In this document: in pieces, positions 1 to 64,000 of the stretch
How the letters are laid out: every line of letters starts with the position of its first letter
Position numbering within the stretch: the stretch's first letter is position 1
Assembly: GCA_045561025.1 (NCBI GenBank)
Contig: JBJKYM010000034.1
Span: 27,975 to 91,974, forward strand
Reading direction: 5' to 3'
DNA from: Candidatus Rariloculaceae bacterium
GTDB taxonomy: Bacteria; Pseudomonadota; Gammaproteobacteria; Steroidobacterales; Rariloculaceae
DNA length: 64,000 nt
Position numbers and translations under genes: made by a program
The notes under the pieces: generated by a model
Told to the model about the DNA's origin: nothing
Databases searched by the model: none
The model's input: only the letters and a program-made list of their open reading frames with translations

Positions 1-1
1 C

Positions 2-841
2 CTCGGAAATCTCGCGGTCCACAGTGAGCTCGTCGTAATGCGTGCGAGTGGAGTATCGCGGATCAGGATGATGGGCTCGGTCGGTATCGCCGGACTGGTG
101 TTGCTCCTTGTTATGGCATTGCTTGGCGAGTCACTGGCACCGTCTCTTGGCGCCTACGCGCGACAGGTCCGCTCCCAGGCGTTACTGGACAGCGTAGACA
201 TTGCCAATGCTCAGTCGGCATGGATGAAGGACGGCGACCGGATCTTCAACTTCCGGCGGGCCGACGATGGTATTAACTTCGGCGGCGTCTATCTTTTCGA
301 GCTCGACGCGGAAGGATCGCTCGATCGGGTCGCCAGCGCGGATTCGGCCGAGATCGATCCGCAACAACGCTGGATACTCGCAAACTATGTCGCGACAGAC
401 TTCTCGGCCGACGACATCAGTTCGACTGCCGAGCGGCGCTCTATCCAGAACTATGAATTGAGTCTGGAGTTGCTCGGGCTATCCGAGGTGCGTGAGGACC
501 TGCTCGATACGCAGGGTTTGAAGCGGTACATCGAATACCTGGACCAGAACGACCTCGACTCCGACCGCTACGTCACCGCGTATTGGGCGAGAATTTCCGA
601 CAGTGTCTCTGTACTCCTGATGACATTATTGGCGCTGCCATTCGTCTCGGGTGCACTCAGAACGTCGGGGACCGGCGGGCGACTCGTCGTCGGACTGGTT
701 ATCGGCCTCGGTTATTACATCGTGGCGCAAACATTTGTAAACAGCGGTGAGGTGTTCGATCTCGATCCCCTCGTCGTCGCCTGGCTGCCGAGCGCTATCC
801 TGCTCGTTATCACGTCGGTCGCGTTGTTACGAATACGCTGA
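2..841 (+). CDS. lptG: LPS export ABC transporter permease LptG, C-terminal ~280 codons (5' end lies outside the window)
   Basis: The frame stays open from nt 2 up to the first listed Met (38). A periplasmic segment is followed by C-terminal TM helices. Colinear by eye with the C-terminal half of E. coli LptG (LKRYIEYLDQNDLDSDRYVTAYWARI vs LHNYVKYLKSSGQDAGRYQLNMWSKI). Confidence 0.85.
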   Translation, partial: LGNLAVHSELVVMRASGVSRIRMMGSVGIAGLVLLLVMALLGESLAPSLGAYARQVRSQALLDSVDIANAQSAWMKDGDRIFNFRRADDGINFGGVYLFELDAEGSLDRVASADSAEIDPQQRWILANYVATDFSADDISSTAERRSIQNYELSLELLGLSEVREDLLDTQGLKRYIEYLDQNDLDSDRYVTAYWARISDSVSVLLMTLLALPFVSGALRTSGTGGRLVVGLVIGLGYYIVAQTFVNSGEVFDLDPLVVAWLPSAILLVITSVALLRIR

Positions 842-846
842 ACAGT

Positions 847-1275
847 TCAGCCCTGAATCCGAACGACCCGCGTCGACGATAGCCGGTCGTGCCAGCAGAG
901 TCCGTCACGATCGAGCCAGCCCCATAGGAAACCCAGGCCAGGCGGCAGCAGGAGTATCCAGGACGCCATATAACGGCGGATAGCCAGTGGCCAGTCGAGC
1001 GGACCGCCATCGTAGCGCTCTACCCGTATCTTCCACGCGCGCATCCCCAGAGTCTGTCCACCGTGGGTCCAGCACCAGCCGAAAAATAAGAAACTCAGTG
1101 CGATGAGGAACGCGTTGTACCACCAGGATGCCGGCGCAATCTCGGCTCCGCCGCGAACGAGGATCAATAACAGCGTTGCGGCGAACATCAGGCTGGCCAG
1201 CAACAGCCAGTCGTAAAGGATCGCTGCGAATCGTCGAACCAGACCGGCTGACGGGCGTGATACGCTCTGTCTCAT
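847..1275 (-). CDS. RDD family membrane protein
   Basis: 142 aa with three hydrophobic helices. The GQTLGMRAWKIRV and C-terminal WHDRLSSTRVV motifs are typical of the RDD domain. Confidence 0.8.
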   Translation of the reverse strand: MRQSVSRPSAGLVRRFAAILYDWLLLASLMFAATLLLILVRGGAEIAPASWWYNAFLIALSFLFFGWCWTHGGQTLGMRAWKIRVERYDGGPLDWPLAIRRYMASWILLLPPGLGFLWGWLDRDGLCWHDRLSSTRVVRIQG

Positions 1276-1406
1276 CGATAACGTTTGGTAGAGAGAAGCG
1301 GCAGGAGTGTAGCAGGACGGGTCTCGGGTGACAGGCGCTGGTTGTCTTCACGTAGGCCCGGCATCAAGCTTTGAGGATCTGCCTACCAATGGCAATGGAG
1401 AGGCCT

Positions 1407-1757
1407 ATGTCGGACAACGTGCTCGTGATTCCCGCAACGTTTATGGTTGGACAGGATTTTTCCGCGCATCTGCCGCTTTCCGACGGATCGATGAAGCCGC
1501 TTCGCGATTGCTCTGTTGAGGAAGTTCAGCAGGCAGTTGTTGAGATGCGGGCGGTAGCGGAGGGGAGTCGTAATCGACTACACACCGCATACGAGGAGCA
1601 TACCCAGGATCTCGAGATTCTGGCCCAGGTCTCTGCCTATGCAGCACGCGATGAGCAGTGGGCTGCTCTGCGAGAGGACGAGCCGGTACAGGAGATACTC
1701 TGGAGTATGGAGCGTGAGCCCGACTCAGACGCCGCCAGCGAGAAGGTGACATCGTGA
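1407..1757 (+). CDS. hypothetical protein (acidic, no recognisable domain)
   Basis: Internal ATG at 1407 of the 1371-1757 ORF, preceded by GGAGAGG 5 nt upstream. Codon usage looks coding. No family recognised. Confidence 0.4.
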   Translation: MSDNVLVIPATFMVGQDFSAHLPLSDGSMKPLRDCSVEEVQQAVVEMRAVAEGSRNRLHTAYEEHTQDLEILAQVSAYAARDEQWAALREDEPVQEILWSMEREPDSDAASEKVTS

Positions 1758-1808
1758 CAATCTCGAGAGCTATCGTCTGCGTCATCGATATAGTCGGGAG
1801 CTTCCGAC

Positions 1809-2018
1809 ATGTCTGAGGCGCGGCCCGTTCGGACAATACTCCGGGTAGCGAGCCTGCCGCTGAGTTTGTGTGCGGGGTGCTTCCTGGGCGTGTTCACCGG
1901 TGCGCTCTTCGGTCAGCCGGGTATTGGTCTTGCCATCGGCGCTGGCCTGGGGCTGGCGATCGGGCTGGCGCTGTCGGCGGCTTTTCTCGTGACATTTTTC
2001 TTCACTGAACGGCGCTAG
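1809..2018 (+). CDS. small Gly/Ala-rich membrane protein, hypothetical
   Basis: 69 aa with two hydrophobic stretches ([24 protein letters not shown]). GGGAG lies about 9 nt upstream of the ATG. Confidence 0.4.
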
Positions 2019-2019
2019 A

Positions 2020-2295
2020 TTGGCGACAGACGCTGGAGCGACAGCCTGGAGTGTTTATGTCGTCCGCTGTGCCGACGCGACGCTCTATACCGGTATCGCT
2101 CGCGATCTTGCCGCACGAATCGCGCAACACAATGCCGGCAATGGAGCTAAATATACGAGAGGTCGATTGCCGGTAGCGCTGGTTTACGATGAGCCGGCGG
2201 CCGACCGCGGTGCAGCTCTGCGTCGCGAGATCGAAATAAAGCGCATGACCGCGCAGGAGAAGCGAATCCTGATCGGGGATCAGGGAGTCGATTGA
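2020..2295 (+). CDS. GIY-YIG nuclease family protein (UPF0213/YhbQ-like)
   Basis: 91 aa. [40 protein letters not shown] matches the GIY-YIG core. TTG start. Confidence 0.8.
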
Positions 2296-3240
2296 GTGGC
2301 GCGGTCGCTCGGTACGAAATACTGTGTTTCGCCTAGTGTCAGAAGCTGATAGATCGCGGTCAGGTTGCGTTCGCGACGCTCATAACCGCGCCAGGTGCTG
2401 TATTCCGGAAACGGGTTCGCTTCGAGCATCTCCTCGAGCGTGGCTCCGCTATTGACCGCTTCGCTAACGCCTTCGTCCAGACGGCCGATAAATTCAATAA
2501 AGTTGTCCAGATCCTGCGGGCTCGCGAGTGGCCCGTGTGGCGGCAGATACAGTTCGACGTCTATTTCCTTCATGGCTCGCAGAACCCAGAGCTAGCCTGC
2601 GACCGAGGGCGTATAAGGACGTATTGGCCCAGCTACGATTGTGGAAGACGCCGCCGCTGTGCAGTGCTCGTGCATGCGGGAAGTGGATCAGCGTATCGCC
2701 TTCGTTTTGCCCGGCGCCGAGATAGAGTAGCTCTACCTCGTACTGCCCGAGCGTAAGCGTCAGGCGATGATCGAACAGGATGTCGGGCAGAACGAGCTGC
2801 ACGGCATTCCGGTTCTGGCCACGCTGGTCGAAAGGACGCGACGAGACTTCGTAGTCAAAGCGCTCAATCATGACGCGTGGCGTGTCACGGTGCGCGATGA
2901 TCGTCGCGCCCTCGCGGGCGAATACCGAGTTCCCCATGTAGTGATCGCCATGGGATTGACTGTTGATGACCCACCGAATCGGCGCATCGGATACAGCGCG
3001 TATCTCCGCTAGTAATCCCTCCGCATCATCGGGGTGCATGCGCGTATCGACGACCAGAATTCCGGCGTCCGTGATCAGAACGGCTGAGTTCGAGCCGGAA
3101 AAAACATAGTTGAAGTAGAGATCCGGAGCGACCTCGATAAACTCGGCCTACGGCGCTTCCTGAGCGGTGGCGGAGAGGTTCAGGCCGCAGGCAAGTAGCA
3201 GCAGCGGCGTTATCGTTGAATATCGCGGTCTCATGCTCAT
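2280..3240 (-). pseudogene. exported MBL-fold metallo-hydrolase, disrupted by an in-frame TAG and a frameshift
   Basis: The minus frame from ATG 3240 encodes the signal peptide MSMRPRYSTITPLLLLACGLNLSATAQEAP, then TAG at 3150-3148. The same frame continues (..ILVVDTRMHPDD..SQSHGDHYMGN..). It shifts near 2575-2600 into the 97-aa ORF (..LPPHGP..) that ends at 2280. Confidence 0.7.
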
Positions 3241-3392
3241 TATCGTTCTACGAAAACCTGAAAACTATTATAAAAACAGTGCCTTAAGGTCCTCATACGT
3301 ATGTGGGCGAAAGTCAGACCCACGTCACTGATCGGCTGAAAAGGATAGCGTAAGTTGACCTCAGGTACTCCTCAGACTTTCCCCCTGAATTG

Positions 3393-3418
3393 CCCGGCCT
3401 TGTACCGGGGTTTTTTTT
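3393..3418 (+). terminator. intrinsic terminator-like hairpin plus T8 with no upstream + strand gene
   Basis: CCCGG (3393-3397) pairs with CCGGG (3405-3409) around a 7-nt loop, directly followed by TTTTTTTT (3411-3418). The stem is short (5 GC pairs). Confidence 0.5.
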
Positions 3419-3501
3419 GTCGGTCGAGAATCACCGGTCTTGTTGTACGATAGCTACGTCGCAGCACCTGGCAGCGTTAATCCACACTGGAGATCCTCTC
3501 G

Positions 3502-3825
3502 ATGAAGCCCGTTCTCGCTACGCTGCTAGTCTTCGCCCTTATTGGTCCGGTCGCTGCACAGGACGAGCCGTTCTCAATCGAAGGTCTGGCACTACGCAAC
3601 GCGCGCCTGCTCGTAGCCGGGATGGCGTTTGGGCTCGGGACCTATGACGATGAGCTTGCCGCTTCCGAACAGTCACGTCTTTACTGCCCCCCGGATGACG
3701 TCAGCATCAACGGAAACTATCTCTGGGAACTGGCCGAGGCGGAGCTCAGCGGAGATCACGATCTGGCAACGGTGGCAACGACAGTTCTTCAGCTATTACA
3801 GGATCTCTACCCCTGCACATCCTGA
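3502..3825 (+). CDS. small exported protein, hypothetical (C-terminal half resembles Rap1a/Tai4-type periplasmic domain)
   Basis: Signal peptide MKPVLATLLVFALIGPVAAQ with TGGAGA upstream. The pattern ..LYCPPDDVS...LLQDLYPC at the C-terminus recalls Rap1a-like small periplasmic proteins (from memory, weak). Confidence 0.55.
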   Translation: MKPVLATLLVFALIGPVAAQDEPFSIEGLALRNARLLVAGMAFGLGTYDDELAASEQSRLYCPPDDVSINGNYLWELAEAELSGDHDLATVATTVLQLLQDLYPCTS

Positions 3826-4265
3826 GTGCTTAGCTGACGCGTCCCGCGCCCTCTGCGGCCGGTCTTACGAGTCCTGATTGTCCTCGTTTCGATCTCCGCC
3901 TGGTTCCAATACAAAGCGCTGGCTGGGAGCCGGTGTCCATTCGCAGAGTTTCGCGAGCGGGTAGCCGGTCAGGCTCCTGGAGCGTGTGGCGCGAACGCCC
4001 GTAGCGAGCTGCGGTATATCTGTAGCTAATATTTTTAGTTCTGAGTTTCTCATCTGCGGCATTTCGGTTAGCAACGGCCGCAGTATCCCGAAGAACACTT
4101 TGGCCAGCGGTGACCTGAGTCACATCTGGTATCGCAGCGAGATTAAGTGAAGTAGTCAGCACGTAATCTGATTAGTGCGTCGAAAAAATGGGGTGGAATC
4201 CGCTCACGCCAGTAGCGTATGCGGCAGCAAATTGGCCGGCTGAAGGGTGAGCCGGGCGCCGGGAC

Positions 4266-4493
4266 TCAGTAGTCTGATGGATTGAACGAGAAGTTCTCGT
4301 CAAGAATATCCGTCGTCTCGAGATCGTCGTAGTCGTCTAGGAACGTCTCGTCCAGAATCTCGGCATCGGTAAGATGCTCCGATTCGGGTTTGTAGTCGAA
4401 CAACTTAGTGGCTTCGTTGTTCTCCATCTCTTCCATTACTTCATCGTCTATCGGCTGATTCAGTGTCGAATCAATCTTTGCAGTTTGGTTCAT
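4266..4493 (-). CDS. hyper-acidic small protein, hypothetical
   Basis: 75 aa with about 24 Asp/Glu and 3 Lys. Strong RBS GAGGTGGAG upstream of the ATG. Isolated gene flanked by non-coding DNA. Confidence 0.5.
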   Translation of the reverse strand: MNQTAKIDSTLNQPIDDEVMEEMENNEATKLFDYKPESEHLTDAEILDETFLDDYDDLETTDILDENFSFNPSDY

Positions 4494-4760
4494 GGCTCCA
4501 CCTCATGAAATTCCAGCGCGAAGAAGGTTCTGATATTTGTCGCGAGAGTTATGTGATGTAAGTCACTGTTATGTGCAAACGCTTGGCTGATCGAACAGCG
4601 GGAATATTCGTCCGTTTTGCTTCGGTATGGGGCGCAGAGGGAATGGCGTTAAGCCTTGCGGTTATTACGAAGTTCCGCGGCTGCGAGGGAAAAAAGACAG
4701 ACCACGGGATATACTACCGGTCGGTCGGGTGAGTCCGGATCACCCCGATAAGGAACGTTC

Positions 4761-6947
4761 ATGACCAGGAAATATCTAAATGCCGCAGCCTTGCTCCTAC
4801 CGATTTATGCTGTCTCTGCCTGCACGGGTGAGGATGCGGGTAACGATGAGGCTGCAGATGTCTCGGCCCCGATGACCGAGCAGACCGACAACGCCGCACC
4901 GACCATTGAGGGCAATCCGTTCTCGGCGGAGAGCTCGCTCTACTTTCAGTATCCGCCGTTCGATCAGATCAGGGACGAACACTATCTACCGGCATTCGAG
5001 GCAGGGATGGAAGAGCATCTGGCGGAGATTGCTGATATCAGTAATCAGACTGCTGCGCCCACGATCGAAAATACCCTGATTCCGCTCGAACTCTCAGGGC
5101 AGTTGCTGTCGCGAGTCTCGAGCGTTTTCTACGGGATTACGAGCGCGCATACGAATGATGCGATCCAGGACATTGAGGCGGAGATCGCGCCGCGTCTGTC
5201 AGCGCATTCCGATCAGATTCTCCTCGATCCGACCCTGTTCGCCAGGATCGAGGCGCTGTACGAGCAACGCACGACGCTCAACGTGGACGCTGAGACGAGC
5301 CGCCTGATTGCCGAGACCTACCGCGACTTCGTTCGGGCGGGCGCGCAGCTATCCGCCGAGGACAAGGAAGCGCTGAAGGCCATCAATATCGAACTGTCTG
5401 AGCTGAGCACCAGTTTCAGCCAGAACGTGATGGACGAGGCGAATGCATCGGCGATTATCGTCGATACGGGTGAGGAACTCGCCGGCCTTACGGACGCTGA
5501 GATTCAGACCGCGGCTGACGCAGCCGAGAGTCGCGACGAGAGCGGAAAATATGCCGTCCCGCTGTTGAATACGACTCAGCAGCCTTATCTGTCATCACTC
5601 GAGAATCGGGATCTGCGCGAACGAATTTTCACTACGTCGGTCGCGCGGGGTAGTTCGGGAGGAGAGTACGACAATCTTGAGATTCTGAGTCGAACCGCTC
5701 TGCTGCGGGCGGAGAAGGCGCAATTGTTGGGATTTGCGAATCACGCCGAGTACATCCTCAGCGATCAGACGGCACAGACCGTTTCCGCAGTTAACGAGCG
5801 ACTTGCTTCGCTGACGCCGCCTGCAGTTTCCAACGCCAGGATAGAGGCTGCTGATCTGCAGGCGATGATCGATGCGGAAGGCGAGTCATTCGAGTTGGCA
5901 GCCTGGGATTGGGATTTTTACGCGGAGAAAGTACGACAGGAACGCTATGCGTTCGACGCCTCACAGCTCGAGCCCTATTTCGAACTCGATAGCGTCCTGC
6001 AGAATGGCGTTTTCTATGCCGCGACACAGATCTACGGAATTACGTTCGAGGAACGCTTCGATCTGCCGGTCTACCAGGAAGACGTCCGTGTTTTCGAGGT
6101 CTTCGACCAGGACGGGGAGACGTTGAGTCTGTTCATTTTTGACCCCTATGCCCGCGACAATAAGCGCGGCGGGGCGTGGATGCGCGCCTATATAAGTCAG
6201 TCCTATCTCGAGGACCGACGCTCGATCGTCGCTAATCACATCAATATCTCGAAGCCGCCTGAGGGTGAGGCAGCGCTATTGAGCTTCGATGAAGTGACGA
6301 CGATGTTCCACGAGTTCGGCCATGCGTTGCACGGGATGTTTTCGAACGTTATCTATCCTTCGTTCGCGGGTACCAGAGTCCCACGAGATTTTGTCGAGTA
6401 CCCCTCGCAGGTCAATGAGATGTGGTCGACCTGGCCCGAAGTTCTGGGCAACTATGCGCGGCACTATGAGACCGGCGAGCCGATCCCTGCCGAGTTGCTA
6501 GAAAAAGTGTTGAATGCCCAGCGCTTCAATCAGGGCTACGGGACGACCGAATATCTTGCTGCCTCGATAATCGATCAGGCTCTGCATCAGTTGTCGCCCG
6601 AGGAGATTCCGTCAGCGGAGGAACTGATGGCATTCGAAGCGGAGGCATTGGCTGCGGCCGGCGCCGATCTTGCGGCCGTCCCGCCGCGGTATCGCCTGAC
6701 CTATTTCTCTCACATTATGGGCGGCTACTCGGCCGGCTATTACTCCTATATCTGGAGTGAAGTGCTCGACGCCGATACCGTCGAGTGGTTCAAGGAGAAT
6801 GGTGGAATGCTGAGGGAGAACGGGCAACATTTTCGGGACGCGCTTCTCTCCCGGGGTGGCAGTGCAGAGGCGATGTCGCTGTTCAGAAATTTCCGCGGTA
6901 GAGACGCTGACGTAGGACCGCTACTGGAACGTCGCGGGCTAAACTAG
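4761..6947 (+). CDS. dcp: M3-family peptidyl-dipeptidase (Dcp-like), lipoprotein
   Basis: 728 aa. HEFGH zinc motif (TTMFHEFGHALHGMF) and full-length M3A architecture. N-terminal lipobox (YAVSAC). Confidence 0.88.
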   Translation: MTRKYLNAAALLLPIYAVSACTGEDAGNDEAADVSAPMTEQTDNAAPTIEGNPFSAESSLYFQYPPFDQIRDEHYLPAFEAGMEEHLAEIADISNQTAAPTIENTLIPLELSGQLLSRVSSVFYGITSAHTNDAIQDIEAEIAPRLSAHSDQILLDPTLFARIEALYEQRTTLNVDAETSRLIAETYRDFVRAGAQLSAEDKEALKAINIELSELSTSFSQNVMDEANASAIIVDTGEELAGLTDAEIQTAADAAESRDESGKYAVPLLNTTQQPYLSSLENRDLRERIFTTSVARGSSGGEYDNLEILSRTALLRAEKAQLLGFANHAEYILSDQTAQTVSAVNERLASLTPPAVSNARIEAADLQAMIDAEGESFELAAWDWDFYAEKVRQERYAFDASQLEPYFELDSVLQNGVFYAATQIYGITFEERFDLPVYQEDVRVFEVFDQDGETLSLFIFDPYARDNKRGGAWMRAYISQSYLEDRRSIVANHINISKPPEGEAALLSFDEVTTMFHEFGHALHGMFSNVIYPSFAGTRVPRDFVEYPSQVNEMWSTWPEVLGNYARHYETGEPIPAELLEKVLNAQRFNQGYGTTEYLAASIIDQALHQLSPEEIPSAEELMAFEAEALAAAGADLAAVPPRYRLTYFSHIMGGYSAGYYSYIWSEVLDADTVEWFKENGGMLRENGQHFRDALLSRGGSAEAMSLFRNFRGRDADVGPLLERRGLN

Positions 6948-7008
6948 AGCCGACCACCGTTCCTCGCGCTCATGCAGATGGGTTCTCGATCGCTCGTGAG
7001 ATAAGCCA

Positions 7009-7863
7009 ATGCGCCTGGTATCTGTTAGTACACTCTTTCTTTTCTGCTCCAGTGCACTTGCACAGATTTACACGCAGCTGGATTTTCCCGGCGGAGTCTC
7101 TACGACGTTGACAGCAGTCGGCAAAGACGGAACTCAGATCGGCGACTTCACGGTGCGCACAGGCCAGCGATACGGATTCACGTTTGACCCGGAAGCCGTG
7201 TTCCGCTCGATCGATGTCGACGGTGCGACCGGCACGAGTCCACAGGGATTGAACGTGCATGGCAGCATCGCCGGGTGGTATCTGGATGAGTCTGGTATCG
7301 CTCACGGATTCCTGCTGCAGAATACTGCGACTCGAACGCTCGATTTTTCAGGCGCCGTGGCGACTATCGGGAGTGGCACTAACGATCGAGCGGATGTTGT
7401 CGGGTACTACCAAGATTCAGACGGTGTGACGCACGGTTTTATCATGCGGACGGCAACTTTCTCGGCAATCGATTTTCCTGAAGCGCGCTTAACGGCCGCA
7501 TCCGGACTGAATAATGTTCGGGATATCGTTGGCTACTATGAGGATGCATCGGGTGCGACGCATGGATTTTTATTCGGCCAGGATGAGATCTTTTCAACGA
7601 TCGATGTGCCGGGCGCGATAGAAACTCGCGCTGAAGATATCAACGCCCGAGACGACATCGTCGGATCGTTTCGGGACAATGAGGGTGTCCACGGTTATCT
7701 GCTACGCAACGGCCGCTTTGCAACCCTGGATTTCCCGGGCGCTGTTAGCACTGTGGCCACCGGAATAAATGACAACGGCTTGATCGTCGGCTACTTCCAG
7801 AGCGGTGGCGATAGGAATCACGGCTTCCTGCTTGAAGAGCAGGTTGTAGAGCCAGGACCCTGA
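7009..7863 (+). CDS. exported HAF-type extracellular repeat protein
   Basis: Signal peptide, then about six ~45-aa repeats of the form ..G.N..g.IVGyy.d..G..HGFll......t.DfPGA. Confidence 0.7.
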   Translation: MRLVSVSTLFLFCSSALAQIYTQLDFPGGVSTTLTAVGKDGTQIGDFTVRTGQRYGFTFDPEAVFRSIDVDGATGTSPQGLNVHGSIAGWYLDESGIAHGFLLQNTATRTLDFSGAVATIGSGTNDRADVVGYYQDSDGVTHGFIMRTATFSAIDFPEARLTAASGLNNVRDIVGYYEDASGATHGFLFGQDEIFSTIDVPGAIETRAEDINARDDIVGSFRDNEGVHGYLLRNGRFATLDFPGAVSTVATGINDNGLIVGYFQSGGDRNHGFLLEEQVVEPGP

Positions 7864-7870
7864 TCTGGCA

Positions 7871-8623
7871 ATGCTTCCCGAGCCCTTTACCCTGTTCTTT
7901 TCGGAGAACCAGAATCTGCTGTGGCTGGTGACGCTGACGGTAGATCTCTCCCTGACGCTCCTGATGTACCGCGTCTTCGGCCGGATCGGTCTTGTCGCCG
8001 CGATCGTGCTCGCGATATTGCTGGCAAATCTTCAGGGACCCAAGCTCACCGTGATTCTCGGTATGGAAACCAGTCTGGGCGTCATTTTCTACTCCAGTAT
8101 TTTCTTCGCTACGGACCTGCTCGGCGAAAAACACGGCAGGGCGGTCGCCAACCAGGCTGTACTGCTCGGCTTTGGCGTGAGCGTCATCATCGTGCTGATG
8201 ATGAGCATGAGCTTGCTCTATCTGCCGTCGACTCGTCCCGCGTCTGCGGTGTTCTCCCAGGATATCCATGCGGCTTTCTCGCGAATTCTGGATTTCTCGC
8301 CGCGCTTCGTCTTCGGTTCGTTGCTCGCGTATCTCATCAGCCAGAGCTTCGACGTCTGGCTCTTTCACCGTGTGAAGCAATGGACGGAAGGCAGGCATCT
8401 CTGGTTGCGCAACAACCTCTCGACGATGACGTCTCAGGTGCTCGATACCGTTTTGTATGCCGTGATCGTCTGGTGGGGTATTTTCGATCTCGCATACGCT
8501 TTTCAGCTTGCGTTGGCGAAGTATGTATTCAAGGTGTTTATCGCGGCGTTCGACACGCCGTTTATCTATTGGGCCCGGACCTGGGATGTGCCGGACCCCG
8601 TTGAGGTAAGATCGAACGCATAG
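7871..8623 (+). CDS. yhhQ: queuosine precursor transporter (YhhQ/DUF165 family)
   Basis: 250 aa polytopic membrane protein. Motifs FFATDLLGEKHG and SQSFDVWLFHRVK..LWLRNNLSTMTSQ.LDTVLY are typical of YhhQ. Confidence 0.85.
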   Translation: MLPEPFTLFFSENQNLLWLVTLTVDLSLTLLMYRVFGRIGLVAAIVLAILLANLQGPKLTVILGMETSLGVIFYSSIFFATDLLGEKHGRAVANQAVLLGFGVSVIIVLMMSMSLLYLPSTRPASAVFSQDIHAAFSRILDFSPRFVFGSLLAYLISQSFDVWLFHRVKQWTEGRHLWLRNNLSTMTSQVLDTVLYAVIVWWGIFDLAYAFQLALAKYVFKVFIAAFDTPFIYWARTWDVPDPVEVRSNA

Positions 8624-8640
8624 AGCGTTCCGGAGTCCGT

Positions 8641-9801
8641 ATGTTCGCGCTGGGGGGAACCAGGCAAAGCGATGCGCTGAGAGTCGGCGTAACCCGAGTG
8701 GTTATCGCCAGTCTCACGCTATTTTTTTGCTGGCTGCCGGACACGGGCCGGGCACAGACCCCGCCGCCGTCGGCTCTCGTCAATAAGCGCTCGCAGGAAG
8801 TCCTCGAAGCGGCGCGAGCGGCCTCTCCACATTCCCCGGAAGAAACGTACGCCTATTTCGAGGACGAGGCCGAAGCGGCTATAGCGAGTGCGGCTGAGCG
8901 CGTCTGGGATCCATCGCGGCCAAGGACGGCGTCTCCTCGTACACCCTGGGGCGATCCGGATCTGCAGGGTTATTGGGTCAGCGCCACTTACACCCCGATG
9001 GAGCGACCCGAGGAGCTAGGTGATAAGGCGTTCTATACGGTGCCCGAAGCGATCGAGGCTTTCCAGGCGTCTGCTCTTCGGGATGTGGGGACGGATCCTG
9101 CCACAGTGCACTGCGACTGGACCGAGTTCGGCATGGACAACTGGCAAAGCCCCATTCCGCCGAACCTGCGAACGTCATTAATCGTCGATCCGCCGAGCGG
9201 CAGGAAGCCGCCGCTGACGGCGGAGGGCCGGGCACGCTATGAGCTGCATGCGCCCCGCCATACGATTGAATCGAGGAATCTTTTCGAGCGCTGTATCACC
9301 GGAGATCAGGGGCCGCCGCGCGTTCCATCCACGCAGGCAGTCGGTGAATCGCAGATCATCCAGACACCCGGTTACGTCGTTCTGATCACCCAGGTCAACA
9401 GCGAGGTTCGTATCATTCCTGTCGATGGCCGCCCTCAGCCTTCCGGAGACGTCCGTGCGTATCGGGGAATCTCGCGGGGGCACTGGGAAGGAGAAACGCT
9501 GGTCGTCGAGACGACCGATTTTCATCCGAACTCCCGCGTCAGGCGAATTCAGGAGGTCGGCTCCAATTTGCATCTGGTTGAGCGGTTCGCACATGTGGAA
9601 GATGGCCTGCTGCTATACGAGGCCACGCTGACCGACCCGACGACCTGGGAAGCACCGTGGAGCTACGAAATACCGTGGCCGAGGATGGAACCACCCGGTC
9701 TCTTCGAGTGGGCATGCCACGAGAACAATTACGGCCTGATAAATGTCATCAAAGGGGCACACGTCAGAGCGGCCGAGTACGAGGCAGAGCTCGCCGATTG
9801 A
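8641..9801 (+). CDS. exported protein of unknown family (paralog of 36930-37685)
   Basis: Hydrophobic N-terminus. Shares GHWEGETLVVETTDF / GHWEGDTLVVETVNF and flanking blocks with the ORF at 36930-37685. Confidence 0.6.
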   Translation: MFALGGTRQSDALRVGVTRVVIASLTLFFCWLPDTGRAQTPPPSALVNKRSQEVLEAARAASPHSPEETYAYFEDEAEAAIASAAERVWDPSRPRTASPRTPWGDPDLQGYWVSATYTPMERPEELGDKAFYTVPEAIEAFQASALRDVGTDPATVHCDWTEFGMDNWQSPIPPNLRTSLIVDPPSGRKPPLTAEGRARYELHAPRHTIESRNLFERCITGDQGPPRVPSTQAVGESQIIQTPGYVVLITQVNSEVRIIPVDGRPQPSGDVRAYRGISRGHWEGETLVVETTDFHPNSRVRRIQEVGSNLHLVERFAHVEDGLLLYEATLTDPTTWEAPWSYEIPWPRMEPPGLFEWACHENNYGLINVIKGAHVRAAEYEAELAD

Positions 9802-9834
9802 GTAACTCAGGGCCGGCAACAGTTGGCGTGGCGA

Positions 9835-9957
9835 CTAGATCGGTCCCCACAACATCGTGCCGAGGAAGTTGCCGAAGCCCATCAGAAAGATGATGGCGAT
9901 CGAGAACAGCAGAGTGGCCACGAGGCCGAGAATCAGTGAGTTTCTGCGCAGCTGCAT
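9835..9957 (-). CDS. possible 40-aa membrane peptide
   Basis: ATG preceded by GAGGAAGAAGGA. Encodes MQLRRNSLILGLVATLLFSIAIIFLMGFGNFLGTMLWGPI. Below the ORF-track size cutoff. Confidence 0.3.
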   Translation of the reverse strand: MQLRRNSLILGLVATLLFSIAIIFLMGFGNFLGTMLWGPI

Positions 9958-9988
9958 TCCTTCTTCCTCAACTACCGAGTCAGCATAG

Positions 9989-10197
9989 AGACTGATACAA
10001 TCACCGCTGCTCGGAAATCAGGGGATATACCTAGCGGTCACCCTCACGATTGATGAATGTGCATCGGGCACTAAGCTCGTGTTGACCGAACAGGGTGGTT
10101 ACTTTGATTGTGATCATCCTCCAGAAGGACGAAAAAGTGGATGGCTCTGGCTGGTGACTCGCTTAAGTGAGGAACTGAGTTCGGGAGCCACCAGATA
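9989..10197 (+). pseudogene. 3' remnant of an SRPBCC/Aha1-domain gene
   Basis: Open frame without a start codon encoding ..GTKLVLTEQGGYFDCDHPPEGRKSGWLWLVTRLSEEL. This resembles the C-terminal ~55 aa of SRPBCC (Aha1-like) proteins, and the N-terminal ~100 aa are missing. Confidence 0.45.
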
Positions 10198-10554
10198 GCC
10201 TCGGTTGGTATAGGCAGAACTCGGTTGATGCTCGCACTTGTTAGATAATATAGCGTCCTTAGAAAAACTGGATCGATAGAGGAATCTTAGTTATGCTCGA
10301 TAATAGATTGTGAGGATCCGCCAAGCGCTAGAGTCTTCTTTTTTTCGCTTTTTGCCGAAAGCGGCCACAGAAGACTGAGTCTAAGCGGAGGGTTTGAGCG
10401 GCCGTTTTGAGAAAATTATGGATATTCCGCCCTCTGGAATTTTCCAACCTGGCAGGTCCTCGACTGATTAGACGATCCAGCGTTCCGAGCTCATACACTC
10501 CTGGTTGAATCCGAATTACCGAAAGCGACGAATGTAATAATAGCTATAGGTACT

Positions 10555-10788
10555 GTGGGAATAGTAGAGAGCAAGAAATTCAGCCTGATTCTGGCAACTC
10601 TCAGAATTACTGGCATATCGATGCTGATTATCGGTGGGATCATCTTCCTATTGGGCTTAATTGGATCGGTGTCGTTCGATCGTCTGGCGATTGGTGAGAG
10701 TTCGGGCATTAGAACGGTAGCCTCAATTGCTGTGTTGGGATGCTTACTGGCCGCAGTTGGCCATTGTGATGACTTCAATAGGGATTAA
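10555..10788 (+). CDS. small 2-TM membrane protein, hypothetical (first of three coupled ORFs)
   Basis: 77 aa with two hydrophobic helices. Its stop lies 2 nt before the next ATG. Confidence 0.4.
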   Translation: MGIVESKKFSLILATLRITGISMLIIGGIIFLLGLIGSVSFDRLAIGESSGIRTVASIAVLGCLLAAVGHCDDFNRD

Positions 10789-10790
10789 CG

Positions 10791-10970
10791 ATGATCAGTC
10801 GCTCCGATATATTCATTCTGCTCGCAGTAATGATCTCTTTCGCGGTTTCTGGGTTCCTCTGGTTTTCCGGCCAAAGGGAAGAAGGTCTATTCACCGCGAT
10901 ATGGGTACCTTCAATTCTGTGTTTTGGAATCTATTTTAAGCTCATGGTCACAACGGGTAATCGACGATGA
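10791..10970 (+). CDS. small 2-TM membrane protein, hypothetical (59 aa, not in ORF track)
   Basis: I translated MISRSDIFILLAVMISFAVSGFLWFSGQREEGLFTAIWVPSILCFGIYFKLMVTTGNRR. Its stop overlaps the next start (ATGA at 10967-10970). Confidence 0.4.
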   Translation: MISRSDIFILLAVMISFAVSGFLWFSGQREEGLFTAIWVPSILCFGIYFKLMVTTGNRR

Positions 10971-11158
10971 GCAACGTAAATTTACTGATTGTGGGGGTGG
11001 GCGTGTTCGGGCTGCTGTTGATCGGCCTCTTCCTGACGCTTATCGAGGCTCAAACTGGCTCAAAGCGTCCTGACCTAATGGTCGGTGTCAAACCTCAGAG
11101 AATAGTCGATGAGGACGAACTTGCGTCTCGTGGATCATCGAGCGCTGCTTCGGAGTAG
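10967..11158 (+). CDS. small 1-TM membrane protein, hypothetical
   Basis: 63 aa with one helix (VNLLIVGVGVFGLLLIGLFLTLI). ATGA overlap with the preceding ORF. Confidence 0.4.
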   Translation: MSNVNLLIVGVGVFGLLLIGLFLTLIEAQTGSKRPDLMVGVKPQRIVDEDELASRGSSSAASE

Positions 11159-11385
11159 CAAGTGGTTTTGACTTATCGCAATCGGTCGTGGCAATCAACA
11201 TAAAAGTCAGCCATTAAACACCAGATTTTGGTCCGCCGAGTGAAGCTTGATTCTAAGGACATAGATATCGTCGGTTTTGGGGTTCTGTTTCTACGAGAGG
11301 ATGTTCCTACCTTAAAACGTGTCTGGACGTTAAACGATTTAAATGTATCACCAGCTGATATCAGCTATTAGGCACACAATGTGGA

Positions 11386-11673
11386 ATGAAGATGAAAGCT
11401 GTCTGGAACGATACCGAAATTGCGAATAGCGACGACACAGTCGTTGTCGAGGGAAACCACTATTTTCCTTTGAGTAGCGTCAATAGCGACTACATACGTG
11501 AAAGTGATACTCACTCTAGCTGTCCTTGGAAGGGCCGGGCGAGCTACTACGATATTGCGGTGGGAGATGAGGTGAATAAGGACGCTGCTTGGTACTACTC
11601 CGATCCAAAGCCAGCGGCAGCAGAGATATCAGGTCGTGTTGCATTCTGGCGGGGAATAAAGGTATCGGAGTAA
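11386..11673 (+). CDS. DUF427 domain protein
   Basis: 95 aa. VVVEGNHYFP...CPWKGRASYYDI...AAWYYSDPKPAAAEISGRVAFW matches the DUF427 pattern. Confidence 0.8.
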   Translation: MKMKAVWNDTEIANSDDTVVVEGNHYFPLSSVNSDYIRESDTHSSCPWKGRASYYDIAVGDEVNKDAAWYYSDPKPAAAEISGRVAFWRGIKVSE

Positions 11674-11729
11674 TCGTCGAATGACCGCTTCTCTAATCGG
11701 GCATTGACGTCAAGCTCCCGTTGATGGTG

Positions 11730-12108
11730 TTATTTTTTGGTCGCGTCTTGGTGTGGGTCAAGCTTCTCTTCGCAGTCGGCACTGGTAGCGATCCAGCCGC
11801 TGCAGGCATAGGTCAGACGGTGTGGAGAGCCAGGCTTTTGGACGTGCTTTCGAGCACAGCGGATATAAACGGCTTCATCCAGAACGCCGGGACGCATCTT
11901 CAAGGGTTGTCGGTGAGCTGTTATTTCATGACCTTGCTTCTTGCGAACCCCATCGGAATTGATCGTCATTGATCCAGAGTTGGCGGAGGATGACGGCGCG
12001 TCGATGGCCTCGGGTCTTGGCTAAATTAATTCCCCAGGCTTTGAGAGATGACCAACGACTGGTTCGAGTGAGCATGGCGTTGGCGGCGGCGCTGTGTTTC
12101 TGAATCAA
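11730..12108 (-). pseudogene. frame-broken gene remnant, possibly the C-terminal maturase/HNH part of a retroelement protein (very tentative)
   Basis: Two abutting minus-strand ORFs in different frames. The string ..EITAHRQPLKMRPGVLDEAVYIRCARKHVQK loosely fits an HNH pattern (HH..P...GG.....L.LLC..CH.QK). No intact domain is present. Confidence 0.2.
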
Positions 12109-12434
12109 GGCATCTCACAAGTATTTTGGTTTTTACGATAAGGCCGATTACAGGCCCAATCATTACCGGAATATCCGATGTGGGCGTTCTCAGGAATCTC
12201 GACTGCAACGCAAGTCTCATCGGTCGCTCGATAGCCACGCTCGCATTCCCATCCTTTGCCGTATGAGCTGCCAGTAAGGTACCCATTATCCGGGACTTCG
12301 ATGGCGGCACATCTCTCGGCCATCTGTCGATAGCCACGCTCGCATTCCCAGCCAGACCCGTAGGAAGACTCCTTGAGATAGCCGTTCGTCGCTACGAAGA
12401 TGCTTCGCTGCGCTACACGGGAATAGAAAGTCAC
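12105..12434 (-). CDS. Cys-containing tandem-repeat protein, possibly truncated
   Basis: Three ~34-aa repeats of NGYL.xSSYGxGWECERGYRxxxxxCxAxExPxN. GTG start with a TAG 9 nt upstream and no signal peptide. Confidence 0.4.
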   Translation of the reverse strand: MTFYSRVAQRSIFVATNGYLKESSYGSGWECERGYRQMAERCAAIEVPDNGYLTGSSYGKGWECERGYRATDETCVAVEIPENAHIGYSGNDWACNRPYRKNQNTCEMP

Positions 12435-12930
12435 GAGGACCTAGCTCGATATGGTCTTTACGACACAGTAGTGGCTAAAGAGTGAAAGGTCGACGAGATC
12501 TCGGCGCTAAGGCGACTAAAGCGCCCCACTCGTTAACACTCGACCCCCCCCACTAATAAAGACCGGGGATATGAAATCATGATAGATGACATCATCAAGT
12601 CGATACGAGCAAAACACTCGCTTAACCTGAAGTCAGATCTGTCCCATTTGTTTGAAGACGGACACCGGATTGCATCACCGGCGGCGGGAGTTGGGGCGTC
12701 AGCATGATCGCGGTCGATGTTCATGGTGCCGCTCTCAGCTTGTGCTGGCTCGATTGTAAGCGGGTGAGGGCGGTCGGCTTTCTGAGTTGCGCTCTGAGCG
12801 ACGATCTCGCCTCGCCCTATGTCCCGGTATTCAGCGAAGTGGGGCAACTCAGCGGCGAATTCATCTCAACGGAATGTTACCCGATAGTTACCTGAATCTC
12901 TTAGGCCAAAATATAACCTATTGATATTAT

Positions 12931-13006
12931 TGGCGCTCCCTAGGGGAATCGAACCCCTGTTTCCGCCTTGAGAGGGCGGCGTCCTGGACCGCTAGACGAA
13001 GGGAGC
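12931..13006 (-). tRNA. tRNA-Glu (anticodon CUC)
   Basis: 76-nt cloverleaf GCTCCCT..TCGTCTAGCGGTCCAGGAC..CCGCC-CTCTCAA-GGCGG..AGGGGTTCGATTCCCCT-AGGGAGC-G-CCA. Close to E. coli tRNA-Glu except for the anticodon. CCA is encoded. Confidence 0.9.
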
Positions 13007-13034
13007 GCGGGTGTCGTTAGTCGGCGGGGCTGCT

Positions 13035-13063
13035 ATGATAGCGGGCTTTGCGCAGCGGTGAAA
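13035..13063 (-). promoter_or_regulatory. candidate sigma70 promoter for tRNA-Glu
   Basis: On the minus strand: TTTCAC, 17 nt, TATCAT, followed by a GC-rich discriminator (AGCAGCCCCGCC) about 28 nt before the tRNA 5' end. Confidence 0.3.
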
Positions 13064-13081
13064 CTCGCCAACGGAACCTGA

Positions 13082-14398
13082 TTGAACGACACGGACTCGC
13101 AGTCGCATCCTGGCCCCAACATCATCACCCGCTCCGGCCATTCTATTAGCCGGGCAAACATTTCCAACAATGCCATCAAGGTGCTCTACCGGCTCAACAA
13201 GGCTGGCTACCAGGCGTTCCTGGTAGGCGGTGGCGTCCGCGATTTACTGCTCGAGTTGAACCCTAAGGACTTTGACATCGCGACCGACGCAAAACCTGAA
13301 GAGGTACGCGCGTTATTTCGTAACTGTCGCCTGATCGGGCGGCGCTTCCGCCTAGCTCATGTGCACTTTGGCAGAGAAATTATTGAGGTCGTAACTTTTC
13401 GCGCGGCCGAGACCGAGGAACACCAGCGTCGCGAGCAGGCCGACAGTGGTCGGATTCTTCGCGATAACGTCTATGGTTCTATCGAGGAAGATATCTGGCG
13501 TCGCGATTTCACCGTTAACGCCCTCTATTACAACATTGCCGACTTCACGATCTGGGACTACACCACGGGTATGGCCGATATCGCCGACCGTAAACTGCGC
13601 CTGATCGGCGATCCTGAGACTCGCTATCGAGAAGATCCCGTGCGCATGCTCCGTGCCGCTCGTTTCGCCGCAAAGCTGGGCTTCGAAGTAGCCAAGAGCG
13701 CGGCTAGCCCGATTCGTGATCTCGGTAAGCTGCTCCGCGACGTGCCGCCCGCGCGGCTGTTCGACGAGACGCTGAAGCTCTTCCAGAGCGGTCATGCAGT
13801 TCGTAGTCTGGAGTTGCTACTCGAGTTCGACCTCCTGAAGTACCTTTTCCCGAACACCGCGGACTCGCTCACTCGCGATAGCGACGGTTCAGCGCTGCAG
13901 CTCCTGCGTGCTGGCCTGGCCAATACCGACCGGCGCGTTAAGGAGGAACTGCCGATTACGCCGATGTTCCTGTACGCGGTACTGCTTTGGCAACCGATCT
14001 GCGAGAGGTCGGCTCAGATTTTCGAGAAGTATGAGGTCTCTGAGATAGAAGCCTTGCTCGACGCATGCGACGAGATCGTGTCGGAGCAGCAGGGTCACAC
14101 AGGGTATCCGAAGCGCTTCAGTGTCCCGATGAAGGATATGCTGGTAATGCAGAAGCGCTTTCAGCGCCGGCGCGGTATCCGGGCCCAGCGATTGCTCTCT
14201 CACAAGCGTTTCAGAGCCGCTTATGACTTTCTGCTTCTGCGGGCGCAATGTGGCGAGGAAGACCAGGAGCTGGCCGACTGGTGGACTGAGGTCCAAACAA
14301 TGTCCAACTCCGAGCAGCGTAAGGCATTCGGCGTTGGCAAGCGCCGTTCTCGTCGGCGCTCATCCGCAGCGAATTCGAACACCAGCGCGTCCGGCTAG
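13082..14398 (+). CDS. pcnB: poly(A) polymerase I
   Basis: 438 aa. AIKVLYRLNKAGYQAFLVGGGVRDLLL..PKDFDIATDA..RLIGRRFRLAHV is diagnostic of PcnB. Basic C-terminal tail. Confidence 0.9.
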   Translation: MNDTDSQSHPGPNIITRSGHSISRANISNNAIKVLYRLNKAGYQAFLVGGGVRDLLLELNPKDFDIATDAKPEEVRALFRNCRLIGRRFRLAHVHFGREIIEVVTFRAAETEEHQRREQADSGRILRDNVYGSIEEDIWRRDFTVNALYYNIADFTIWDYTTGMADIADRKLRLIGDPETRYREDPVRMLRAARFAAKLGFEVAKSAASPIRDLGKLLRDVPPARLFDETLKLFQSGHAVRSLELLLEFDLLKYLFPNTADSLTRDSDGSALQLLRAGLANTDRRVKEELPITPMFLYAVLLWQPICERSAQIFEKYEVSEIEALLDACDEIVSEQQGHTGYPKRFSVPMKDMLVMQKRFQRRRGIRAQRLLSHKRFRAAYDFLLLRAQCGEEDQELADWWTEVQTMSNSEQRKAFGVGKRRSRRRSSAANSNTSASG

Positions 14399-14473
14399 CA
14401 ATACCGGCAGTACCAAGAGTATTCTTCGTGATCCAGGAACCTGAGCCGCGGATAAGACGGCGCCCCGACGACG

Positions 14474-15148
14474 ATGACCACCAAACAGGACGTTAATCTG
14501 AGCAATGGACCCCGCTATATAGTCGTAGAGGGCCCGATCGGTGTCGGCAAGACCAGTCTGTCGAAGCGCCTCGCGGAGAGTTTCAATAGCGACCTGATAC
14601 TCGAGGAAGCTCACGACAACCCGTTTCTTGAGCGCTTTTATCAAAATCGCCGACATGCCGCGCTTCCGGCACAGCTTTTCTTTCTTTTTCAACGCGCGCG
14701 ACAGATTGAGGAGATTCGCCAGTCGGATCTGTTCACGCCCGTTCGCGTTGCCGATTTTCTCATCGAGAAGGACCGGTTGTTCGCGGAACTGAACCTGGAC
14801 AGCAACGAGCTGGAGCTCTACGAGCAGGTCTATCAGTCTCTGCAGCTCGATCCGCCGACGCCGGATCTCGTCGTCTATCTTCAGGCGCCGCCCGATATTC
14901 TCATGCGCCGGGTTGCCAACCGCGGTGTTTCCTATGAGCAGTTCATAGACGAACCCTATCTTCGCCAGCTCTGCGAGGCTTATGCCAGCTTTTTCTATGA
15001 GTACGAAAAGGCGCCATTGCTCATCGTCAATGCAGCCACTATTGATCCAATCCACCGCGAGTCGGATTATCAGGAATTGCTGCACGCCATACGCCGGATT
15101 GACCGGGGGCGGCACTTCTTTAATCCTGCGATCGAGACGATCGCCTGA
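14474..15148 (+). CDS. deoxynucleoside kinase family protein
   Basis: 224 aa. P-loop EGPIGVGKTS with ..FLERFY.. and ..LFFLFQR.. blocks of the dNK family. Confidence 0.8.
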   Translation: MTTKQDVNLSNGPRYIVVEGPIGVGKTSLSKRLAESFNSDLILEEAHDNPFLERFYQNRRHAALPAQLFFLFQRARQIEEIRQSDLFTPVRVADFLIEKDRLFAELNLDSNELELYEQVYQSLQLDPPTPDLVVYLQAPPDILMRRVANRGVSYEQFIDEPYLRQLCEAYASFFYEYEKAPLLIVNAATIDPIHRESDYQELLHAIRRIDRGRHFFNPAIETIA

Positions 15149-15168
15149 ATTAAGTTCGAGGCTCGACC

Positions 15169-15999
15169 ATGTATAAGCAACTTCAGCAACGGGGCATGGA
15201 TTCTCCGCCCGTCAATGTTTCGACGCTGCGGAAGATGAAGAAAGACGGTGAACCGATTGCGTGTTTGACGGCTTACGACGCCAGCTTCGCCCAACTCGTC
15301 GACATGGCAGGCGCCGACCTCGTTCTCGTTGGTGATTCTCTGGGTATGGTTATTCAGGGGCACGACACGACCGTTCCAGTCACCGTAGACGACGTCATTT
15401 ATCACACGCAAATCGTCGCTCGCGGGCTGCTCCACGCGTTTCTTGTCGCTGATCTTCCCTTTATGAGTTACGCGTCGCCCGAGCAGGCCCTCGCCAACGG
15501 CGTGCGACTGATGCAGGAGGGTGGTGCGAAGATGGTGAAGCTCGAGGGTGGTCGCGGTCAGGTTTCAGTGGTCGAATGCCTGGCGAGACACGATATCCCC
15601 GTGTGCGCGCACGTAGGGCTCAAGCCGCAGTCGGTGCACAAGATCGGAGGATTTCGTGTTCAGGGTCGCGGCAGCGAGGCCGCCGAAGAGATGGTCAACG
15701 ACGCGATCGCGCTGCAGTCGGCGGGAGCGGATCTGATGCTTCTCGAGTGCGTGCCGAATGAAGTAGGCAAGACCATTACCCAGGCCCTCGATGTGCCCGT
15801 GATCGGCATCGGTGCCGGCCCGCATGTCGATGGGCAGATACTGGTTCTCTACGACATGATGGGAATTACGCAGGGACAGACACCACGGTTCGTGAAGAAC
15901 TATATGGAAGGTCGCGACTCGCAACTCGCTGCCCTTGAGGCGTATGTCGGAGAGGTCAGGGACGGAACCTATCCAGCCAGGGAACACTGTTTCTCCTGA
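15169..15999 (+). CDS. panB: 3-methyl-2-oxobutanoate hydroxymethyltransferase
   Basis: 276 aa. LTAYDASFAQL..GDSLGMV.QGH.TT.PVT..D..YHT and KLEGG blocks. Confidence 0.92.
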   Translation: MYKQLQQRGMDSPPVNVSTLRKMKKDGEPIACLTAYDASFAQLVDMAGADLVLVGDSLGMVIQGHDTTVPVTVDDVIYHTQIVARGLLHAFLVADLPFMSYASPEQALANGVRLMQEGGAKMVKLEGGRGQVSVVECLARHDIPVCAHVGLKPQSVHKIGGFRVQGRGSEAAEEMVNDAIALQSAGADLMLLECVPNEVGKTITQALDVPVIGIGAGPHVDGQILVLYDMMGITQGQTPRFVKNYMEGRDSQLAALEAYVGEVRDGTYPAREHCFS

Positions 16000-16042
16000 T
16001 AGAATACCTCGCCTTAAAATTCAGGGTTCTATTTTGTCTTCA

Positions 16043-16894
16043 ATGTTAACGGTTCGGTCGGCTAGCGCCTTACGTGAGCAACTCGAAGAGTGGCGGGTAT
16101 CAGGACTTCGCGTGGCTCTGGTGCCAACGATGGGCAATCTTCACGCGGGGCACCTGAGTCTGACAAATCTCGCTCGTTCGAGCGGTACCAAAGTCGTCTG
16201 CAGTGTCTTCGTGAATCCGACGCAATTCGGGTCAGGCGAGGACATCGAGAGTTATCCCCGAACGCTGGACGCTGACTCAGCCGTATTGGAGGAGCAGGGC
16301 GCCGTGGACCTCCTCTACGTGCCAGACGTAAAGGCGATCTATCCCTTTGGTACCGATTCTGCTGTCTCGATAAAGCTGCCTCCCCTGAGTGAAGACCTGT
16401 GTGGCGCAAACCGGTCAGGGCACTTCAACGGCGTCGCGTCGGTGGTATTGAGGCTGCTGAATCTCGTTGCGCCTGACGTGCTTCTGCTTGGCGAAAAGGA
16501 CTACCAGCAGCGTATTCTGCTGCAGCGGATGATCGTGGATCTTCATCTGTCGATCGAAGTTATCAGTGCGTCGATCTATCGCGAAGCGGACGGCCTCGCC
16601 ATGAGTTCGAGGAACAGCTATCTAAGTACAGAGGAGCGCCGGATCGCACCGGAGCTTTACGCCGCGCTATCCGAAGTGGCGGACGAGTTGCGTCAGGGTA
16701 AGAGCAACTATTCCGAACTCGAAGCGGCCGCGATGAAGCGGCTCGCGGAGCGAGGTTTCGAGCCTGACTATGTCGCCATTCGGCGCGCCAGCGATCTGGC
16801 TCCCTACGAGGTCTTTGAATCAGGTGATGAGCGTATTGTTCTCGGCGCCGCGCGACTGGGCCGAGCGCGTCTGATCGATAATATTCGTATCTAG
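16043..16894 (+). CDS. panC: pantoate-beta-alanine ligase
   Basis: I prefer the internal ATG at 16043 (MLTVRS..) over the track start 15935, which overlaps panB. VPTMGNLHAGHLSL motif. Confidence 0.92.
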   Translation: MLTVRSASALREQLEEWRVSGLRVALVPTMGNLHAGHLSLTNLARSSGTKVVCSVFVNPTQFGSGEDIESYPRTLDADSAVLEEQGAVDLLYVPDVKAIYPFGTDSAVSIKLPPLSEDLCGANRSGHFNGVASVVLRLLNLVAPDVLLLGEKDYQQRILLQRMIVDLHLSIEVISASIYREADGLAMSSRNSYLSTEERRIAPELYAALSEVADELRQGKSNYSELEAAAMKRLAERGFEPDYVAIRRASDLAPYEVFESGDERIVLGAARLGRARLIDNIRI

Positions 16895-16916
16895 TTTTTC
16901 CCGGGAGCGGGGATCG

Positions 16917-17922
16917 CTATGACTTGATGGCCAGGGGACCGCTTCGGTAGTCGGGCTCTCGGATAGCGACGCGATCACGCCCCTGATCCTTGGCGTCATA
17001 CATCGCGCCATCAGCACGTTCAAGCAGGCGATCAAGGTCATCCGCGTCTGCCGCAGCCGTCAAGCCGATAGAGATTGTTACCTCGACCGGCAGTTTCGGA
17101 TCACCATTCCCGTCAATGTCCTTGCGAATACGCTCCGCAGTTCTCGTTGCTGTTTCGAGCGAAACACGCGGGAGTAGTACTACGAATTCATCGCCCCCAA
17201 AGCGGGCTATCAGATCGGTTGGTCGAAGTCTCGTCCGCAGTGTCTCGGCGATGGCGACGAGTATCTGGTCTCCGGCAATGTGGCCCAATTCGTCATTGAT
17301 GTCCTTGAAGTGATCGACGTCAGCCATCAGCAGGTACAGCTGGCCCGGATCGTTCCGCTCTCGATCCAGTTCGCGTTCGAACATCTCCTGCATCCAGTGA
17401 CGATTACCTAGTCCGGTTAACGCATCCGTTACCGCATTGCGTTCGGCCTGACTGATTGCGCCGAGCCGTTCGGCAATAAATTCGTTGTACGGAACGTACG
17501 CGGTTGGAGATGACGACCAGCAGATTCTTCGCCAGAACATGAGAACGGCCGATCTTCTGCCAGAGTACCTTATCGCTGAGAACCATCAGGTGAGAATCCT
17601 CGGTAGCGACAACATAGGTGTTTTGGTCCTAGGTCTCGATCAGCTACATCTCACCTGTGCAACTGCCTGGATGGAGGGTTGCTGCGGCGGACGATTTGAC
17701 CGACCGCAGATAGACCTCGAGCGAGCCCGAGAGAACGATATAGATAGAGTCGTTCAGATTGTCCGGCGATAGCAGGGTCTCACCGCGTTGGACATCGACG
17801 CGATTGCATTGCGTCAGAAGGTCGGAGATATGGTCCGGCTCGACGCCATTGAACAGCTCGATACTCGCGAGCAGCGAGCGTCTGAAGTCAGAATCGATGG
17901 GATTGACGGACCCAACTACCAT
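16917..17922 (-). pseudogene. cNMP-binding / GGDEF diguanylate cyclase, disrupted (two in-frame TAG codons plus a frameshift)
   Basis: The cNMP-binding domain frame reads ..GSCTGEM*LIET*DQNTYVVATEDSHLMVL..AKNLLVVISNRVR, with TAG at 17646-17644 and 17631-17629. The frame changes around 17485-17510 into the GGDEF ORF (..DALTGLGNR..RFGGDEFVVLL..). Confidence 0.75.
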
Positions 17923-17988
17923 AAGGCGCCTCGAACGTAATGCATCCGCCTATGGTAGGTAGGCGCGGCACTTTGGAGCGTGACGTAG

Positions 17989-19077
17989 TTAGCAATCCGC
18001 GTGCTGCGCGAGCGCCCATTCGACGTGCTCGCGAACCAGCGCAGACGGGTCATTGCGACGCTCGCTCAGCGCCTTCACGATGTCCGGGTCTGTCGGCGCA
18101 TTGCCGAGTGCAACTGCGATATTTCTTAGCCAGCCCTGATAGCCCGCTCTTCGCAGTGCACTGCCTTCCGTCGAGGCGCTCCATTCGGCTTCCGTCCAGC
18201 GGAATAAATCGACGAGCGCGGCGTCATCGAGGGCGTGGCGTGGTATGAAATCGGCTTCGGCGGACGGTTGAGCGAATTTGTTCCACGGGCAGACCAGCTG
18301 GCAGTCGTCGCAGCCAAAGATTCGGTTGCCGATCGCCTCGCGAAACTCGACCGGTATCGAACCGCGTAGCTCGATCGTCAGGTATGAGATGCAGCGGCGG
18401 GCATCCAACTGGTATGGGGCGACGATCGCATCCGTCGGGCAGATATCAATACAGGCGCTGCAGGTACCGCAATGATCCGTCGCGGGTTGATCGATGGGTA
18501 GCGGAAGATCGGTAAAAAGCTCGCCGAGAAAAAAATAGGAGCCGGCTTTGTGGTTTAGTAGATTGGTGTGCTTTCCAACCCAGCCCAGACCCGCGTTTCG
18601 AGCGAGACTCTTTTCCAGTACCGGCGCACTGTCGACGAATACGCGGTAGCCGAAGGAGCCGACCTGCTGCTCGATGAACTGAGCGAGTTCCCGCAGTTTT
18701 CCCCGGAGTACCTTGTGATAGTCCCGACCGAGGGTATATCGAGAGATGTAGGCGCGTTTCCCGCGCTGAAGTACGGCGTCCGCGTCCGCGGCATCTTCCG
18801 GCCAGTAGTCCAGGCGCGCTGAGATAACTCGCGCTGTACCGGGAACCAGCAGATCCGGCCGCGAGCGCTTCTGGCCATGTTTGGCCATATAGCCCATCTC
18901 GCCGTGGCGTTTGAGTTCCAGCCAGCGCTCGAGTCGACTTTCTTCCTCGCCCAGATCGATGCCGCTGATACCGAGCTGCTGGAAGCCCAGCGAAATGCCG
19001 TGGCGTTTGATCGCGGTCGCGAGATCGCTCAGATGCGCTTCCGAAAGCCCGAAATCTTCTGTCGAATTAATACTCAT
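17989..19077 (-). CDS. queG: tRNA epoxyqueuosine(34) reductase
   Basis: 362 aa. Two 4Fe-4S motifs (CGTCSACIDICP, CDDCQLVCPWN) and C-terminal HEAT-like repeats. Confidence 0.9.
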   Translation of the reverse strand: MSINSTEDFGLSEAHLSDLATAIKRHGISLGFQQLGISGIDLGEEESRLERWLELKRHGEMGYMAKHGQKRSRPDLLVPGTARVISARLDYWPEDAADADAVLQRGKRAYISRYTLGRDYHKVLRGKLRELAQFIEQQVGSFGYRVFVDSAPVLEKSLARNAGLGWVGKHTNLLNHKAGSYFFLGELFTDLPLPIDQPATDHCGTCSACIDICPTDAIVAPYQLDARRCISYLTIELRGSIPVEFREAIGNRIFGCDDCQLVCPWNKFAQPSAEADFIPRHALDDAALVDLFRWTEAEWSASTEGSALRRAGYQGWLRNIAVALGNAPTDPDIVKALSERRNDPSALVREHVEWALAQHADC

Positions 19078-19102
19078 GCAGGCGGCCAGTATAATCGGCG
19101 AT

Positions 19103-20587
19103 ATGGCTGAACTCCCTGCAGAGATCTATAGCGCCCAGCAGGTGCGCGACCTCGACCGGGTCGCCATCGAAGGGCAGGGGATTCCCGCGTATGAGCTGAT
19201 GTGTCGTGCCGGAGCCGCAGCGCTGGCCTGCATCGAGCGAGACTGGCCCGATGTAGAAGGGCTCACTATTCTCTGCGGTGCGGGCAACAATGCCGGCGAT
19301 GGGTACGTGTTAGCTCGGCTTGCTGCGGCGGCCGGTCTGCGGATCCGCGTCATCGCTATCTCGTCTCCCGAAAATCTCACGGGAGCAGCAGCCAATGCCT
19401 GGAGCGATTTACAGGCCGCTGGCGGGAGCATTGAGCCCTTCGCGGGCGGAGTCATCTTTGACGATGATCTGATTGTCGATGCGCTCCTCGGAACCGGGCT
19501 CCAGCGAGACCTCGGGGGCGATTACCTTGCGGTTGTCGAAGCCATCAACGCGGCACCGAATCCCGTGCTGGCTCTGGACATGCCGACCGGGCTAGAGGCC
19601 GATTCCGGGATGCCGATGGCCGACGCTGTGCAGGCGGATGTCACGATCTCGTTTGTCGGTCTGAACTCCGGACTGTTTCTGGGGCTCGCTCCCGACTATT
19701 GCGGCAAGCTCGAGTTTTCGGACCTCGATATTCCAAGAGAAGTTTATCGCGGAAGCGAGTACGTCCTTGAACGCCTGACGTCTGGGGTTCTTCGCGAGGT
19801 GCTGCCGCCGCGTCGGGCGTCATCGCACAAGCGTAGCCATGGCAGTTTGCTGCTCATCGGGGGCTCAAACGGCATGGCCGGCGCCATATTGCTCGCGGGC
19901 GAAGCAGCGCTGCGCGCCGGTGCCGGTCTTGTCCGTGTCGCGACTCATGCAAGCAGCACAGCCGCAGTTGTTGCCGCGCGCCCGGAACTCATGACACTGG
20001 CCGTCAGTGAGCCGTCCGATCTGGACGAGGCCATTGAGTCGGCCGATGCAATCGTTATCGGCCCCGGGCTTGGTCAGACAGCGTGGGCGCGAGGGTTAAT
20101 GGAGCGTGCGCTGGCCTCGGATCTGCCCGTCGTTCTCGATGCGGACGGATTGAACCTTCTCGCGAAGCAACCCGCGGCCAGGGGCAACTGGATTCTGACA
20201 CCGCACCCCGGGGAGGCAGCGCGCCTGCTGCAATGTGACGTCGCGACGATTCAGCGCGACCGGATGCAGGCAGCAATCGATCTTTCCGACCGCTACGCTG
20301 CCGCGGTCGTGCTCAAGGGTGCGAGCAGTCTGGTCGCCGCTCCCGGTGAAGCGCCTGTTGCGGTATGCGATCGCGGCAATCCAGGTATGGCCACGGCTGG
20401 TATGGGAGATGTTCTGGCCGGGGTCGCCGGCGCCCTAAGGGTACAAACCGGCGATAACCGACTCTCAATGCGCGCAGCCGTGCTGCTGCATGCGCTCGCG
20501 GGAGACGCGGCAGTCACCGACGGGCAGCGCGGTCTCGTCGCGCGTGACCTGATGCCGCATATCAGACGCTACGCTAATCCGATCTGA
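19103..20587 (+). CDS. nnr: bifunctional NAD(P)H-hydrate epimerase / ADP-dependent dehydratase
   Basis: YjeF N- and C-terminal domains (..LCGAGNNAGDGY.. and ..GPGLG..). I prefer ATG 19103 (MAELPAEIYSAQQVRDLD) because the track start 18911 overlaps queG. Confidence 0.9.
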   Translation: MAELPAEIYSAQQVRDLDRVAIEGQGIPAYELMCRAGAAALACIERDWPDVEGLTILCGAGNNAGDGYVLARLAAAAGLRIRVIAISSPENLTGAAANAWSDLQAAGGSIEPFAGGVIFDDDLIVDALLGTGLQRDLGGDYLAVVEAINAAPNPVLALDMPTGLEADSGMPMADAVQADVTISFVGLNSGLFLGLAPDYCGKLEFSDLDIPREVYRGSEYVLERLTSGVLREVLPPRRASSHKRSHGSLLLIGGSNGMAGAILLAGEAALRAGAGLVRVATHASSTAAVVAARPELMTLAVSEPSDLDEAIESADAIVIGPGLGQTAWARGLMERALASDLPVVLDADGLNLLAKQPAARGNWILTPHPGEAARLLQCDVATIQRDRMQAAIDLSDRYAAAVVLKGASSLVAAPGEAPVAVCDRGNPGMATAGMGDVLAGVAGALRVQTGDNRLSMRAAVLLHALAGDAAVTDGQRGLVARDLMPHIRRYANPI

Positions 20588-21105
20588 TGGCAGAGGGAGA
20601 GCTGCAACTCGATTCCGAATCGAAATTCAAAGCGCGGGCGGGTGAGATCGCGCGCCGCTGGATGAATGCCGGGCTGGCGCCGTTGTTGATCGGCCTGCAA
20701 GGTGATCTCGGCAGCGGCAAGACGACCTGGGTGCGGGGAATGCTCGAAGGTCTGGGTCACGCCGGCCGGGTACCCTCCCCAACCTACACACTGGTTGAAA
20801 CCTACGCGCTCGAAAAAATCACGCTGGTCCACGTCGACCTGTACCGCCTGAGTACCTCGGACGATACAGATAGCCAGGCCGAAATCGAGTCGCTGGGGCT
20901 GCGCGACTGGCTCGAGCAATCTGCCACCTGGCTGCTCGTTGAATGGCCGGACCGCTCGCCGCTTCTCGCGTCACGTTGCGATCTTCGGGTGGCGTTCGAG
21001 GCCGGGGCGGGGGAGCAGCGGACACTGCGGTTTTCGGCGCTGAGCCGCCTTGGAGAGACGGCTCTTAAGGAGTTAGCCCTGTATTCTAAATCCGCTTCGA
21101 GCTAG
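20587..21105 (+). CDS. tsaE: tRNA t6A37 biosynthesis ATPase TsaE
   Basis: LQGDLGSGKTTWVRG...SPTYTLVETY...HVDLYRL motifs. Start overlaps the nnr stop (TGATG). Confidence 0.9.
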   Translation: MAEGELQLDSESKFKARAGEIARRWMNAGLAPLLIGLQGDLGSGKTTWVRGMLEGLGHAGRVPSPTYTLVETYALEKITLVHVDLYRLSTSDDTDSQAEIESLGLRDWLEQSATWLLVEWPDRSPLLASRCDLRVAFEAGAGEQRTLRFSALSRLGETALKELALYSKSASS

Positions 21106-21196
21106 ATCCTCTAATTCCTTATTTTTTAAGAATAAATCTTGAAATTTTGCCCGGAAATTGCGAACATAACGTGGCTGGCTTTGGGAGAGTATTGGC

Positions 21197-22510
21197 TTGA
21201 GACTGCATGTTCGATCGGATTATTTTCTGCTACTGATACTCGCCAGTACCACGCAGATTTTGGCCGCCGAAGTCGAAGGACTGCGGGTCTGGTCCAGCCC
21301 TGAGTCGACGCGCGTCGTTCTCGATCTCTCCGCCGCCGCGACCCACCGAGTATTCTCTCTGGAAGACCCGAACAGAATCGTCATCGATCTGACCGATGCG
21401 CGGGTCTCCTCGCGGGTCCGGATGCCGGAAGTCGGTGGCATAGTCGCCGGGATACGCACCGGAACTCGTTCGGGCGGCGACCTTCGCGTCGTGCTGGATC
21501 TCAACGGCGCTGCCAGGCTCAATTCATTTCTTCTCGAGCCCAATGAAACCTATGGTCACCGACTGGTTGTCGATCTCACGGCTTCGTCAGGAGCATCGGT
21601 CATACGCAGAGCACCCCAGGCGCCGGCGAATGGTGGCCGTGATCTGGTCATCGCGATTGACGCCGGCCATGGCGGAGACGATCCGGGCGCCAGTGGGCCT
21701 CGGGGTGTCCGCGAGAAAAACGTCGTACTTGCAGTCGCACGCCGGCTTGCTGAAGAGGTTCAGCAGCAGCCCGGTATGCGCCCGCTCCTGATTCGCGATG
21801 GTGACTACTTCATTTCTCATCGTGACCGAATGGGTAGGGCGCATCGTGCCGAAGCCGATCTGTTCGTTTCTATTCATGCAGACGCGTATAAGAATGGCAG
21901 CGCCAGTGGCGCGACCGTCTATATGCTTTCGCAGAAGGGTGCGACCGATGAAGCGGCGCGCACGCTGGCGGAACGCGAGAACGCCTCCGATTTGCTCGGA
22001 GGCGTGTCGCTTAGCGACAAGGACGACGTGCTTGCGGGTGTATTGCTCGATCTCTCGCAAAGTGCGGTGATTAGCGCGAGTTCGGTTGCCGCAGGCTATG
22101 TGATCGACAGGTTGGGGCGGGTGACGCGCATTCGAAAGAGTGAGGTTCAACGCGCGCCGTTTCTCGTGTTGAAGTCACCTGATATTCCCTCGCTGCTGAT
22201 CGAGACGGCCTATATTTCTAATCCCGCTGAAGAGCGCGCACTCAACGACGGAAGATTCCAGGCGGATCTGGCGCGTGCTATTCACGACGGTATCGTCGAC
22301 TACTTCCGTGATCATCCGCCACCTGATAGTTATCTCGCGTCGAATCCGCCGCCACGTCGTGATACGCCGGTTCGCCACGTCATCAGCCGGGGTGAAACAT
22401 TGTCCGGGATTGCTGAGCGTTATCGTGTTCGACTTGCGACACTGAAACGCCACAACCAGATCACCAACGACGTTATTCATGTCGGGCAGGTGCTGACCAT
22501 TCCGATCTAG
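21197..22510 (+). CDS. amiB: N-acetylmuramoyl-L-alanine amidase with AMIN and LysM domains
   Basis: Signal peptide, AMIN-like N-terminus, Amidase_3 core ([14 protein letters not shown]), C-terminal LysM ([16 protein letters not shown]..). Occupies the tsaE-amiB-mutL position as in E. coli. Confidence 0.88.
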
Positions 22511-22595
22511 GCAGTCGTCGGGGTCGGTCAATGGTTGTAGGAGCGATTCTTTTCTAACCTTTCGCGGCCGGGCGGTCGCTCATACAATAGCGGGC

Positions 22596-24358
22596 GTGGC
22601 CATCCGCTTACTCTCGGAGCAACTCATCGACCAGATCGCAGCGGGCGAGGTCATTGAGCGGCCGGCATCCGCGCTGAAAGAACTGATAGAAAACAGTCTC
22701 GATGCCGGCGCGAAACGAGTCGATATCGAGATTCAGGCGGTGGGACGCGGCTGATCCGAATACGCGATGATGGCGCGGGCATAGAAAAGGACGAGCTCGC
22801 ACTCGCACTGTCTCGCCATGCGACCAGCAAGATCGCGAACCTGGAAGGGCTGGAGAGCGTCGCGACGTTTGGCTTTCGCGGTGAAGCGCTGCCGAGTATC
22901 GGCTCGGTCGCGCATCTGAAATTGACATCGCGTGCTCATGGTCAGGAGACGGGCTGGTCGATTGATTGCGATGGCGGCGAACTCAGCGAGCCGAAGCCCG
23001 CCGCGCATCCGCCCGGAACGACACTCGAAGTTCGTGACTTGTTCTTTAATACACCGGCAAGGCGAAAATTCCTGCGAACCGAACGCACGGAGTACTCGCA
23101 CATCGACAACGTCGTACGCAGTCTTTCTCTTGCCCGGTTCGATGTCGCCTGGCAGCTTCGCCATAACCAACGTGCCAGCTTCGCATTGCCCCCGGCAGCA
23201 AGCCGCGAGGAACATGAAGCAAGAATTAGTCACGTCTGCGGTGAGAACTTTCTAGAGAACGCACGGTATTTCGAGCGAGAGATTGAAGGTCTGCGCTTGC
23301 AGGGATGGCTTGCGGATCCAACGTTTTCACGAAGTCAGGCGGACATGCAGTACACGTTCGTCAACGGCCGCGTCGTGCGCGATAAAGTTCTGCGTCACGC
23401 AGTAAGACTGGGTTATCAGGACGTACTGTTCCAATCGAGGCAACCGGCCTATGTCGTATTTCTGGAGCTGGACCCGCGTCGGGTAGACGTTAATGCTCAT
23501 CCGGCCAAGCTGGAAATACGTTTCCGGGATTCACGACTCGTGCACGATTTTGTATTCCGCACGGTCGAGGCAGCGCTCGCCAGCACACTCGACTCCGGGC
23601 AACGGGAAACATCCCGTCCACCCGCCCAGGTTACGAGCTCGGATCCGGCGCAGCCGTTACGGCAGCAACCGCTGAGTCTTGCCAACCGGTCAACGCCGGC
23701 ACAGGTACGTGAAGCCATGCCGGTCTACGAACTTCTTCACGCGCGCCCGACGCCGAAACACAAAGAAGAGGAGTATCCGCCGCTGGGATTTGCGCTGGCG
23801 CAACTGGCGGGTATCTATATTCTCGCGGAAAACGAAGACGGTTTGATCATCGTCGATATGCATGCAGCTCACGAACGGGTCACGTACGAGCGCCTGAAAG
23901 TCACATTGGGCAGCGATAAGCTGAAAGGACAGCCGCTACTCGTGCCGATCTCGGTCAATGTGTCCGAGCGGGAAGCGGAAGCCGTGGAGACCTGTTCCGA
24001 CAGACTGCGTCAGCTCGGCTTTGCAGCCCTTCGCCGTGGGCCTGAAGAGATTCAGATCAGTGAAGTACCGCAGCTATTGGATGGCACCGAAGTCGAGGCA
24101 TTGTTTCGCGATGTTCTCAGCGATCTGCTTTCGTCATCGGGCGGGGAACGTGTTGAAGGCCTGGCAAACGACGTCCTCGCGACAATGGCCTGCCACGGTG
24201 CGATACGCGCCAACCGTCAGCTCAGCGTTGAGGAAATGAACGCGCTGCTCAGGGAGATGGAGCAAACGGAACGCAGTGATCAGTGCAATCACGGTCGGCC
24301 CACCTGGACGCGGGTTACGATCGTGGAGCTTGACCGCCTGTTCTTTCGCGGTCAGTGA
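22596..24358 (+). CDS. mutL: DNA mismatch repair protein MutL, reading frame interrupted by an apparent 1-nt loss at ~22739
   Basis: GTG 22596 gives [48 protein letters not shown], then runs into TGA at 22752. The expected continuation [32 protein letters not shown].. is in the adjacent frame from 22739 and runs on to 24358. Confidence 0.85.
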
Positions 24359-25332
24359 GCGCCGAGTCCGGCACTTTGGCGACAAGCGTCGACTGTGTCT
24401 GTCTGACCGGACCGACCGCCTGCGGCAAGACTGAGTTGGCGCTGAGACTGGCGGAGCATGTGCCGCTCGAGGTCGTCAGTATGGACTCCGCACTTGTCTA
24501 TCGAGGAATGGATATCGGCACGGCGAAACCGTCGCTCGCCGTTCGGCAGCAAGTACCCCACCATCTCATCGACATCATTGATGCGTCGGAAGCGTATTCT
24601 GCCGGCCGCTTCGTTCGCGATGCTGAGGCGAAAGTGGAAGAGATAAAGGCGCGTGGCCGATTGCCATTACTGGTTGGTGGTACCCATCTTTACCTTCGTG
24701 CGATACGAGACGGGATCGCAGATCTTCCGGAGGCCGATAGCACGGTGCGTAATCAGTTGGATGCCGAAGCGGAAATGCTTGGCTGGCCCGCGCTGCACGA
24801 ACGCCTGGCATCAATCGATCCGGACGCGGCGGAGCGAATATCGCCGAGTGACGGGCAGCGAATTCAACGTGCGCTCGAGGTCTTCGAACTCACGGGAAAA
24901 TCGCTGACAGATCAGCAGCGTGCGTCTCACGCGACGGCGACACTCACGGTAAAGACGTTCGCCGTCCTTCCGACAGACCGTGGTGCGCTGGCCGAGAGAA
25001 TAGAACAGCGATTCGACAGTATGGTTGCGGAGGGTTTCGTCGAGGAGGTCGAGAAATTCAAAGCGCGCGAAGACCTGAGCCCAACGACTCCGGCGATGCG
25101 CGCTGTCGGTTACAGGCAGATGTGGGCCTATCTTGCAGGGGAGTGCAGCTGGGCCGAGGCACGTGATCGGGCGCTCGCCGCGACGCGTCAGCTCGCGAAA
25201 CGACAGCTGACGTCGCTGCGATCCGACGCGCTGGCCGAGACCCTGGCGCTCGAGGGCCAGGACGTTGAACGAACGTTCGCGGTGGCTGTCCAAGCCGTTG
25301 TCACTTCGAATGGACACGAATTATCGAATTAG
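24355..25332 (+). CDS. miaA: tRNA dimethylallyltransferase
   Basis: P-loop GPTACGKTE followed by SMDSALVYRGMDIGTAKP. GTG start overlaps the mutL stop. Confidence 0.92.
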   Translation: MSAESGTLATSVDCVCLTGPTACGKTELALRLAEHVPLEVVSMDSALVYRGMDIGTAKPSLAVRQQVPHHLIDIIDASEAYSAGRFVRDAEAKVEEIKARGRLPLLVGGTHLYLRAIRDGIADLPEADSTVRNQLDAEAEMLGWPALHERLASIDPDAAERISPSDGQRIQRALEVFELTGKSLTDQQRASHATATLTVKTFAVLPTDRGALAERIEQRFDSMVAEGFVEEVEKFKAREDLSPTTPAMRAVGYRQMWAYLAGECSWAEARDRALAATRQLAKRQLTSLRSDALAETLALEGQDVERTFAVAVQAVVTSNGHELSN

Positions 25333-25481
25333 GCCTTGAAATTTGGGTGCTGTGCTACTATTTCTAGCTCGTGGGATGACACCTTTTGTGAAAAGCGGAG
25401 TTTCGGCGCTACTGCAGCCGCAGCGGTGCGGACTGTGGCGTCGGCCCTGATCTCGAAAAACCTAAAAATAAGGAGATATCC

Positions 25482-25721
25482 ATGGCCAAAGGTCAGTCAT
25501 TGCAAGACCCGTTTCTAAACGCCTTGCGTAAGGAGAAGGTCCCGGTCTCGATCTACCTGGTCAATGGCATCAAGCTTCAAGGGCAGATCGATTCTTTCGA
25601 TCAGTTTGTTGTGTTACTGCGTAACAGCGTGAATCAGATGGTTTATAAACATGCGATTTCCACGGTGGTGCCATCGCGGAACGTGCAACTGACTATGGAT
25701 GATGACAACGCCGAGGAATGA
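25482..25721 (+). CDS. hfq: RNA chaperone Hfq
   Basis: [46 protein letters not shown].. is nearly identical to canonical Hfq. Confidence 0.96.
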
Positions 25722-25747
25722 ACGCCCGCAAGGGCAGGGAGCCCTGA

Positions 25748-27040
25748 TTGCTTGAACGACCTGGAACTGGTGAACGCGCGCTATTGCTTCATATCGGTCT
25801 GAAAAGACCCTGTGACGAAGACGAGATCCAGGAATTCCGAGCGCTGGCCACATCGGCGGGTGCTGAGGTTGCAGGCGAACTCCACGCGCGGCGAGACCGG
25901 CCCGCTCCGAAGTTATTCATCGGCAGCGGCAAGGCTGAGGAGCTAAAGGAGCTGGTGGATGGAAGCTGTGCCGAGCTTGTCCTGGTCAATCGACCGTTGA
26001 CGCCGAGCCAGGAACGGAATCTGGAACTCCTGCTAAATGCCAGAGTATTGGACCGAAATGGCCTGATTCTGGACATTTTCGCCCAACGAGCCGCCACTTT
26101 CGAAGGAAAAATCCAGGTTGAGCTGGCCCAGCTGGAGCATCTTTCTACCCGTCTGGTAAGGGGCTGGACCCATCTGGAACGGCAGAAAGGCGGTATCGGG
26201 CTCCGGGGACCCGGCGAAACCCAGCTCGAGACGGATCGGCGACTCCTGAGTCAGCGCATCAAACACCTCAAGGCGCGACTGGATCGGGTCGAGAAACAAC
26301 GCGAGATGAGCCGGCGGGAGCGCCGTCGGGCACACACGCCGACCGTCGCATTGGTCGGTTATACAAATGCCGGAAAAACAAGCATTTTCAATGCATTAAG
26401 CGGATCTTATGCGAAAGCACGTGATCAGCTGTTTGCGACCCTGGATCCGACAATCCGGCGTCTGACATCGTCCGGCGACGACGAGATTCTGTTGGCGGAT
26501 ACCGTCGGTTTCGTTCGCGATCTGCCGCATGAGCTGGTTGCCGCATTTCGTGCGACGTTGACCGAAACTCGTGAGGCGAGTCTCTTGCTGCATGTTATTG
26601 ATGTGAGCGACCCGCACCACGCAGATCGCATGCGACAGGTCGAAAATGTCCTCGAGGGCATCGGCGCAGCCGATGTGCCCTGTCTGCAGGTGTATAATAA
26701 GATAGATAAGGTGCCCGCGGTCGCGGAGCGGTCATTGAACGGCTCGAAACAGGCGAAAGTCTGGGTCTCCGCAGCAACGAGCGAGGGACTGATCGAGTTG
26801 ACGGAGGCAATACGGAGCCGGTGTCTGGGACCGTCCGTCAGCGGACGACTGGAACTTGGGCCGGAGCAGAGCAGACTAAGGGCAAGACTTTTTGATTTAC
26901 AGGCGGTACGCAAGGAGTGTGCCCATGAGTCCGGTGGCTGGACTTTGGATGTGGAGCTCACCGCGAATCGGTGGGATGAACTCCGCACACAGGAAGGCCT
27001 CCCGGACGATAGCTTTCAACGGGAAGTACAAGTGCAATGA
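25748..27040 (+). CDS. hflX: GTPase HflX
   Basis: HflX N-domain plus G-domain (GYTNAGKTS, DTVGF, NKID). TTG start with AGGGAG RBS. Confidence 0.92.
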   Translation: MLERPGTGERALLLHIGLKRPCDEDEIQEFRALATSAGAEVAGELHARRDRPAPKLFIGSGKAEELKELVDGSCAELVLVNRPLTPSQERNLELLLNARVLDRNGLILDIFAQRAATFEGKIQVELAQLEHLSTRLVRGWTHLERQKGGIGLRGPGETQLETDRRLLSQRIKHLKARLDRVEKQREMSRRERRRAHTPTVALVGYTNAGKTSIFNALSGSYAKARDQLFATLDPTIRRLTSSGDDEILLADTVGFVRDLPHELVAAFRATLTETREASLLLHVIDVSDPHHADRMRQVENVLEGIGAADVPCLQVYNKIDKVPAVAERSLNGSKQAKVWVSAATSEGLIELTEAIRSRCLGPSVSGRLELGPEQSRLRARLFDLQAVRKECAHESGGWTLDVELTANRWDELRTQEGLPDDSFQREVQVQ

Positions 27041-28182
27041 GCTGGAATGACCCCGACGACAAAGACAATCCCTGGCGATCCAATGGCGACAAAGGACCGG
27101 CAGATCTCGACGCGATCGTAAGAGATTTGCAGCGGAAGCTGTCGGGTCTCCTGGGTGGTAGTGGTAAAGGCCGCGGTAGTAACGGCGCCTCGGGCGGTAG
27201 TCCCGGCGGAAGACGGGCCGGCAGCGGTTTAATTACCGGTGCGGCGATGTTGCTGATCGCCGTATGGGCGTTTACCGGCTTCTATCAGGTCAACGATGCG
27301 GAACGCGGCATCGTTCTCAGATTCGGCTCGTTTCAGGCCCTGAAGCAGCCAGGTTTGCAATGGCATATCCCGTGGCCGGTAGAGTCCGTCGAGAGGATCA
27401 ACACGAATGTCACGGAACGGTTCCCGTATCAGGGCAGCATGCTAACGCGGGATGAGAACATCGTACTCGTCGATCTTGTCGTCCAGTATCGAAGAACCGA
27501 TCCGGAAGCCTACCTCTTCAATTTACGCTCGCCTGAACAAACGCTGGGTGATATCACCGGTAGCGCGATTCGTGAGGTTATTGGCAAGAATGAGCTCGAC
27601 TTCATCCTGACGGAAGGTCGAGCCGATGTGTCTGCCCAGGCTCAGACGCTGATCCAGGCAACGCTCGATGCCTACGATGCCGGACTTTCCGTGTACGAAG
27701 TCAACCTCCAGGAGGCGAATTTTCCGGGTGACGTCGAGGCCAGTGTCCAGGACGCGATCAAGGCACGTGAGGACAAGGAGCGCATGAGCTTCGAGGCGCA
27801 GGCCTACGCCAACGACATCGTGCCGAATGCACGTGGTGCCGCGTCGCGAGAATTGCAGGACGCCGAGGGTTATCGTGCCCGTGTCATCGCGGACGCAGAA
27901 GGCGAGGCGAGCCGCTTCAGCCAGATTCTTTTCGAGTACGAGAGGGCGCCGGCCGTTACCCGGCAGCGCATGTATCTCGAAACACTCGAGTCCATTCTCG
28001 CATCCTCGACCAAGGTGTTGCTCGATACCGAGGGTAGCGGCAACGGCAACATGATTTATCTGCCGTTGGACCGACTCATGGAACGTCGTGAGCCGCAGTC
28101 GAACATGCTCTCGCCCATGCCGCCAGCGGTAAGCGAGAATAACAATTCCGGTGCCCGGTTGCGGCCCCGCGATCTACGCTAG
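27037..28182 (+). CDS. hflK: FtsH protease modulator HflK
   Basis: N-terminal Gly-rich region, one TM helix, SPFH/band-7 domain. ATGA overlap with hflX. Confidence 0.9.
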   Translation: MSWNDPDDKDNPWRSNGDKGPADLDAIVRDLQRKLSGLLGGSGKGRGSNGASGGSPGGRRAGSGLITGAAMLLIAVWAFTGFYQVNDAERGIVLRFGSFQALKQPGLQWHIPWPVESVERINTNVTERFPYQGSMLTRDENIVLVDLVVQYRRTDPEAYLFNLRSPEQTLGDITGSAIREVIGKNELDFILTEGRADVSAQAQTLIQATLDAYDAGLSVYEVNLQEANFPGDVEASVQDAIKAREDKERMSFEAQAYANDIVPNARGAASRELQDAEGYRARVIADAEGEASRFSQILFEYERAPAVTRQRMYLETLESILASSTKVLLDTEGSGNGNMIYLPLDRLMERREPQSNMLSPMPPAVSENNNSGARLRPRDLR

Positions 28183-28198
28183 CTCAGGGAGCCGAATT

Positions 28199-29074
28199 AT
28201 GAGCCCGCGATTGAACTTGATACTGGTAGTCGTTGCTTTAGGCGTGATGCTCATCAGCATGACGGTGTTCACAGTGGATGAGCGCGAGCATGCCTTGAAG
28301 TTTCGCTTCGGAGAGATCGTCAAGTCCGACTACGAACCCGGTTTGCACTTCAAGATTCCGTTCGTTAACACCATCAACAAGTACCCGGATCGAATACTCG
28401 ATTACCGTGAGTCTCAGGAGCGGTTTCTAACGGGCGAGAAAAAGAACCTGATCGTCGACTACTTTATTACCTGGCGCATCAAGGATCCGGCGCAATACTA
28501 TCGCTCCGCACGTGGAGACGAGATGTTCGCGCAGCAGCGTCTGTCTGCAATTATTCGCGAAGGAATCAAGGCCGAATTTTCGAGGAGAACAGTCATTGAG
28601 GTTGTCTCCGCCGAGAGAAGCGAGATCATGTCGCAGATGCTCGTGCAGGCCAAGCAAAGAGCGCCTGAGCTCGGAGTCGAGGTTGTGGACGTGCGGGTTA
28701 TGCGCATTGAACTGTCCGACGAGGTCAGCGATTCGGTATACGCGCGGATGCAGCAGGAGCGCGCACGCGTAGCCTCGCAGCTTCGAGCAGAGGGTTCCGA
28801 AGATGCCGAGCGTATTCGCGCCGATGCCGATCGGCAACGAACGGTTATTCTAGCGGAGGCCTATCGCGATGCGGAGATCATGCGAGGTGAGGGTGACGCT
28901 CGTGCCGCTCAGACCTACGCGAATGCGTACATGGAGAATCCGGAGTTCTATGCGTTTTATCGGAGCATGCAGGCCTATCGCCAGTCGATCGGTGGCCGGC
29001 AGGATGTATTGGTTCTGAGCCCGGATAGCGATTTCTTCCAGTTCTTGCAGGAGCAGTCTGGCGCGACGCCGTAA
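28199..29074 (+). CDS. hflC: FtsH protease modulator HflC
   Basis: SPFH domain. I prefer ATG 28199 (MSPRLNLILVVVALG), which has GGGAG upstream, over the track start 28151. Confidence 0.9.
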   Translation: MSPRLNLILVVVALGVMLISMTVFTVDEREHALKFRFGEIVKSDYEPGLHFKIPFVNTINKYPDRILDYRESQERFLTGEKKNLIVDYFITWRIKDPAQYYRSARGDEMFAQQRLSAIIREGIKAEFSRRTVIEVVSAERSEIMSQMLVQAKQRAPELGVEVVDVRVMRIELSDEVSDSVYARMQQERARVASQLRAEGSEDAERIRADADRQRTVILAEAYRDAEIMRGEGDARAAQTYANAYMENPEFYAFYRSMQAYRQSIGGRQDVLVLSPDSDFFQFLQEQSGATP

Positions 29075-29117
29075 GCACTGACTTCGCAGTACATCACTTC
29101 GTCAGGAGGCTGGGATT

Positions 29118-30612
<1,495 letters not shown>

Positions 30613-30829
30613 CCACTGCCCGGCAAAATTAGGCAATAGGGTCAGAAGGCACTATAATATTCGTCGATAACTCATTATAAAAAAAAGAGAAATCGTCCCA
30701 ATGAATCTATGGCAGCGCGACGATAGCGTCGTTGAAAGATCGTGATCTGGGTCCGGGCATCGCTGGACGAATGGACATAATCTCTTTACTTTCTAGGGGG
30801 GCTCTCGGCCTGTCGGGATCGTTGCGATT

Positions 30830-33199
30830 ATGAAGCGGCTTTGGTCTATCTTTTTGGTGGTGTTCGCCAGTGGCGTCGTTCACGCACAGACGGCGAATCT
30901 GCCGCGTCCCGCAGGTATCGAACCCGATGTACAGTTCTGGGTTCGGGTCTATACAGAGGTCAATACCCGCAGCGGGTTTATTCATGACTCGAAGCATCTC
31001 GGCGTCGTCTACCGCACCGTGCGTTTCGAGGACGGAGCCAGCCGGCGCCAGCGTACGCGACAGATCAACGACGCGTACCAGGAAATTCGTGATCTGTTAG
31101 CCGTACTCGCCGATGGCAAGCGCGAAAATCTTACGCCGGCTGAGGAATCGATACTCTCGTTATGGCCTGATGATGTCAGCAATGCTGAGTTGCGGGCTTC
31201 CTCGGGAAATCTTCGCTTTCAGCTTGGGCAGTCGGACCGCTTCCGAGCCGGGCTGATCCGCTCCGGAATCTGGCGCTCCTATATAGAAGTTGTTCTGGCT
31301 GACCGGGGGTTGCCGCCGGAACTCGTGGCGCTGCCGCATGTAGAGTCGTCGTTCGACCCGACCGCGTATTCGAAGGTGGGTGCCGCGGGTATGTGGCAAT
31401 TCACGCGCTCGACCGGCCTGCGTTACATGCGTATCGACCACATCATCGACGAGCGACGAGATCCGTTTATCTCAACGGTTGCCGCGAGTCGTTTGCTTGA
31501 GAATAACTTTGGCGTACTGCAGAGCTGGCCTCTGGCGATAACCGCTTACAACCACGGCCAGGCAGGCATGCGTCGCGCAGTGCGGCAGCAGGGTACTGAT
31601 GAGATCGAGACGATTCTTAGAAACTACGAAGGGCGCACCTTCGGGTTCGCGTCGCGTAATTTCTATGTCGCTTTCCTCGCGGCGGTTCAGGTCGATCAGA
31701 ACTATGAGGATTACTTTGGCCCGCTGGAGTTCGAATCAGCGGCGGCGATTACTGTCGTTGAGGTGCCTGCCTACGTCACGGTAGCGACGCTTCAGGCTGC
31801 GCTCGATACCGATCGCGGCGTACTTCGAAGCTGGAATCCAGCGCTTACCGATGCTGTTTGGGGCGGGGACAAGTTCGTTCCTCGTGGCTTCGAACTTCGA
31901 CTTCCCTCGGAGATGGTGGTAGATCCTGCCGAACTGTTCGATTCGGTTGCTGAGACACAGCGTTACGCGGCACAGATGCCCGATATCATTCATCGCGTTC
32001 GCAGCGGTGACACGGTCTCGGGCATCGCGGACCGCTACGGCGTCAGCATGACATCGCTGGTACAGCTCAACGGCTTGCGTAGTCGAAATTTTATCCGGGC
32101 CGGTCAGGTTCTGAGGCTTCCGGGTAGCGATGGCAGCGTACCGCTTACGCTCGCTCAGCTTAATGGCGATCAACCAATCGCTCCTGAGGCGATGCCATCC
32201 AGTGGCAGTTACGTTGTTCGGTCAGGTGACAGTATCGATGTGATCTCGCGGCGTTTCGGTGTGCCCGAAGAACAGCTTCTGGCTCGCAATGGAATTGCCA
32301 ACAAGAACAGAATCTATGTAGGCCAGGAGTTGTTCCTGGATACCTCCGTAACCGAGATCGAAGAAATTCCGGCTGAAGTCGCGTTCGCGTCCGTTGAGTC
32401 TGCTCCTGCAGTAGCCCCGGCCTCCGCGGTAGCTGCCGTCCCCGAAGCTACGTCGGCAGATATGCCGGCGGCCGAGGCGGTCGTTGCAGCGACGGAGGAC
32501 GCCGAGACTCTGGAACCCGGTCCGCTGGAATTTCAGCCGGCAGAGAGAATTCCGGCGCCGCCGATCTTTATCGTCGATACGGGCGAGACGCTCGCTGAAG
32601 ATGCAGCACTTGCGGCCGTAACGGATTCCCTGGGACCGGAAGCTGAGCCGGAGCCGGAGTTCGCAGAAGACGAAAATGTTCTGTCCAGTGCTCAGGCGGA
32701 GATGGCCGCCGACCCCAGCGACTATCTCGTCAGTACGGATAATACGATTGAAGTACAGGCGCTCGAGACGCTCGGTCACTATGCCGATTGGCTCGGAATA
32801 AGGACTCAGCGTCTCCGTGATATCAACGGTATGCTGTTTGAGCGCGCCGTTGTCATCGGCCAACGTCTGGAACTGGATTTCTCCGAAATAGACCGGACGA
32901 CGTTTGAGCAACGCCGCGTCGAGTACCAGCAGCGGACCCAGGAGGCATTTTTCCTCGCCTATCAGATTACCGGAACGCGTGACCATGTCGTGCGCTCTGG
33001 TGAGTCGCTATGGGTGCTGGCGCTGAGAAGATACCGTGTACCAGTCTGGTTACTGCGTCAGTTCAATCCTGACCTCGATCTGGACCGCGTAACGCCAGAC
33101 ACGGTAGTCAAATTCCCCGAGCTACAGGTTATCGCTGCCGACGACAATGAGGCGCGGGCGTCTACGGTTTCAACTGCCGGCGTGAGCGAAGATATCTAG
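30830..33199 (+). CDS. exported lytic transglycosylase with LysM repeats (MltD-like) and long acidic linker
   Basis: Signal peptide, SLT catalytic block (LPHVESSFDPTAYSKVGAAGMWQF), and at least three LysM-like units (HRVRSGDTVSGIADRYG.., YVVRSGDSIDVISRRFG.., HVVRSGESLWVLA..). Confidence 0.8.
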   Translation: MKRLWSIFLVVFASGVVHAQTANLPRPAGIEPDVQFWVRVYTEVNTRSGFIHDSKHLGVVYRTVRFEDGASRRQRTRQINDAYQEIRDLLAVLADGKRENLTPAEESILSLWPDDVSNAELRASSGNLRFQLGQSDRFRAGLIRSGIWRSYIEVVLADRGLPPELVALPHVESSFDPTAYSKVGAAGMWQFTRSTGLRYMRIDHIIDERRDPFISTVAASRLLENNFGVLQSWPLAITAYNHGQAGMRRAVRQQGTDEIETILRNYEGRTFGFASRNFYVAFLAAVQVDQNYEDYFGPLEFESAAAITVVEVPAYVTVATLQAALDTDRGVLRSWNPALTDAVWGGDKFVPRGFELRLPSEMVVDPAELFDSVAETQRYAAQMPDIIHRVRSGDTVSGIADRYGVSMTSLVQLNGLRSRNFIRAGQVLRLPGSDGSVPLTLAQLNGDQPIAPEAMPSSGSYVVRSGDSIDVISRRFGVPEEQLLARNGIANKNRIYVGQELFLDTSVTEIEEIPAEVAFASVESAPAVAPASAVAAVPEATSADMPAAEAVVAATEDAETLEPGPLEFQPAERIPAPPIFIVDTGETLAEDAALAAVTDSLGPEAEPEPEFAEDENVLSSAQAEMAADPSDYLVSTDNTIEVQALETLGHYADWLGIRTQRLRDINGMLFERAVVIGQRLELDFSEIDRTTFEQRRVEYQQRTQEAFFLAYQITGTRDHVVRSGESLWVLALRRYRVPVWLLRQFNPDLDLDRVTPDTVVKFPELQVIAADDNEARASTVSTAGVSEDI

Positions 33200-33432
33200 C
33201 TCTCGACGAAGAAAATACCTGTTGCTGCGGCTTCGCGACGGTCAAGTGCCTTCTCCTGTCCGACCCTAGAACTGACACCCTGAAACGGGGTTGGTATGCT
33301 GCACGCAGCATAATAAAGCCGAGCTGTATCTGCGTTAGCTGCTGCTACGCTCATACTGGATCATCCGGACAGACCTTATGGGGGTTCACTGTCAATAGTC
33401 TCTGGACAGCTTTTCTGTCGTTAGTTCTTCTC

Positions 33433-34887
33433 GTGCTGCCGGGCGGCTGGCTCGCCGCGCAGTCGCGGGCCGAAGCCGAGAATATGGCCTTGTTGGCGCA
33501 TCATCCGCTCGACGGTCGGCCGTCCTACACGCCGATGCCGCACCTCTACGGTGACCGCTGGATACTTTTCGCGGGTCATCACGCCGGCGAAGCGGTCAAC
33601 TCGCTGAACGGTGAGGTCGAGGGTAACGGTACCTGGGTACTTGATGTGACGGATCCGCGAAATCCGATCTATCTTTCATACATTCCCGCGCCGCCCTGGG
33701 AAGAGCATGGATCCATGTCTCTCGGGACCGGTGCGCAGCACGTTCAGGTTTGCGATGGCACAGAGCTGTCAGCAGGGGATCCTGACAAGGTTTATATGTT
33801 GCGCTCGCTTGGCAACGTGAGTCATGAGGTCTACGACGTTACCGACCCGAGTGCGCCGGAGTTTCTGGTTACTGTCGTCTGGACCGGCGATTCGCCACCG
33901 ATGGAGCCGTATGCCGACTTCTACGACACGAAAGGGACGCACAAGAACTGGTGGGATTGCGAGACCGGAGTCGCCTACGTCACTTCGAGTATTACCGGAT
34001 GGCGGAAGTGGCGAAATCTCCAGGCCTTCGATCTGAGTCGACCTGAGGAGCCAAAACATATCCGGGATTTCAGTCTGTCCGGCACAGAACCGACGGCATT
34101 AATACCTGCGGTTGAGGCACCAGGGGGCTACTCGGGGCTTCACCAGCCGACGATATTCGGCGATCGGATCTATCTTGCTTACGGTATGGATAGCGATGGC
34201 GTTATTCAGATTCTGGATCGAGACAAGTTCCTCAACGGAGATCCGAATTCGGATCAACCGTTCGCACCGACACCGGAAAACTTTCTCTATCCTGAGATTT
34301 CGCGGATCGACCTTCCAAGCTACTGGGGCGGTCATAGTGTGCATCCGATACTTGGAATGGAGATTCCCGACTACACCGATGACGAAACGCACAGCGTAAG
34401 AGATATTCTGGTCATCGTGTCCGAGGTCACAGCTAATGAGTGCGGGTACGCGCGCCATGCGACTTTTTTCGTCGACATCACCGAGGAAGACAAGCCGTTC
34501 GGGATTTCCTCGTTCCAGGTGCCTGAGGAAGAAGGGGGCTTCTGTAATCGCGGTGGAAGATTCGGGCCCCATGCCTCCAACGACTCGATGGAGCCCGTCT
34601 TCTACAAGAACACGCTGCTTCTTTCCTACTTCAATGCGGGCGTCCGGGCCGTCGATATTCGTGATCCGTTCAACCCGCGACAGATCGCGTACTACATTCC
34701 GGCAATTACGGAGAATACGGATCAACGCTGCGTTGAGGAAAATGGCGAGCGAGAATGTAAGGCCGCGATCCAGACGAACAACGTGAATTACGATGCGCGC
34801 GGAACTATCTATGCGCTGGATCGCGCGAATACCGGACTCCATATTCTGGAGCTGACGGGATCCGCGCGGGACGGAACCGGCCTGTAA
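33433..34887 (+). CDS. exported LVIVD-repeat beta-propeller-like protein (true start probably ATG 33378, out of frame by one G)
   Basis: Repeated xDVtDPxxP units (VLDVTDPRNP, VYDVTDPSAP, AFDLSRPEEP, AVDIRDPFNP, ..GLHILEL). The frame upstream of 33433 encodes a signal-peptide-like LWTAFLSLVLLVLPGGWLAAQS but contains no start codon. Confidence 0.7.
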   Translation: MLPGGWLAAQSRAEAENMALLAHHPLDGRPSYTPMPHLYGDRWILFAGHHAGEAVNSLNGEVEGNGTWVLDVTDPRNPIYLSYIPAPPWEEHGSMSLGTGAQHVQVCDGTELSAGDPDKVYMLRSLGNVSHEVYDVTDPSAPEFLVTVVWTGDSPPMEPYADFYDTKGTHKNWWDCETGVAYVTSSITGWRKWRNLQAFDLSRPEEPKHIRDFSLSGTEPTALIPAVEAPGGYSGLHQPTIFGDRIYLAYGMDSDGVIQILDRDKFLNGDPNSDQPFAPTPENFLYPEISRIDLPSYWGGHSVHPILGMEIPDYTDDETHSVRDILVIVSEVTANECGYARHATFFVDITEEDKPFGISSFQVPEEEGGFCNRGGRFGPHASNDSMEPVFYKNTLLLSYFNAGVRAVDIRDPFNPRQIAYYIPAITENTDQRCVEENGERECKAAIQTNNVNYDARGTIYALDRANTGLHILELTGSARDGTGL

Positions 34888-34928
34888 CCAGGCCGGACGA
34901 CAGTAATCAGGAAAACAAGGAAAACACC

Positions 34929-36215
34929 ATGACCAAACGATTGAATCACTACGCGACGACTTTCTGGAGCATCGTATTTACGTTACTGATGCTACCGCTT
35001 TCGCTGCAGGCGCAGACGTCCGCACCGTTCGCTGCGGTACCGGGTGAGCGCGGCGGCCAGGATATTACGGGCCCCTATGAAGTAGATCCCGACTGGCCGA
35101 AGGATATATCGACTCTTCCAGGACACGAGGGTTGGACCTGGGGAGCCGGGCAGAGCGTTTTCGCCGAGAGCCCCGATCGCGTTTACGTATTGCAGCGTGG
35201 TGAGTTACCCGTAGTTGAGCGACCGGAGCGACGCCCGCTTCATGATGTAGGCGACAGTATCTACTTCCCGATCGGCCGGTTGCCTTATCGCGATGCAACT
35301 GCATCGAGTTTACCCGCCAACGGTGGTGCAGGGAGCCTGGCTGAAACAGGCCTGGAGGTATGGGAGGCGAACGGTGGCCGAATGGGTGTCGACGCACGCT
35401 GGGAACACTGCATCCTCGTAATAAACGGTGAGGGTGAAATTATTGAGGAGTGGACGCAGTGGGACTCGATGATGCAGCGACCGCATTTCGTAGCGATCAA
35501 TCCCTACGATCCGGAGAAACATGTCTGGATAGTCGACGATCACAAGCACGTTATTCATAAGTTCACCAACGACGGTAGTGAGTTAGTCCAATCGATCGGT
35601 ACCTACGGTGAGCTGGGTGGTGACGAGACTCATTTCAATCGTCCGAGTTTCCTCGCCTGGTTTCCGGACAGCAGCTTCGTTGTGGCAGACGGCTATAACG
35701 GCAGCCGCGTCGTGAAGTTCGATGCGGACGGCAACTATTTGATGCAGTGGGGAGAGCCGGCCGAAAGAACGCGCAACGACCGGCGGCCAAACCATTTCTT
35801 CAATGTTCACGGCATTGCGATCGATCCGGAGACGAACAGGGTTTTCGTCAACGATCGTTACAATCAACGAGTTCAGATCTTCAGTGAAGATGGCGAGTAT
35901 CTTGATGAGTGGAGCATGGGTGAGCTGCCCTCCGATGTTCATCTCTTCAATATCTCGGCGGACGGTTACCTCTGGGCCGCCGATCGCGGTACGAACAAAA
36001 TTCTGAAGTACACACTGGACGGCGAATTTCTGTATTCCTGGGGTACCTGGGGTGATTTCCCGGGCGGAATGTGGGGCGTGCATGGAATGAGTGTCGACCA
36101 GGATGGAAACTTCTACATCGCTGAAGTCGACAACGGTGGCGTCCAGAAATACGTTCCGAGAGAGGGGGTAAATCCCGATTATCTCTACGGACAACCTGTC
36201 CGCGCCGCGTGGTAG
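34929..36215 (+). CDS. exported NHL-repeat six-bladed propeller, peptidyl-alpha-hydroxyglycine alpha-amidating lyase (PAL)-like, copy 1
   Basis: Signal peptide. NHL-type repeats (FVVADGYNGSRVVKFD.DGNYL, RVFVNDRYNQRVQIFSEDGEYL, LWAADRGTNKILKYTLDGEFL, FYIAEVDNGGVQKY). About two-thirds identical by eye to 39106-40368. Confidence 0.8.
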   Translation: MTKRLNHYATTFWSIVFTLLMLPLSLQAQTSAPFAAVPGERGGQDITGPYEVDPDWPKDISTLPGHEGWTWGAGQSVFAESPDRVYVLQRGELPVVERPERRPLHDVGDSIYFPIGRLPYRDATASSLPANGGAGSLAETGLEVWEANGGRMGVDARWEHCILVINGEGEIIEEWTQWDSMMQRPHFVAINPYDPEKHVWIVDDHKHVIHKFTNDGSELVQSIGTYGELGGDETHFNRPSFLAWFPDSSFVVADGYNGSRVVKFDADGNYLMQWGEPAERTRNDRRPNHFFNVHGIAIDPETNRVFVNDRYNQRVQIFSEDGEYLDEWSMGELPSDVHLFNISADGYLWAADRGTNKILKYTLDGEFLYSWGTWGDFPGGMWGVHGMSVDQDGNFYIAEVDNGGVQKYVPREGVNPDYLYGQPVRAAW

Positions 36216-36345
36216 TCGAGCGGTCATCCCGCTAGCACCTGACAGCCTGCGGAGCGGTCTCCATCCGGGGGGGGCTCCGGCACCTAAGTCCCCGTTTATT
36301 AAATAAATTTAACTCCGCTGATGAGTCATATTCGCTCCACAACCG

Positions 36346-36375
36346 TTGACGGCACAACGTTGGCACGGGGATACT
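36346..36375 (+). promoter_or_regulatory. candidate sigma70 promoter upstream of DUF6152 copy 1
   Basis: TTGACG (36346-36351), 18 nt, GATACT (36370-36375), within a 237-bp AT-richer gap. Sequence match only. Confidence 0.25.
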
Positions 36376-36452
36376 TGTGTGCATAAATAATTCAGGGAAT
36401 TCGGGGTGGCGAACAAAGTTTCTCGATCGACCGCGTCCGCTATGGAGATGGC

Positions 36453-36872
36453 ATGATCCGAGAGATGGTAAGAGTTTTTTTTCTTTCGACTTTGTTGTTC
36501 GCAGCGGGAAGCATAGCGTTCGCACACCATGGTGGAGCGGCCTATGACGGCAGTGCTAGCGCCACCGTGACGGGCGCCGTCACGAAGTTCGAATTCGTTA
36601 ATCCGCACGTCCTGATTTATATCGCCGTAACAGGTGATGACGGTGAAACCGTCGAGTGGTCCGGAGAGTTGACGAGCCCGAATCGTCTCGCGCGCATGGA
36701 ACGAGGATCCACGACGCCATGGAGTAAGGATATTCTCCAGCCAGGTGACGTCATTACGCTATCGGGAAATCCGGCAAGAACTGGAGCGCCGTCGTTGCGT
36801 CTGCAAACGGTAATCGATTCGAACGGCGAAGTGCTGGTCGGTGACGATGACGATGACGATGACGATGACTAA
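36453..36872 (+). CDS. DUF6152 family exported protein, copy 1, with 9-Asp C-terminal tail
   Basis: Signal peptide ending IAFA, then HHGGAAYD...VTGAVTKFEFVNPH...GD.ITLSG.P.R.G pattern as I recall for DUF6152. Ends in GDDDDDDDDD. Confidence 0.68.
   Translation: MIREMVRVFFLSTLLFAAGSIAFAHHGGAAYDGSASATVTGAVTKFEFVNPHVLIYIAVTGDDGETVEWSGELTSPNRLARMERGSTTPWSKDILQPGDVITLSGNPARTGAPSLRLQTVIDSNGEVLVGDDDDDDDDD
36843..36869 (+). repeat. (GACGAT)4-GAC simple-sequence repeat encoding poly-Asp
   Basis: gacgatgacgatgacgatgacgatgac lies immediately before the TAA at 36870. Confidence 0.95.
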
Positions 36873-36929
36873 GAAGTCGCCTGCTGTCTTGTGAATCGGG
36901 CTCGGCCCGAAACCTGAAGGACAACAACT

Positions 36930-37685
36930 ATGCTAACTCGTGTAATCGGTACGCTAGCTCTCGTATCGGGTTTGTTACTTGCTACTTCCGCCCTCCGAGC
37001 GCAGCCAGAAGGACATGGTGCTGATTTCTCGGGTGTATGGACGAATTTTTCGCCGGAGGCCACGCGATCCTTCGAGAACTCGGCCCTTCGGCCCGACCCG
37101 CCGCCGATGACCGAATGGGCACAGGAACGCTACGATCAGGCGAAGCCGACGTTCGGATCACGAAGCGTCCCGGTTCTCGAGACGAATGATCCCGTCTATG
37201 AGTGCTTTCGTCCGGGAACTCCCAGAATTTACATGCATCCGTTTCCAATGGAGATCGTCCAGACGCCGGGGCGGGTGCTAATGCTGTTTGAGTACGATCA
37301 TGCAGTGCGGCAGGTCTTTACTGACGGCCGCGAGCATCGTACCGATCTAGCGCCGATGTGGATGGGCGACTCCACGGGTCATTGGGAGGGCGACACGCTC
37401 GTCGTCGAAACGGTCAACTTCAACGACAAGACCTGGATAGATCGTGAGGGGGTACCTCACAGTGAGGAGCTGCGCGTTCTGGAACGCATCAGACTTGACG
37501 ATGACGGCAATCTGCTGATCGGGATCACGATTGAGGATCCGGTTGCCTTCACCGAAACATGGACAGGGCAGAGGCGCTACCGGCCGGTCGACTGGAATAT
37601 CGAAGAGTTCTCGTGTATGGATAATGTCAATTTCGAGGCGTTTGAAGACGAGATGCTCAACTACGATCCCGATGCGGCGAACTAG
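36930..37685 (+). CDS. exported protein of unknown family (paralog of 8641-9801)
   Basis: Signal peptide. Shared blocks include YECF.PGTPR, GHWEGDTLVVETVNFNDKTW and the C-terminal EF.C.DN. Confidence 0.6.
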   Translation: MLTRVIGTLALVSGLLLATSALRAQPEGHGADFSGVWTNFSPEATRSFENSALRPDPPPMTEWAQERYDQAKPTFGSRSVPVLETNDPVYECFRPGTPRIYMHPFPMEIVQTPGRVLMLFEYDHAVRQVFTDGREHRTDLAPMWMGDSTGHWEGDTLVVETVNFNDKTWIDREGVPHSEELRVLERIRLDDDGNLLIGITIEDPVAFTETWTGQRRYRPVDWNIEEFSCMDNVNFEAFEDEMLNYDPDAAN

Positions 37686-37825
37686 ATCGCCTGAAAGGAT
37701 TGAAAGCTATGCAGGGTGCGCGTATCTTGCATTAGGTAGCTACTAGTTACATCGAATAAATAGCCTATAAAAACAATAAGATATAGTTAAAATATAAAGT
37801 AAAAAATATGTTGGAGCCAGCCATC

Positions 37826-39085
37826 ATGAATCTCATTCCGTCCACCAACCATCCCAGGATTCTCATTGCCGCAGCGGCGAGTCTTGCGCTTGCGGGATGT
37901 GCTCCCGAGCCTGGGCCTCGGGCCTCCGTCGAGTCGGAGCCGGCCGCAGCGATGCCGATGCCAGCGGCCGCACCGTCGCCGGCAGCGGCTTCAGCCGAGG
38001 CTTCCGCTGCCTATCCGTCGGCCGAAATACCCGTCTTCACGACCGAGCATGTCGCGAGAAAAGGCTTCTATTACGCGGGTGGAGAATATGTCGGCGATCC
38101 GCCGATTATGGGTGGCCAGATGTACGTTGAGGTGTGGGAACCGGTTGAAGCCGTGCAGCCCTATCCACTCGTCATGTTCCACGGCAATGGTCAGACCGGG
38201 GTGGACTGGCTGCAGACGCCGGACGGCCGACCTGGCTGGGCGTACTACCTCGTTGAACAGGGCTATACGCTCTACATGGTCGACTACCCGGCGCGAGGGC
38301 GTTCTACCTACATCCCAGGCGGCGAGCATGGTGATCTGGGGATTCGTACCGTCGAGCAGTTGGAGGCGATCTGGACGAACGTCGGTGAGAAGGGCAACTT
38401 CCCGCTCAACGACAACCATACGCAATGGCCGGGCGGTGGACACCGCGGCGATCCGATCTTCGATAACTTTATCAAGACGCAGGTCCAGTTCGCGGGTCAG
38501 AGCACGACGATGGCGCGCTACGCGGCGATGGAGTTGCTGGACACAATTGGTCAGCCGGTCGTTCTGATTACCCATTCCCAGGGCGGTGGGGTTGGCTGGG
38601 GAGTCGCAGACGGCAGGCCGGATCTGGTCCGGGGAATCGTCACGATCGAACCGGGCGGACCGCAGATCGGTAATGTCAGTACGGCGGATGTTGCCTACTC
38701 AGGCCGGCCGGCGAATGCCTGGGGCCCTGTGAACTATCCGTTGACCTATGAGCCACCGGTTAGTGATCCGGAGGAACTCACGACCTATCTCGAAGCGGAG
38801 GGCGATCAGCCAGGCGAAGTACCCTGCTACCTCCAGGAAGAGCCTGCACGTCAGCTTGTGAATATGACGGAGATCCGTGTACTGGCATTGTCAGCGGATG
38901 GCACTTATCACCGGGTCTTCGACGGCTGTATTCCGAAATGGCTCAACCAGGCGGGCGTAGAGACAGATTTCGTCCGTTTGGAGGAAGTCGGCATCAGCGG
39001 CAATGGGCACATGATGATGCTCGAACTCAATAGCGACGACATTATCGAGTACATCGATAGTTGGATCCGAGAGAATATTCAGTAG
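37826..39085 (+). CDS. alpha/beta-hydrolase lipoprotein, copy 1
   Basis: Start at ATG 37826 gives the lipobox LALAGC. HGNGQTGVDWLQTPDGRPGWAYY, nucleophile elbow THSQGG, C-terminal GNGHMMMLE. Paralog of 40433-41581. Confidence 0.8.
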   Translation: MNLIPSTNHPRILIAAAASLALAGCAPEPGPRASVESEPAAAMPMPAAAPSPAAASAEASAAYPSAEIPVFTTEHVARKGFYYAGGEYVGDPPIMGGQMYVEVWEPVEAVQPYPLVMFHGNGQTGVDWLQTPDGRPGWAYYLVEQGYTLYMVDYPARGRSTYIPGGEHGDLGIRTVEQLEAIWTNVGEKGNFPLNDNHTQWPGGGHRGDPIFDNFIKTQVQFAGQSTTMARYAAMELLDTIGQPVVLITHSQGGGVGWGVADGRPDLVRGIVTIEPGGPQIGNVSTADVAYSGRPANAWGPVNYPLTYEPPVSDPEELTTYLEAEGDQPGEVPCYLQEEPARQLVNMTEIRVLALSADGTYHRVFDGCIPKWLNQAGVETDFVRLEEVGISGNGHMMMLELNSDDIIEYIDSWIRENIQ

Positions 39086-39105
39086 AAAAAGTTTGGAGAA
39101 CAGTT

Positions 39106-40368
39106 ATGCGTAGTCGTATACGAATGTTGGGTTGGTCAGCCGTTGGCGCCGCTGTCGTCGTGATCGCGAGCAATCAGATGGTCTCGGCGCAAAGCGCGGC
39201 CGTCGGCTTTTCAGCGGTACCGGGACAAAAGGGCGGCCAGGATATGTTCGGCCCTTATGACGTTGCTCCGAACTGGCCACAGGACCTCTCTGAGTTGCCA
39301 GGAAATGGGGCCTGGACGTATGGTGCGGGCCAGAGTGTATTCGCTGAGAGTCCTGATCGAATCTTTCTCCTGCACCGCGGCGAGTTGCCGAATATAGAGC
39401 GCCCCGGAGCAGAAGTTTCAGACCGTGGCCCCGCACTGTCTTTCCCGGTTGCGCAGCTACCGTTCCGTAACGCTTCGGTTGGTCCGCGTGCCAGTTTGCC
39501 GGGCGCACTAGACGGCGACGATACCGACCGCGGTATCCACGGCGTTGATCACAACTGGGCCCACTGCCTGGTTGTTGTTGACGGTGACGGAAATATCATT
39601 GAAGAGTGGACACAGTGGGACCATCTGTTTCGCCGTCCGCACTACGTAACCATCAATCCCTACGATCCCGAGAAGCACGTCTGGGTCGTCGATGACTTCC
39701 GGCACGCGATATTCAAGTTCACTAACGATGGTTCAAAGCTTGTTCAGACGATCGGTATCCCGAACGAGTCCGGCAACGATTCCACCCATTTTTTCCGACC
39801 GACGTTTATGGCATTTCTTCCTGATGCGATGTTCGTCGCGGACGGCTACGCCAATACGCGGGTGGTCAAGTTCGATCACGATGGAAACTATCTGATGACC
39901 TGGGGTGAGCCCGGTAATCCTCCGAACGAGACGCGTCCCGGCTACATGAACAATGTCCACGGCGTTGCAGTCGACCCGGAGACGAATCGCGTTTTCGTCA
40001 ATGATCGTGCGAATAACCGGGTTCAGGTTTTTACTGACGATGGCGAATTTCTGGATGAGTGGAGTTTCGGGCCCGAGCCGACGGATATTCATCTGTTCTA
40101 CATCGGTGCCGACAGAATCATGTGGGCTGCGGACCGTGCGACCAGCAAGATTCTGGGTTACGACCTCGACGGAAACTTCCTGTACTCCTGGGGTACGTTT
40201 GGTGACTTCCCCGGTGGCCAGTGGGGCGTGCACGGCATGAGCGTCGATCAGGACGGCAACTTCTATATTGCCGAGGTTGGTAACGGTCGTGTGCAGAAGT
40301 ACACGCCACGCGCCGGAGCGCGAGCTGAGACGATGGTTGGTAAGCCCGTCTACGCTGCCTGGGAGTAG
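39106..40368 (+). CDS. exported NHL-repeat PAL-like propeller, copy 2
   Basis: ATG 39106 has TGGAGA upstream (the track start 39061 overlaps the previous gene). Signal peptide. Long identical strings with copy 1 (SVFAESPDR, IIEEWTQWD, INPYDPEKHVW, ETNRVFVNDR, VHGMSVDQDGNFYIAEV). Confidence 0.8.
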   Translation: MRSRIRMLGWSAVGAAVVVIASNQMVSAQSAAVGFSAVPGQKGGQDMFGPYDVAPNWPQDLSELPGNGAWTYGAGQSVFAESPDRIFLLHRGELPNIERPGAEVSDRGPALSFPVAQLPFRNASVGPRASLPGALDGDDTDRGIHGVDHNWAHCLVVVDGDGNIIEEWTQWDHLFRRPHYVTINPYDPEKHVWVVDDFRHAIFKFTNDGSKLVQTIGIPNESGNDSTHFFRPTFMAFLPDAMFVADGYANTRVVKFDHDGNYLMTWGEPGNPPNETRPGYMNNVHGVAVDPETNRVFVNDRANNRVQVFTDDGEFLDEWSFGPEPTDIHLFYIGADRIMWAADRATSKILGYDLDGNFLYSWGTFGDFPGGQWGVHGMSVDQDGNFYIAEVGNGRVQKYTPRAGARAETMVGKPVYAAWE

Positions 40369-40432
40369 TAAACGAGTTTTTAGCTGCGCGATCGCCTGCG
40401 GAGCCAGGTGACCCGCGTACTCGGAGAGTGTG

Positions 40433-41581
40433 ATGACCAAACTTCAAAAAATATCGATAACGTCTATTCTGGTGGTGATGGCAGCCGGCGTCTCGGCGCA
40501 AACTCCACCGTCGACGATTCCGATGGTCTCGATGGACAACGTGGCAAGTCACGGTTTCTTCTATGCGGGCGGCGAGTATGTCGGCGAGCCCGGCAAGGAG
40601 ACGATGGGCGGCGCAATGTATGTCGAAGTCCTCGTGCCGAAAGAGATACTGCATCCCTACCCGGTTGTATTCCTGCATGGTGCCGGCCAGACAGGCGTCG
40701 ATTATCTGCAGACACCCGATGGTCGCCCTGGCTGGGCGTACAATTTCGTCGACATGGGCTACGTCGTCTATGTGCAGGATTTTCCTGCGCGTGGCCGATC
40801 TCAGTATGTGCCCGGGGTAGACGGTGACATCAATATCCGTAACGCACCCGGAATCGAGCAGATATTTACGGCCTCTGCAGCAACGGCTAGTTTTCCGCAG
40901 GCCTCGAAGCACACGCAGTGGCCGGGAACAGGGCGTATGGGCGACCCCATCGCCGATGCATTCATGAAGTCGCAGGTACAGTTTATCGGCGGACCCCAGG
41001 CGCGACTTACAATTGATGCCAATGTCGCTCTGCTCGACATGATCGGTACCCCGGTGATCCTGTTCACTCACTCGCAGGGTGGCTGGTTCGGCTGGAATAT
41101 TGCCGATGAGCGTCCGGATCTCGTGCGCGTAATCGTGACCTCTGAACCTGCTGCGCCGCCGATTCGCGGTGTCGATACGACCAACGTGGTTTATCGGGAA
41201 AGTGGTGGTCTGGCCTGGGGCGTCGGCAATACGCCCATTACCTATGATCCGCCTGTCAGTGATCCGTCAGAATTGCAGGTTGAACTTCAGGCCGAAGCGG
41301 AAGGCCCGGACCTCGTGCCCTGCTATCGGCAGGTCGAGCCGGCCAGACAGCTGGTCAACCTGACTGATATTCCGGTGCTGTTTCTTAACGGCGAGGGTGG
41401 TTATCACCGGATTTTCGATCACTGTCTCGCGAACTGGCTGAACCAGGCCGGCGTTGAGACGGAGTACGTACGAATGGAGGACGTTGGCCTGACCGGCAAC
41501 GGTCATATGATGATGCTCGAGCTCAACAGCAAAGAGATCGCCGACTACGTTCACGGCTGGCTCGAGGACAATATTCTCTAG
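40433..41581 (+). CDS. exported alpha/beta-hydrolase, copy 2
   Basis: Signal peptide. HGAGQTGVDYLQTPDGRPGWAYN, THSQGG, GNGHMMMLELNS. GGAGAG RBS. Confidence 0.8.
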   Translation: MTKLQKISITSILVVMAAGVSAQTPPSTIPMVSMDNVASHGFFYAGGEYVGEPGKETMGGAMYVEVLVPKEILHPYPVVFLHGAGQTGVDYLQTPDGRPGWAYNFVDMGYVVYVQDFPARGRSQYVPGVDGDINIRNAPGIEQIFTASAATASFPQASKHTQWPGTGRMGDPIADAFMKSQVQFIGGPQARLTIDANVALLDMIGTPVILFTHSQGGWFGWNIADERPDLVRVIVTSEPAAPPIRGVDTTNVVYRESGGLAWGVGNTPITYDPPVSDPSELQVELQAEAEGPDLVPCYRQVEPARQLVNLTDIPVLFLNGEGGYHRIFDHCLANWLNQAGVETEYVRMEDVGLTGNGHMMMLELNSKEIADYVHGWLEDNIL

Positions 41582-41667
41582 CTGCAGGCGCAGGTCTCGC
41601 CGCTGGGGGAACGGCGGGGAGAATCAGCCTCGATGTATGGCGTAAGTGATTGGAGGAGATGCAGCAG

Positions 41668-42075
41668 ATGCAGCAGATGCGGTATATGAAATTAGGAAAC
41701 TCATTGGTTGTTCTGGTGTCGATATTTTCGATGGCCTTGTCCGCCTGGGCGCATCATGGAGACGCCGGACGTTACAACGACGAGGTCACGACAGTAGTCG
41801 GTGTCGTCGCGCAGTGGCGCCTGATTAATCCGCATTCAGAGTTGATCCTCGATGTTGAGGACGAATCGGGAAGACTCGTTCGCTGGCGTGGAGAACTCGC
41901 TAACCCGACCGCCCTGGCCAATCGTCATGGCTGGGATCAGGAAACATTTCAGCCGGGCGATAGAATCTCGATGACGGGCAGGGCGCTGAAGAACGGTTCG
42001 CCCGCGATGACGTTGTCGGAGGGTGCTGTACTCGTAGACGCTGACTCCGGTGAAGAGCTCTACCGCGGGAATTAG
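41668..42075 (+). CDS. DUF6152 family exported protein, copy 2
   Basis: Several in-frame ATGs (41659, 41668, 41677, 41686) follow GGAGGAG, so the start is uncertain. Signal peptide ending SAWA, then HHGDAGRY..VVAQWRLINPH..GDRISMTG. Confidence 0.65.
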   Translation: MQQMRYMKLGNSLVVLVSIFSMALSAWAHHGDAGRYNDEVTTVVGVVAQWRLINPHSELILDVEDESGRLVRWRGELANPTALANRHGWDQETFQPGDRISMTGRALKNGSPAMTLSEGAVLVDADSGEELYRGN

Positions 42076-42087
42076 AGAGTAAAGATC

Positions 42088-43920
42088 ATGACAAGTACCG
42101 GCTGCTGCTTTCGAATAGTTCTGCCTGTCATTTGCGCGATCGGCTTAACTGCATGCTCGGCGCCACCGCCTGCACCGTCGCTGTCGATGGGTTTTGGCTT
42201 AAAGGAGATTCAGTTCAGCTGGCCTGTCGTGGAGGAGGCTGATCATTATCGCTTGCTGGCCAGTCTCGATGGCTCGGCGGTGTTCTCGGCCGTTGGCGGA
42301 AATCTCTCAGCTATGACGACGAGTACAACCGTGCCGGTCGCAGTGCATCTCTATCCCTGGGAGACAGCCCGCTACGTTCTGGAGGCATGTAACGCTGACG
42401 GCTGTACCCGCTCGGCTGAGATCAGTCCGATAGACGGCATCCTGGATACCATCGGTTACGTTAAGGCGTCGAACTCAGACGTTGACGATCAGTTCGGGGG
42501 CGGCAGCGTCATTTACGGTCTCTCCGCGGCCATTAGTCGCGACGGCAATACGATGGCTGTCACGTCGATCTTCGAAGATAGCGCGGCGACCGGAATCGAT
42601 GGCGATCAGACTGATAACTCGGCGCTGGACGCCGGATCCGTCTATGTATTTCAGCGCGACGACGACGGCTGGGCTCAACAGGCCTATGTCAAAGCTTCGA
42701 ATGCCGAATCCAGCGACCAGTTCGGCTACTCCGTGGCATTAAGCGGTGACGGCGACACGCTCGCCGTTGGTGCAAATCTTGAAGCCAGTAGCGCAACCGG
42801 AATAAACGGTGACCAAAGCGACAACTCGGCGCCTGGCGCCGGCGCCGTCTATGTCTTCGCACGTGCGAGTGGCGAGTGGAGCCAACAGGCCTATGTAAAG
42901 GCGTCGAACTCCGACGGCGGTGATGTATTCGGCTATCAGGTTGCTCTGAACTTTGACGGCGACACGCTGGTGGTGACAGCTCAGGGTGAGGATAGCGCCT
43001 CTCCCGGCATCGACCTTGATCAGATCAACAACGATGCCGGTGGCGCCGGCGCAGCGTATGTATTCACGCGTGATGGCGGCACATGGTCGCAGCAGTCGTA
43101 TCTCAAGTCGGCCAATCCGGAGGTGAATGATCTCTTCGGCAGTTCCGTCGCTATGAGCGATGACGGCAACACGATACTTGTGGGTGCGCTCGATGAGGAC
43201 GGCGGGCAGGCGACCATCAACGGCGATGAATCGGACAACTCCGCGCGCGGCTCTGGTGCTGCATATGTCTTCGTCCGCAACGGTAGTCGATGGTCGCAAC
43301 AAGGCTATATCAAGGGTTCGAATACGCAGGCTGCGGACGCGTTCGGCGCGACGGTCGCGATGAGCGCTGACGGTAATACGCTGGCCGTCGGAGCGCCCGA
43401 CGAAAACAACACGTCGACCGGCGCCCATGCCGATCTCGGGCACCGCGTGGGCTTCGATCCGCGGACTGATCACTCTTTCGGCTCGGCCTACATATTCGCC
43501 AGGCAGAATGGGAACTGGACGGAGCAGGCCTATATCAAGCCTTCTCATCTCGGGCAGTTCGATCAGTTCGGTACCCGGGTCGCGCTGAGTGGCGACGGCA
43601 ATATCCTTGCCGTAGGCGTCCCTCTTGAAGACAGTCCGGCAGTCGGATTGAACGGTAGTCGCGAGAACGATGAGTCCGGTGGGACCGAGTTCGGCGCCGT
43701 CTATCTATACACGCGCGAGAATGGCCGCTGGTCTGATCACAACTATGTGAAGGCTCCCAATGCCGGTGTCTACGACGAGTTTGGATCCGTTATCGCGCTC
43801 AATGCAGATGGGTCGACAATGATCGTCGGTGCTCGTTTCGAAGATTCTGCAGCGACGGGTGTCGATGGGGATCAGGGCCACGAGTATGCCAGAGACGCCG
43901 GGGCGATCTACGTTTTCTAG
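42088..43920 (+). CDS. lipoprotein with N-terminal Ig/FN3-like region and seven FG-GAP/integrin-alpha-like repeats
   Basis: Lipobox GLTAC. Seven ~70-aa repeats: Y[VIL]KasN....D.FG.sVAlS.DGnTLAVGA..EDS.ATGi.GDq.DNSa..aGAvYVF.R....W.QQa. Confidence 0.75.
   Translation: MTSTGCCFRIVLPVICAIGLTACSAPPPAPSLSMGFGLKEIQFSWPVVEEADHYRLLASLDGSAVFSAVGGNLSAMTTSTTVPVAVHLYPWETARYVLEACNADGCTRSAEISPIDGILDTIGYVKASNSDVDDQFGGGSVIYGLSAAISRDGNTMAVTSIFEDSAATGIDGDQTDNSALDAGSVYVFQRDDDGWAQQAYVKASNAESSDQFGYSVALSGDGDTLAVGANLEASSATGINGDQSDNSAPGAGAVYVFARASGEWSQQAYVKASNSDGGDVFGYQVALNFDGDTLVVTAQGEDSASPGIDLDQINNDAGGAGAAYVFTRDGGTWSQQSYLKSANPEVNDLFGSSVAMSDDGNTILVGALDEDGGQATINGDESDNSARGSGAAYVFVRNGSRWSQQGYIKGSNTQAADAFGATVAMSADGNTLAVGAPDENNTSTGAHADLGHRVGFDPRTDHSFGSAYIFARQNGNWTEQAYIKPSHLGQFDQFGTRVALSGDGNILAVGVPLEDSPAVGLNGSRENDESGGTEFGAVYLYTRENGRWSDHNYVKAPNAGVYDEFGSVIALNADGSTMIVGARFEDSAATGVDGDQGHEYARDAGAIYVF
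42457..43917 (+). repeat. seven in-frame tandem coding repeats (~200-230 nt each)
   Basis: Periodicity is seen in the translation; repeat 1 starts at Tyr124 (nt 42457). These are divergent protein repeats, not identical DNA repeats. Confidence 0.8.
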
Positions 43921-44117
43921 TCGGCAGTGACAGCGGCTCTCTCGAGGAGCAGCTTGCCGATCTGGGCTTCGAGCGGTTCCGCCTGGTTATCGGAAAATTC
44001 GAACTCCTCGCCGTGCTCAGGAATCACGCGTGGCGAACCTCGTTCGCTGCCCGATAGCAGGCTGATCCACTCTTTACTTTCGCCGACTGCGACGCGCATC
44101 CGCCGAATTCTGGTCAT
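43917..44117 (-). CDS. hypothetical small protein
   Basis: 66 aa from the internal ATG 44117 (MTRIRRMRVAVGESKEW..). CTAG stop overlap with the convergent FG-GAP gene. No family recognised. Confidence 0.3.
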   Translation of the reverse strand: MTRIRRMRVAVGESKEWISLLSGSERGSPRVIPEHGEEFEFSDNQAEPLEAQIGKLLLERAAVTAD

Positions 44118-44334
44118 CGATTCGTCCCCGGTACTAGGCTGCTGATCGATTATCTTGGCCAGGGCGGAGCGCTGCTGTGATGTATTTTGCAAGACCGTGA
44201 GAGAGTCTTGCGGTTGCGACGGGTCGAGTTCAGATCAACTATCTGGATCTATGCCAGGCTGCTACACTTCTTTCACCGGCATCCGATTTATTGGTGGGAG
44301 GACATCAGGAGCCGGCAATACAGGCAGAAGTTGG

Positions 44335-44670
44335 ATGCGAAAACAGGAAAACACCCGGCCGATAATTATTCGTTACGTCATCGCCTTCATTGGGGCGGTC
44401 TCCATAACGATAGGGTTGCTCTTGTTCATGAACGATCTGATCAGCCGGTTCTTCGAGCGGGATGCGATTCAATACTTCGCGATCACCGACTATATCCCCG
44501 CACCGGATCGCGGCCGGCAATTGCCTGACGCACCGCCGGCACCGTCCGCTGCCCCCGACGCGCCGGCGCTTGAGCTCGCGCCTGAAGAGGAGATCGTGAT
44601 GGACGGTCCGGTTATCGAGCCCGACCTGACGCTTCCGGCAACCGAACAGGCACCGAATCTCGACGAGTAA
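44335..44670 (+). CDS. membrane-anchored Pro/Ala-rich protein (TonB N-terminus-like, no C-terminal domain)
   Basis: From ATG 44335: one TM helix (YVIAFIGAVSITIGLLLFM), then PAPDRGRQLPDAPPAPSAAPDAPALELAPEEE. The upstream part of the track ORF does not look coding. Confidence 0.4.
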   Translation: MRKQENTRPIIIRYVIAFIGAVSITIGLLLFMNDLISRFFERDAIQYFAITDYIPAPDRGRQLPDAPPAPSAAPDAPALELAPEEEIVMDGPVIEPDLTLPATEQAPNLDE

Positions 44671-44679
44671 CTACTTCTT

Positions 44680-45198
44680 TCAGGCTGAGAGATTGCCGTC
44701 CGCGCCAAGCTCCAGCCCGGTTTCTCGCGCTCGGGAGAGCACCGATTTCGCCCAGTCAACATGACCGGCGTCGTCGCCGCCCAGAATCGCCATCAGATAG
44801 GCATGCTCATCGCTGATGTTTCGAAAGCCTCTCATCACGCCGACCGGTACCGAGACGAGATCCATGGGTCCGAGTTCAGTTTCGCCGTCGCCGTCCTCGC
44901 CCCAGTAAACAATCCATCGACCGGTTAATGCCACGAACACCTCGACGGTAGGGTGGGAGTGCAGCGCCGCTCCTTTTTGCGGGTCGGCCCCTATATAGGT
45001 GACGTTGAACCCTTCAACTGCGGTGACGGAAGGTTCGAGCTCCGGGTCTTCCGTTACGCCACGACCGATTACATTGTAGATATCCCGGACGTGCTCCGGG
45101 ATGCGAGTATCGACGAAAGCCTGCGGGCTGGCACGGAGTTCGCTGAACCGTGCAGTTCGTGCTTCCATTTCTTCGACCAGTTCGGCTTTGTTGGGCAT
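44680..45198 (-). CDS. cupin domain protein
   Basis: From ATG 45198 (GAGGT RBS). ..GAALHSHPTVEVFVALTGRWIVYWG....LGPMDLVSVPVGVMRGFRN fits the cupin two-motif pattern. Confidence 0.7.
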   Translation of the reverse strand: MPNKAELVEEMEARTARFSELRASPQAFVDTRIPEHVRDIYNVIGRGVTEDPELEPSVTAVEGFNVTYIGADPQKGAALHSHPTVEVFVALTGRWIVYWGEDGDGETELGPMDLVSVPVGVMRGFRNISDEHAYLMAILGGDDAGHVDWAKSVLSRARETGLELGADGNLSA

Positions 45199-45775
45199 CG
45201 TCGTGACCTCGGGATAATTACTTTGACCTGAATCGTACCTACTTGGCCGTCCCATTTCCTCTCGACTCGTCTTCCCTTCGGTGCGCTCGGTCTGCCACTA
45301 TTTGAGCTGCAGCCAATTGCGGGTCGACGTCCCTCCCTCATAACACGTAGCGGGAACCATGCGTAAATTACACTTAGCGTTAGCCACGAGAGATATGGAT
45401 CGGTCAATCCTCGACTAAAGTACTCAACTGAAGACTGAGCCTTGTGTCGTTGTTTCCGGCGAGTACGCCTTGTGGCGTACTGAGATCGTCAATCTGTCGG
45501 TCAGGCTCGATCCCGACTGCGAGCCAGGTGCGTTGAGGCATCTTGGCTGGGAAGATCCTGAAGCAGCCGAATTCTCAACGAGTACCGACGCGAACGGAAT
45601 CGTCTGGGAACACTTCTCGGCACAGCAGCAGGCCGATGAGATAGAAGAATTTTTTCCCGGCACCGACTACCGCCCGCCAGATTCGTAGCGTGTAGAGCTG
45701 ACGGGACTGGGACAATCTCACGCGTTTGCGTAAACTCGGTATATAGAGACGGCGTCGCGAAATATTGGGGACGAT

Positions 45776-47053
45776 ATGATCGGTAAGACTTCTGCAGTTG
45801 TGATTGTTCGTAGATCTCTTGTTTGTCTCGGGGTTGCGATTGTCGCGTTCTACGGCACGGCGCAGGCCCAGCCGTCTCTGACCTACTTCGCGGATCCGAG
45901 CTGGCCGAAGACTCTGCCGAATAACTGGAAGCTCGGCGGTATCTCCGGCCTGACGATCGACGCTGACGACAACATCTGGGTCCATAATCGTCCGAACGAT
46001 CTCGCCGATATGGAGCTCCTGGCCGAGCTCTCGCCGCCGGTCTCGGAATGCTGTGTTCGCGCACCTTCGATGATTCAACTCGATGGGTCCGGGAATGTAC
46101 TCGCATCATTCGATGCGCCACAGGGTCACGGCATGGATGTCGATAACGACGGCTTTATCTATCTCGGGCAAGATACCGTTCGCAAATACAACTCGGTTAC
46201 TGGAGATCTCGTGGCGGAGGTTGAGCGAACGCCAGAAAGGGAAGGTGGGGGACAGGTCGGCCTGCCGCCACCGGCTGAAATTATCCTGGGCAAGGGCTCT
46301 CTGGAGCACGCTGACGTGTTTATGCCGTCGACGCCCAGGGAACCAGCCGACGTCGCGCGTCGAGCAGCGGCAGCCGTCGAGTTCCGCGCGAAGTATCCTC
46401 CGGATACGCCGATGATCGTCGGCGGTCTGGAAGAAATTCGCATTATCGAAGCGGACAATGAAATATTTGTCGCCGATAACTATCTCGGTGGCCGGGTACT
46501 GGTCTTCGATCTCGAAACGTTCGAATTCAAGCGTGGCTGGGGTGCGTATGGAAAGCCGCTGGCTGAGATCAGTACGGACGATGCAGATCATAGATACACA
46601 GCTAACGGTCCTATGCCGAGAGACTTCGCCGGTCACCTGACGCTGAACATCTCCAACGACGGGCTGGTCTATGCGGCAGATCGAAGAGCGAATCGAATCC
46701 ACGTGACGACGAAGGACGGTCAGTTTCTGAAGGAGTTCGTGCTCGCACCCAGTACCGGCGGTGGTGGATCAGCCGGTGGAGTGGCGTTTTCTGCCGATGA
46801 AGATCAGCGTTATCTTTTTATCTCGGACCGGATGAATGGTAAGGTCTGGTTCCTGAATCGCGACGACGGTGAGGTTGTCGGCTCCGTCGGGAGCATGGGC
46901 GAGAACGGCGGGCAATTCTTCGGCCTGCATATGATTGCAGTCGACTCGCAGGGCTTCATTTATACCGGTGAAGTCGATTCTTTTCGCGTGCAGAGATTCG
47001 TACCGGCTTACAGTCTCAGAGGCCGTCTCCTTCAGCAGCTGGCCGAGCTATAA
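45776..47053 (+). CDS. exported NHL-repeat beta-propeller protein (third, divergent)
   Basis: Signal peptide. NHL-like units (IFVADNYLGGRVLVFDLETF, LVYAADRRANRIHVTTKDGQFL, YLFISDRMNGKVWFLNRDDGEV, FIYTGEVDSFRVQRF). Confidence 0.7.
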   Translation: MIGKTSAVVIVRRSLVCLGVAIVAFYGTAQAQPSLTYFADPSWPKTLPNNWKLGGISGLTIDADDNIWVHNRPNDLADMELLAELSPPVSECCVRAPSMIQLDGSGNVLASFDAPQGHGMDVDNDGFIYLGQDTVRKYNSVTGDLVAEVERTPEREGGGQVGLPPPAEIILGKGSLEHADVFMPSTPREPADVARRAAAAVEFRAKYPPDTPMIVGGLEEIRIIEADNEIFVADNYLGGRVLVFDLETFEFKRGWGAYGKPLAEISTDDADHRYTANGPMPRDFAGHLTLNISNDGLVYAADRRANRIHVTTKDGQFLKEFVLAPSTGGGGSAGGVAFSADEDQRYLFISDRMNGKVWFLNRDDGEVVGSVGSMGENGGQFFGLHMIAVDSQGFIYTGEVDSFRVQRFVPAYSLRGRLLQQLAEL

Positions 47054-47105
47054 TTTGAGATCAACGAATTGGCGCGCTTGTTGAAGCGCCCTGGTGGAGA
47101 ACATA

Positions 47106-47879
47106 GTGAGAAAAGAATTCCTGTCTGTCACCCTGCTGCTGACGATAGCAGCATGCTCGGCAGCGCACGCACAGCATGGATTGGAAGGTGGAACACCCAT
47201 GACGTTCTTCGTTGCCAGCAAGCCAATCGGTGATGGCGGCAACCTCGGCGGTCTGGCCGGAGCAGACGCACACTGCCAGGCTCTCGCGGAGAATGTGGGT
47301 GCCGGAGACCGAACGTGGCAGGCCTACTTAAGCACGCAGGATCGCCCCGGGGTTCCCGCCGTGAACGCCAGGGATCGCATCGGCTCAGGACCGTGGCACA
47401 ACTTTCACGGTGTATTGATCGCTCGGGATGTTGAACATCTGCAAGGCGACACGATTGAGCTCGCCAGAATGGGCAATAATTTGAATAAGCAGACGGGGCT
47501 GACCGAGAAAGGGCAGATCGTTCCCGGACTGAACGACTACAAGGATTCGCGGGATCGCGACTGGGAGTATGTCCAGACGACGCCCTACAGCAATCGTCAC
47601 GAGATGCTGACCGGCTCACAACTCAACGGAACCGCTTTCCCGCCGGATATGGATTACACCTGTAACAACTGGACCAGTAACGAAGATCCTGATTTCGAAG
47701 CGAACGGACGCCGAATGGGTGCCGCGGTCGACAAGCCGAACGTCCAGATCGGTTTTCCGGACCGCAATGGTGGCGGCGATGGCTCGTGGAACTCGTCCCA
47801 CGGCACACGTGGCTGTAGTCAGACCGCGCTCGTGATGACGCACGGTGTCGGCATGTTCTACTGCTTCGCAATCGATTGA
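47106..47879 (+). CDS. exported DUF1554 / endostatin-like (C-type-lectin-fold) protein, copy 1
   Basis: GTG 47106 with GGTGGAG 6 nt upstream; possible lipobox IAAC. FFVASKPIGDGGNLGGLAGADAHCQALA...W.AYLST...ARDRIG.GPW...TCNNWTS...GC....FYCFAID parallels the endostatin/DUF1554 layout (from memory). Confidence 0.6.
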   Translation: MRKEFLSVTLLLTIAACSAAHAQHGLEGGTPMTFFVASKPIGDGGNLGGLAGADAHCQALAENVGAGDRTWQAYLSTQDRPGVPAVNARDRIGSGPWHNFHGVLIARDVEHLQGDTIELARMGNNLNKQTGLTEKGQIVPGLNDYKDSRDRDWEYVQTTPYSNRHEMLTGSQLNGTAFPPDMDYTCNNWTSNEDPDFEANGRRMGAAVDKPNVQIGFPDRNGGGDGSWNSSHGTRGCSQTALVMTHGVGMFYCFAID

Positions 47880-47887
47880 GCGGGACT

Positions 47888-48619
47888 ATGCGAGTAACAA
47901 TGAAAATTAGATCTATTGGACTGATATTGGCACTGGCTTTCTGTGGTGCCGCCTTCGCGCAGGACCCAGGATTGCCGGATTCGGAAGATATTCCATCTAG
48001 CCTGATGACGTTTTTCGTGACGAGCGAGCCGATAGGCGATGGCGGCAACCTCGGCGGACTGGAAGGTGCCGACGCGCACTGCCAGTTGCTGGCTGCTGCG
48101 GTCGGCGCGGGAGATAAAACCTGGCGTGCCTACCTCAGCACGCAGGCGAGACCGGGACAGCCGGCGGTGAACGCGCGGGATCGTATCGGTGAGGGGCCGT
48201 GGTATCACTCGAAGGCGAAAATTCTGGACTACCTGCAACGTCGACTAAACAGGCCGATCATCTCGTCGGAAATTCACGGCGACACGCTTGAAGAAGCGCA
48301 GCGTGGAAGTAATCTGACGAAAGAGTTCGCACTTACGGAACATGGCGAGATCGTTAACGGTATCGGCGACCCTCTTCCGAGGCGTCATTCCATTCTGGCC
48401 GGGTCCCGGCCAGATGGTCGTGCATTCACCGGAAGCGAAGACCGTACCTGCAACAACTGGACGAGCAACAGTGAGGGGGCGGCGCAGGTAGGTCACTCTG
48501 ACCGCGTCGGTAACGGCAATATCTCCTGGAACTCGTCGCACACGACGACCGGCTGCAGCCAGGAAGAGCTGGTCAGCTGGGGCGGGGTTGGGCTGTTTTA
48601 CTGCTTCGCGATTGACTAG
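47888..48619 (+). CDS. exported DUF1554 / endostatin-like protein, copy 2
   Basis: Tandem paralog with the same Cys framework (ADAHCQ, TCNNWTS, GCS, FYCFAID). The start could be ATG 47888 or 47900. Confidence 0.6.
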   Translation: MRVTMKIRSIGLILALAFCGAAFAQDPGLPDSEDIPSSLMTFFVTSEPIGDGGNLGGLEGADAHCQLLAAAVGAGDKTWRAYLSTQARPGQPAVNARDRIGEGPWYHSKAKILDYLQRRLNRPIISSEIHGDTLEEAQRGSNLTKEFALTEHGEIVNGIGDPLPRRHSILAGSRPDGRAFTGSEDRTCNNWTSNSEGAAQVGHSDRVGNGNISWNSSHTTTGCSQEELVSWGGVGLFYCFAID

Positions 48620-48623
48620 TTCT

Positions 48624-50201
48624 CTAGCGACGGCGCTTGGGCGCAGCTCGGGCAACGAAGTGTTTAACCCCGGGTTGGTCGTCACCGCGGTGGAAAGCGT
48701 CCGCCACGCGTTTGAACTCCATGTCTTCAACTGTCAGTCGCTCGCGTCGCCGCAGATGGTCGAGCCAGCTTGGGTCAACGAAGTGCTCAACGTAGACGCG
48801 CTCGTTGTCGGTGTCCTGGTATAGACCCCATGCAACCGATCCGTTTCGCAGTCGCATGCGTCGAATGTCCCGCATGGCCGCTTCGAACTGTGTTTGTTCT
48901 TCCGGGTCGATCAGATATTCAACATGGACCATGACGGGACCTTGCGGGCCTTCGGACGAGAGTGGGGCGATCGATTCCGGAATCGAAGAAGCCTCCGATT
49001 GATCTAACGGGGTATGTTCTCCCAGTTTCCAGCGGGCCGCGATCAGGTTCGCGACGATACCGGAGACGAGGGCAAGACTTAGCGCGGATGTTGTATCGGT
49101 CGCAGATGCAATCCAGCCCCAGAATGCGCTGCCGATCGCCATGCTGCCCATAAAGGCGGCGATAAAAATAGCCAGGCCCCGCGCCCGCACCCAGGCAGGA
49201 AGTGTAAGCTGCGCCGATATCTGCAGAGTCGACACGACGCTGAGCCATGAAGCGCCGGCGACGAACATGACGATGACCAATGGAATCACGAGACGAATGT
49301 ACGCGAGGCCGAGTACCGCACTTGCCCCCGCGATGACGCCGAAAGCCATGAGTCGGTTCGCGGATATTTTTGAACGCAACCGGGTCAGTGCGAGCCCGGC
49401 CACTACGGCACCGCTGCCCATCGAGGTGACTAACAGGCCATAGGTTTGCGGACCGCCGCCGACTTCCTCTCTGACGATCAGAGGCAGGAAGGCGAACACG
49501 GGGCTCATCATCGTGAAGAATGCGACTGCGCGAATCAGAACAATCTGCAGAGGCGGTGACTGCCGCGCATACTGATACCCCGTACGCAGCGCGCCAAGAA
49601 AGCGTTCCGAGGGCAAAGTACTCCTGGGCTGCGTACTTCGGTAGCCGTACATGACAATGAATATCCCTGCGAAACTGACGGCATTCAGCAGGAATACCGG
49701 CCCGGGCCCGGTTAACGCGATTAAGCCGCCTGCAACGGCGGGTCCGACCGCACGCGTAATATTCATGCCGATGCTGTGAACGGTCACGGCAGCCGTCAAC
49801 TGATCGCGTGGAACGAGATCCGGGATCATAGCGACGAACGCAGGCATCATCATCGCGGTCCCCGTTCCCAGGGCGAACGTGAAGAGTATTAAGGACCATG
49901 GCGTCGTATGACCCGTCACGGTCATCACGCCGATGCTCGCTGCCATTGCGGTCATCCACACCACGGTGGCCAGGATGTACAGGCGCCGATCGACGATATC
50001 TGCCAGGGCACCTGCGGGGAGCGTAAACAGGAATCCCGGCAGAACGACGGAGACCTGGACCAGCGACACCATGAAAGGGTCGGGTGCCAGGTCCGTCATT
50101 AGCCAGCCTGCGCTGACATCGTGCATCCACGTGCCGAGATTCGATACCAGGTTCGCTAACCAGATATTGCGAAACAGCGCTATTTTTAGTGGATTCGGCA
50201 C
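48624..50201 (-). CDS. MFS transporter (MFS_3/EntS-like) with C-terminal ~100-aa soluble extension
   Basis: About 12 TM helices followed by MVHVEYLIDPEEQTQFEAAMRDIRRMRLRNGSVAWGLYQDTDNERVYVEHF.., a ferredoxin-like/ABM-type tail. Confidence 0.85.
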   Translation of the reverse strand: MPNPLKIALFRNIWLANLVSNLGTWMHDVSAGWLMTDLAPDPFMVSLVQVSVVLPGFLFTLPAGALADIVDRRLYILATVVWMTAMAASIGVMTVTGHTTPWSLILFTFALGTGTAMMMPAFVAMIPDLVPRDQLTAAVTVHSIGMNITRAVGPAVAGGLIALTGPGPVFLLNAVSFAGIFIVMYGYRSTQPRSTLPSERFLGALRTGYQYARQSPPLQIVLIRAVAFFTMMSPVFAFLPLIVREEVGGGPQTYGLLVTSMGSGAVVAGLALTRLRSKISANRLMAFGVIAGASAVLGLAYIRLVIPLVIVMFVAGASWLSVVSTLQISAQLTLPAWVRARGLAIFIAAFMGSMAIGSAFWGWIASATDTTSALSLALVSGIVANLIAARWKLGEHTPLDQSEASSIPESIAPLSSEGPQGPVMVHVEYLIDPEEQTQFEAAMRDIRRMRLRNGSVAWGLYQDTDNERVYVEHFVDPSWLDHLRRRERLTVEDMEFKRVADAFHRGDDQPGVKHFVARAAPKRRR

Positions 50202-50230
50202 GGCTCTGCTTCACTCGAATCGTGGTGAGA

Positions 50231-50317
50231 TGGTGCCCAGGGCGAGACTCGAACTCGCACATCCGCAAGGACACGGCGACCTGAACGCCGCGCGTCTACC
50301 AATTCCGCCACCTGGGC
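50231..50317 (-). tRNA. tRNA-Leu (anticodon CAG)
   Basis: 87 nt: GCCCAGGTGGCGGAATTGGTAGACGCG..CGGCG-TTCAGGT-CGCCG..long variable arm..GCGAGTTCGAGTCTCGCCCTGGGCACCA. Close to E. coli tRNA-Leu(CAG). Confidence 0.9.
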
Positions 50318-50474
50318 AAGCGAGGAAGGCGCTCGAATGTACTGACTGACCTCCGCACTGTCAATCAGACTCGCCTGCAGAACGAATTTTGCCCATGCCT
50401 GACAGGAATCAGGTGTAAACTCTGAGGATCATGTCTCCCAACCTTTCCCCCGAGCATCTCGGGAATTCGACGTA

Positions 50475-52664
50475 GTGGCCCGCGGGACACGGCGGACAAA
50501 CCGCAAGCCAGAGCGTCAATACGAGCACCCTATACCTTCAAGGGATGCCATATTGGCTGCGATGGAGAAAGCGGGGCGGCCGCTGAAGCTGGCATCTCTG
50601 GCCTCGCGCCTTGGAATCAAGCACGAGTCGCATCATAAATCCCTCGAGAAACGTCTGCGCGCAATGACGCGTGATGGGCAGCTCCTGCGCAACCGGGCGC
50701 GCGAGTATTGTCTGACTCAGCACCTCGATCTCGTTACCGGTGTAATACAGGCGCATCGCGACGGCTTCGGTTTTCTGCAACCGGATGACGGCTCAGAAGA
50801 CGTCTACCTGGCCGCGCGCGAGATGTCATCGTTGTGGTCCCGGGATCGCGTTGCCGTTCGTGTCACGGTCAGCCCGCGCGGACGGGAAGGACGTCTGGTC
50901 GAAGTGCTGGAGCGCTCCACAACCGAGGTCGTGGGGAAGCTGGTGCGAGAACGCGGCATTCATCTCGTCGTGCCCGAGGGCGAGCCGGGGACACATGTGC
51001 TTATCCCACGTGGTAAATCCGCGGGTGCAAAGGTAGGAGATATTGTTCGCGCGACGATTGTCGAGCACCCGACGGGAAGAACCGACGCAATCGGCGAGGT
51101 CGTTCGCGTCGTTGGCCGTCTCGACGACCCGGGGATCGAGACGGTTGTCGCGATTCTCTCTCATGGCCTTCCTGAGGAGTGGCCCGACGCCGTACAGGAA
51201 CATGTAGCGAAGCTATCTGACAGCGTGCCCGCCTCTGCAAAACGAGATCGCGTCGATTTGCGCAAAGTACCGCTGGTGACGATCGACGGTGCTGACGCAA
51301 AGGACTTCGATGACGCCGTATTCTGCGAGCCGCGCGGTGATGGCTGGCGCCTGATTGTCGCGATTGCGGATGTGAGCTACTACGTCAAGGCCGACTCCGC
51401 GCTGGACCAGGCGGCGCAGTCGCGCGGCACCTCTGTATATTTCCCCGACCGGGTGTTGCCGATGATTCCGGAACCGTTGTCCAACGGGCTCTGTTCTCTG
51501 CGGCCGAACGTCGATCGGCTATGTCTGTGTTGCGAGATGGAAGTGTCGGGCAAAGGCGAAGTGACGCGGTCGAAATTCTACGAAGCTGTGATGCGTTCCG
51601 CTGCGCGACTGACCTACGAAGAAGCAGACCGAATTCTCGCCGGAAAGATCAAGGGGAAGCGTGCCGAATTCAAACGACATCTCGAGCCTCTGCGGGCAGT
51701 CTATGGGGCGTTTTCCGGACGAAGACGTCGTCGGGGCGCGATCGATTTCGATATTCCCCAAACGAAGATCAAGCTCGATGACAGAGGCCGTGTCCAGAGT
51801 GTTCATGCCAGTCGGCGTTTAATAACGCACCAGATCATTGAAGAATGCATGATTGCCGCGAATGTGGAGGCTGCGAAGCGCATCCGCAAGACACGAATTC
51901 CGGGTCTCTATCGCGTACATGATGGTCCGGATCCTGACCGGATCGATGAGCTGATCGTTTTTCTCCAGGGACTTGGGATAAAGTTGTCGTCGCCGAGTAA
52001 CGTCCAGCCCCGAGATCTCAGTCGCGTAATCGAGAAGTCAGCCGGCCGCCCGGAAGAAGAGCTGATTGAAACGGTAATTCTCAAGTGTATGAGTCGCGCT
52101 CACTACCAGCCGCGAAACGTTGGTCACTTCGGGTTAGCGCTGCCCAGCTACGCTCATTTCACTTCTCCGATACGTCGTTATCCTGACCTGCTGATCCACC
52201 GGGCTATCAAGCATTTGTCGAAACATGGAAGGGCGAACGGCTTTCGCTACGCGTTGCCGGAGATGGAGGATTTGGGGCAGCACTGCTCAAGAACGGAGCG
52301 CCGCGCGGACGAAGCCGTCTGGCAAGTCGAGGAGAGGCTGAAGTGTGCTTATCTCGAACAACATGTCGGTGATGAATTCGATGTCCTCGTCTCGAGCGTC
52401 ACACCGTTCGGATTGTTCGTTCGTTTGCCGGAGCTACAGATCGACGGACTTATTCATGTAACCGCGTTACCGCGCGATTACTACCATCCGGTAGCCGGAG
52501 GAACCGAACTGACCGGCGAGCACACGGGTGCGACCTATCGACTGACCGATCAACTCCGGGCGAGATTGGTCAAGGTTGACGTTGAGAATCGTAAAATCGA
52601 CTTCGTGCTTGCTGATGCCGAAATCGATCCCCCCGCCCGCGCCAGGCGACGCCAGCGTGGCTAA
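50475..52664 (+). CDS. rnr: ribonuclease R
   Basis: 729 aa. N-terminal HTH/CSD, RNB domain (..TIDGADAKDFDDAV..), S1 domain, basic tail. Confidence 0.92.
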   Translation: MARGTRRTNRKPERQYEHPIPSRDAILAAMEKAGRPLKLASLASRLGIKHESHHKSLEKRLRAMTRDGQLLRNRAREYCLTQHLDLVTGVIQAHRDGFGFLQPDDGSEDVYLAAREMSSLWSRDRVAVRVTVSPRGREGRLVEVLERSTTEVVGKLVRERGIHLVVPEGEPGTHVLIPRGKSAGAKVGDIVRATIVEHPTGRTDAIGEVVRVVGRLDDPGIETVVAILSHGLPEEWPDAVQEHVAKLSDSVPASAKRDRVDLRKVPLVTIDGADAKDFDDAVFCEPRGDGWRLIVAIADVSYYVKADSALDQAAQSRGTSVYFPDRVLPMIPEPLSNGLCSLRPNVDRLCLCCEMEVSGKGEVTRSKFYEAVMRSAARLTYEEADRILAGKIKGKRAEFKRHLEPLRAVYGAFSGRRRRRGAIDFDIPQTKIKLDDRGRVQSVHASRRLITHQIIEECMIAANVEAAKRIRKTRIPGLYRVHDGPDPDRIDELIVFLQGLGIKLSSPSNVQPRDLSRVIEKSAGRPEEELIETVILKCMSRAHYQPRNVGHFGLALPSYAHFTSPIRRYPDLLIHRAIKHLSKHGRANGFRYALPEMEDLGQHCSRTERRADEAVWQVEERLKCAYLEQHVGDEFDVLVSSVTPFGLFVRLPELQIDGLIHVTALPRDYYHPVAGGTELTGEHTGATYRLTDQLRARLVKVDVENRKIDFVLADAEIDPPARARRRQRG

Positions 52665-53442
52665 GGGCAGGACGGGTGCCGGCAAGCGCTGCGTTTACGG
52701 AGTACACGCGGTAACGGCACTGCTGGACAAACGCCCGGCAGCGATCGTTAGTGTGAAGTTGTTGCGAGGTTCGTCTGCCGGAAAGCTGCCGAAGCTGGCC
52801 CGGGCATTGGAAGCGCTGGATGTCCCCGTCGAGCGGTTGGCACGAGCAGATCTGGACCGGTTGGCTCAGGGCGGTGCCCATCAGGGAGTCGTCGTTGAGA
52901 CGAAAGGAGCCGCGGAGGTTGGTATACGCGAGCTCGAACAGCTCGTAATCGATCGCGGCAGATCGTTTCGAGCGTTGATCCTGGACGGTGTTGACGACCC
53001 CCGGAATCTGGGTGCCTGCCTCCGAACGGCGGATGCGGCGGGTATGGATGCGGTCATTGTGCCGCGCAATCGAGCGGCGAAGCTGACGCCGGTCGCTATT
53101 AAGGCCGCTACCGGAGCGGCGGAGACCGTACGGCTGGTTCGGGTCGCGAACCTGGCTGCGACGATTCACTGGCTGAAGGATGCCGGCGTCTGGATTGTCG
53201 GCGCCTCCGCGGAATCTCCTCGGACTGTCTACGCTGCGAGGCTGGAAACCCCGATAGTCCTGGCCCTGGGCGGTGAGGGACGTGGCCTGCGCCGGTTGAC
53301 GCGAGAACTTTGCGACGAACTGGTCTCGATTCCGATGCAGGGCGTAGTGGAGAGCCTCAATGTCTCCGTGGCTACCGGTGTGCTGCTGTTCGAGCTAGGG
53401 AGGCAGATGGAGACTGGTCGTCCAAGGCGCCACGATGCTTGA
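52657..53442 (+). CDS. rlmB: 23S rRNA (guanosine2251-2'-O)-methyltransferase
   Basis: I prefer GTG 52657, which overlaps the rnr stop by 8 nt. VYGVHAVTALL.. and SpoU motifs (LDGVDDPRNLGACLRTADAAG, SLNVSVATGVLLFE). Confidence 0.88.
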   Translation: MAKGRTGAGKRCVYGVHAVTALLDKRPAAIVSVKLLRGSSAGKLPKLARALEALDVPVERLARADLDRLAQGGAHQGVVVETKGAAEVGIRELEQLVIDRGRSFRALILDGVDDPRNLGACLRTADAAGMDAVIVPRNRAAKLTPVAIKAATGAAETVRLVRVANLAATIHWLKDAGVWIVGASAESPRTVYAARLETPIVLALGGEGRGLRRLTRELCDELVSIPMQGVVESLNVSVATGVLLFELGRQMETGRPRRHDA

Positions 53443-53542
53443 GCTGCCGCCGGCACTCAAGTAGCATTGCCGGCTCGAACAACTAGTCACTCCTTGCCTC
53501 ACCGCTGAAAGTCGGGAGGCTTTAATCCGAAGGGAGCCAACA

Positions 53543-54199
53543 TTGAGACACTACGAAGTCGTGTTTCTGGTCCATCCTGACCAGAGCGAGCAGGTCCCGG
53601 CGATGCTGGAACGCTATCGACGCATGATCGAGGCGGCCGAAGGCAATATCCATCGCGAAGAGGACTGGGGCCGGCGTCAGCTAGCCCACCCGATCCACAA
53701 GGTCCACAAGGCCCATTACCTAATGTTCAATATCGAGTGTAGCAAGCCTGCGCTCGATGAGCTCGTCGGCGCATTCCGCTTCAATGACGCGGTTCTTCGC
53801 TATCTGGTAGTTAAGCGTGAAAAAGCGATTACCGACGCTTCTTTCATGGCCAAGGCCAGAGAGGAAGAGAAGGCGAAAGAAGCCCAGGCGGCGGCTGCGG
53901 AAGAAGCCCGCGTCAAAGCGGCCGAAGTAGCGCGTGCCGCTGCTGCTGAGAAGGCCGCTCAAGCCGAAGCTGAGGCAGCTAAGGCAGCTGAGGCTGAGGC
54001 AGCTGAGGCTGAGGCGGCTGAGCCAGCGGAAGACAGCCCGGCAGCGGAAGCTGAACCGGCCGACGACGCTACGGCAGAAGCGGCAGCCGACGACGTAGCG
54101 CCCGAAGAATCCGCACCGAAGTCTGCGACCGAAGAAGCTGACGAGGAAGCGGCGACTGAAGTAGCGGATGAGTCCGCTGAGAAGAAAGAGGAGAGCTGA
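53543..54199 (+). CDS. rpsF: 30S ribosomal protein S6 with ~115-aa Ala/Glu-rich acidic C-terminal extension
   Basis: TTG start after [28 protein letters not shown].. is canonical S6. The tail from about nt 53852 is AEAxA low complexity. Confidence 0.9.
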
Positions 54200-54201
54200 G
54201 C

Positions 54202-54426
54202 ATGGCGAGATATTTTCGACGCAAGAAGTTTTGCCGTTTTACCGCTGAAGGGGTCGAAGAGATCGACTATAAGGATCTCACGACGTTGAAGGCCTATGTT
54301 ACGGAAACCGGCAAGATCGTCCCCAGCAGAATCACGGGTACGCGGGCGCACTATCAACGCCAGCTCGCAACGGCGATCAAACGCGCCCGCTTTCTCGCTC
54401 TGCTCCCGTACACCGACCAGCACTAA
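54202..54426 (+). CDS. rpsR: 30S ribosomal protein S18
   Basis: [45 protein letters not shown]. Confidence 0.96.
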
Positions 54427-54458
54427 CGGGGACGCTCAATACGAGCGGACCTCCCTGG

Positions 54459-55334
54459 ATGAAGGTCTTCGTACAATGGGTATTGCAGCGGCGCTACCGA
54501 CTGATTCTTGTGGCAGTCGCATTCGCGACTGTATTGCCGCTGGTGTCGACAGCGTTACTCGCGCTAGAGACGATTCGTCGTGGCGGAGCGGCCGGTGTCA
54601 CCAGCTCGCTGGGCGCAGCGGCCGGGATAATCGTTCTGGGCGTGCTATCGCCGGCCGATGTCGGCATGCTCTCCTGGCTCGGTACGGCAACCGTCTTCGC
54701 CGGTGTCGCGCTTGGACTACTGGTGCGCGCCGGGAACTCCCTCGCGCTTGCCTTCCAGGGCAGCCTGCTGTTTTGCGCTGTATCCGTTCTCATCGCTCTC
54801 ACCCTGTGGCCGGATCCGAGTGTCCTGATAGGCAGCGCGGTCGAGGAACTGGTCGGCGTATTTCAGGCGAATGGTGCGACAGACGCCCAGCTAGAGATTG
54901 TGCGCAGTTGGAACGCGCTGTTTTTTGGTGTGCTTGCTGCCGTGGTGTTCGCTCAGCTCGTAGCGGCGCTACTGCTCGCCTATTGGTGGAGCGCCTTTGC
55001 AAACTCCGATGGTCAGTTCGGCAGGCAGTTCCGTTCGCTGAAACTGGGCCGCGTGCTGGGAATTCCGGCGACGATACTGATGGCGGTCAGTCTGGTGCTC
55101 GACGCAGCGCTCGTTCAGAATCTGTTTCCGCTGGCATTATTCGGATTCTGGTTTCAGGGGCTGGCGGTGGGTCACGCCTGGGCGCGGGCGAGGCAATGGC
55201 ACCCTTTGGTGTTAGGCATCGCCTATATTCTTTTGGTTACCCCATTGACCGGAGTCATCATACTGGGCTTCGGATCGGTGGGATTAGTAGACAACTGGTT
55301 TGATTTAAGGGCGCCATTGAAGCCAATGGCCTGA
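54459..55334 (+). CDS. polytopic membrane protein (DUF2232-like), conserved rpsR-rplI spacer gene
   Basis: 291 aa with 7 or more hydrophobic helices. A membrane-protein gene occupies the same position in pseudomonads (from memory). Confidence 0.6.
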   Translation: MKVFVQWVLQRRYRLILVAVAFATVLPLVSTALLALETIRRGGAAGVTSSLGAAAGIIVLGVLSPADVGMLSWLGTATVFAGVALGLLVRAGNSLALAFQGSLLFCAVSVLIALTLWPDPSVLIGSAVEELVGVFQANGATDAQLEIVRSWNALFFGVLAAVVFAQLVAALLLAYWWSAFANSDGQFGRQFRSLKLGRVLGIPATILMAVSLVLDAALVQNLFPLALFGFWFQGLAVGHAWARARQWHPLVLGIAYILLVTPLTGVIILGFGSVGLVDNWFDLRAPLKPMA

Positions 55335-55350
55335 GAGGAGAAGGTACGAA

Positions 55351-55899
55351 GTGGAAATCATACTGCTCGAGAAAATTGAGAACGTCGGCGGCGTGGGCGA
55401 CAAGGTCACGGTGAAGCCCGGCTACGGAAGAAATTATTTAATTCCACAGGGCAAGGCAACGCTCGCGACACCCGAGAATATTAAAAAATTCGAATCGCGG
55501 CGTGCCGAACTCGAGGCAAAGGCACATACGGAGTTGGAGGCTGCCCAGGCGCGAGCGAAGCAGATCGAGGGTCAGGTTCTCCGCATAAAGGCGAATGCCG
55601 GTCCCGAAGGAAAGCTGTTCGGCTCGGTTGGAACGCCCGATATATCTGAAGCCTGTGAGGCGCTCGGTTTCTCCATCGAACGAAGCGAAATTCGGCTTCC
55701 TGATGGACCGTTACGAATGGTAGGCGAGCATCAGATCGAGTTCCATTTTCACACCGATTTGAATGTTCCGGTGACGATCTCCGTTGAAGGAGAAGAGGGC
55801 CAGGTCCTGTTTGACCCGGACGCATCCGACGATTCCGTCGACGAAACTGAAGCCTCGGCGAGTGACGAATCAGGCTCCGACGAAGAAGAGGATGCCTGA
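55351..55899 (+). CDS. rplI: 50S ribosomal protein L9 with short acidic C-terminal extension
   Basis: GTG start. MEIILLEKIENVGGVGDKVTVKPGYGRNYLIPQGKA.. is canonical L9. Tail ..DASDDSVDETEASASDESGSDEEEDA. Confidence 0.9.
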   Translation: MEIILLEKIENVGGVGDKVTVKPGYGRNYLIPQGKATLATPENIKKFESRRAELEAKAHTELEAAQARAKQIEGQVLRIKANAGPEGKLFGSVGTPDISEACEALGFSIERSEIRLPDGPLRMVGEHQIEFHFHTDLNVPVTISVEGEEGQVLFDPDASDDSVDETEASASDESGSDEEEDA

Positions 55900-55950
55900 G
55901 CTGAAGCAGAGTTCGATATGCTAAGCTGGTAGAAAATAGAGCCAGCACAG

Positions 55951-57347
55951 ATGGTCGAAGCGTTCGCATCGAAAAACTTAGCTCCCGGCACCTCAGAAGC
56001 GCTGCGACTACCGCCACACTCCGTTGAGGCGGAGCAGTCGCTGCTTGGCGGACTGATGATCGACCAGCGAGCCTGGGACCAGGTCGCAGACGCGGTCTCA
56101 GAAGACGACTTTTACCGTCATGATCATCGGCTTGTATTCCAGACGATCGGAACACTGGTTGGGCGTGATCAGCCGGCCGATGCCGTCACAGTTACCGAGC
56201 AGTTGGAGCGCGAGGGTGAGTTGGCCGCGGCAGGCGGCGTAGATTATCTCGCGCAGCTCGTCCAGGAAACTCCAAGCGCCGCCAATATTCGGGCGTATGC
56301 TGAGATCGTTCGGCAGAACGCGATGCTTCGGGAACTCATTGAGGTTGGCGGCGACATTGCGGCGAGCGCTCATGACAGCGAAGGCCGTCCCGTTGCAGAA
56401 CTCGTAGACCTCGCAGAACAGAAGGTCTTCCACATCGCCGAGCCGGTCAGCGCACGGGCCAGGGCTTCCGGCCGCTTAAGGATGTTGTGTCCGGTACGAT
56501 TGACCGGCTCGACGTCCTCAGTCGAACGGATGGCGATATTACGGGCATTCCAACCGGTTTCGCGGAGATGGACGAGAAGACCGCTGGTCTGCAGCGCGGC
56601 GATCTTATTATCGTTGCCGGCCGGCCGTCGATGGGTAAGACATCGCTGGCGATTAATATCGCCGAGAACGCGGCGATCGGCCATCAGATTCCGACTGCGA
56701 TATTCAGTATGGAGATGTCAGCCGAGCAGCTGAGCTTCAGGATGATCGGCTCGATCGGGCGCGTGAACCAGTCTCATCTTCGAACGGGGAACCTGTCAGA
56801 TGACGACTGGCCGCGGATAAACTCCGCTGTCTCGATGATGTCGAATGCACCGATCTTCATCGACGATGCGCCGGCTCTGACGCCAACCGAAGTCCGCGCT
56901 CGCGCAAGAAGGCTGAAGCGCAGGAACAATCTCGGCCTGATCGTTATTGACTACCTTCAACTGATGCAGATATCCGGGACGAACGAGAATCGTGCGACCG
57001 AGATATCCGAGATCTCCCGTTCTCTGAAGGCGCTCGCGAAGGAAATCGATGTTCCGGTAATCGCTTTATCGCAGCTGAATCGAAGTGTGGAGCAGCGGAC
57101 GGACAAGCGGCCGGTCATGTCGGACCTGCGCGAATCCGGTGCAATTGAGCAGGACGCTGACGTGATCTTCTTTATTTATCGTGAAGAGGTTTACGACAAG
57201 GACACACCGCGTAAAGGTGTCGCCGACATAATCATCGGTAAACAACGAAACGGCCCGGTCGGAGAGTTCCACCTGACCTTTATGGGCGAGTTTACGAAGT
57301 TCGAGAATCTCGTCGCCGAAGCTTACGGCGACGGTGTCTACGGCTGA
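55951..57347 (+). CDS. dnaB: replicative DNA helicase DnaB, reading frame interrupted by an apparent 1-nt loss at ~56442
   Basis: The N-terminal domain (PPHSVEAEQSLLGGLM..) runs to ..AEQKVFHIAE. The expected continuation AGQRTGQGFRPLKDVVSGTIDRLD..GRPSMGKTSLA.. is in the adjacent frame from 56442 and runs on to 57347. Confidence 0.9.
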
Positions 57348-57365
57348 TCTTCTCGTCAGACCGAT

Positions 57366-58196
57366 CTAGATCAGAAAGAAGCCCATCTTCACGCCGGCGA
57401 GTTCAATCACGTCATTGTCGGCGAGGCGCCGTGCCTGCGCGCCGATATCCTGGCCATTGACCTGCGGAAACTTGTTCTGTGCACCGCCTTCAATGTGCAC
57501 GATATAGAAACGTTCGGCACGCCGGGTGATGGCCGCCACCTGGATGCTGGGGCTACCGAGCGTCGTTAAAGCCTTCGCGAGTTCCAGTTCTTTGCCGGCG
57601 AAGGTACCTGAAAGTACCTGGAGCTTTGCGCGGGGTAGAACCGGCGCGCTCTGCTGGTCCAGAACCTGTGCAACCTGCTCGGACGAGTAGTCGCCGCCAG
57701 TCGCCTGCGAAGCCGGCGCTGGTGTCGCTGGAACTGCTGGCGCTGCCGGTGCGGCTACAGGTGCCGGTTGTACGGCAGCGGCCGCAGCATTTCTGGAAGC
57801 GGCTTGTTCGATGACTTGCGCGGCCCTGGCGACCTGTTCTTCCATTTGACCTTCAGGCTCGATCACCATGGTCTTCTCGAACTCATCTTCGGCAGTGCTG
57901 ACGTCACCCTGATCGTCGACATAGCGCAGCTGGTGATGGCCGGCGGTTATGACATCGCCGTGTTGCAGCGCGTGCTTCTTGATCAGCTTGCCGTTGACGT
58001 ACGTGCCGTTGGTGCTGTTTAAATCCTCGAGAAAGGAATCGTTCAGGATGTTAATAATCAGCGAGTGGTGACCACTGACGGCCGCATTGTCGACGCGAAT
58101 ATCGTTGTCCGGGAGCCGGCCAACTGTATAGCGCTCCTTGGTCATGTTGTACTCAGCCAGGGTTTGCCCGTCTAAACTGAGGATCAAGCGTGCCAT
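57366..58196 (-). CDS. FHA-domain protein (N-terminal FHA, Ala/Pro linker, C-terminal FHA-like domain)
   Basis: YTVGRLPDNDIRVDNAAVSGHHSLI....LEDLNSTNGTYVNGKLI is a canonical FHA domain. The C-terminal ~90 aa repeat the fold pattern. Confidence 0.8.
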   Translation of the reverse strand: MARLILSLDGQTLAEYNMTKERYTVGRLPDNDIRVDNAAVSGHHSLIINILNDSFLEDLNSTNGTYVNGKLIKKHALQHGDVITAGHHQLRYVDDQGDVSTAEDEFEKTMVIEPEGQMEEQVARAAQVIEQAASRNAAAAAVQPAPVAAPAAPAVPATPAPASQATGGDYSSEQVAQVLDQQSAPVLPRAKLQVLSGTFAGKELELAKALTTLGSPSIQVAAITRRAERFYIVHIEGGAQNKFPQVNGQDIGAQARRLADNDVIELAGVKMGFFLI

Positions 58197-58217
58197 CGTA
58201 AATATCCTGTTTCTAAG

Positions 58218-59042
58218 TTAACCGAAGAAGTGGCGGACCTTGTTGAACAGTCCTGATCCGGCCGGGAACGCGTCCTTGATACGCACAAGAATGACCGAGA
58301 TATTATCCCGGCCACCATTGTCGTTGCTGAGCCTTACTAACTGCTCACCTATTGTCGAGATATTATCGTTGAAGGTACTGATAGTTAAGTGAATATCTTC
58401 GTCTTCAACCATGTCCGGAAGGCCATCCGAGCAGAGTAGATAGTAGTCGTCTTTCTCTGCGTCGACCTCCTGAATTTCGACTTCGACACTCGGTTCGACG
58501 CCGAGTGCACGCGTGACGTAGTTTCGATTGGTCGAACGCTGCGCTTCCTCCTGAGAGTAGAAGCCGCGATCGACTAATTCCTGCAGGAGCGAGTGATCCA
58601 TTGTGATCTGTTCGAAGCGGTTTGACCGCATCCTGTACAGCCTGGAGTCGCCAACGTGTGCAATAGAGACGCGGTTGTCGTATAGCAGACAGGCTACGAG
58701 CGTTGTTCCCATGCCTTCACATTGCGGCTGCGACTGCGCGGTCTGATTGATGATCTTGTTAGCGCGAAGAATGGCGTCTCGAAGCACGATGGTCTGGCGC
58801 ATATAGCCGGTGCTGGTCTCGACAGCCGCACGATCCTCTCGCTCGCAGGCCTCGCGAACCAGGTCAAGAATTGTCTTTACGGCAATACCGCTCGCGACCT
58901 CACCGGCGTTATAACCGCCCATGCCATCCGCCAGCACCCAGAGTCCGATATCCGGGATCGCGCCGATCGAGTCTTCGTTGTGGTCCCTGACCCGGCCGGT
59001 ATCGGTGAGCTCGACGTGATCGAATTTCTTTTTCATGCTCAT
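58218..59042 (-). CDS. PP2C-family Ser/Thr phosphatase
   Basis: ..RDHNEDS....VLADGMGGYNAGEVAS...CSDGL...GGRDNISV motifs. Confidence 0.88.
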   Translation of the reverse strand: MSMKKKFDHVELTDTGRVRDHNEDSIGAIPDIGLWVLADGMGGYNAGEVASGIAVKTILDLVREACEREDRAAVETSTGYMRQTIVLRDAILRANKIINQTAQSQPQCEGMGTTLVACLLYDNRVSIAHVGDSRLYRMRSNRFEQITMDHSLLQELVDRGFYSQEEAQRSTNRNYVTRALGVEPSVEVEIQEVDAEKDDYYLLCSDGLPDMVEDEDIHLTISTFNDNISTIGEQLVRLSNDNGGRDNISVILVRIKDAFPAGSGLFNKVRHFFG

Positions 59043-59067
59043 TTCGGCGTCATCAGTAGCGGAGCGA

Positions 59068-61137
59068 CTAAGCGGCCTGCGCCGCGAGTTGTCGTAAAGC
59101 GTGTGCCAGTTCGGTACCCGAACTGAAGCGGTCTGCCGGTTTCTTCGCCAATGCCTTATCCATTACGGCGTCTATTCCCTCGGGAAGGTCCGACCGAACC
59201 GAAGTCGCCGCCGGATGCGGTTCATTCGCGATAACGAACATCAGTTCCGTGATCGATTCTCCGCGAAAGGGAAGGTGGCCGGTCAGTAGCTGATACAGAG
59301 TGACGCCTAGCGCGAAAAAGTCGGTGTGCCCGTCCACCTTTTCTCCTTCCAGTTGCTCGGGAGACATAAATGACGGTGTCCCAAGTACGATTCCCGTTCG
59401 AGTACGACTGACGTCCATCAACCTCGCGATACCGAAATCGGTCAGTTTCAACGCGTCCGTGCCCGAATCATACATAATATTGGCTGGCTTGATATCCCTG
59501 TGAACGACCTTGTGGCGATGGGCGTATTCAAGGGCTTTAGCTGCCCGCGCCAGTAACTCCAGCGTTGTAGGAACGGGAAGAAGACGGCTGGGCAGGGTGT
59601 GGTCGCTCAAATGTCGACCCCGCAGAAGCTCCATCGCAATATAGGCGACGTTGTTTTCCTCTCCGGTATCGAAGATTGTGACGATGTTCGGGTGACTGAG
59701 TCTTCCCGCCGTTTCGGCCTCTGCCAGAAAGCGTTCTCTGATCTCGTCGATCTCGTCGACCTCAAACTCTTCAGCGAGATCGATTGTCTTGATCGCGACC
59801 TTGCGATTGATCTTCGGGTCTCGACCGAGATACACAAGGCCGGTGGCGCCGCGCCCTATCTTCTTCAATAGTTCGTAGCGCCCCAGCGTCAGAATCGAAT
59901 CATCCGGGACGGTCTCGGGGCTGGGCGAGTCGTCGATGTCGTTTCGCGGATCCGTCGATCGACGCTTCAGCGCGGCCGAATCGTCAACCTTTTCAGGGTC
60001 GCCAGGTTCCGGCGCGGCCGCTGGTTGTTGCTCCGCTGTCGTGGCAACTGCAGCCGGCTTCGCGGCGACGGTGCCCCTCGCAGCCATCACGAAGTCTGTT
60101 GCGGGTGAAGGCTCCTCTGCTAGGTCGGTAGCGACGCCACTGCGTCCCCTCCGCGCCCAGATGCTGCAGGCGCCACCCACCAGCGCGAGTAGTACAGGGC
60201 CTGCGATGGGATACCACAGCGATTCAGAGAAGAAGGCACCGGCTCCGCCCGCCAATAGCACGATTGAGCCGAGGACCGGGAGGATCGCATTCCAGGCCAG
60301 GCTCAGAGGAAGCGCGACGACAAGCACCAGCAACAGGCCGGAGAGGGTCCAGACGACGGCGCTGTTCTCTGCCGTCATGGTGGTGATAGTGCTATCCAGC
60401 CAATAACCGGCAAACTGCTGCGCTAGCAGTTCCTGGACTGTTAGCGCGCCGACCGGTGTCGCGTAGCGCCTCGTATTCTCCTGCCCGACGATAACGATTT
60501 TTCCGGCGAGTAGCGATGGGTCGGAGAGTATCTGCGCGCGTGTGGCTGAGTGGAAGCTGGCCGGGTCGAAGAAGCGAATCCAGCGCCGTCCCTGGGTGTC
60601 GACGCTCAGCGGAGCGCTAAGCGCGACGATATCGGATTGTTGTGGCGCGGATGGGTCAGCGCGCTGCAGCGCGATGCTTCCGGCCAATGCCAGCGACGGT
60701 ACGGCCGCACCACTGCCTACCAGAGGCCGCTCGTGTCGAATCACGCCGTCGAAGTCAGGCTGTAGCCAGAGATAACCCCCGCGCTCCCAATCCGTCTCTC
60801 GCAGCAGCTGTGCCCCGGCCGGGGCGACCGCTACGGGTCCCAGTTCGAGAGCACCGGAGTAGTTGGCCGTGGGGGCAGCCAGTGAGCTCATCGACAGGCG
60901 CGCCCCTTGTTGTCGGGCAATTCGCGCCAGATCTGTGAACCAGGCCGGATTATCAATGTTGACGACGATGATCTCATCGGGCGCTTGTGGTGCTGCCGTT
61001 CGTGTCCACCAGTCGTACAGGACGCGATCCGCCCGCTGTACCGCATCCAGTGGCGGCAAGCTGAGAGCGCCAATGGCAAGTACGCCTGCGAGGACGGCCA
61101 GGCCGAGAGACGGGTGAGTTGTCGTATTGCCATTCAT
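59068..61137 (-). CDS. CHASE2 sensor-domain Ser/Thr protein kinase
   Basis: N-terminal periplasmic CHASE2-like region, three TM helices, Ala/Pro linker, and a Hanks kinase domain (GRGATGLVYLG..VAIK, HRDIKPANIM, DFGIA, SPEQ). Confidence 0.88.
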   Translation of the reverse strand: MNGNTTTHPSLGLAVLAGVLAIGALSLPPLDAVQRADRVLYDWWTRTAAPQAPDEIIVVNIDNPAWFTDLARIARQQGARLSMSSLAAPTANYSGALELGPVAVAPAGAQLLRETDWERGGYLWLQPDFDGVIRHERPLVGSGAAVPSLALAGSIALQRADPSAPQQSDIVALSAPLSVDTQGRRWIRFFDPASFHSATRAQILSDPSLLAGKIVIVGQENTRRYATPVGALTVQELLAQQFAGYWLDSTITTMTAENSAVVWTLSGLLLVLVVALPLSLAWNAILPVLGSIVLLAGGAGAFFSESLWYPIAGPVLLALVGGACSIWARRGRSGVATDLAEEPSPATDFVMAARGTVAAKPAAVATTAEQQPAAAPEPGDPEKVDDSAALKRRSTDPRNDIDDSPSPETVPDDSILTLGRYELLKKIGRGATGLVYLGRDPKINRKVAIKTIDLAEEFEVDEIDEIRERFLAEAETAGRLSHPNIVTIFDTGEENNVAYIAMELLRGRHLSDHTLPSRLLPVPTTLELLARAAKALEYAHRHKVVHRDIKPANIMYDSGTDALKLTDFGIARLMDVSRTRTGIVLGTPSFMSPEQLEGEKVDGHTDFFALGVTLYQLLTGHLPFRGESITELMFVIANEPHPAATSVRSDLPEGIDAVMDKALAKKPADRFSSGTELAHALRQLAAQAA

Positions 61138-61277
61138 AGTTCGGATCGCCAGGACGGAAAGTATGCCAGCGCCGCGTCTTATGCCGTGTGAACTAGAGCA
61201 GGTTTCGCACGGAGAATCCCAATACTTTCGCCGTTCTGAGGCCGAGTTCTGACGTCAGCAGGTGATATCCTAGGTCT

Positions 61278-62633
61278 ATGGCGAAGACAAAGCGGATTTA
61301 CCTATGCGACGGCTGTGGAGCGCAGCACCTGAAATGGCAGGGCCAGTGCCCCGACTGCGGCGCATGGAATGCGCTCTCGGAGACCCGCGAATCGAGCCGC
61401 GGAAAGCCTGCGAGAAGCTTTGCCGGCGCCGAATCGCCAATGATGCGGCTTGATCAGCTGGATATTACCGATGTCGAACGCATGGAAAGCGGCCTGGCCG
61501 AACTCGACCGCGTTCTGGGCGGCGGCCTGGTTCCGGGCGCGGTCGTGTTGATCGGAGGCGATCCGGGCATCGGTAAGTCGACGCTTTTGTTGAGCGCAGT
61601 TGCCAAAATTAGCGCCAATCGCTCGGCCTGCTATGTCACGGGTGAGGAATCCCTGGATCAGATTGGTCTCCGGGCCGAGCGGCTTTCGGTCAGTGAGGCG
61701 GCAGTCGATCTTCTGGCCGAGACCAACGTAGAGACGATCGTCGGCCGGCTCGAGGCGGCACCACCGGCTTTTCTGGTCATCGACTCCATTCAGACGCTGT
61801 ACAGCGACCAGCTCGAATCGGCTCCCGGCTCGGTCAGCCAGCTCCGCGAGTGTGCGGCGCAGCTCGTGCGTTTCGCGAAGAGCCATGGCGTTGCGACAGT
61901 GCTCGTGGGGCATGTGACCAAGGAAGGGACATTGGCTGGCCCGCGCGTGCTGGAACACATGGTCGACACGGTGCTGTATTTCCAGAGCGACCTCGGAAGT
62001 CGTTTCCGGATCATCAGGGCAGTGAAGAACCGCTTCGGTGCCGCCAACGAACTCGGCTTCTTTGTCATGAGCGAGCAGGGATTTAAGGAGGTTAAGAATC
62101 CATCGGCAATTTTTCTTGCGAGGCGCACGTCGCCCGTTCCCGGGAGTGTCACGCTGGTAACCCGGGAGAGTACGCGGCCGTTACTCGTCGAGGTTCAGGC
62201 ACTTGTCGATCAGAATGCCGGGAGTCATCCGCGTCGGGTTGCCCAGGGGCTAGACTCTCAGCGGCTCGGGCTACTCCTTGCGGTGCTGCATCGGCACTGC
62301 GGCATCGCCGTAGGGGACAGTGATGTCTTCGCTAACGTCGTTGGCGGCTTGAAGATCGCCGAAACGGCAGCCGATTTGCCCGTGACGCTGGCTCTACTTT
62401 CCAGTTTTCGTGAGCGCGCGCTCCCCGACGATCTGGTCGCGTTCGGTGAGATCGGACTGACCGGCGAAGTTCGACCGATACCATTCGGCGAAGAACGATT
62501 GGCCGAAGCGCGCAAGCACGGTTTTACCCGCGCTCTGGTTGCCCGCGGTAATAAACCTCAGCAACCGATTGAAGGGATGGAAGTTATCGCCGTCGACCGT
62601 CTGAGCCAGGCGCTCGAAGTGGCTTTCTCGTAG
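61278..62633 (+). CDS. radA: DNA repair protein RadA
   Basis: Zn finger CDGCGAQHLKWQGQCPDCGAWN, Walker A GDPGIGKST, KNRFG motif, Lon-like C-terminus. Confidence 0.94.
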   Translation: MAKTKRIYLCDGCGAQHLKWQGQCPDCGAWNALSETRESSRGKPARSFAGAESPMMRLDQLDITDVERMESGLAELDRVLGGGLVPGAVVLIGGDPGIGKSTLLLSAVAKISANRSACYVTGEESLDQIGLRAERLSVSEAAVDLLAETNVETIVGRLEAAPPAFLVIDSIQTLYSDQLESAPGSVSQLRECAAQLVRFAKSHGVATVLVGHVTKEGTLAGPRVLEHMVDTVLYFQSDLGSRFRIIRAVKNRFGAANELGFFVMSEQGFKEVKNPSAIFLARRTSPVPGSVTLVTRESTRPLLVEVQALVDQNAGSHPRRVAQGLDSQRLGLLLAVLHRHCGIAVGDSDVFANVVGGLKIAETAADLPVTLALLSSFRERALPDDLVAFGEIGLTGEVRPIPFGEERLAEARKHGFTRALVARGNKPQQPIEGMEVIAVDRLSQALEVAFS

Positions 62634-62667
62634 CTGCTGCTGTCCGTCAGCGACCGGGTTGTGATTG

Positions 62668-63969
62668 CTACGAGGCTTCGGCAGCTTCGTTCGGTATCAG
62701 CACGCGAACCTTCTTGATCGCGTGCTCTGTGGTATCGAGAATTTCTATCGGGTACAGGGCTACGGTCAGGCCGGTCCCGGTCTTGGGTATAGTCTCGAGT
62801 TGTTCGACGATCAACCCGTTCAGCGTTTTCGGACCATCCGTCGGCAGATTCCAGTTCATCAGACGATTCAACTGCCGGATGTTGGAGCCCGCGTCGATTA
62901 CGTAGCTGCTATCGCTCTCCCGCAGAATCTCCGGGCCGTCCTCATCCGGGTCGGAACCGAATTCGCCGACGATCTCGCGCACGATGTCTTCGGTGGTCAC
63001 GAGTCCCTGGACATCGCCGTATTCGTCGACAACCAGCGCGACCCGATGCTTTAGTCGCTGAAAGCTCGCGAGTTGGATGTGCAGCGGGGTACCTTCGGGG
63101 ACGTAGTAGGGCTCTGCCGTTTTCTCGAGTAGCAGGTTTTCGATCAGTGTTCCCTTGGCGAGATAGTCGAGTATATTTTTCAGGCGAACAATACCAACGA
63201 TATCGTCGATATCTCCGCGAAAGACCGGCAGCCGGCTGAACCGGCTCCTGCGAATGACTTCAAGGTTGTCTTCCCAGGGTTCGTCGAGGTCTATCGCATC
63301 GATCTCCTGGCGTGAAACCATGACGTCGTCCACCGTCACATCTTCCAGGTCCAGAATACTGAGCAGCATGCGCTGATGCCGGTCCGGTATCAGCGCACTC
63401 GCTTCCGTCACAACCGTGCGAAGCTCGGCTGCGCTCAGGTCGTGGCTGCTATTGTTGTCGTCACGTACGCCGAGCAACCACAGGAGACCGTTGGCCATCA
63501 GGTTGATCAGCCACACCAGCGGATAGGCGACCTTCATCAACGGGTAGTAGATCAGCGCGGCGGGCAGCGCGAGCCTGGATGGATTTCTGGCTGCAATAGT
63601 TTTGGGCGCAACTTCGGCGAAGATCAATACCACGAACGTCAGGATCAGCGTACCGACGAAGATTGCCGCTTCGCCGCCGAGTCTTATGGATATCACGGTC
63701 ACCAGTGCCGCTGCCGCGAGGTTGACGGCATTGTTACCGAGCAGGATAAGACCAATCAGTCGTTCGGGTTGCTGGAGGAGGCTCTCGGTCAGCTTGGCAG
63801 AGCGCAGGCCAGACCTAGCCCGATGCCGCAACCTGTAGCGGTTGAGGCGCATGAGGGCGGTTTCCGTGCTAGAGAAGAACGCCGAGAGAAAGAGCAGAAC
63901 GATGAGAAGGGCGAATAATAGCCCTAAGGGAACGTCGTCACTCAAGTACGGTGACCCTCCTGTTACCAA
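62668..63969 (-). CDS. CNNM(DUF21)-CBS-CorC_HlyC transporter-associated family protein
   Basis: Four N-terminal TM helices (DUF21), a CBS pair, and the C-terminal CorC/HlyC domain. Confidence 0.85.
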   Translation of the reverse strand: MVTGGSPYLSDDVPLGLLFALLIVLLFLSAFFSSTETALMRLNRYRLRHRARSGLRSAKLTESLLQQPERLIGLILLGNNAVNLAAAALVTVISIRLGGEAAIFVGTLILTFVVLIFAEVAPKTIAARNPSRLALPAALIYYPLMKVAYPLVWLINLMANGLLWLLGVRDDNNSSHDLSAAELRTVVTEASALIPDRHQRMLLSILDLEDVTVDDVMVSRQEIDAIDLDEPWEDNLEVIRRSRFSRLPVFRGDIDDIVGIVRLKNILDYLAKGTLIENLLLEKTAEPYYVPEGTPLHIQLASFQRLKHRVALVVDEYGDVQGLVTTEDIVREIVGEFGSDPDEDGPEILRESDSSYVIDAGSNIRQLNRLMNWNLPTDGPKTLNGLIVEQLETIPKTGTGLTVALYPIEILDTTEHAIKKVRVLIPNEAAEAS

Positions 63970-64000
63970 AGATGGCTGTAGAGTGGACGAAGGCTGGAGC

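Follow-up and report, generated by a model that had tools for sequence, protein, structure and literature searches.

How did a 17-kb block of mostly exported proteins come to lie between purA and rnr in Candidatus Rariloculaceae (Gammaproteobacteria), and does it form a functional unit? We studied this stretch of a metagenome-assembled genome (MAG) within a window of 64,000 nt, by which we mean the whole stretch of DNA analysed. NCBI lists a protein with 100% identity to PurA of the window, from a Candidatus Rariloculaceae MAG.

The purA–rnr junction and its gene content

The initial annotation viewed the block as a lineage-specific insertion into conserved synteny, located between purA and tRNA-Leu/rnr and ending at the 3′ side of tRNA-Leu(CAG). 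That purA ancestrally lay near rnr, as this view presupposes, was borne out by comparison. In the outgroup gammaproteobacteria L024, L053, L077 and L095, purA, a minus-strand tRNA-Leu(CAG) and rnr are adjacent, with a purA-to-tRNA spacing of 56–1245 bp, and the order in E. coli K-12 is purA-nsrR-rnr. The corresponding purA-to-tRNA span in Candidatus Rariloculaceae is ∼19.6 kb, and the position of tRNA-Leu(CAG) is shared by relatives and outgroups. Given the adjacency of purA, tRNA and rnr in the outgroups, the interval can therefore be read as an expansion specific to this lineage, bounded on the right by the tRNA 3′ end. Indeed, DNA homology to ten rnr-side relatives started in most of them exactly at position 50231, the tRNA 3′ end, where the right boundary had been placed. 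The left boundary lies after mltD rather than after purA, since the MltD-like gene, which adjoins purA in L137, L138, L140, L144 and a JGI contig, is part of the family-wide conserved flank and lies outside the variable block.

Between mltD and tRNA-Leu(CAG) we counted 16 genes, in agreement with the inventory and coordinates given before (Table 1). As also claimed, no regulator, TonB receptor, ABC system or mobility gene was found in the block by Pfam searches. No TonB-dependent receptor, SusD-like protein or ABC importer was detected either, so that the block does not qualify as a TonB/PUL-like uptake locus; G10, which is membrane-anchored and proline-rich, has no TonB C-terminal domain. Two small ORFs had been called doubtful, but both are conserved in relatives. 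Gene calling also returned the 66-aa ORF in L001, in L144 and in the JGI contig, and its translations from the window and L144 show clear conservation. G10 has conserved counterparts in L017/L144, in L020 and in the JGI contig (47–51% identity). Promoter and terminator scans of the block yielded hits at chance level.

Table 1. Features of the purA–rnr interval, with positions in the 64,000-nt window
Feature	Position	Strand	Evidence
purA, left anchor of ancestral synteny	29314..30612	+	Pfam Adenylsucc_synt, 598 bits
MltD-like lytic transglycosylase (SLT + 3 LysM), exported	30830..33199	+	Pfam, signal peptide
G1, propeller	33433-34887 (33378..34887 including out-of-frame start)	+	Pfam: no match
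G2, PAL-like NHL propeller	34929-36215	+	Pfam NHL; paralogue of G6
G3, DUF6152, exported	36453-36872	+	Pfam, 76.7 bits
G4, exported 251-aa protein with HWEGDTLVVET	36930-37685	+	Pfam: no match
G5, predicted alpha/beta-hydrolase lipoprotein	37826-39085	+	lipobox LAGC; HSQGG, GNGHMMM motifs
G6, PAL-like NHL propeller	39106-40368	+	PDB 3FVZ best match
G7, exported esterase-713/SulE-like serine hydrolase	40433-41581	+	PDB 1QLW match
G8, second DUF6152	41668-42075	+	Pfam, 66.4 bits
G9, FG-GAP_2 propeller lipoprotein	42088-43920	+	Pfam 134.7 bits, 6 repeats; lipobox LTAC
Small ORF, 66 aa, without signal peptide	43917-44117	-	translation conserved in relatives
G10, 111 aa, N-terminal membrane anchor and proline-rich tail	44335-44670	+	conserved in relatives
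G11, cytoplasmic cupin, final conserved-core gene	44680-45198	-	Pfam Cupin_2
G12, divergent NHL propeller, right variable slot	45776-47053	+	4/5 PAL residues
G13, DUF1554-like, exported, lipobox	47094-47879	+	Pfam sub-threshold
G14, DUF1554-like, exported	47876-48619	+	Pfam sub-threshold
G15, MFS_3 (EntS-like) exporter	48624-50201	-	Pfam MFS_3, 535.6 bits
tRNA-Leu(CAG)	50231-50317	-	ARAGORN + Rfam
rnr (RNase R), right anchor of ancestral synteny	50475-52664	+	Pfam RNB, CSD2, OB_RNB, S1

A conserved core between two variable slots

Four further genomes of the family, whose PurA proteins are 81–86% identical to that of the window, have genes of the core G3–G11 (36.45–45.26 kb) after purA-mltD in the same order. 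L137 (PurA 86% identical) is represented by a contig that stops within G7, while L140 (PurA 81%) has G3–G9. L144 and L017, which are one contig, carry G1 and G3–G9, with ∼20.5 kb from purA to rnr. The 91-kb JGI contig (PurA 84%) has G3–G9, the 66-aa ORF, G10 and the cupin gene, the latter in the same position and on the same strand as G11, followed by rnr; here the interval measures 15.5 kb. This is the one contig in which the whole interval could be read, and the continuation of the core to the 66-aa ORF, G10 and G11 is based on it. Core orthologues displayed 69–88% protein identity, on par with the flanking PurA, HflC and MltD, and DNA identity was 68–78% in the core and 71–73% in the flanks. 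Orthologues of G8 are present in L140, L144 and the JGI contig, and those of G9 are 72–77% identical. Furthermore, G3–G9 are co-directional and spaced by 12–140 bp, some gene pairs being only 12–64 bp apart, and their order, strand and tight spacing are conserved across the five genomes seen. Judging by direction and spacing only, G3–G9 therefore probably make up one or two operons.

The content on either side of this core is variable. The left slot, from mltD to G3, contains G1 and G2 in the window, a GGDEF gene and G1 in L137, G1 alone in L144, and FMN_bind-PepSY_TM-TctC in the JGI contig, and it is empty in L140. G2 was found in this genome only, being absent from L137, L140, L144 and the JGI contig. 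The right slot, which adjoins the tRNA 3′ end, contains G12–G15 here, a NUDIX gene in the JGI contig, and genes for an acyl-CoA dehydrogenase and a cyclase in L017/L144. G12 was not found at this locus in relatives, and a G13 homologue (74% identical) adjoins tRNA-Leu/rnr in L019. L005 and L008 are 90–93% identical, yet a difference of ∼4 kb separates them right at the tRNA 3′ end.

Since the core is conserved at the same site and is as diverged as the flanks, the block is a mosaic of an old, vertically inherited core and two variable slots, and not one insertion. Of the insertion proposed in the initial annotation, the expansion of an ancestral junction thus stands, whereas a single event does not, as four further genomes have the core at this site. 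Close relatives thus carry about half of the block, namely the core, at this locus, which for that half contradicts the insertion reading; G1–G2 and G12–G15 belong to the variable slots. According to the model that we propose, G3–G11 would be a layer inherited vertically within Candidatus Rariloculaceae, the left slot a second layer with exchangeable content, and the right slot at the tRNA 3′ end a third layer subject to rapid gene gain and loss. Some family members are without the core: L138 and L139 (PurA 85%) have other genes after mltD. In addition, the core and rnr of GCA_045561055.1 are on separate large contigs. These exceptions may reflect loss and rearrangement, or alternatively a later origin of the core within the family.

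Conceivably, the whole 17 kb could have been acquired horizontally through a single insertion next to the tRNA-Leu(CAG) 3′ end, as a classical tRNA-targeted genomic island whose base composition has since ameliorated. The exact stop of the variable region at the tRNA 3′ end would fit such an event, as would the short purA–tRNA distance in the outgroups and the differing tRNA-side content of near-identical relatives. However, no integrase, recombinase or transposase domain was detected by Pfam in any ORF of 33.2–50.2 kb. The tRNA 3′ end (28 nt, ≤3 mismatches) occurs as a single copy in the window, so that there is no attL/attR repeat, and no att-like flanking direct repeats were found. Moreover, no difference between the block and the remaining window was seen in GC, tetranucleotide composition, GC3 or codon usage (Mann-Whitney p = 0.58 and 0.97): its tetranucleotide z-score was ≤1.4, GC3 was 0.645 versus 0.639 outside, and codon distance was 0.088 versus 0.092 outside. 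Compared within the window, all these profiles are native, which agrees with the earlier remark that base composition resembles the rest of the chromosome, and any acquisition would therefore be old. Nor is the block present or absent as one unit, since G3–G9 are kept in four relatives whereas G1, G2 and G12–G15 vary independently, different genes being common to different relatives. We thus regard an island of this kind as very improbable for the 17 kb, and for the core, diverged as much as its flanks, it is largely refuted. Although genuine, the 17-kb stretch is neither a recently acquired island nor a mobile element.

Predicted activities of the exported proteins

Export was assessed with a home-made heuristic based on N-terminal hydrophobicity, AXA and lipobox, with nine cytoplasmic proteins as controls. 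By this heuristic G2–G9 and G12–G14 separated from the controls (maximum 10-residue hydropathy of 2.4–3.0 versus ≤1.62), and lipoboxes were present in G5, G9 and G13 (IAAC in the latter). Of the twelve exported products claimed initially, eleven thus have a clear signal peptide or lipobox, and the twelfth, G1, qualifies only after correction of a 1-base frameshift. As encoded, G1 has no signal peptide, its ATG at 33378 being out of frame at a GGGGG run (33380–33384), while the L137 orthologue has a normal one. The core products would be exported via Sec and signal peptidase I, or as lipoproteins in the case of G5 and G9.

G6 was identified as an NHL beta-propeller homologous to PALcc by its Pfam NHL match and its best PDB match, PAL 3FVZ (E 5.7e-22), which is significant over ∼165 residues (G6 residues 156–319). 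According to the 2009 paper on the PAL structure, the Zn ligands are reportedly His585, His690 and His786, with Tyr654 as catalytic and Arg706 as substrate-binding residue. All five residues are retained by G6, by its 61% identical paralogue G2 and by three G6 orthologues, and the PAL numbering agrees with the chain offset of 491 in the 3FVZ alignment. G12 keeps four of the five residues. A PHM-like Cu monooxygenase gene was not detected in the block by Pfam. We propose that G6, and likewise its duplicate G2, functions as a Zn-dependent PAL-like lyase and would cleave the N-C(alpha) bond of an alpha-hydroxyglycine-type amide.

G5 and G7, which are 56% identical, match Pfam Abhydrolase_1 and Abhydrolase_6. 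G7 aligned with esterase 713 (PDB 1QLW) at E 1.5e-19, with the nucleophile motif HSQ and the C-terminal His in register; the significant alignment comprises residues 60–243 and 329–380 of 382 (∼60%). Both proteins contain the HSQGG and GNGHMMM motifs, and their assignment as alpha/beta-hydrolases is based on these two motifs, i.e. on the Ser in H-S-Q-x-G and the C-terminal His. Their predicted activity is that of Ser/His carboxylesterases of the esterase-713/SulE type.

G3 and G8 both exceeded the gathering threshold of DUF6152 (PF19649; 27 bits). The mature N-terminus of G3 is His-His, the NPH motif is invariant in the alignment, and the model adopts an OB fold (pLDDT 77) that matches ordinary OB folds. 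G4 was modelled as a calycin/FABP-like barrel (pLDDT 78), with CRABP, FABP and NanoLuc as best fold matches; these are generic (TM ∼0.35–0.6), and the models are moderately confident only. Invariant in the G4 alignment are Cys92, Cys229, four His, and several Asp and Glu. None of the 1545 G4 homologues is named, and neither G4 nor DUF6152 has a characterised relative; both families are strongly conserved (mean column identity 55–61%). The G3–G4 adjacency is kept in the distant genomes L141–L143, and the DUF6152 profile as well as the G4 profile hit six ORFs in L016 and L141, indicating that the two are also fused in other genomes. We suggest that G3, with its OB fold and N-terminal His-His, and G4, with its calycin-like barrel and many invariant His, Asp and Glu residues, together constitute a two-subunit module for binding or catalysis. 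G8, which stops 12 bp upstream of G9, might likewise act as an accessory of this FG-GAP lipoprotein. This uncharacterised G3–G4 pair is the noteworthy part of an otherwise mostly ordinary cluster.

The remaining propellers and the DUF1554-like proteins were also compared with known families. The description of G1 as an LVIVD protein found support in part of its family, though not in the window protein: the latter had no LVIVD (PF08309) match even at E ≤5, whereas 7 of 23 full-length family members matched, with a best E of 3.4e-12. Orthologues are found in L137 (86% identical) and L144 (510 aa), and the family profile aligned collinearly with the Sb-PTE haloalkylphosphorus hydrolase (PDB 5HRM; E 2.8e-14). 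From these alignments, G1 is predicted to be a beta-propeller that belongs to an LVIVD-type family and is a distant relative of Sb-PTE. G9 matches FG-GAP_2 (PF14312) in six stretches, and its DNA contains internal 207-nt periodic repeats (repeat families D2 and D6). G13 and G14 form a tandem pair (49% identical) with scores of 24.0 and 23.6 bits for DUF1554 (PF07588), which fall under the gathering score of 27.5 and make 'DUF1554-like' a fitting label. G13 also weakly matches endostatin and the Leptospira LenA/B endostatin-like outer-membrane family, a local, N-terminal resemblance that scores 25 bits against an NCBIfam cut-off of 300.

These matches would allow the NHL and FG-GAP propellers and the endostatin-like DUF1554 proteins to be adhesins or matrix binders for surface adhesion or host interaction, rather than enzymes. 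The FG-GAP_2 repeats, the Len and endostatin matches of G13 and the three predicted lipoproteins are compatible with such a set. We consider it unlikely, as the PAL catalytic residues are fully kept in G2 and G6 and the esterase nucleophile and His in G5 and G7, whereas the Len and DUF1554 matches are under the family thresholds and G13/G14 belong to a variable slot outside the core. Alternatively, the junction could be a permissive gap without a functional unit, filled by duplication and local rearrangement of families abundant in the lineage. Members of the same families do occur elsewhere, such as a G4 paralogue at 8641–9801 of the window and DUF6152/G4-like pairs or fusions upstream of rnr in L005 and L016; the block itself contains the duplicates G2/G6, G5/G7, G3/G8 and G13/G14, and both slots are variable. 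Against this stand the order, strand and spacing of G3–G9, kept in five genomes at 69–88% protein identity, the close packing of gene pairs, and the G3–G4 linkage in distant genomes and as fusions. A mere gap filling is, in our judgement, also rather improbable.

Together, these findings favour, with reasonable though limited confidence, a lineage-specific expansion of the purA/tRNA-Leu/rnr junction that consists of two variable slots and a vertical core, the products of which would form an extracytoplasmic hydrolytic toolkit. The core is likely to serve the extracytoplasmic hydrolysis of organic esters or amides, although the homologous enzymes have different substrates, and the set would most likely act on organic matter with ester or amide groups, either in the periplasm or on the cell surface. 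No transporter or regulator linked to the cluster was found; as no substrate is tied to it either, the term 'hydrolytic toolkit' rests on homology.

Comparison with known systems

At the enzyme level, G2 and G6 resemble PAL in being NHL beta-propellers with PAL as top PDB match and with the three Zn-ligand His, Tyr654 and Arg706 kept, but they are bacterial, predicted to be periplasmic and without a linked PHM monooxygenase gene. G5 and G7 share with esterase 713 and SulE-type herbicide esterases (such as PDB 7Y0L) the H-S-Q-x-G nucleophile and the C-terminal GNxHMMM histidine, aligning at E 1e-19 to 1e-12; in contrast, the alignment covers just ∼60% of G7, and G5 has a lipobox and a proline/alanine-rich linker. 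The G1 family is collinear with the beta-propeller phosphotriesterase Sb-PTE and similar in length (484–510 aa versus 504 aa), but the relation is distant, and G1 lies in a variable slot with its start frameshifted here.

At the level of the locus, integrase-mediated tRNA islands likewise have a boundary exactly at a tRNA 3′ end, with content that differs between close relatives, but here integrase, att duplication and compositional signal are missing and the core is vertically inherited. The plasticity zones of the mutL-miaA-hfq-hflXKC-purA-rnr-rlmB-rpsF-rpsR-rplI-dnaB region, such as yjfI-ulaF between rlmB and rpsF in E. coli K-12, also place lineage-specific genes in a conserved housekeeping order, with native composition and no mobility genes. 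In contrast to these zones, the slot described here extends from purA-mltD to tRNA-Leu/rnr, encodes exported proteins almost exclusively, and adjoins at one end a tRNA 3′ end with fast turnover.

The purA-rnr interval and its descent

Candidatus Rariloculaceae is a family of the order Candidatus Rariloculales within the Gammaproteobacteria. In the window, the block is preceded by hflC, purA and the gene for an exported MltD-like transglycosylase, in that order, and is followed by tRNA-Leu(CAG), rnr, rlmB, rpsF, rpsR, rplI and dnaB. Its gene order was derived from the ORF listing and from Pfam and NCBIfam scans, which showed that the sixteen genes of the initial annotation (here G1 to G15 and a 66-aa ORF) and their assigned families were essentially right. 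In E. coli K-12 the order is hfq-hflXKC-yjeT-purA-nsrR-rnr-rlmB. A metagenome PurA scan, where relatives among the matches listed were 59-73% identical, provided outgroups for judging whether purA and rnr are adjacent; in outgroup gammaproteobacterial contigs, purA is followed by a gap of 56 bp to 1.2 kb, by tRNA-Leu(CAG) on the minus strand and by rnr. Since purA and the tRNA lie 19.6 kb apart in the window, the interval represents a lineage-specific expansion. Its right boundary was compared in ten contigs with identical RpsR and an Rnr of ~80% identity. Homology to the window DNA starts at position 50231, the 3′ end of the tRNA, in eight of these, while the remaining two begin inside the tRNA.

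Coordinates of features in the window and in loci of relatives
Feature	Sequence	Position	Strand	Remark
Distant G4 paralogue	Window	8641-9801	+	Exported, 386 aa, HWEGETLVVET
Atypical stretch	Window	9800-13000		GC 0.49-0.52
tRNA-Glu(CTC)	Window	12931-13006		End of atypical stretch
purA	Window	29314-30612		Upstream flank
MltD-like transglycosylase gene	Window	30830-33199		Upstream flank
GAT/GAC repeat of G3	Window	36839-36872		Nine Asp
66-aa ORF	Window	43917-44117	-	
G10	Window	44335-44670	+	111 aa
tRNA-Leu(CAG)	Window	50231-50317	-	Downstream flank
dnaB	Window	55951-57347		Frameshift near 56442-56445
FHA/PP2C/kinase cassette	Window	57366-61137	-	Between dnaB and radA
Indel at tRNA-Leu(CAG)	L005	5956-5984		Short form
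Indel at tRNA-Leu(CAG)	L008	1894-5986		Long form
DUF6152 + G4-family ORF	L016	384-1403		
DUF6152 + G4-family ORF	L016	3237-4337	-	
DUF6152 + G4-family ORF	L016	4298-5398	-	
DUF6152 + G4-family ORF	L016	7319-8368		
DUF6152 + G4-family ORF	L141	10835-11914		
DUF6152 + G4-family ORF	L141	11987-13075	-	

The neighbourhoods of relatives were read from the contigs carrying homologues of PurA, G3 and G4.

Gene order downstream of purA in relatives
Relative	PurA identity	Gene order
GCA_905168785.1 (L137)	86%	mltD, GGDEF, G1, G3, G4, G5, G6, G7, contig end
GCA_045561055.1 (L140)	81%	mltD, G3, G4, G5, G6, G7, G8, G9
GCA_024638465.1 (L144 + L017, one contig)		mltD, G1, G3-G9, acyl-CoA dehydrogenase, G10-like, cyclase, tRNA-Leu, rnr
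JGI 91-kb contig	84%	mltD, FMN_bind, PepSY_TM, TctC, G3-G9, 66-aa ORF, G10, cupin, NUDIX, rnr
L138, L139	85%	mltD, then unrelated genes

The interval spans 15.5 kb in the JGI contig and ~20.5 kb (purA to rnr) in GCA_024638465.1; in GCA_045561055.1, rnr resides on a different large contig (L016) from the core. The block had been viewed as a lineage-specific insertion, a reading incompatible with the same block at the same locus in relatives. In four of them the core, beginning with G3, was indeed found after purA and mltD, so that a lineage-specific expansion of a conserved junction stands but a single insertion does not. Orthologues were 69-88% identical at the protein and 68-78% at the DNA level, on par with the flanking PurA, HflC and MltD, which argues that the core descends with the chromosome. 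The two small ORFs dismissed as doubtful in the initial annotation, i.e. the 66-aa ORF and the membrane-anchored, proline-rich G10, are likewise retained in relatives (L144, the JGI contig, L017 and L020) and are probably real genes.

In GC, tetranucleotide distance, GC3 and synonymous codon usage, the block was indistinguishable from the rest of the window, in agreement with the native composition proposed before. The sole atypical stretch of the window (tetranucleotide z up to 2.9) lies elsewhere; apart from a DUF427 gene, it contains nothing but small ORFs. Judged on composition, this stretch is a stronger candidate than the block for foreign or decaying DNA. Scans with Rfam and for promoters and terminators found the tRNA alone, with pattern matches at chance level. 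Assembly of the block was reproducible, as positions 36842-47685 were 100% identical in four independent Logan metagenome contigs. The G3 protein ends in an Asp run that its orthologues do not have, and all four Logan contigs carrying G4 break within ~30 bp of the underlying repeat, a pattern suggesting that low-complexity sequence interrupted the assembly.

Predicted export and enzymatic functions

Export was assessed by simple scoring of N-terminal charge, the 10-residue hydrophobic maximum, AXA-type sites and lipoboxes. The hydrophobic maximum was 2.4-3.0 in G2-G9 and G12-G14, compared with at most 1.62 in nine cytoplasmic controls, and lipoboxes were present in G5, G9 and G13. G10 carries a membrane anchor at its N-terminus, and G15 is an MFS_3 transporter; the cupin G11 and the 66-aa ORF display no export signal. 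The signal peptides previously claimed were thus supported for G2-G9 and G12-G14, but not for G1, where a run of five G (GGGGG, 33380-33384) puts the encoded signal peptide in a different frame from the ATG at 33378. Deletion of one G from this run restores MGFTVNSLWTAFLSLVLLVLPGGWLAAQSRAEA in G1; the listed ORF starts at the GTG at 33433, without a signal peptide. The G1 orthologue in L137 has a normal signal peptide, and the GGGGG run is identical in the independent Logan contig L145. A frameshift also splits the dnaB gene of the window, such that residues 1-164 of a relative's DnaB match in one frame and residues 166-464 in another. This suggests that the assembly carries indel errors, which makes an assembly error plausible for G1 as well.

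PAL, a Zn-dependent propeller with six blades, cleaves peptidyl-alpha-hydroxyglycine at its C(alpha)-N bond (PMC6529398). The best PDB match of G6, and by alignment of G2, was rat PAL (3FVZ; E 5.7e-22), and a chain offset of 491 placed the motif residues on PAL His585, Tyr654, His690, Arg706 and His786. G2, G6 and three orthologues keep all five, and G12 keeps four of them. The individual roles of these residues are taken from PAL, and the numbering offset is consistent. G5 and G7 matched esterase 713 (1QLW; E 1.5e-19) and also a group of alpha/beta-hydrolases of 370 aa, taken to be SulE, with the HSQ nucleophile and the GNxHMMM histidine in register in both proteins. The profile of the G1 family (1695 representative clusters) matched the beta-propeller phosphotriesterase Sb-PTE (5HRM; E 2.8e-14), and Pfam LVIVD was matched by 7 of 23 family members. 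G9 is an FG-GAP_2 lipoprotein, and G13 and G14 weakly resemble DUF1554 and endostatin-like proteins; neither G9 nor G13 had a significant match among PDB sequences.

The DUF6152 and G4 pair

In an alignment of 46 DUF6152 homologues, cleavage after A-x-A yields an almost invariant mature N-terminus, His-His-Gly, and Asn-Pro-His is invariant. The two DUF6152 proteins of the block are G3 and G8; the AlphaFold model of G3 adopts an OB fold (pLDDT 77) with generic structural neighbours only. G4 belongs to no Pfam or NCBIfam family; its homologues number at least 1545, all unnamed, with a mean column identity of 55%. Cys92, Cys229, His103, His124, His136, His177 and many Asp and Glu residues are invariant, and the model (pLDDT 78) shows a calycin/FABP-like barrel. 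Neither family profile matched PDB sequences, and we found no literature on DUF6152, Rariloculus or Rariloculales. A distant G4 paralogue (31% over 159 aa; E 1e-17) is encoded in the window outside the block.

In distant complete genomes, DUF6152 lies directly upstream of a G4 homologue, while the other neighbours differ. An HMM search of all loci compared identified six ORFs, in L016 and L141, matching both profiles. In L016, tblastn placed the DUF6152 part N-terminally and the G4-like part C-terminally, indicating that the dual-match ORFs are natural fusions. The two genes share a 4-bp overlap in L005. Taken together, the adjacency, fusions and overlap provide good genomic evidence for a predicted joint function of DUF6152 and G4-type proteins. 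DUF6152 also lies 10-12 bp upstream of the FG-GAP gene (G8-G9) and of MBL-fold genes (L005), and this position suggests a general accessory role. Conceivably, though we consider it improbable, DUF6152 marks an undescribed two-part extracytoplasmic module. The OB-fold protein, with its cleavage-made mature His-His and invariant NPH, would then be a metal- or ligand-delivering subunit, and the recipient would be its translationally coupled partner, here G4 and elsewhere an FG-GAP propeller or MBL-fold hydrolase. G3-G4 would in that case constitute a new periplasmic system, acting as metalloenzyme or metallochaperone.

Turnover of the flanking slots and overall interpretation

The genes on either side of the core are distributed differently from it. 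G2 is a paralogue of G6 (61% identical), and G2, G12, G14 and G15 were seen, among the relatives' contigs compared, in the window genome only; a 74% homologue of G13 adjoins the tRNA-Leu of L019. L005 and L008 are 90-93% identical and differ by ~4 kb inserted exactly at the tRNA-Leu(CAG) 3′ end, behind a Lactamase_B_3 gene. In L008 the additional DNA comprises genes for cytochrome c7-like, NrfD and 4Fe-4S proteins, together with TatA and a small ORF. The tRNA-proximal slot is a hot spot. A cassette for FHA, PP2C phosphatase and Ser/Thr kinase proteins, shared by the window and L008-type relatives and missing from those of the L005 type, marks another indel within this conserved neighbourhood.

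The best-supported reading is that an old cluster of exported enzymes, passed down vertically, is flanked by two slots that are turning over. The core would comprise hydrolytic and lyase enzymes with accessory binding proteins, settled in a permissive gap among conserved housekeeping genes, and the flanking slots would gain and lose genes, faster beside the tRNA. The substrate and physiological role of the cluster are putative and drawn from distant homology. The expansion ending at a tRNA might suggest one horizontally acquired island; this is less likely, with the core at the same site in relatives, no integrase or transposase in the block, and no att-like repeats found, whether copies of the tRNA 3′ end or flanking repeats. 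A defence island or phage origin was rejected because the content is exported enzymes without mobility genes. That the exported products form a set of adhesins, or that the genes accumulated at random, is also less likely than an inherited enzyme cluster; active-site motifs are retained in G2, G5, G6 and G7, and gene order is shared among relatives.

For genome evolution, these findings imply that in an uncultured gammaproteobacterial family the purA/tRNA-Leu/rnr junction, to our knowledge universally conserved, became the long-lived home of a secreted-enzyme cluster whose tRNA-proximal edge is still turning over. Two candidates for biochemistry, both strongly conserved and uncharacterised, are the predicted PAL-like lyases, bacterial proteins in which the active site is complete, and the tightly linked, sometimes fused DUF6152 and calycin-like pair, which is the most promising lead. 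Compared with known systems, the locus reveals neither a new kind of mobile element nor a new mechanism, and its general interest is modest.

Follow-up and report, generated by a model that had tools for sequence, protein, structure and literature searches.

A near-invariant, predicted N-terminal His-His dipeptide marks a probable new metal-binding site in the DUF6152 family

A His-His dipeptide belongs to the most conserved positions of the DUF6152 family, and its conservation is beyond chance. According to signal peptide prediction, the dipeptide forms the N-terminus of the exported protein, where it marks a probable new metal-binding site. Furthermore, DUF6152 was found to be a module whose partner is encoded directly downstream or fused to it, which is a new observation. 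In the following, the evidence for these findings is laid out and the proposed site is weighed against other explanations of the dipeptide.

Two DUF6152 genes and their conserved features

The window, a stretch of 64,000 nt of contig JBJKYM010000034.1 from a Candidatus Rariloculaceae bacterium, contains two DUF6152 genes, referred to as copy 1 and copy 2, with the following features:

36453-36872, + strand: DUF6152 copy 1, 139 aa; starts with MIREMVRVFFLSTLLFAAGSIAFAHHGGAAYD, signal segment MIREMVRVFFLSTLLFAAGSIAFA, then HHGGAAYD; C-terminus GDDDDDDDDD followed by the stop codon
36453-36524, + strand: predicted Sec signal peptide of copy 1, 24 aa, MIREMVRVFFLSTLLFAAGSIAFA, with A-F-A at -3 to -1
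36525-36869, + strand: mature DUF6152 copy 1 as predicted, 115 aa; PF19649 E 1.6e-21; OB-fold according to AF2 and Foldseek
36525-36533, + strand: His25-His26-Gly27 of copy 1, predicted mature residues 1-3, proposed N-terminal metal ligands
36600-36608, + strand: Asn50-Pro51-His52 of copy 1 (mature 26-28), beta1-beta2 turn, candidate third His ligand
36657-36668, + strand: Trp69-Ser-Gly-Glu72 of copy 1, beta3, candidate second-sphere Trp and candidate carboxylate ligand
36843-36869, + strand: poly-Asp tail D131-D139 of copy 1, (GACGAT)4GAC, hexanucleotide repeat of variable length
41668-42075, + strand: DUF6152 copy 2, 135 aa from ATG 41668; SAWA, then HHGDAGRY; sequence SAWAHHGDAGRY
41752-41760, + strand: His-His-Gly of copy 2, with HH at 41752-41757, NPH at 41827-41835 and WRGE at 41884-41895

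Both copies exceed the gathering threshold of the Pfam family DUF6152 (PF19649; 27 bits), with 76.7 bits (E 1.6e-21) for copy 1 and 66.4 bits (E 2.6e-18) for copy 2, and this was the sole family matched in a Pfam scan of both copies at E <= 0.01. Identical proteins are labelled 'DUF6152 family protein' at NCBI, and neither copy matches any NCBIfam model. In case of copy 2, the reading frame is open from TTG 41650 to 42075. The ATG at 41668 has a Shine-Dalgarno-like run, GGAGGAG, approximately 10 nt upstream, i.e., at a typical distance, and the protein read from this ATG is the same as the 135-aa NCBI protein P0121.

The two copies share only ~31% identity. Despite this low value, HHG, the NPH motif exactly 25 residues further on, and W-x-G-E are kept by both. 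The His25-His26 codons of copy 1 are CAC CAT at 36525-36530. An AxA site directly before His-His in both copies, IAFA/HHGG in copy 1 and SAWA/HHGD in copy 2 (the slash marks the predicted cut), as well as a C-terminus of nine Asp residues in copy 1 had been reported in a first-pass annotation of this DNA, and both are present in the sequence, the latter encoded by (GACGAT)4GAC.

The same annotation had suggested the Asp residues as a further potential cation-binding feature. Among the closest relatives of copy 1 (70-100% identical), the length of the tail ranges from D2 to D9, including D8, D7, D5, and D2, and the bulk of the copy 1 subfamily ends with GGD, GDD, GGE, or GGN. Due to the variable length in the closest relatives and the absence elsewhere, poly-Asp was rejected as a conserved cation-binding feature. 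Judged by its sequence, it is a slippage-prone, strain-variable repeat outside the conserved part of the system, although the tail may weakly attract cations.

Conservation of the dipeptide and its companion residues

Among close homologues covering the region, HH (taken as the dipeptide 25 residues before NPH) occurs in 190 out of 191 sequences, and the next residue is Gly in all 191; NPH invariably follows His1 at a distance of 25 residues. A profile search against 1.84 billion cluster representatives resulted in 12,320 DUF6152 clusters (50% identity) at E <= 0.001. In the best 148 of these 12,320 clusters, whose representatives share at most 50% pairwise identity, the first His is found in 138/139 and the second in 140/140 sequences. 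For the same 148 representatives, Pro and His of NPH as well as Trp69 are without exception (148/148 each), Glu72 is present in 131/148, and position 3 after the predicted cleavage is occupied by 103 Gly, 30 Ser, and 5 Ala. In the few cases in which HH is missing, the N-terminus of the representative is truncated or frameshifted.

Additional copies were obtained from 80 loci of GTDB species representatives (Gammaproteobacteria, Acidobacteriota, Acidimicrobiia, and Verrucomicrobiia). Since these loci were fetched by the pattern AHHG[GD]A[AG][YR][YD] and are thus biased towards it, the HH count of the central copies was left unused. Central and secondary copies were assigned by a coordinate rule, and the 73 secondary copies, which were mostly not picked by the pattern and may include some pattern-selected ones because the match is not at position 8001 in some loci, carry HH in 73/73, PH in 73/73, Trp in 70/73, and Glu in 63/73 cases. 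The two tandem-domain proteins seen differ from this picture in their internal domains: HH is missing from that of P0222 and PH from that of P0284. Conservation of HH across DUF6152 homologues had been named beforehand in the first-pass annotation as a point at which its proposal could fail. In close homologues, in the cluster representatives and in the secondary copies alike, the dipeptide is retained.

Predicted export and cleavage before His1

The cleavage site was predicted from the -3/-1 rule in combination with conservation. The segment upstream of HH starts with a basic n-region and displays the standard n-h-c architecture, with a hydrophobic core (best 10-residue hydropathy of at least 1.8) in 130 of 135 representatives. 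Ala is found at position -1 in 127 of these 135 (94%), and position -3 holds a small or aliphatic residue, in 40/135 Leu. The distance from the start codon to HH has its mode at 24 residues, in agreement among close homologues. Conservation starts exactly at His1, and all upstream positions are variable except for the Ala at -1.

A signal peptidase cut directly before His-His is very likely, and all of the sequence evidence agrees with the position that had been predicted in the first place. It is highly improbable that this N-terminus is an artefact, with the segment staying in place as an anchor or being cut at another bond, so that His-His lies internally. Such a wrong assignment would be favoured by Leu at -3, which is less typical than Ala, and by an alternative A-A-G/S site of copy 1 located five residues upstream. 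The onset of conservation at His1, with variable residues before it save for Ala -1, as well as the standard architecture and length of the upstream segment argue against it.

Fold of the mature domain

The AF2 model of mature copy 1, based on 83 aligned sequences, has a mean pLDDT of 80.4 and a pTM of 0.75. Its elements are ordered beta1-beta2-beta3-helix-beta4-beta5, assigned by DSSP as E13-25, E28-36, E42-49, H52-60, E76-84, and E90-98. In a Foldseek search of the PDB, the best matches were SSB, PriB, and the anticodon-binding OB domain of LysRS, and many OB-folds were matched with a probability of 1.00 and a TM of ~0.5. The modelled fold of DUF6152 is a generic OB-fold. At the sequence level, a single-sequence search against PDB sequences gave matches at chance level (best E 0.06) and a profile search none.

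In the model, the turn between beta1 and beta2 contains NPH, and beta3 carries Trp45 and Glu48 (mature numbering, corresponding to Trp69 and Glu72 of the precursor). OB-folds commonly bind their ligands on the face that carries the beta1-beta2 turn and beta3. Due to a pLDDT below 50 for residues 1-3, a pre-formed brace geometry cannot be claimed.

Coevolution was analysed by mean-field DCA of 420 sequences (Meff 207). This independently recovered the strand registers beta1-beta2, beta2-beta3, and beta4-beta5 plus a Tyr7-Asp70 coupling. Since the columns of the proposed metal site are invariant, DCA is uninformative on it, and couplings with the invariant His residues are artefacts. The idea that residues 1-12 pair with beta1 as a hairpin and thereby place His1 by His28 was unsupported by DCA and was dropped.

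Partner genes, fusions, and genomic neighbourhood

Each of the two copies is followed by a partner gene on the same strand, and further genes of secreted proteins are located nearby:

36930-37685, + strand: partner of copy 1, 251 aa, secreted; no Pfam match; predicted FABP/calycin-like beta-barrel
42088-43920, + strand: partner of copy 2, 610 aa, FG-GAP repeat protein with lipobox L-T-A-C; FG-GAP_2 E 1.2e-39
34929-36215, + strand: secreted NHL-repeat beta-propeller upstream of copy 1; paralogue at 39061-40368
37808-39085, + strand: secreted alpha/beta hydrolase; paralogue at 40430-41581; same cassette in locus L005

The partner of copy 1 matches neither a Pfam nor an NCBIfam model. It has 1,548 relatives, and the 120 listed are all without a Pfam domain and without a more specific name than 'hypothetical protein'. 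According to its model (pLDDT 74.9), the partner is similar to calycin barrels of the FABP, CRBP, and NanoLuc type; against PDB sequences, the best single-sequence match had an E of 0.12 and the profile search returned none. In the wider family, Cys92/Cys229, Arg127, Glu185, and Asp203 are conserved and histidines are not.

A calycin-like gene after DUF6152 was also observed on unrelated contigs. Within the 80 loci, 65 of 128 DUF6152 domains have a calycin-like partner at most 1 kb downstream on the same strand and, seen from the other side, DUF6152 is located upstream of 67 of the 92 calycin-like partner ORFs. Natural DUF6152-calycin fusions are given by L001 1745-2788, L001 9316-10395, and P0227 (E 3.9e-99 to the partner profile). 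Altogether 22 same-frame fusions, which are not independent events, occur in the 80 loci. DUF6152 is the first domain in 22/22, in each case with A/HH after a signal peptide, and the reverse order with the partner first was found in none of these 22.

Most of the copies without a calycin partner ("solo" copies) belong to the copy 2 type. In 38 fetched loci, an FG-GAP protein of ~550 residues is encoded directly downstream of a solo DUF6152. An FG-GAP gene occupies the same place in L005, and the window shows the same order for copy 2. The octapeptide after the predicted cut tracks the type of partner, with HHGDAGRY accompanying FG-GAP, HHG(G)AAYD a separate barrel, and HH[SAG][VF] the fusions; in this sample the central copies are pattern-biased, and HHGDAGRY was also found independently of it.

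NHL propellers are located near DUF6152 in 24 fetched loci. Further recurrent neighbours are dihaem cytochromes c (10 loci), reaction-centre-type cytochromes c (9), PQQ dehydrogenases (9), alpha/beta hydrolases, LVIVD propellers, amidases, and a molybdenum hydroxylase, and genes resembling outer membrane beta-barrels or TonB-dependent receptors are found in ~8-9 loci. Paralogues of DUF6152 are numerous per genome and per locus, with up to five in 16 kb. No cop, cus, sco, or multicopper-oxidase genes occur in the 25 neighbour gene groups found in the largest number of loci, the real ones among which were assigned by Pfam or motif, and the window ORFs that were scanned contain no copper-handling genes. 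The recurrent neighbours include no efflux pump, P-type ATPase, or CopD-type gene either. Operon boundaries are not claimed, since scans of 33.2-44.8 kb for promoters and terminators found about as many as in shuffled sequence.

Proposed metal site

The best reading of these data is a metal site built from the mature N-terminus. DUF6152 would be an exported OB-fold module of ~110 residues, from which signal peptidase I would cut after the conserved Ala so that His-His become the first two residues. A single divalent transition metal ion would then be coordinated by His1, His2, the His of NPH (His28), and usually Glu48 in a mononuclear site, whose second sphere would include the invariant Trp45 and in which the free amino group of His1 is a likely ligand. 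The most probable occupant would be Cu(II), followed by Zn(II). In the periplasm, DUF6152 would supply a metal centre, or deliver metal, to its partner, which would be the calycin-like barrel for the copy 1 type and the FG-GAP lipoprotein for the copy 2 type.

The proposal of such a site is based on the conservation of position +1 and of Ala -1, the 25-residue spacing, the inventory of possible ligands, the N-terminal position in fusions, and the decay of HH or PH in internal domains. From these we infer the exact cleavage bond, the spatial clustering of the residues, metal binding, the identity of the metal, and the role of the pair. That HH ligates some metal is considered likely. Participation of the N-terminal amine is possible, with the balance leaning somewhat against it. 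The reading as a whole, i.e., an exported OB-fold with an N-terminal His-His/NPH/Glu48 metal site that serves an adjoining or fused partner, is put forward tentatively, at just short of even confidence. With respect to the domain-first order in fusions, the need for a signal peptide and an inherited order could partly account for it, since the OB-fold starts at its first strand.

Copper is the first choice due to the precedents of N-terminal His sites, the ranking of divalent metals by their affinity for such sites, and the cytochromes and quinoproteins encoded close to DUF6152. The cytochromes c and PQQ dehydrogenases nearby fit a redox setting. The lack of copper genes in the neighbourhood is a real weakness of the copper reading, and zinc, nickel, or iron remain candidates.

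It is tempting to go further and to regard DUF6152 and its partner as an unrecognised class of extracytoplasmic copper enzymes, in which brace-type copper on an OB-fold would oxidise small or recalcitrant organics held by the partner, neighbouring c-type cytochromes would feed the reaction, and many paralogous pairs of this class would have arisen by expansion in Acidobacteriota of soils and Gammaproteobacteria of marine sediments. We regard this extension as quite unlikely.

Comparison with known metal sites

The first-pass annotation had related the predicted N-terminal His-His to the histidine brace, in which the NH2 and the pi-N of the N-terminal His are joined by a second His (PMC10952591). 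DUF6152 resembles the histidine-brace proteins (LPMOs AA9-AA17, CopC, PmoB CuB, the PCuAC domain of PmoF, and Bim1/X325) in being exported, in its predicted and strictly conserved His1, and in the availability of a second invariant His, which could supply the tau-N as third nitrogen of the T-shaped N3 geometry and for which H2 and the invariant H28 of NPH are the candidates. It differs from them in three respects. The known brace proteins have immunoglobulin-like or cupredoxin-like sandwiches instead of an OB-fold, a sequence relation to them was found neither by Pfam at E <= 0.01 nor by the PDB profile search, and, unlike in known braces, the residue at position 2 of DUF6152 is an invariant His as well. 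Due to its OB-fold, DUF6152 is not considered a relative of LPMO, CopC, PmoB, or YcnI. Of the original idea, the predicted cleavage before HH stood, and HH proved to be near-invariant.

A monohistidine brace is given by YcnI, the former DUF1775. Its conserved His, predicted as first residue, was shown to bind Cu(II), and the ligand set comprises this His together with a Glu and a conserved Trp close to them (PMC8424229). His1, Glu48, and Trp45 of DUF6152 are conserved likewise, with two further invariant His residues in addition. In contrast to DUF6152, YcnI has a cupredoxin fold and is encoded in a copper operon, ycnKJI, for which no counterpart was found here. Furthermore, the triad is kept in ~60% of the DUF1775 sequences (PMC8424229), whereas HH exceeds 99% in DUF6152.

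With regard to the fold, the Cu(I)/Ag(I) chaperones CusF and SilF are closer, being described as the only OB-fold proteins with metal ion binding as their sole function (PMC10656224). They are small and periplasmic like DUF6152, and their site is located on the beta2/beta3 face with a His and a capping Trp (PMC10656224). In DUF6152, no conserved Met occurs at equivalent positions and the candidate ligands are hard (His/Glu) instead, an SSB-type helix connects beta3 with beta4, and the adjoining genes encode partners rather than a CusCBA pump. Homology to CusF was rejected on the basis of an hhalign probability of 1.8%, obtained with a CusF sequence validated against 2vb2, and its position outside the top 50 Foldseek matches.

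The ATCUN motif (NH2-X-X-His) was rejected as well, since it requires His at position 3, where DUF6152 has Gly, Ser, or Ala. With its His at position 2, DUF6152 is in formal agreement with the NH2-X-His motif of Cu(II)/Ni(II)-binding peptides. Both motifs are unstructured tags, whereas that of DUF6152 is accompanied by invariant residues in a folded domain.

NlpE (CutF) is an outer-membrane lipoprotein consisting of a lipocalin-like domain, which comes first, and an OB-fold domain, and it contains a CXXC motif. It thus shares with the DUF6152 fusions the combination of a calycin/lipocalin-type barrel and an OB-fold, in reversed domain order and with CXXC in place of an N-terminal His. No sequence similarity was found between the two, and the likeness is of architecture only. 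A literature search returned no paper on NlpE with OB-fold and lipocalin.

Alternative explanations of the dipeptide

Three His and one Glu are also a classic ligand set for Zn, Ni, or Fe and need no N-terminal amine for this. DUF6152 might therefore hold a side-chain-only site of three His, with or without one carboxylate, for Zn(II), Ni(II), or Fe(II), which would be structural or act as a Lewis-acid catalyst and would be N-terminal because the domain begins there. We consider this not very likely. In its favour, H1, H2, H28, and E48 amount to such a 3-His-1-Glu motif, the neighbourhood yielded no copper genes, the model has a flexible N-terminus, and the second, internal domain of P0284 retains an HH that is internal. 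However, an invariant +1 together with Ala at -1 in 94% would be unusual unless the new N-terminus matters, the sites of tandem proteins degenerate in internal domains, and DUF6152 comes first in all 22 fusions. Furthermore, the Irving-Williams series implies that Cu(II) would be the metal bound most tightly by a periplasmic site with an exposed N-terminal His.

The other two explanations depart further from the proposed site, one by dispensing with the metal and one by dispensing with the partner. His-His could serve as a docking or ligand contact, reaching into the barrel or propeller or towards an anionic or haem-like ligand, or act as a general acid/base. The covariation of the octapeptide with the partner type, the tight pairing and fusion of the genes, the calycin fold as a binder of small ligands, and once more the flexible N-terminus are in agreement with such a role, which is nevertheless unlikely: two adjacent His plus a third invariant His and a Glu are a typical inventory of metal ligands, and since HH is unchanged with two structurally unrelated partners, an intrinsic site fits better than a partner-specific contact. 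A chaperone of periplasmic metal homeostasis similar to CusF or CopC, which would buffer or traffic metal without serving the downstream partner, is very unlikely. A small, exported protein with conserved His, Trp, and Glu on the fold of CusF and SilF would suit this function, as would the OM beta-barrel/TonB-dependent-receptor-like genes close to DUF6152 in ~8-9 loci. It is disfavoured by the many paralogues per genome and locus, in contrast to single-copy homeostasis chaperones, and by the missing efflux pump, P-type ATPase, and CopD-type genes among the recurrent neighbours; the lack of Met ligands and the negligible hhalign probability against CusF point in the same direction. Compared to these alternatives, the site built from the mature N-terminus is retained as the preferred reading.

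Significance for the family

To our knowledge, the N-terminal His metal sites described so far (LPMOs, CopC, YcnI, and PmoB) each reside on a beta-sandwich fold, and each of them opened a field. A literature search returned neither a paper mentioning DUF6152 nor one joining the histidine brace with an OB-fold. The novelty is seen in putative N-terminal His metal chemistry on an OB-fold, carried by a module that is detachable and has two unrelated partners. The family is very large and its sequence signal exceptionally clean; the chemistry is deduced throughout.

If metal is indeed bound via the processed His-His, N-terminal His chemistry would occur on a new scaffold, and a first functional handle would be available for a family of ~12,300 sequence clusters. 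The same would apply to the less annotated partner family with its 1,548 relatives and no Pfam model, and it would provide access to clusters of unknown secreted proteins in abundant, mostly uncultured bacteria of soils and sediments.

Secreted-protein island and apparently duplicated cassette

Both DUF6152 copies lie in an island whose genes encode lipoproteins or proteins with a signal peptide and for the most part lack functional annotation. It is flanked by housekeeping genes, namely hflXKC-purA-mltD upstream and genes for an MFS protein and RNase R downstream.

Members of the island (window 33433-48619)
484-aa protein without Pfam match
NHL-type or beta-propeller-repeat proteins (three)
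alpha/beta hydrolases (two)
FG-GAP protein, cupin and DUF1554-like proteins

Much of the island is present with conserved gene order in locus L005 of another Rariloculaceae MAG. L005 has no counterpart of the 484-aa gene or of the first NHL propeller of the window. The shared order extends from mltD at least as far as the second DUF1554-like gene, at which point the retrieved locus stops.

Within the island, a cassette at 34929-41581 appears to be duplicated, as each NHL propeller and each alpha/beta hydrolase has a counterpart and each set adjoins one DUF6152 copy.

Genes of the cassette and adjoining DUF6152 copy 2 (window)
34929-36215, NHL propeller
36453-36872 (+), DUF6152 copy 1
37808-39085, alpha/beta hydrolase
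39061-40368, NHL propeller
40430-41581, alpha/beta hydrolase
41668-42075 (+), DUF6152 copy 2

Due to the 25-nt overlap of the TTG start at 39061 with the end of the preceding gene, the true start of this NHL propeller is probably located further downstream.

Variation of DUF6152 and of the calycin-like partner

The poly-Asp tail of copy 1 is encoded by the hexanucleotide repeat (GACGAT)4GAC (36843-36869). Since the number of Asp residues differs between near-identical metagenomic relatives (D9, D8, D7, D5 and D2), the sequences suggest replication slippage at this repeat.

Strong local expansion of DUF6152 paralogues was observed in L001, a 16.4-kb contig of ERZ25069711, with five domains in one 16-kb stretch, two with separate partners and three as fusions. 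These domains adjoin a TonB-dependent receptor, arylsulfotransferase-like proteins, an amidohydrolase and a cytochrome c. Tandem DUF6152 domains were found by the representative search in P0222 (220 aa) and P0284 (386 aa). In P0222 the internal second domain lacks His-His and retains DPH; in P0284 it retains an internal EHHS, with KPR in place of the NPH motif.

A 386-aa protein without Pfam match (8641-9801) contains a relative of the calycin-like partner domain of copy 1; this region matches the partner profile at residues about 201-373 (E 1e-18) and is preceded by an N-terminal extension of 190 residues. Since this protein contains neither a DUF6152 domain nor His-His, the partner family, as judged by sequence, is present in this genome also in a DUF6152-independent form.

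Surroundings of the DUF6152 and FG-GAP pair

In several Gammaproteobacteria, a divergent gene is located directly upstream of the DUF6152 and FG-GAP pair.

Upstream gene in L034, L038, L044, L048, L056, L057, L082 and L083 (locus coordinates)
about 6500-7870 (-), dihaem c-type cytochrome

Copy 2 of the window is without such an adjoining cytochrome. The presence of a cytochrome next to the pair in those loci hints that the pair may receive electrons. The FG-GAP partner of copy 2 starts with a lipoprotein lipobox (MTSTGCCFRIVLPVICAIGLTAC|S, window 42088-42160), and for this reason the copy 2 module may work at a membrane surface.
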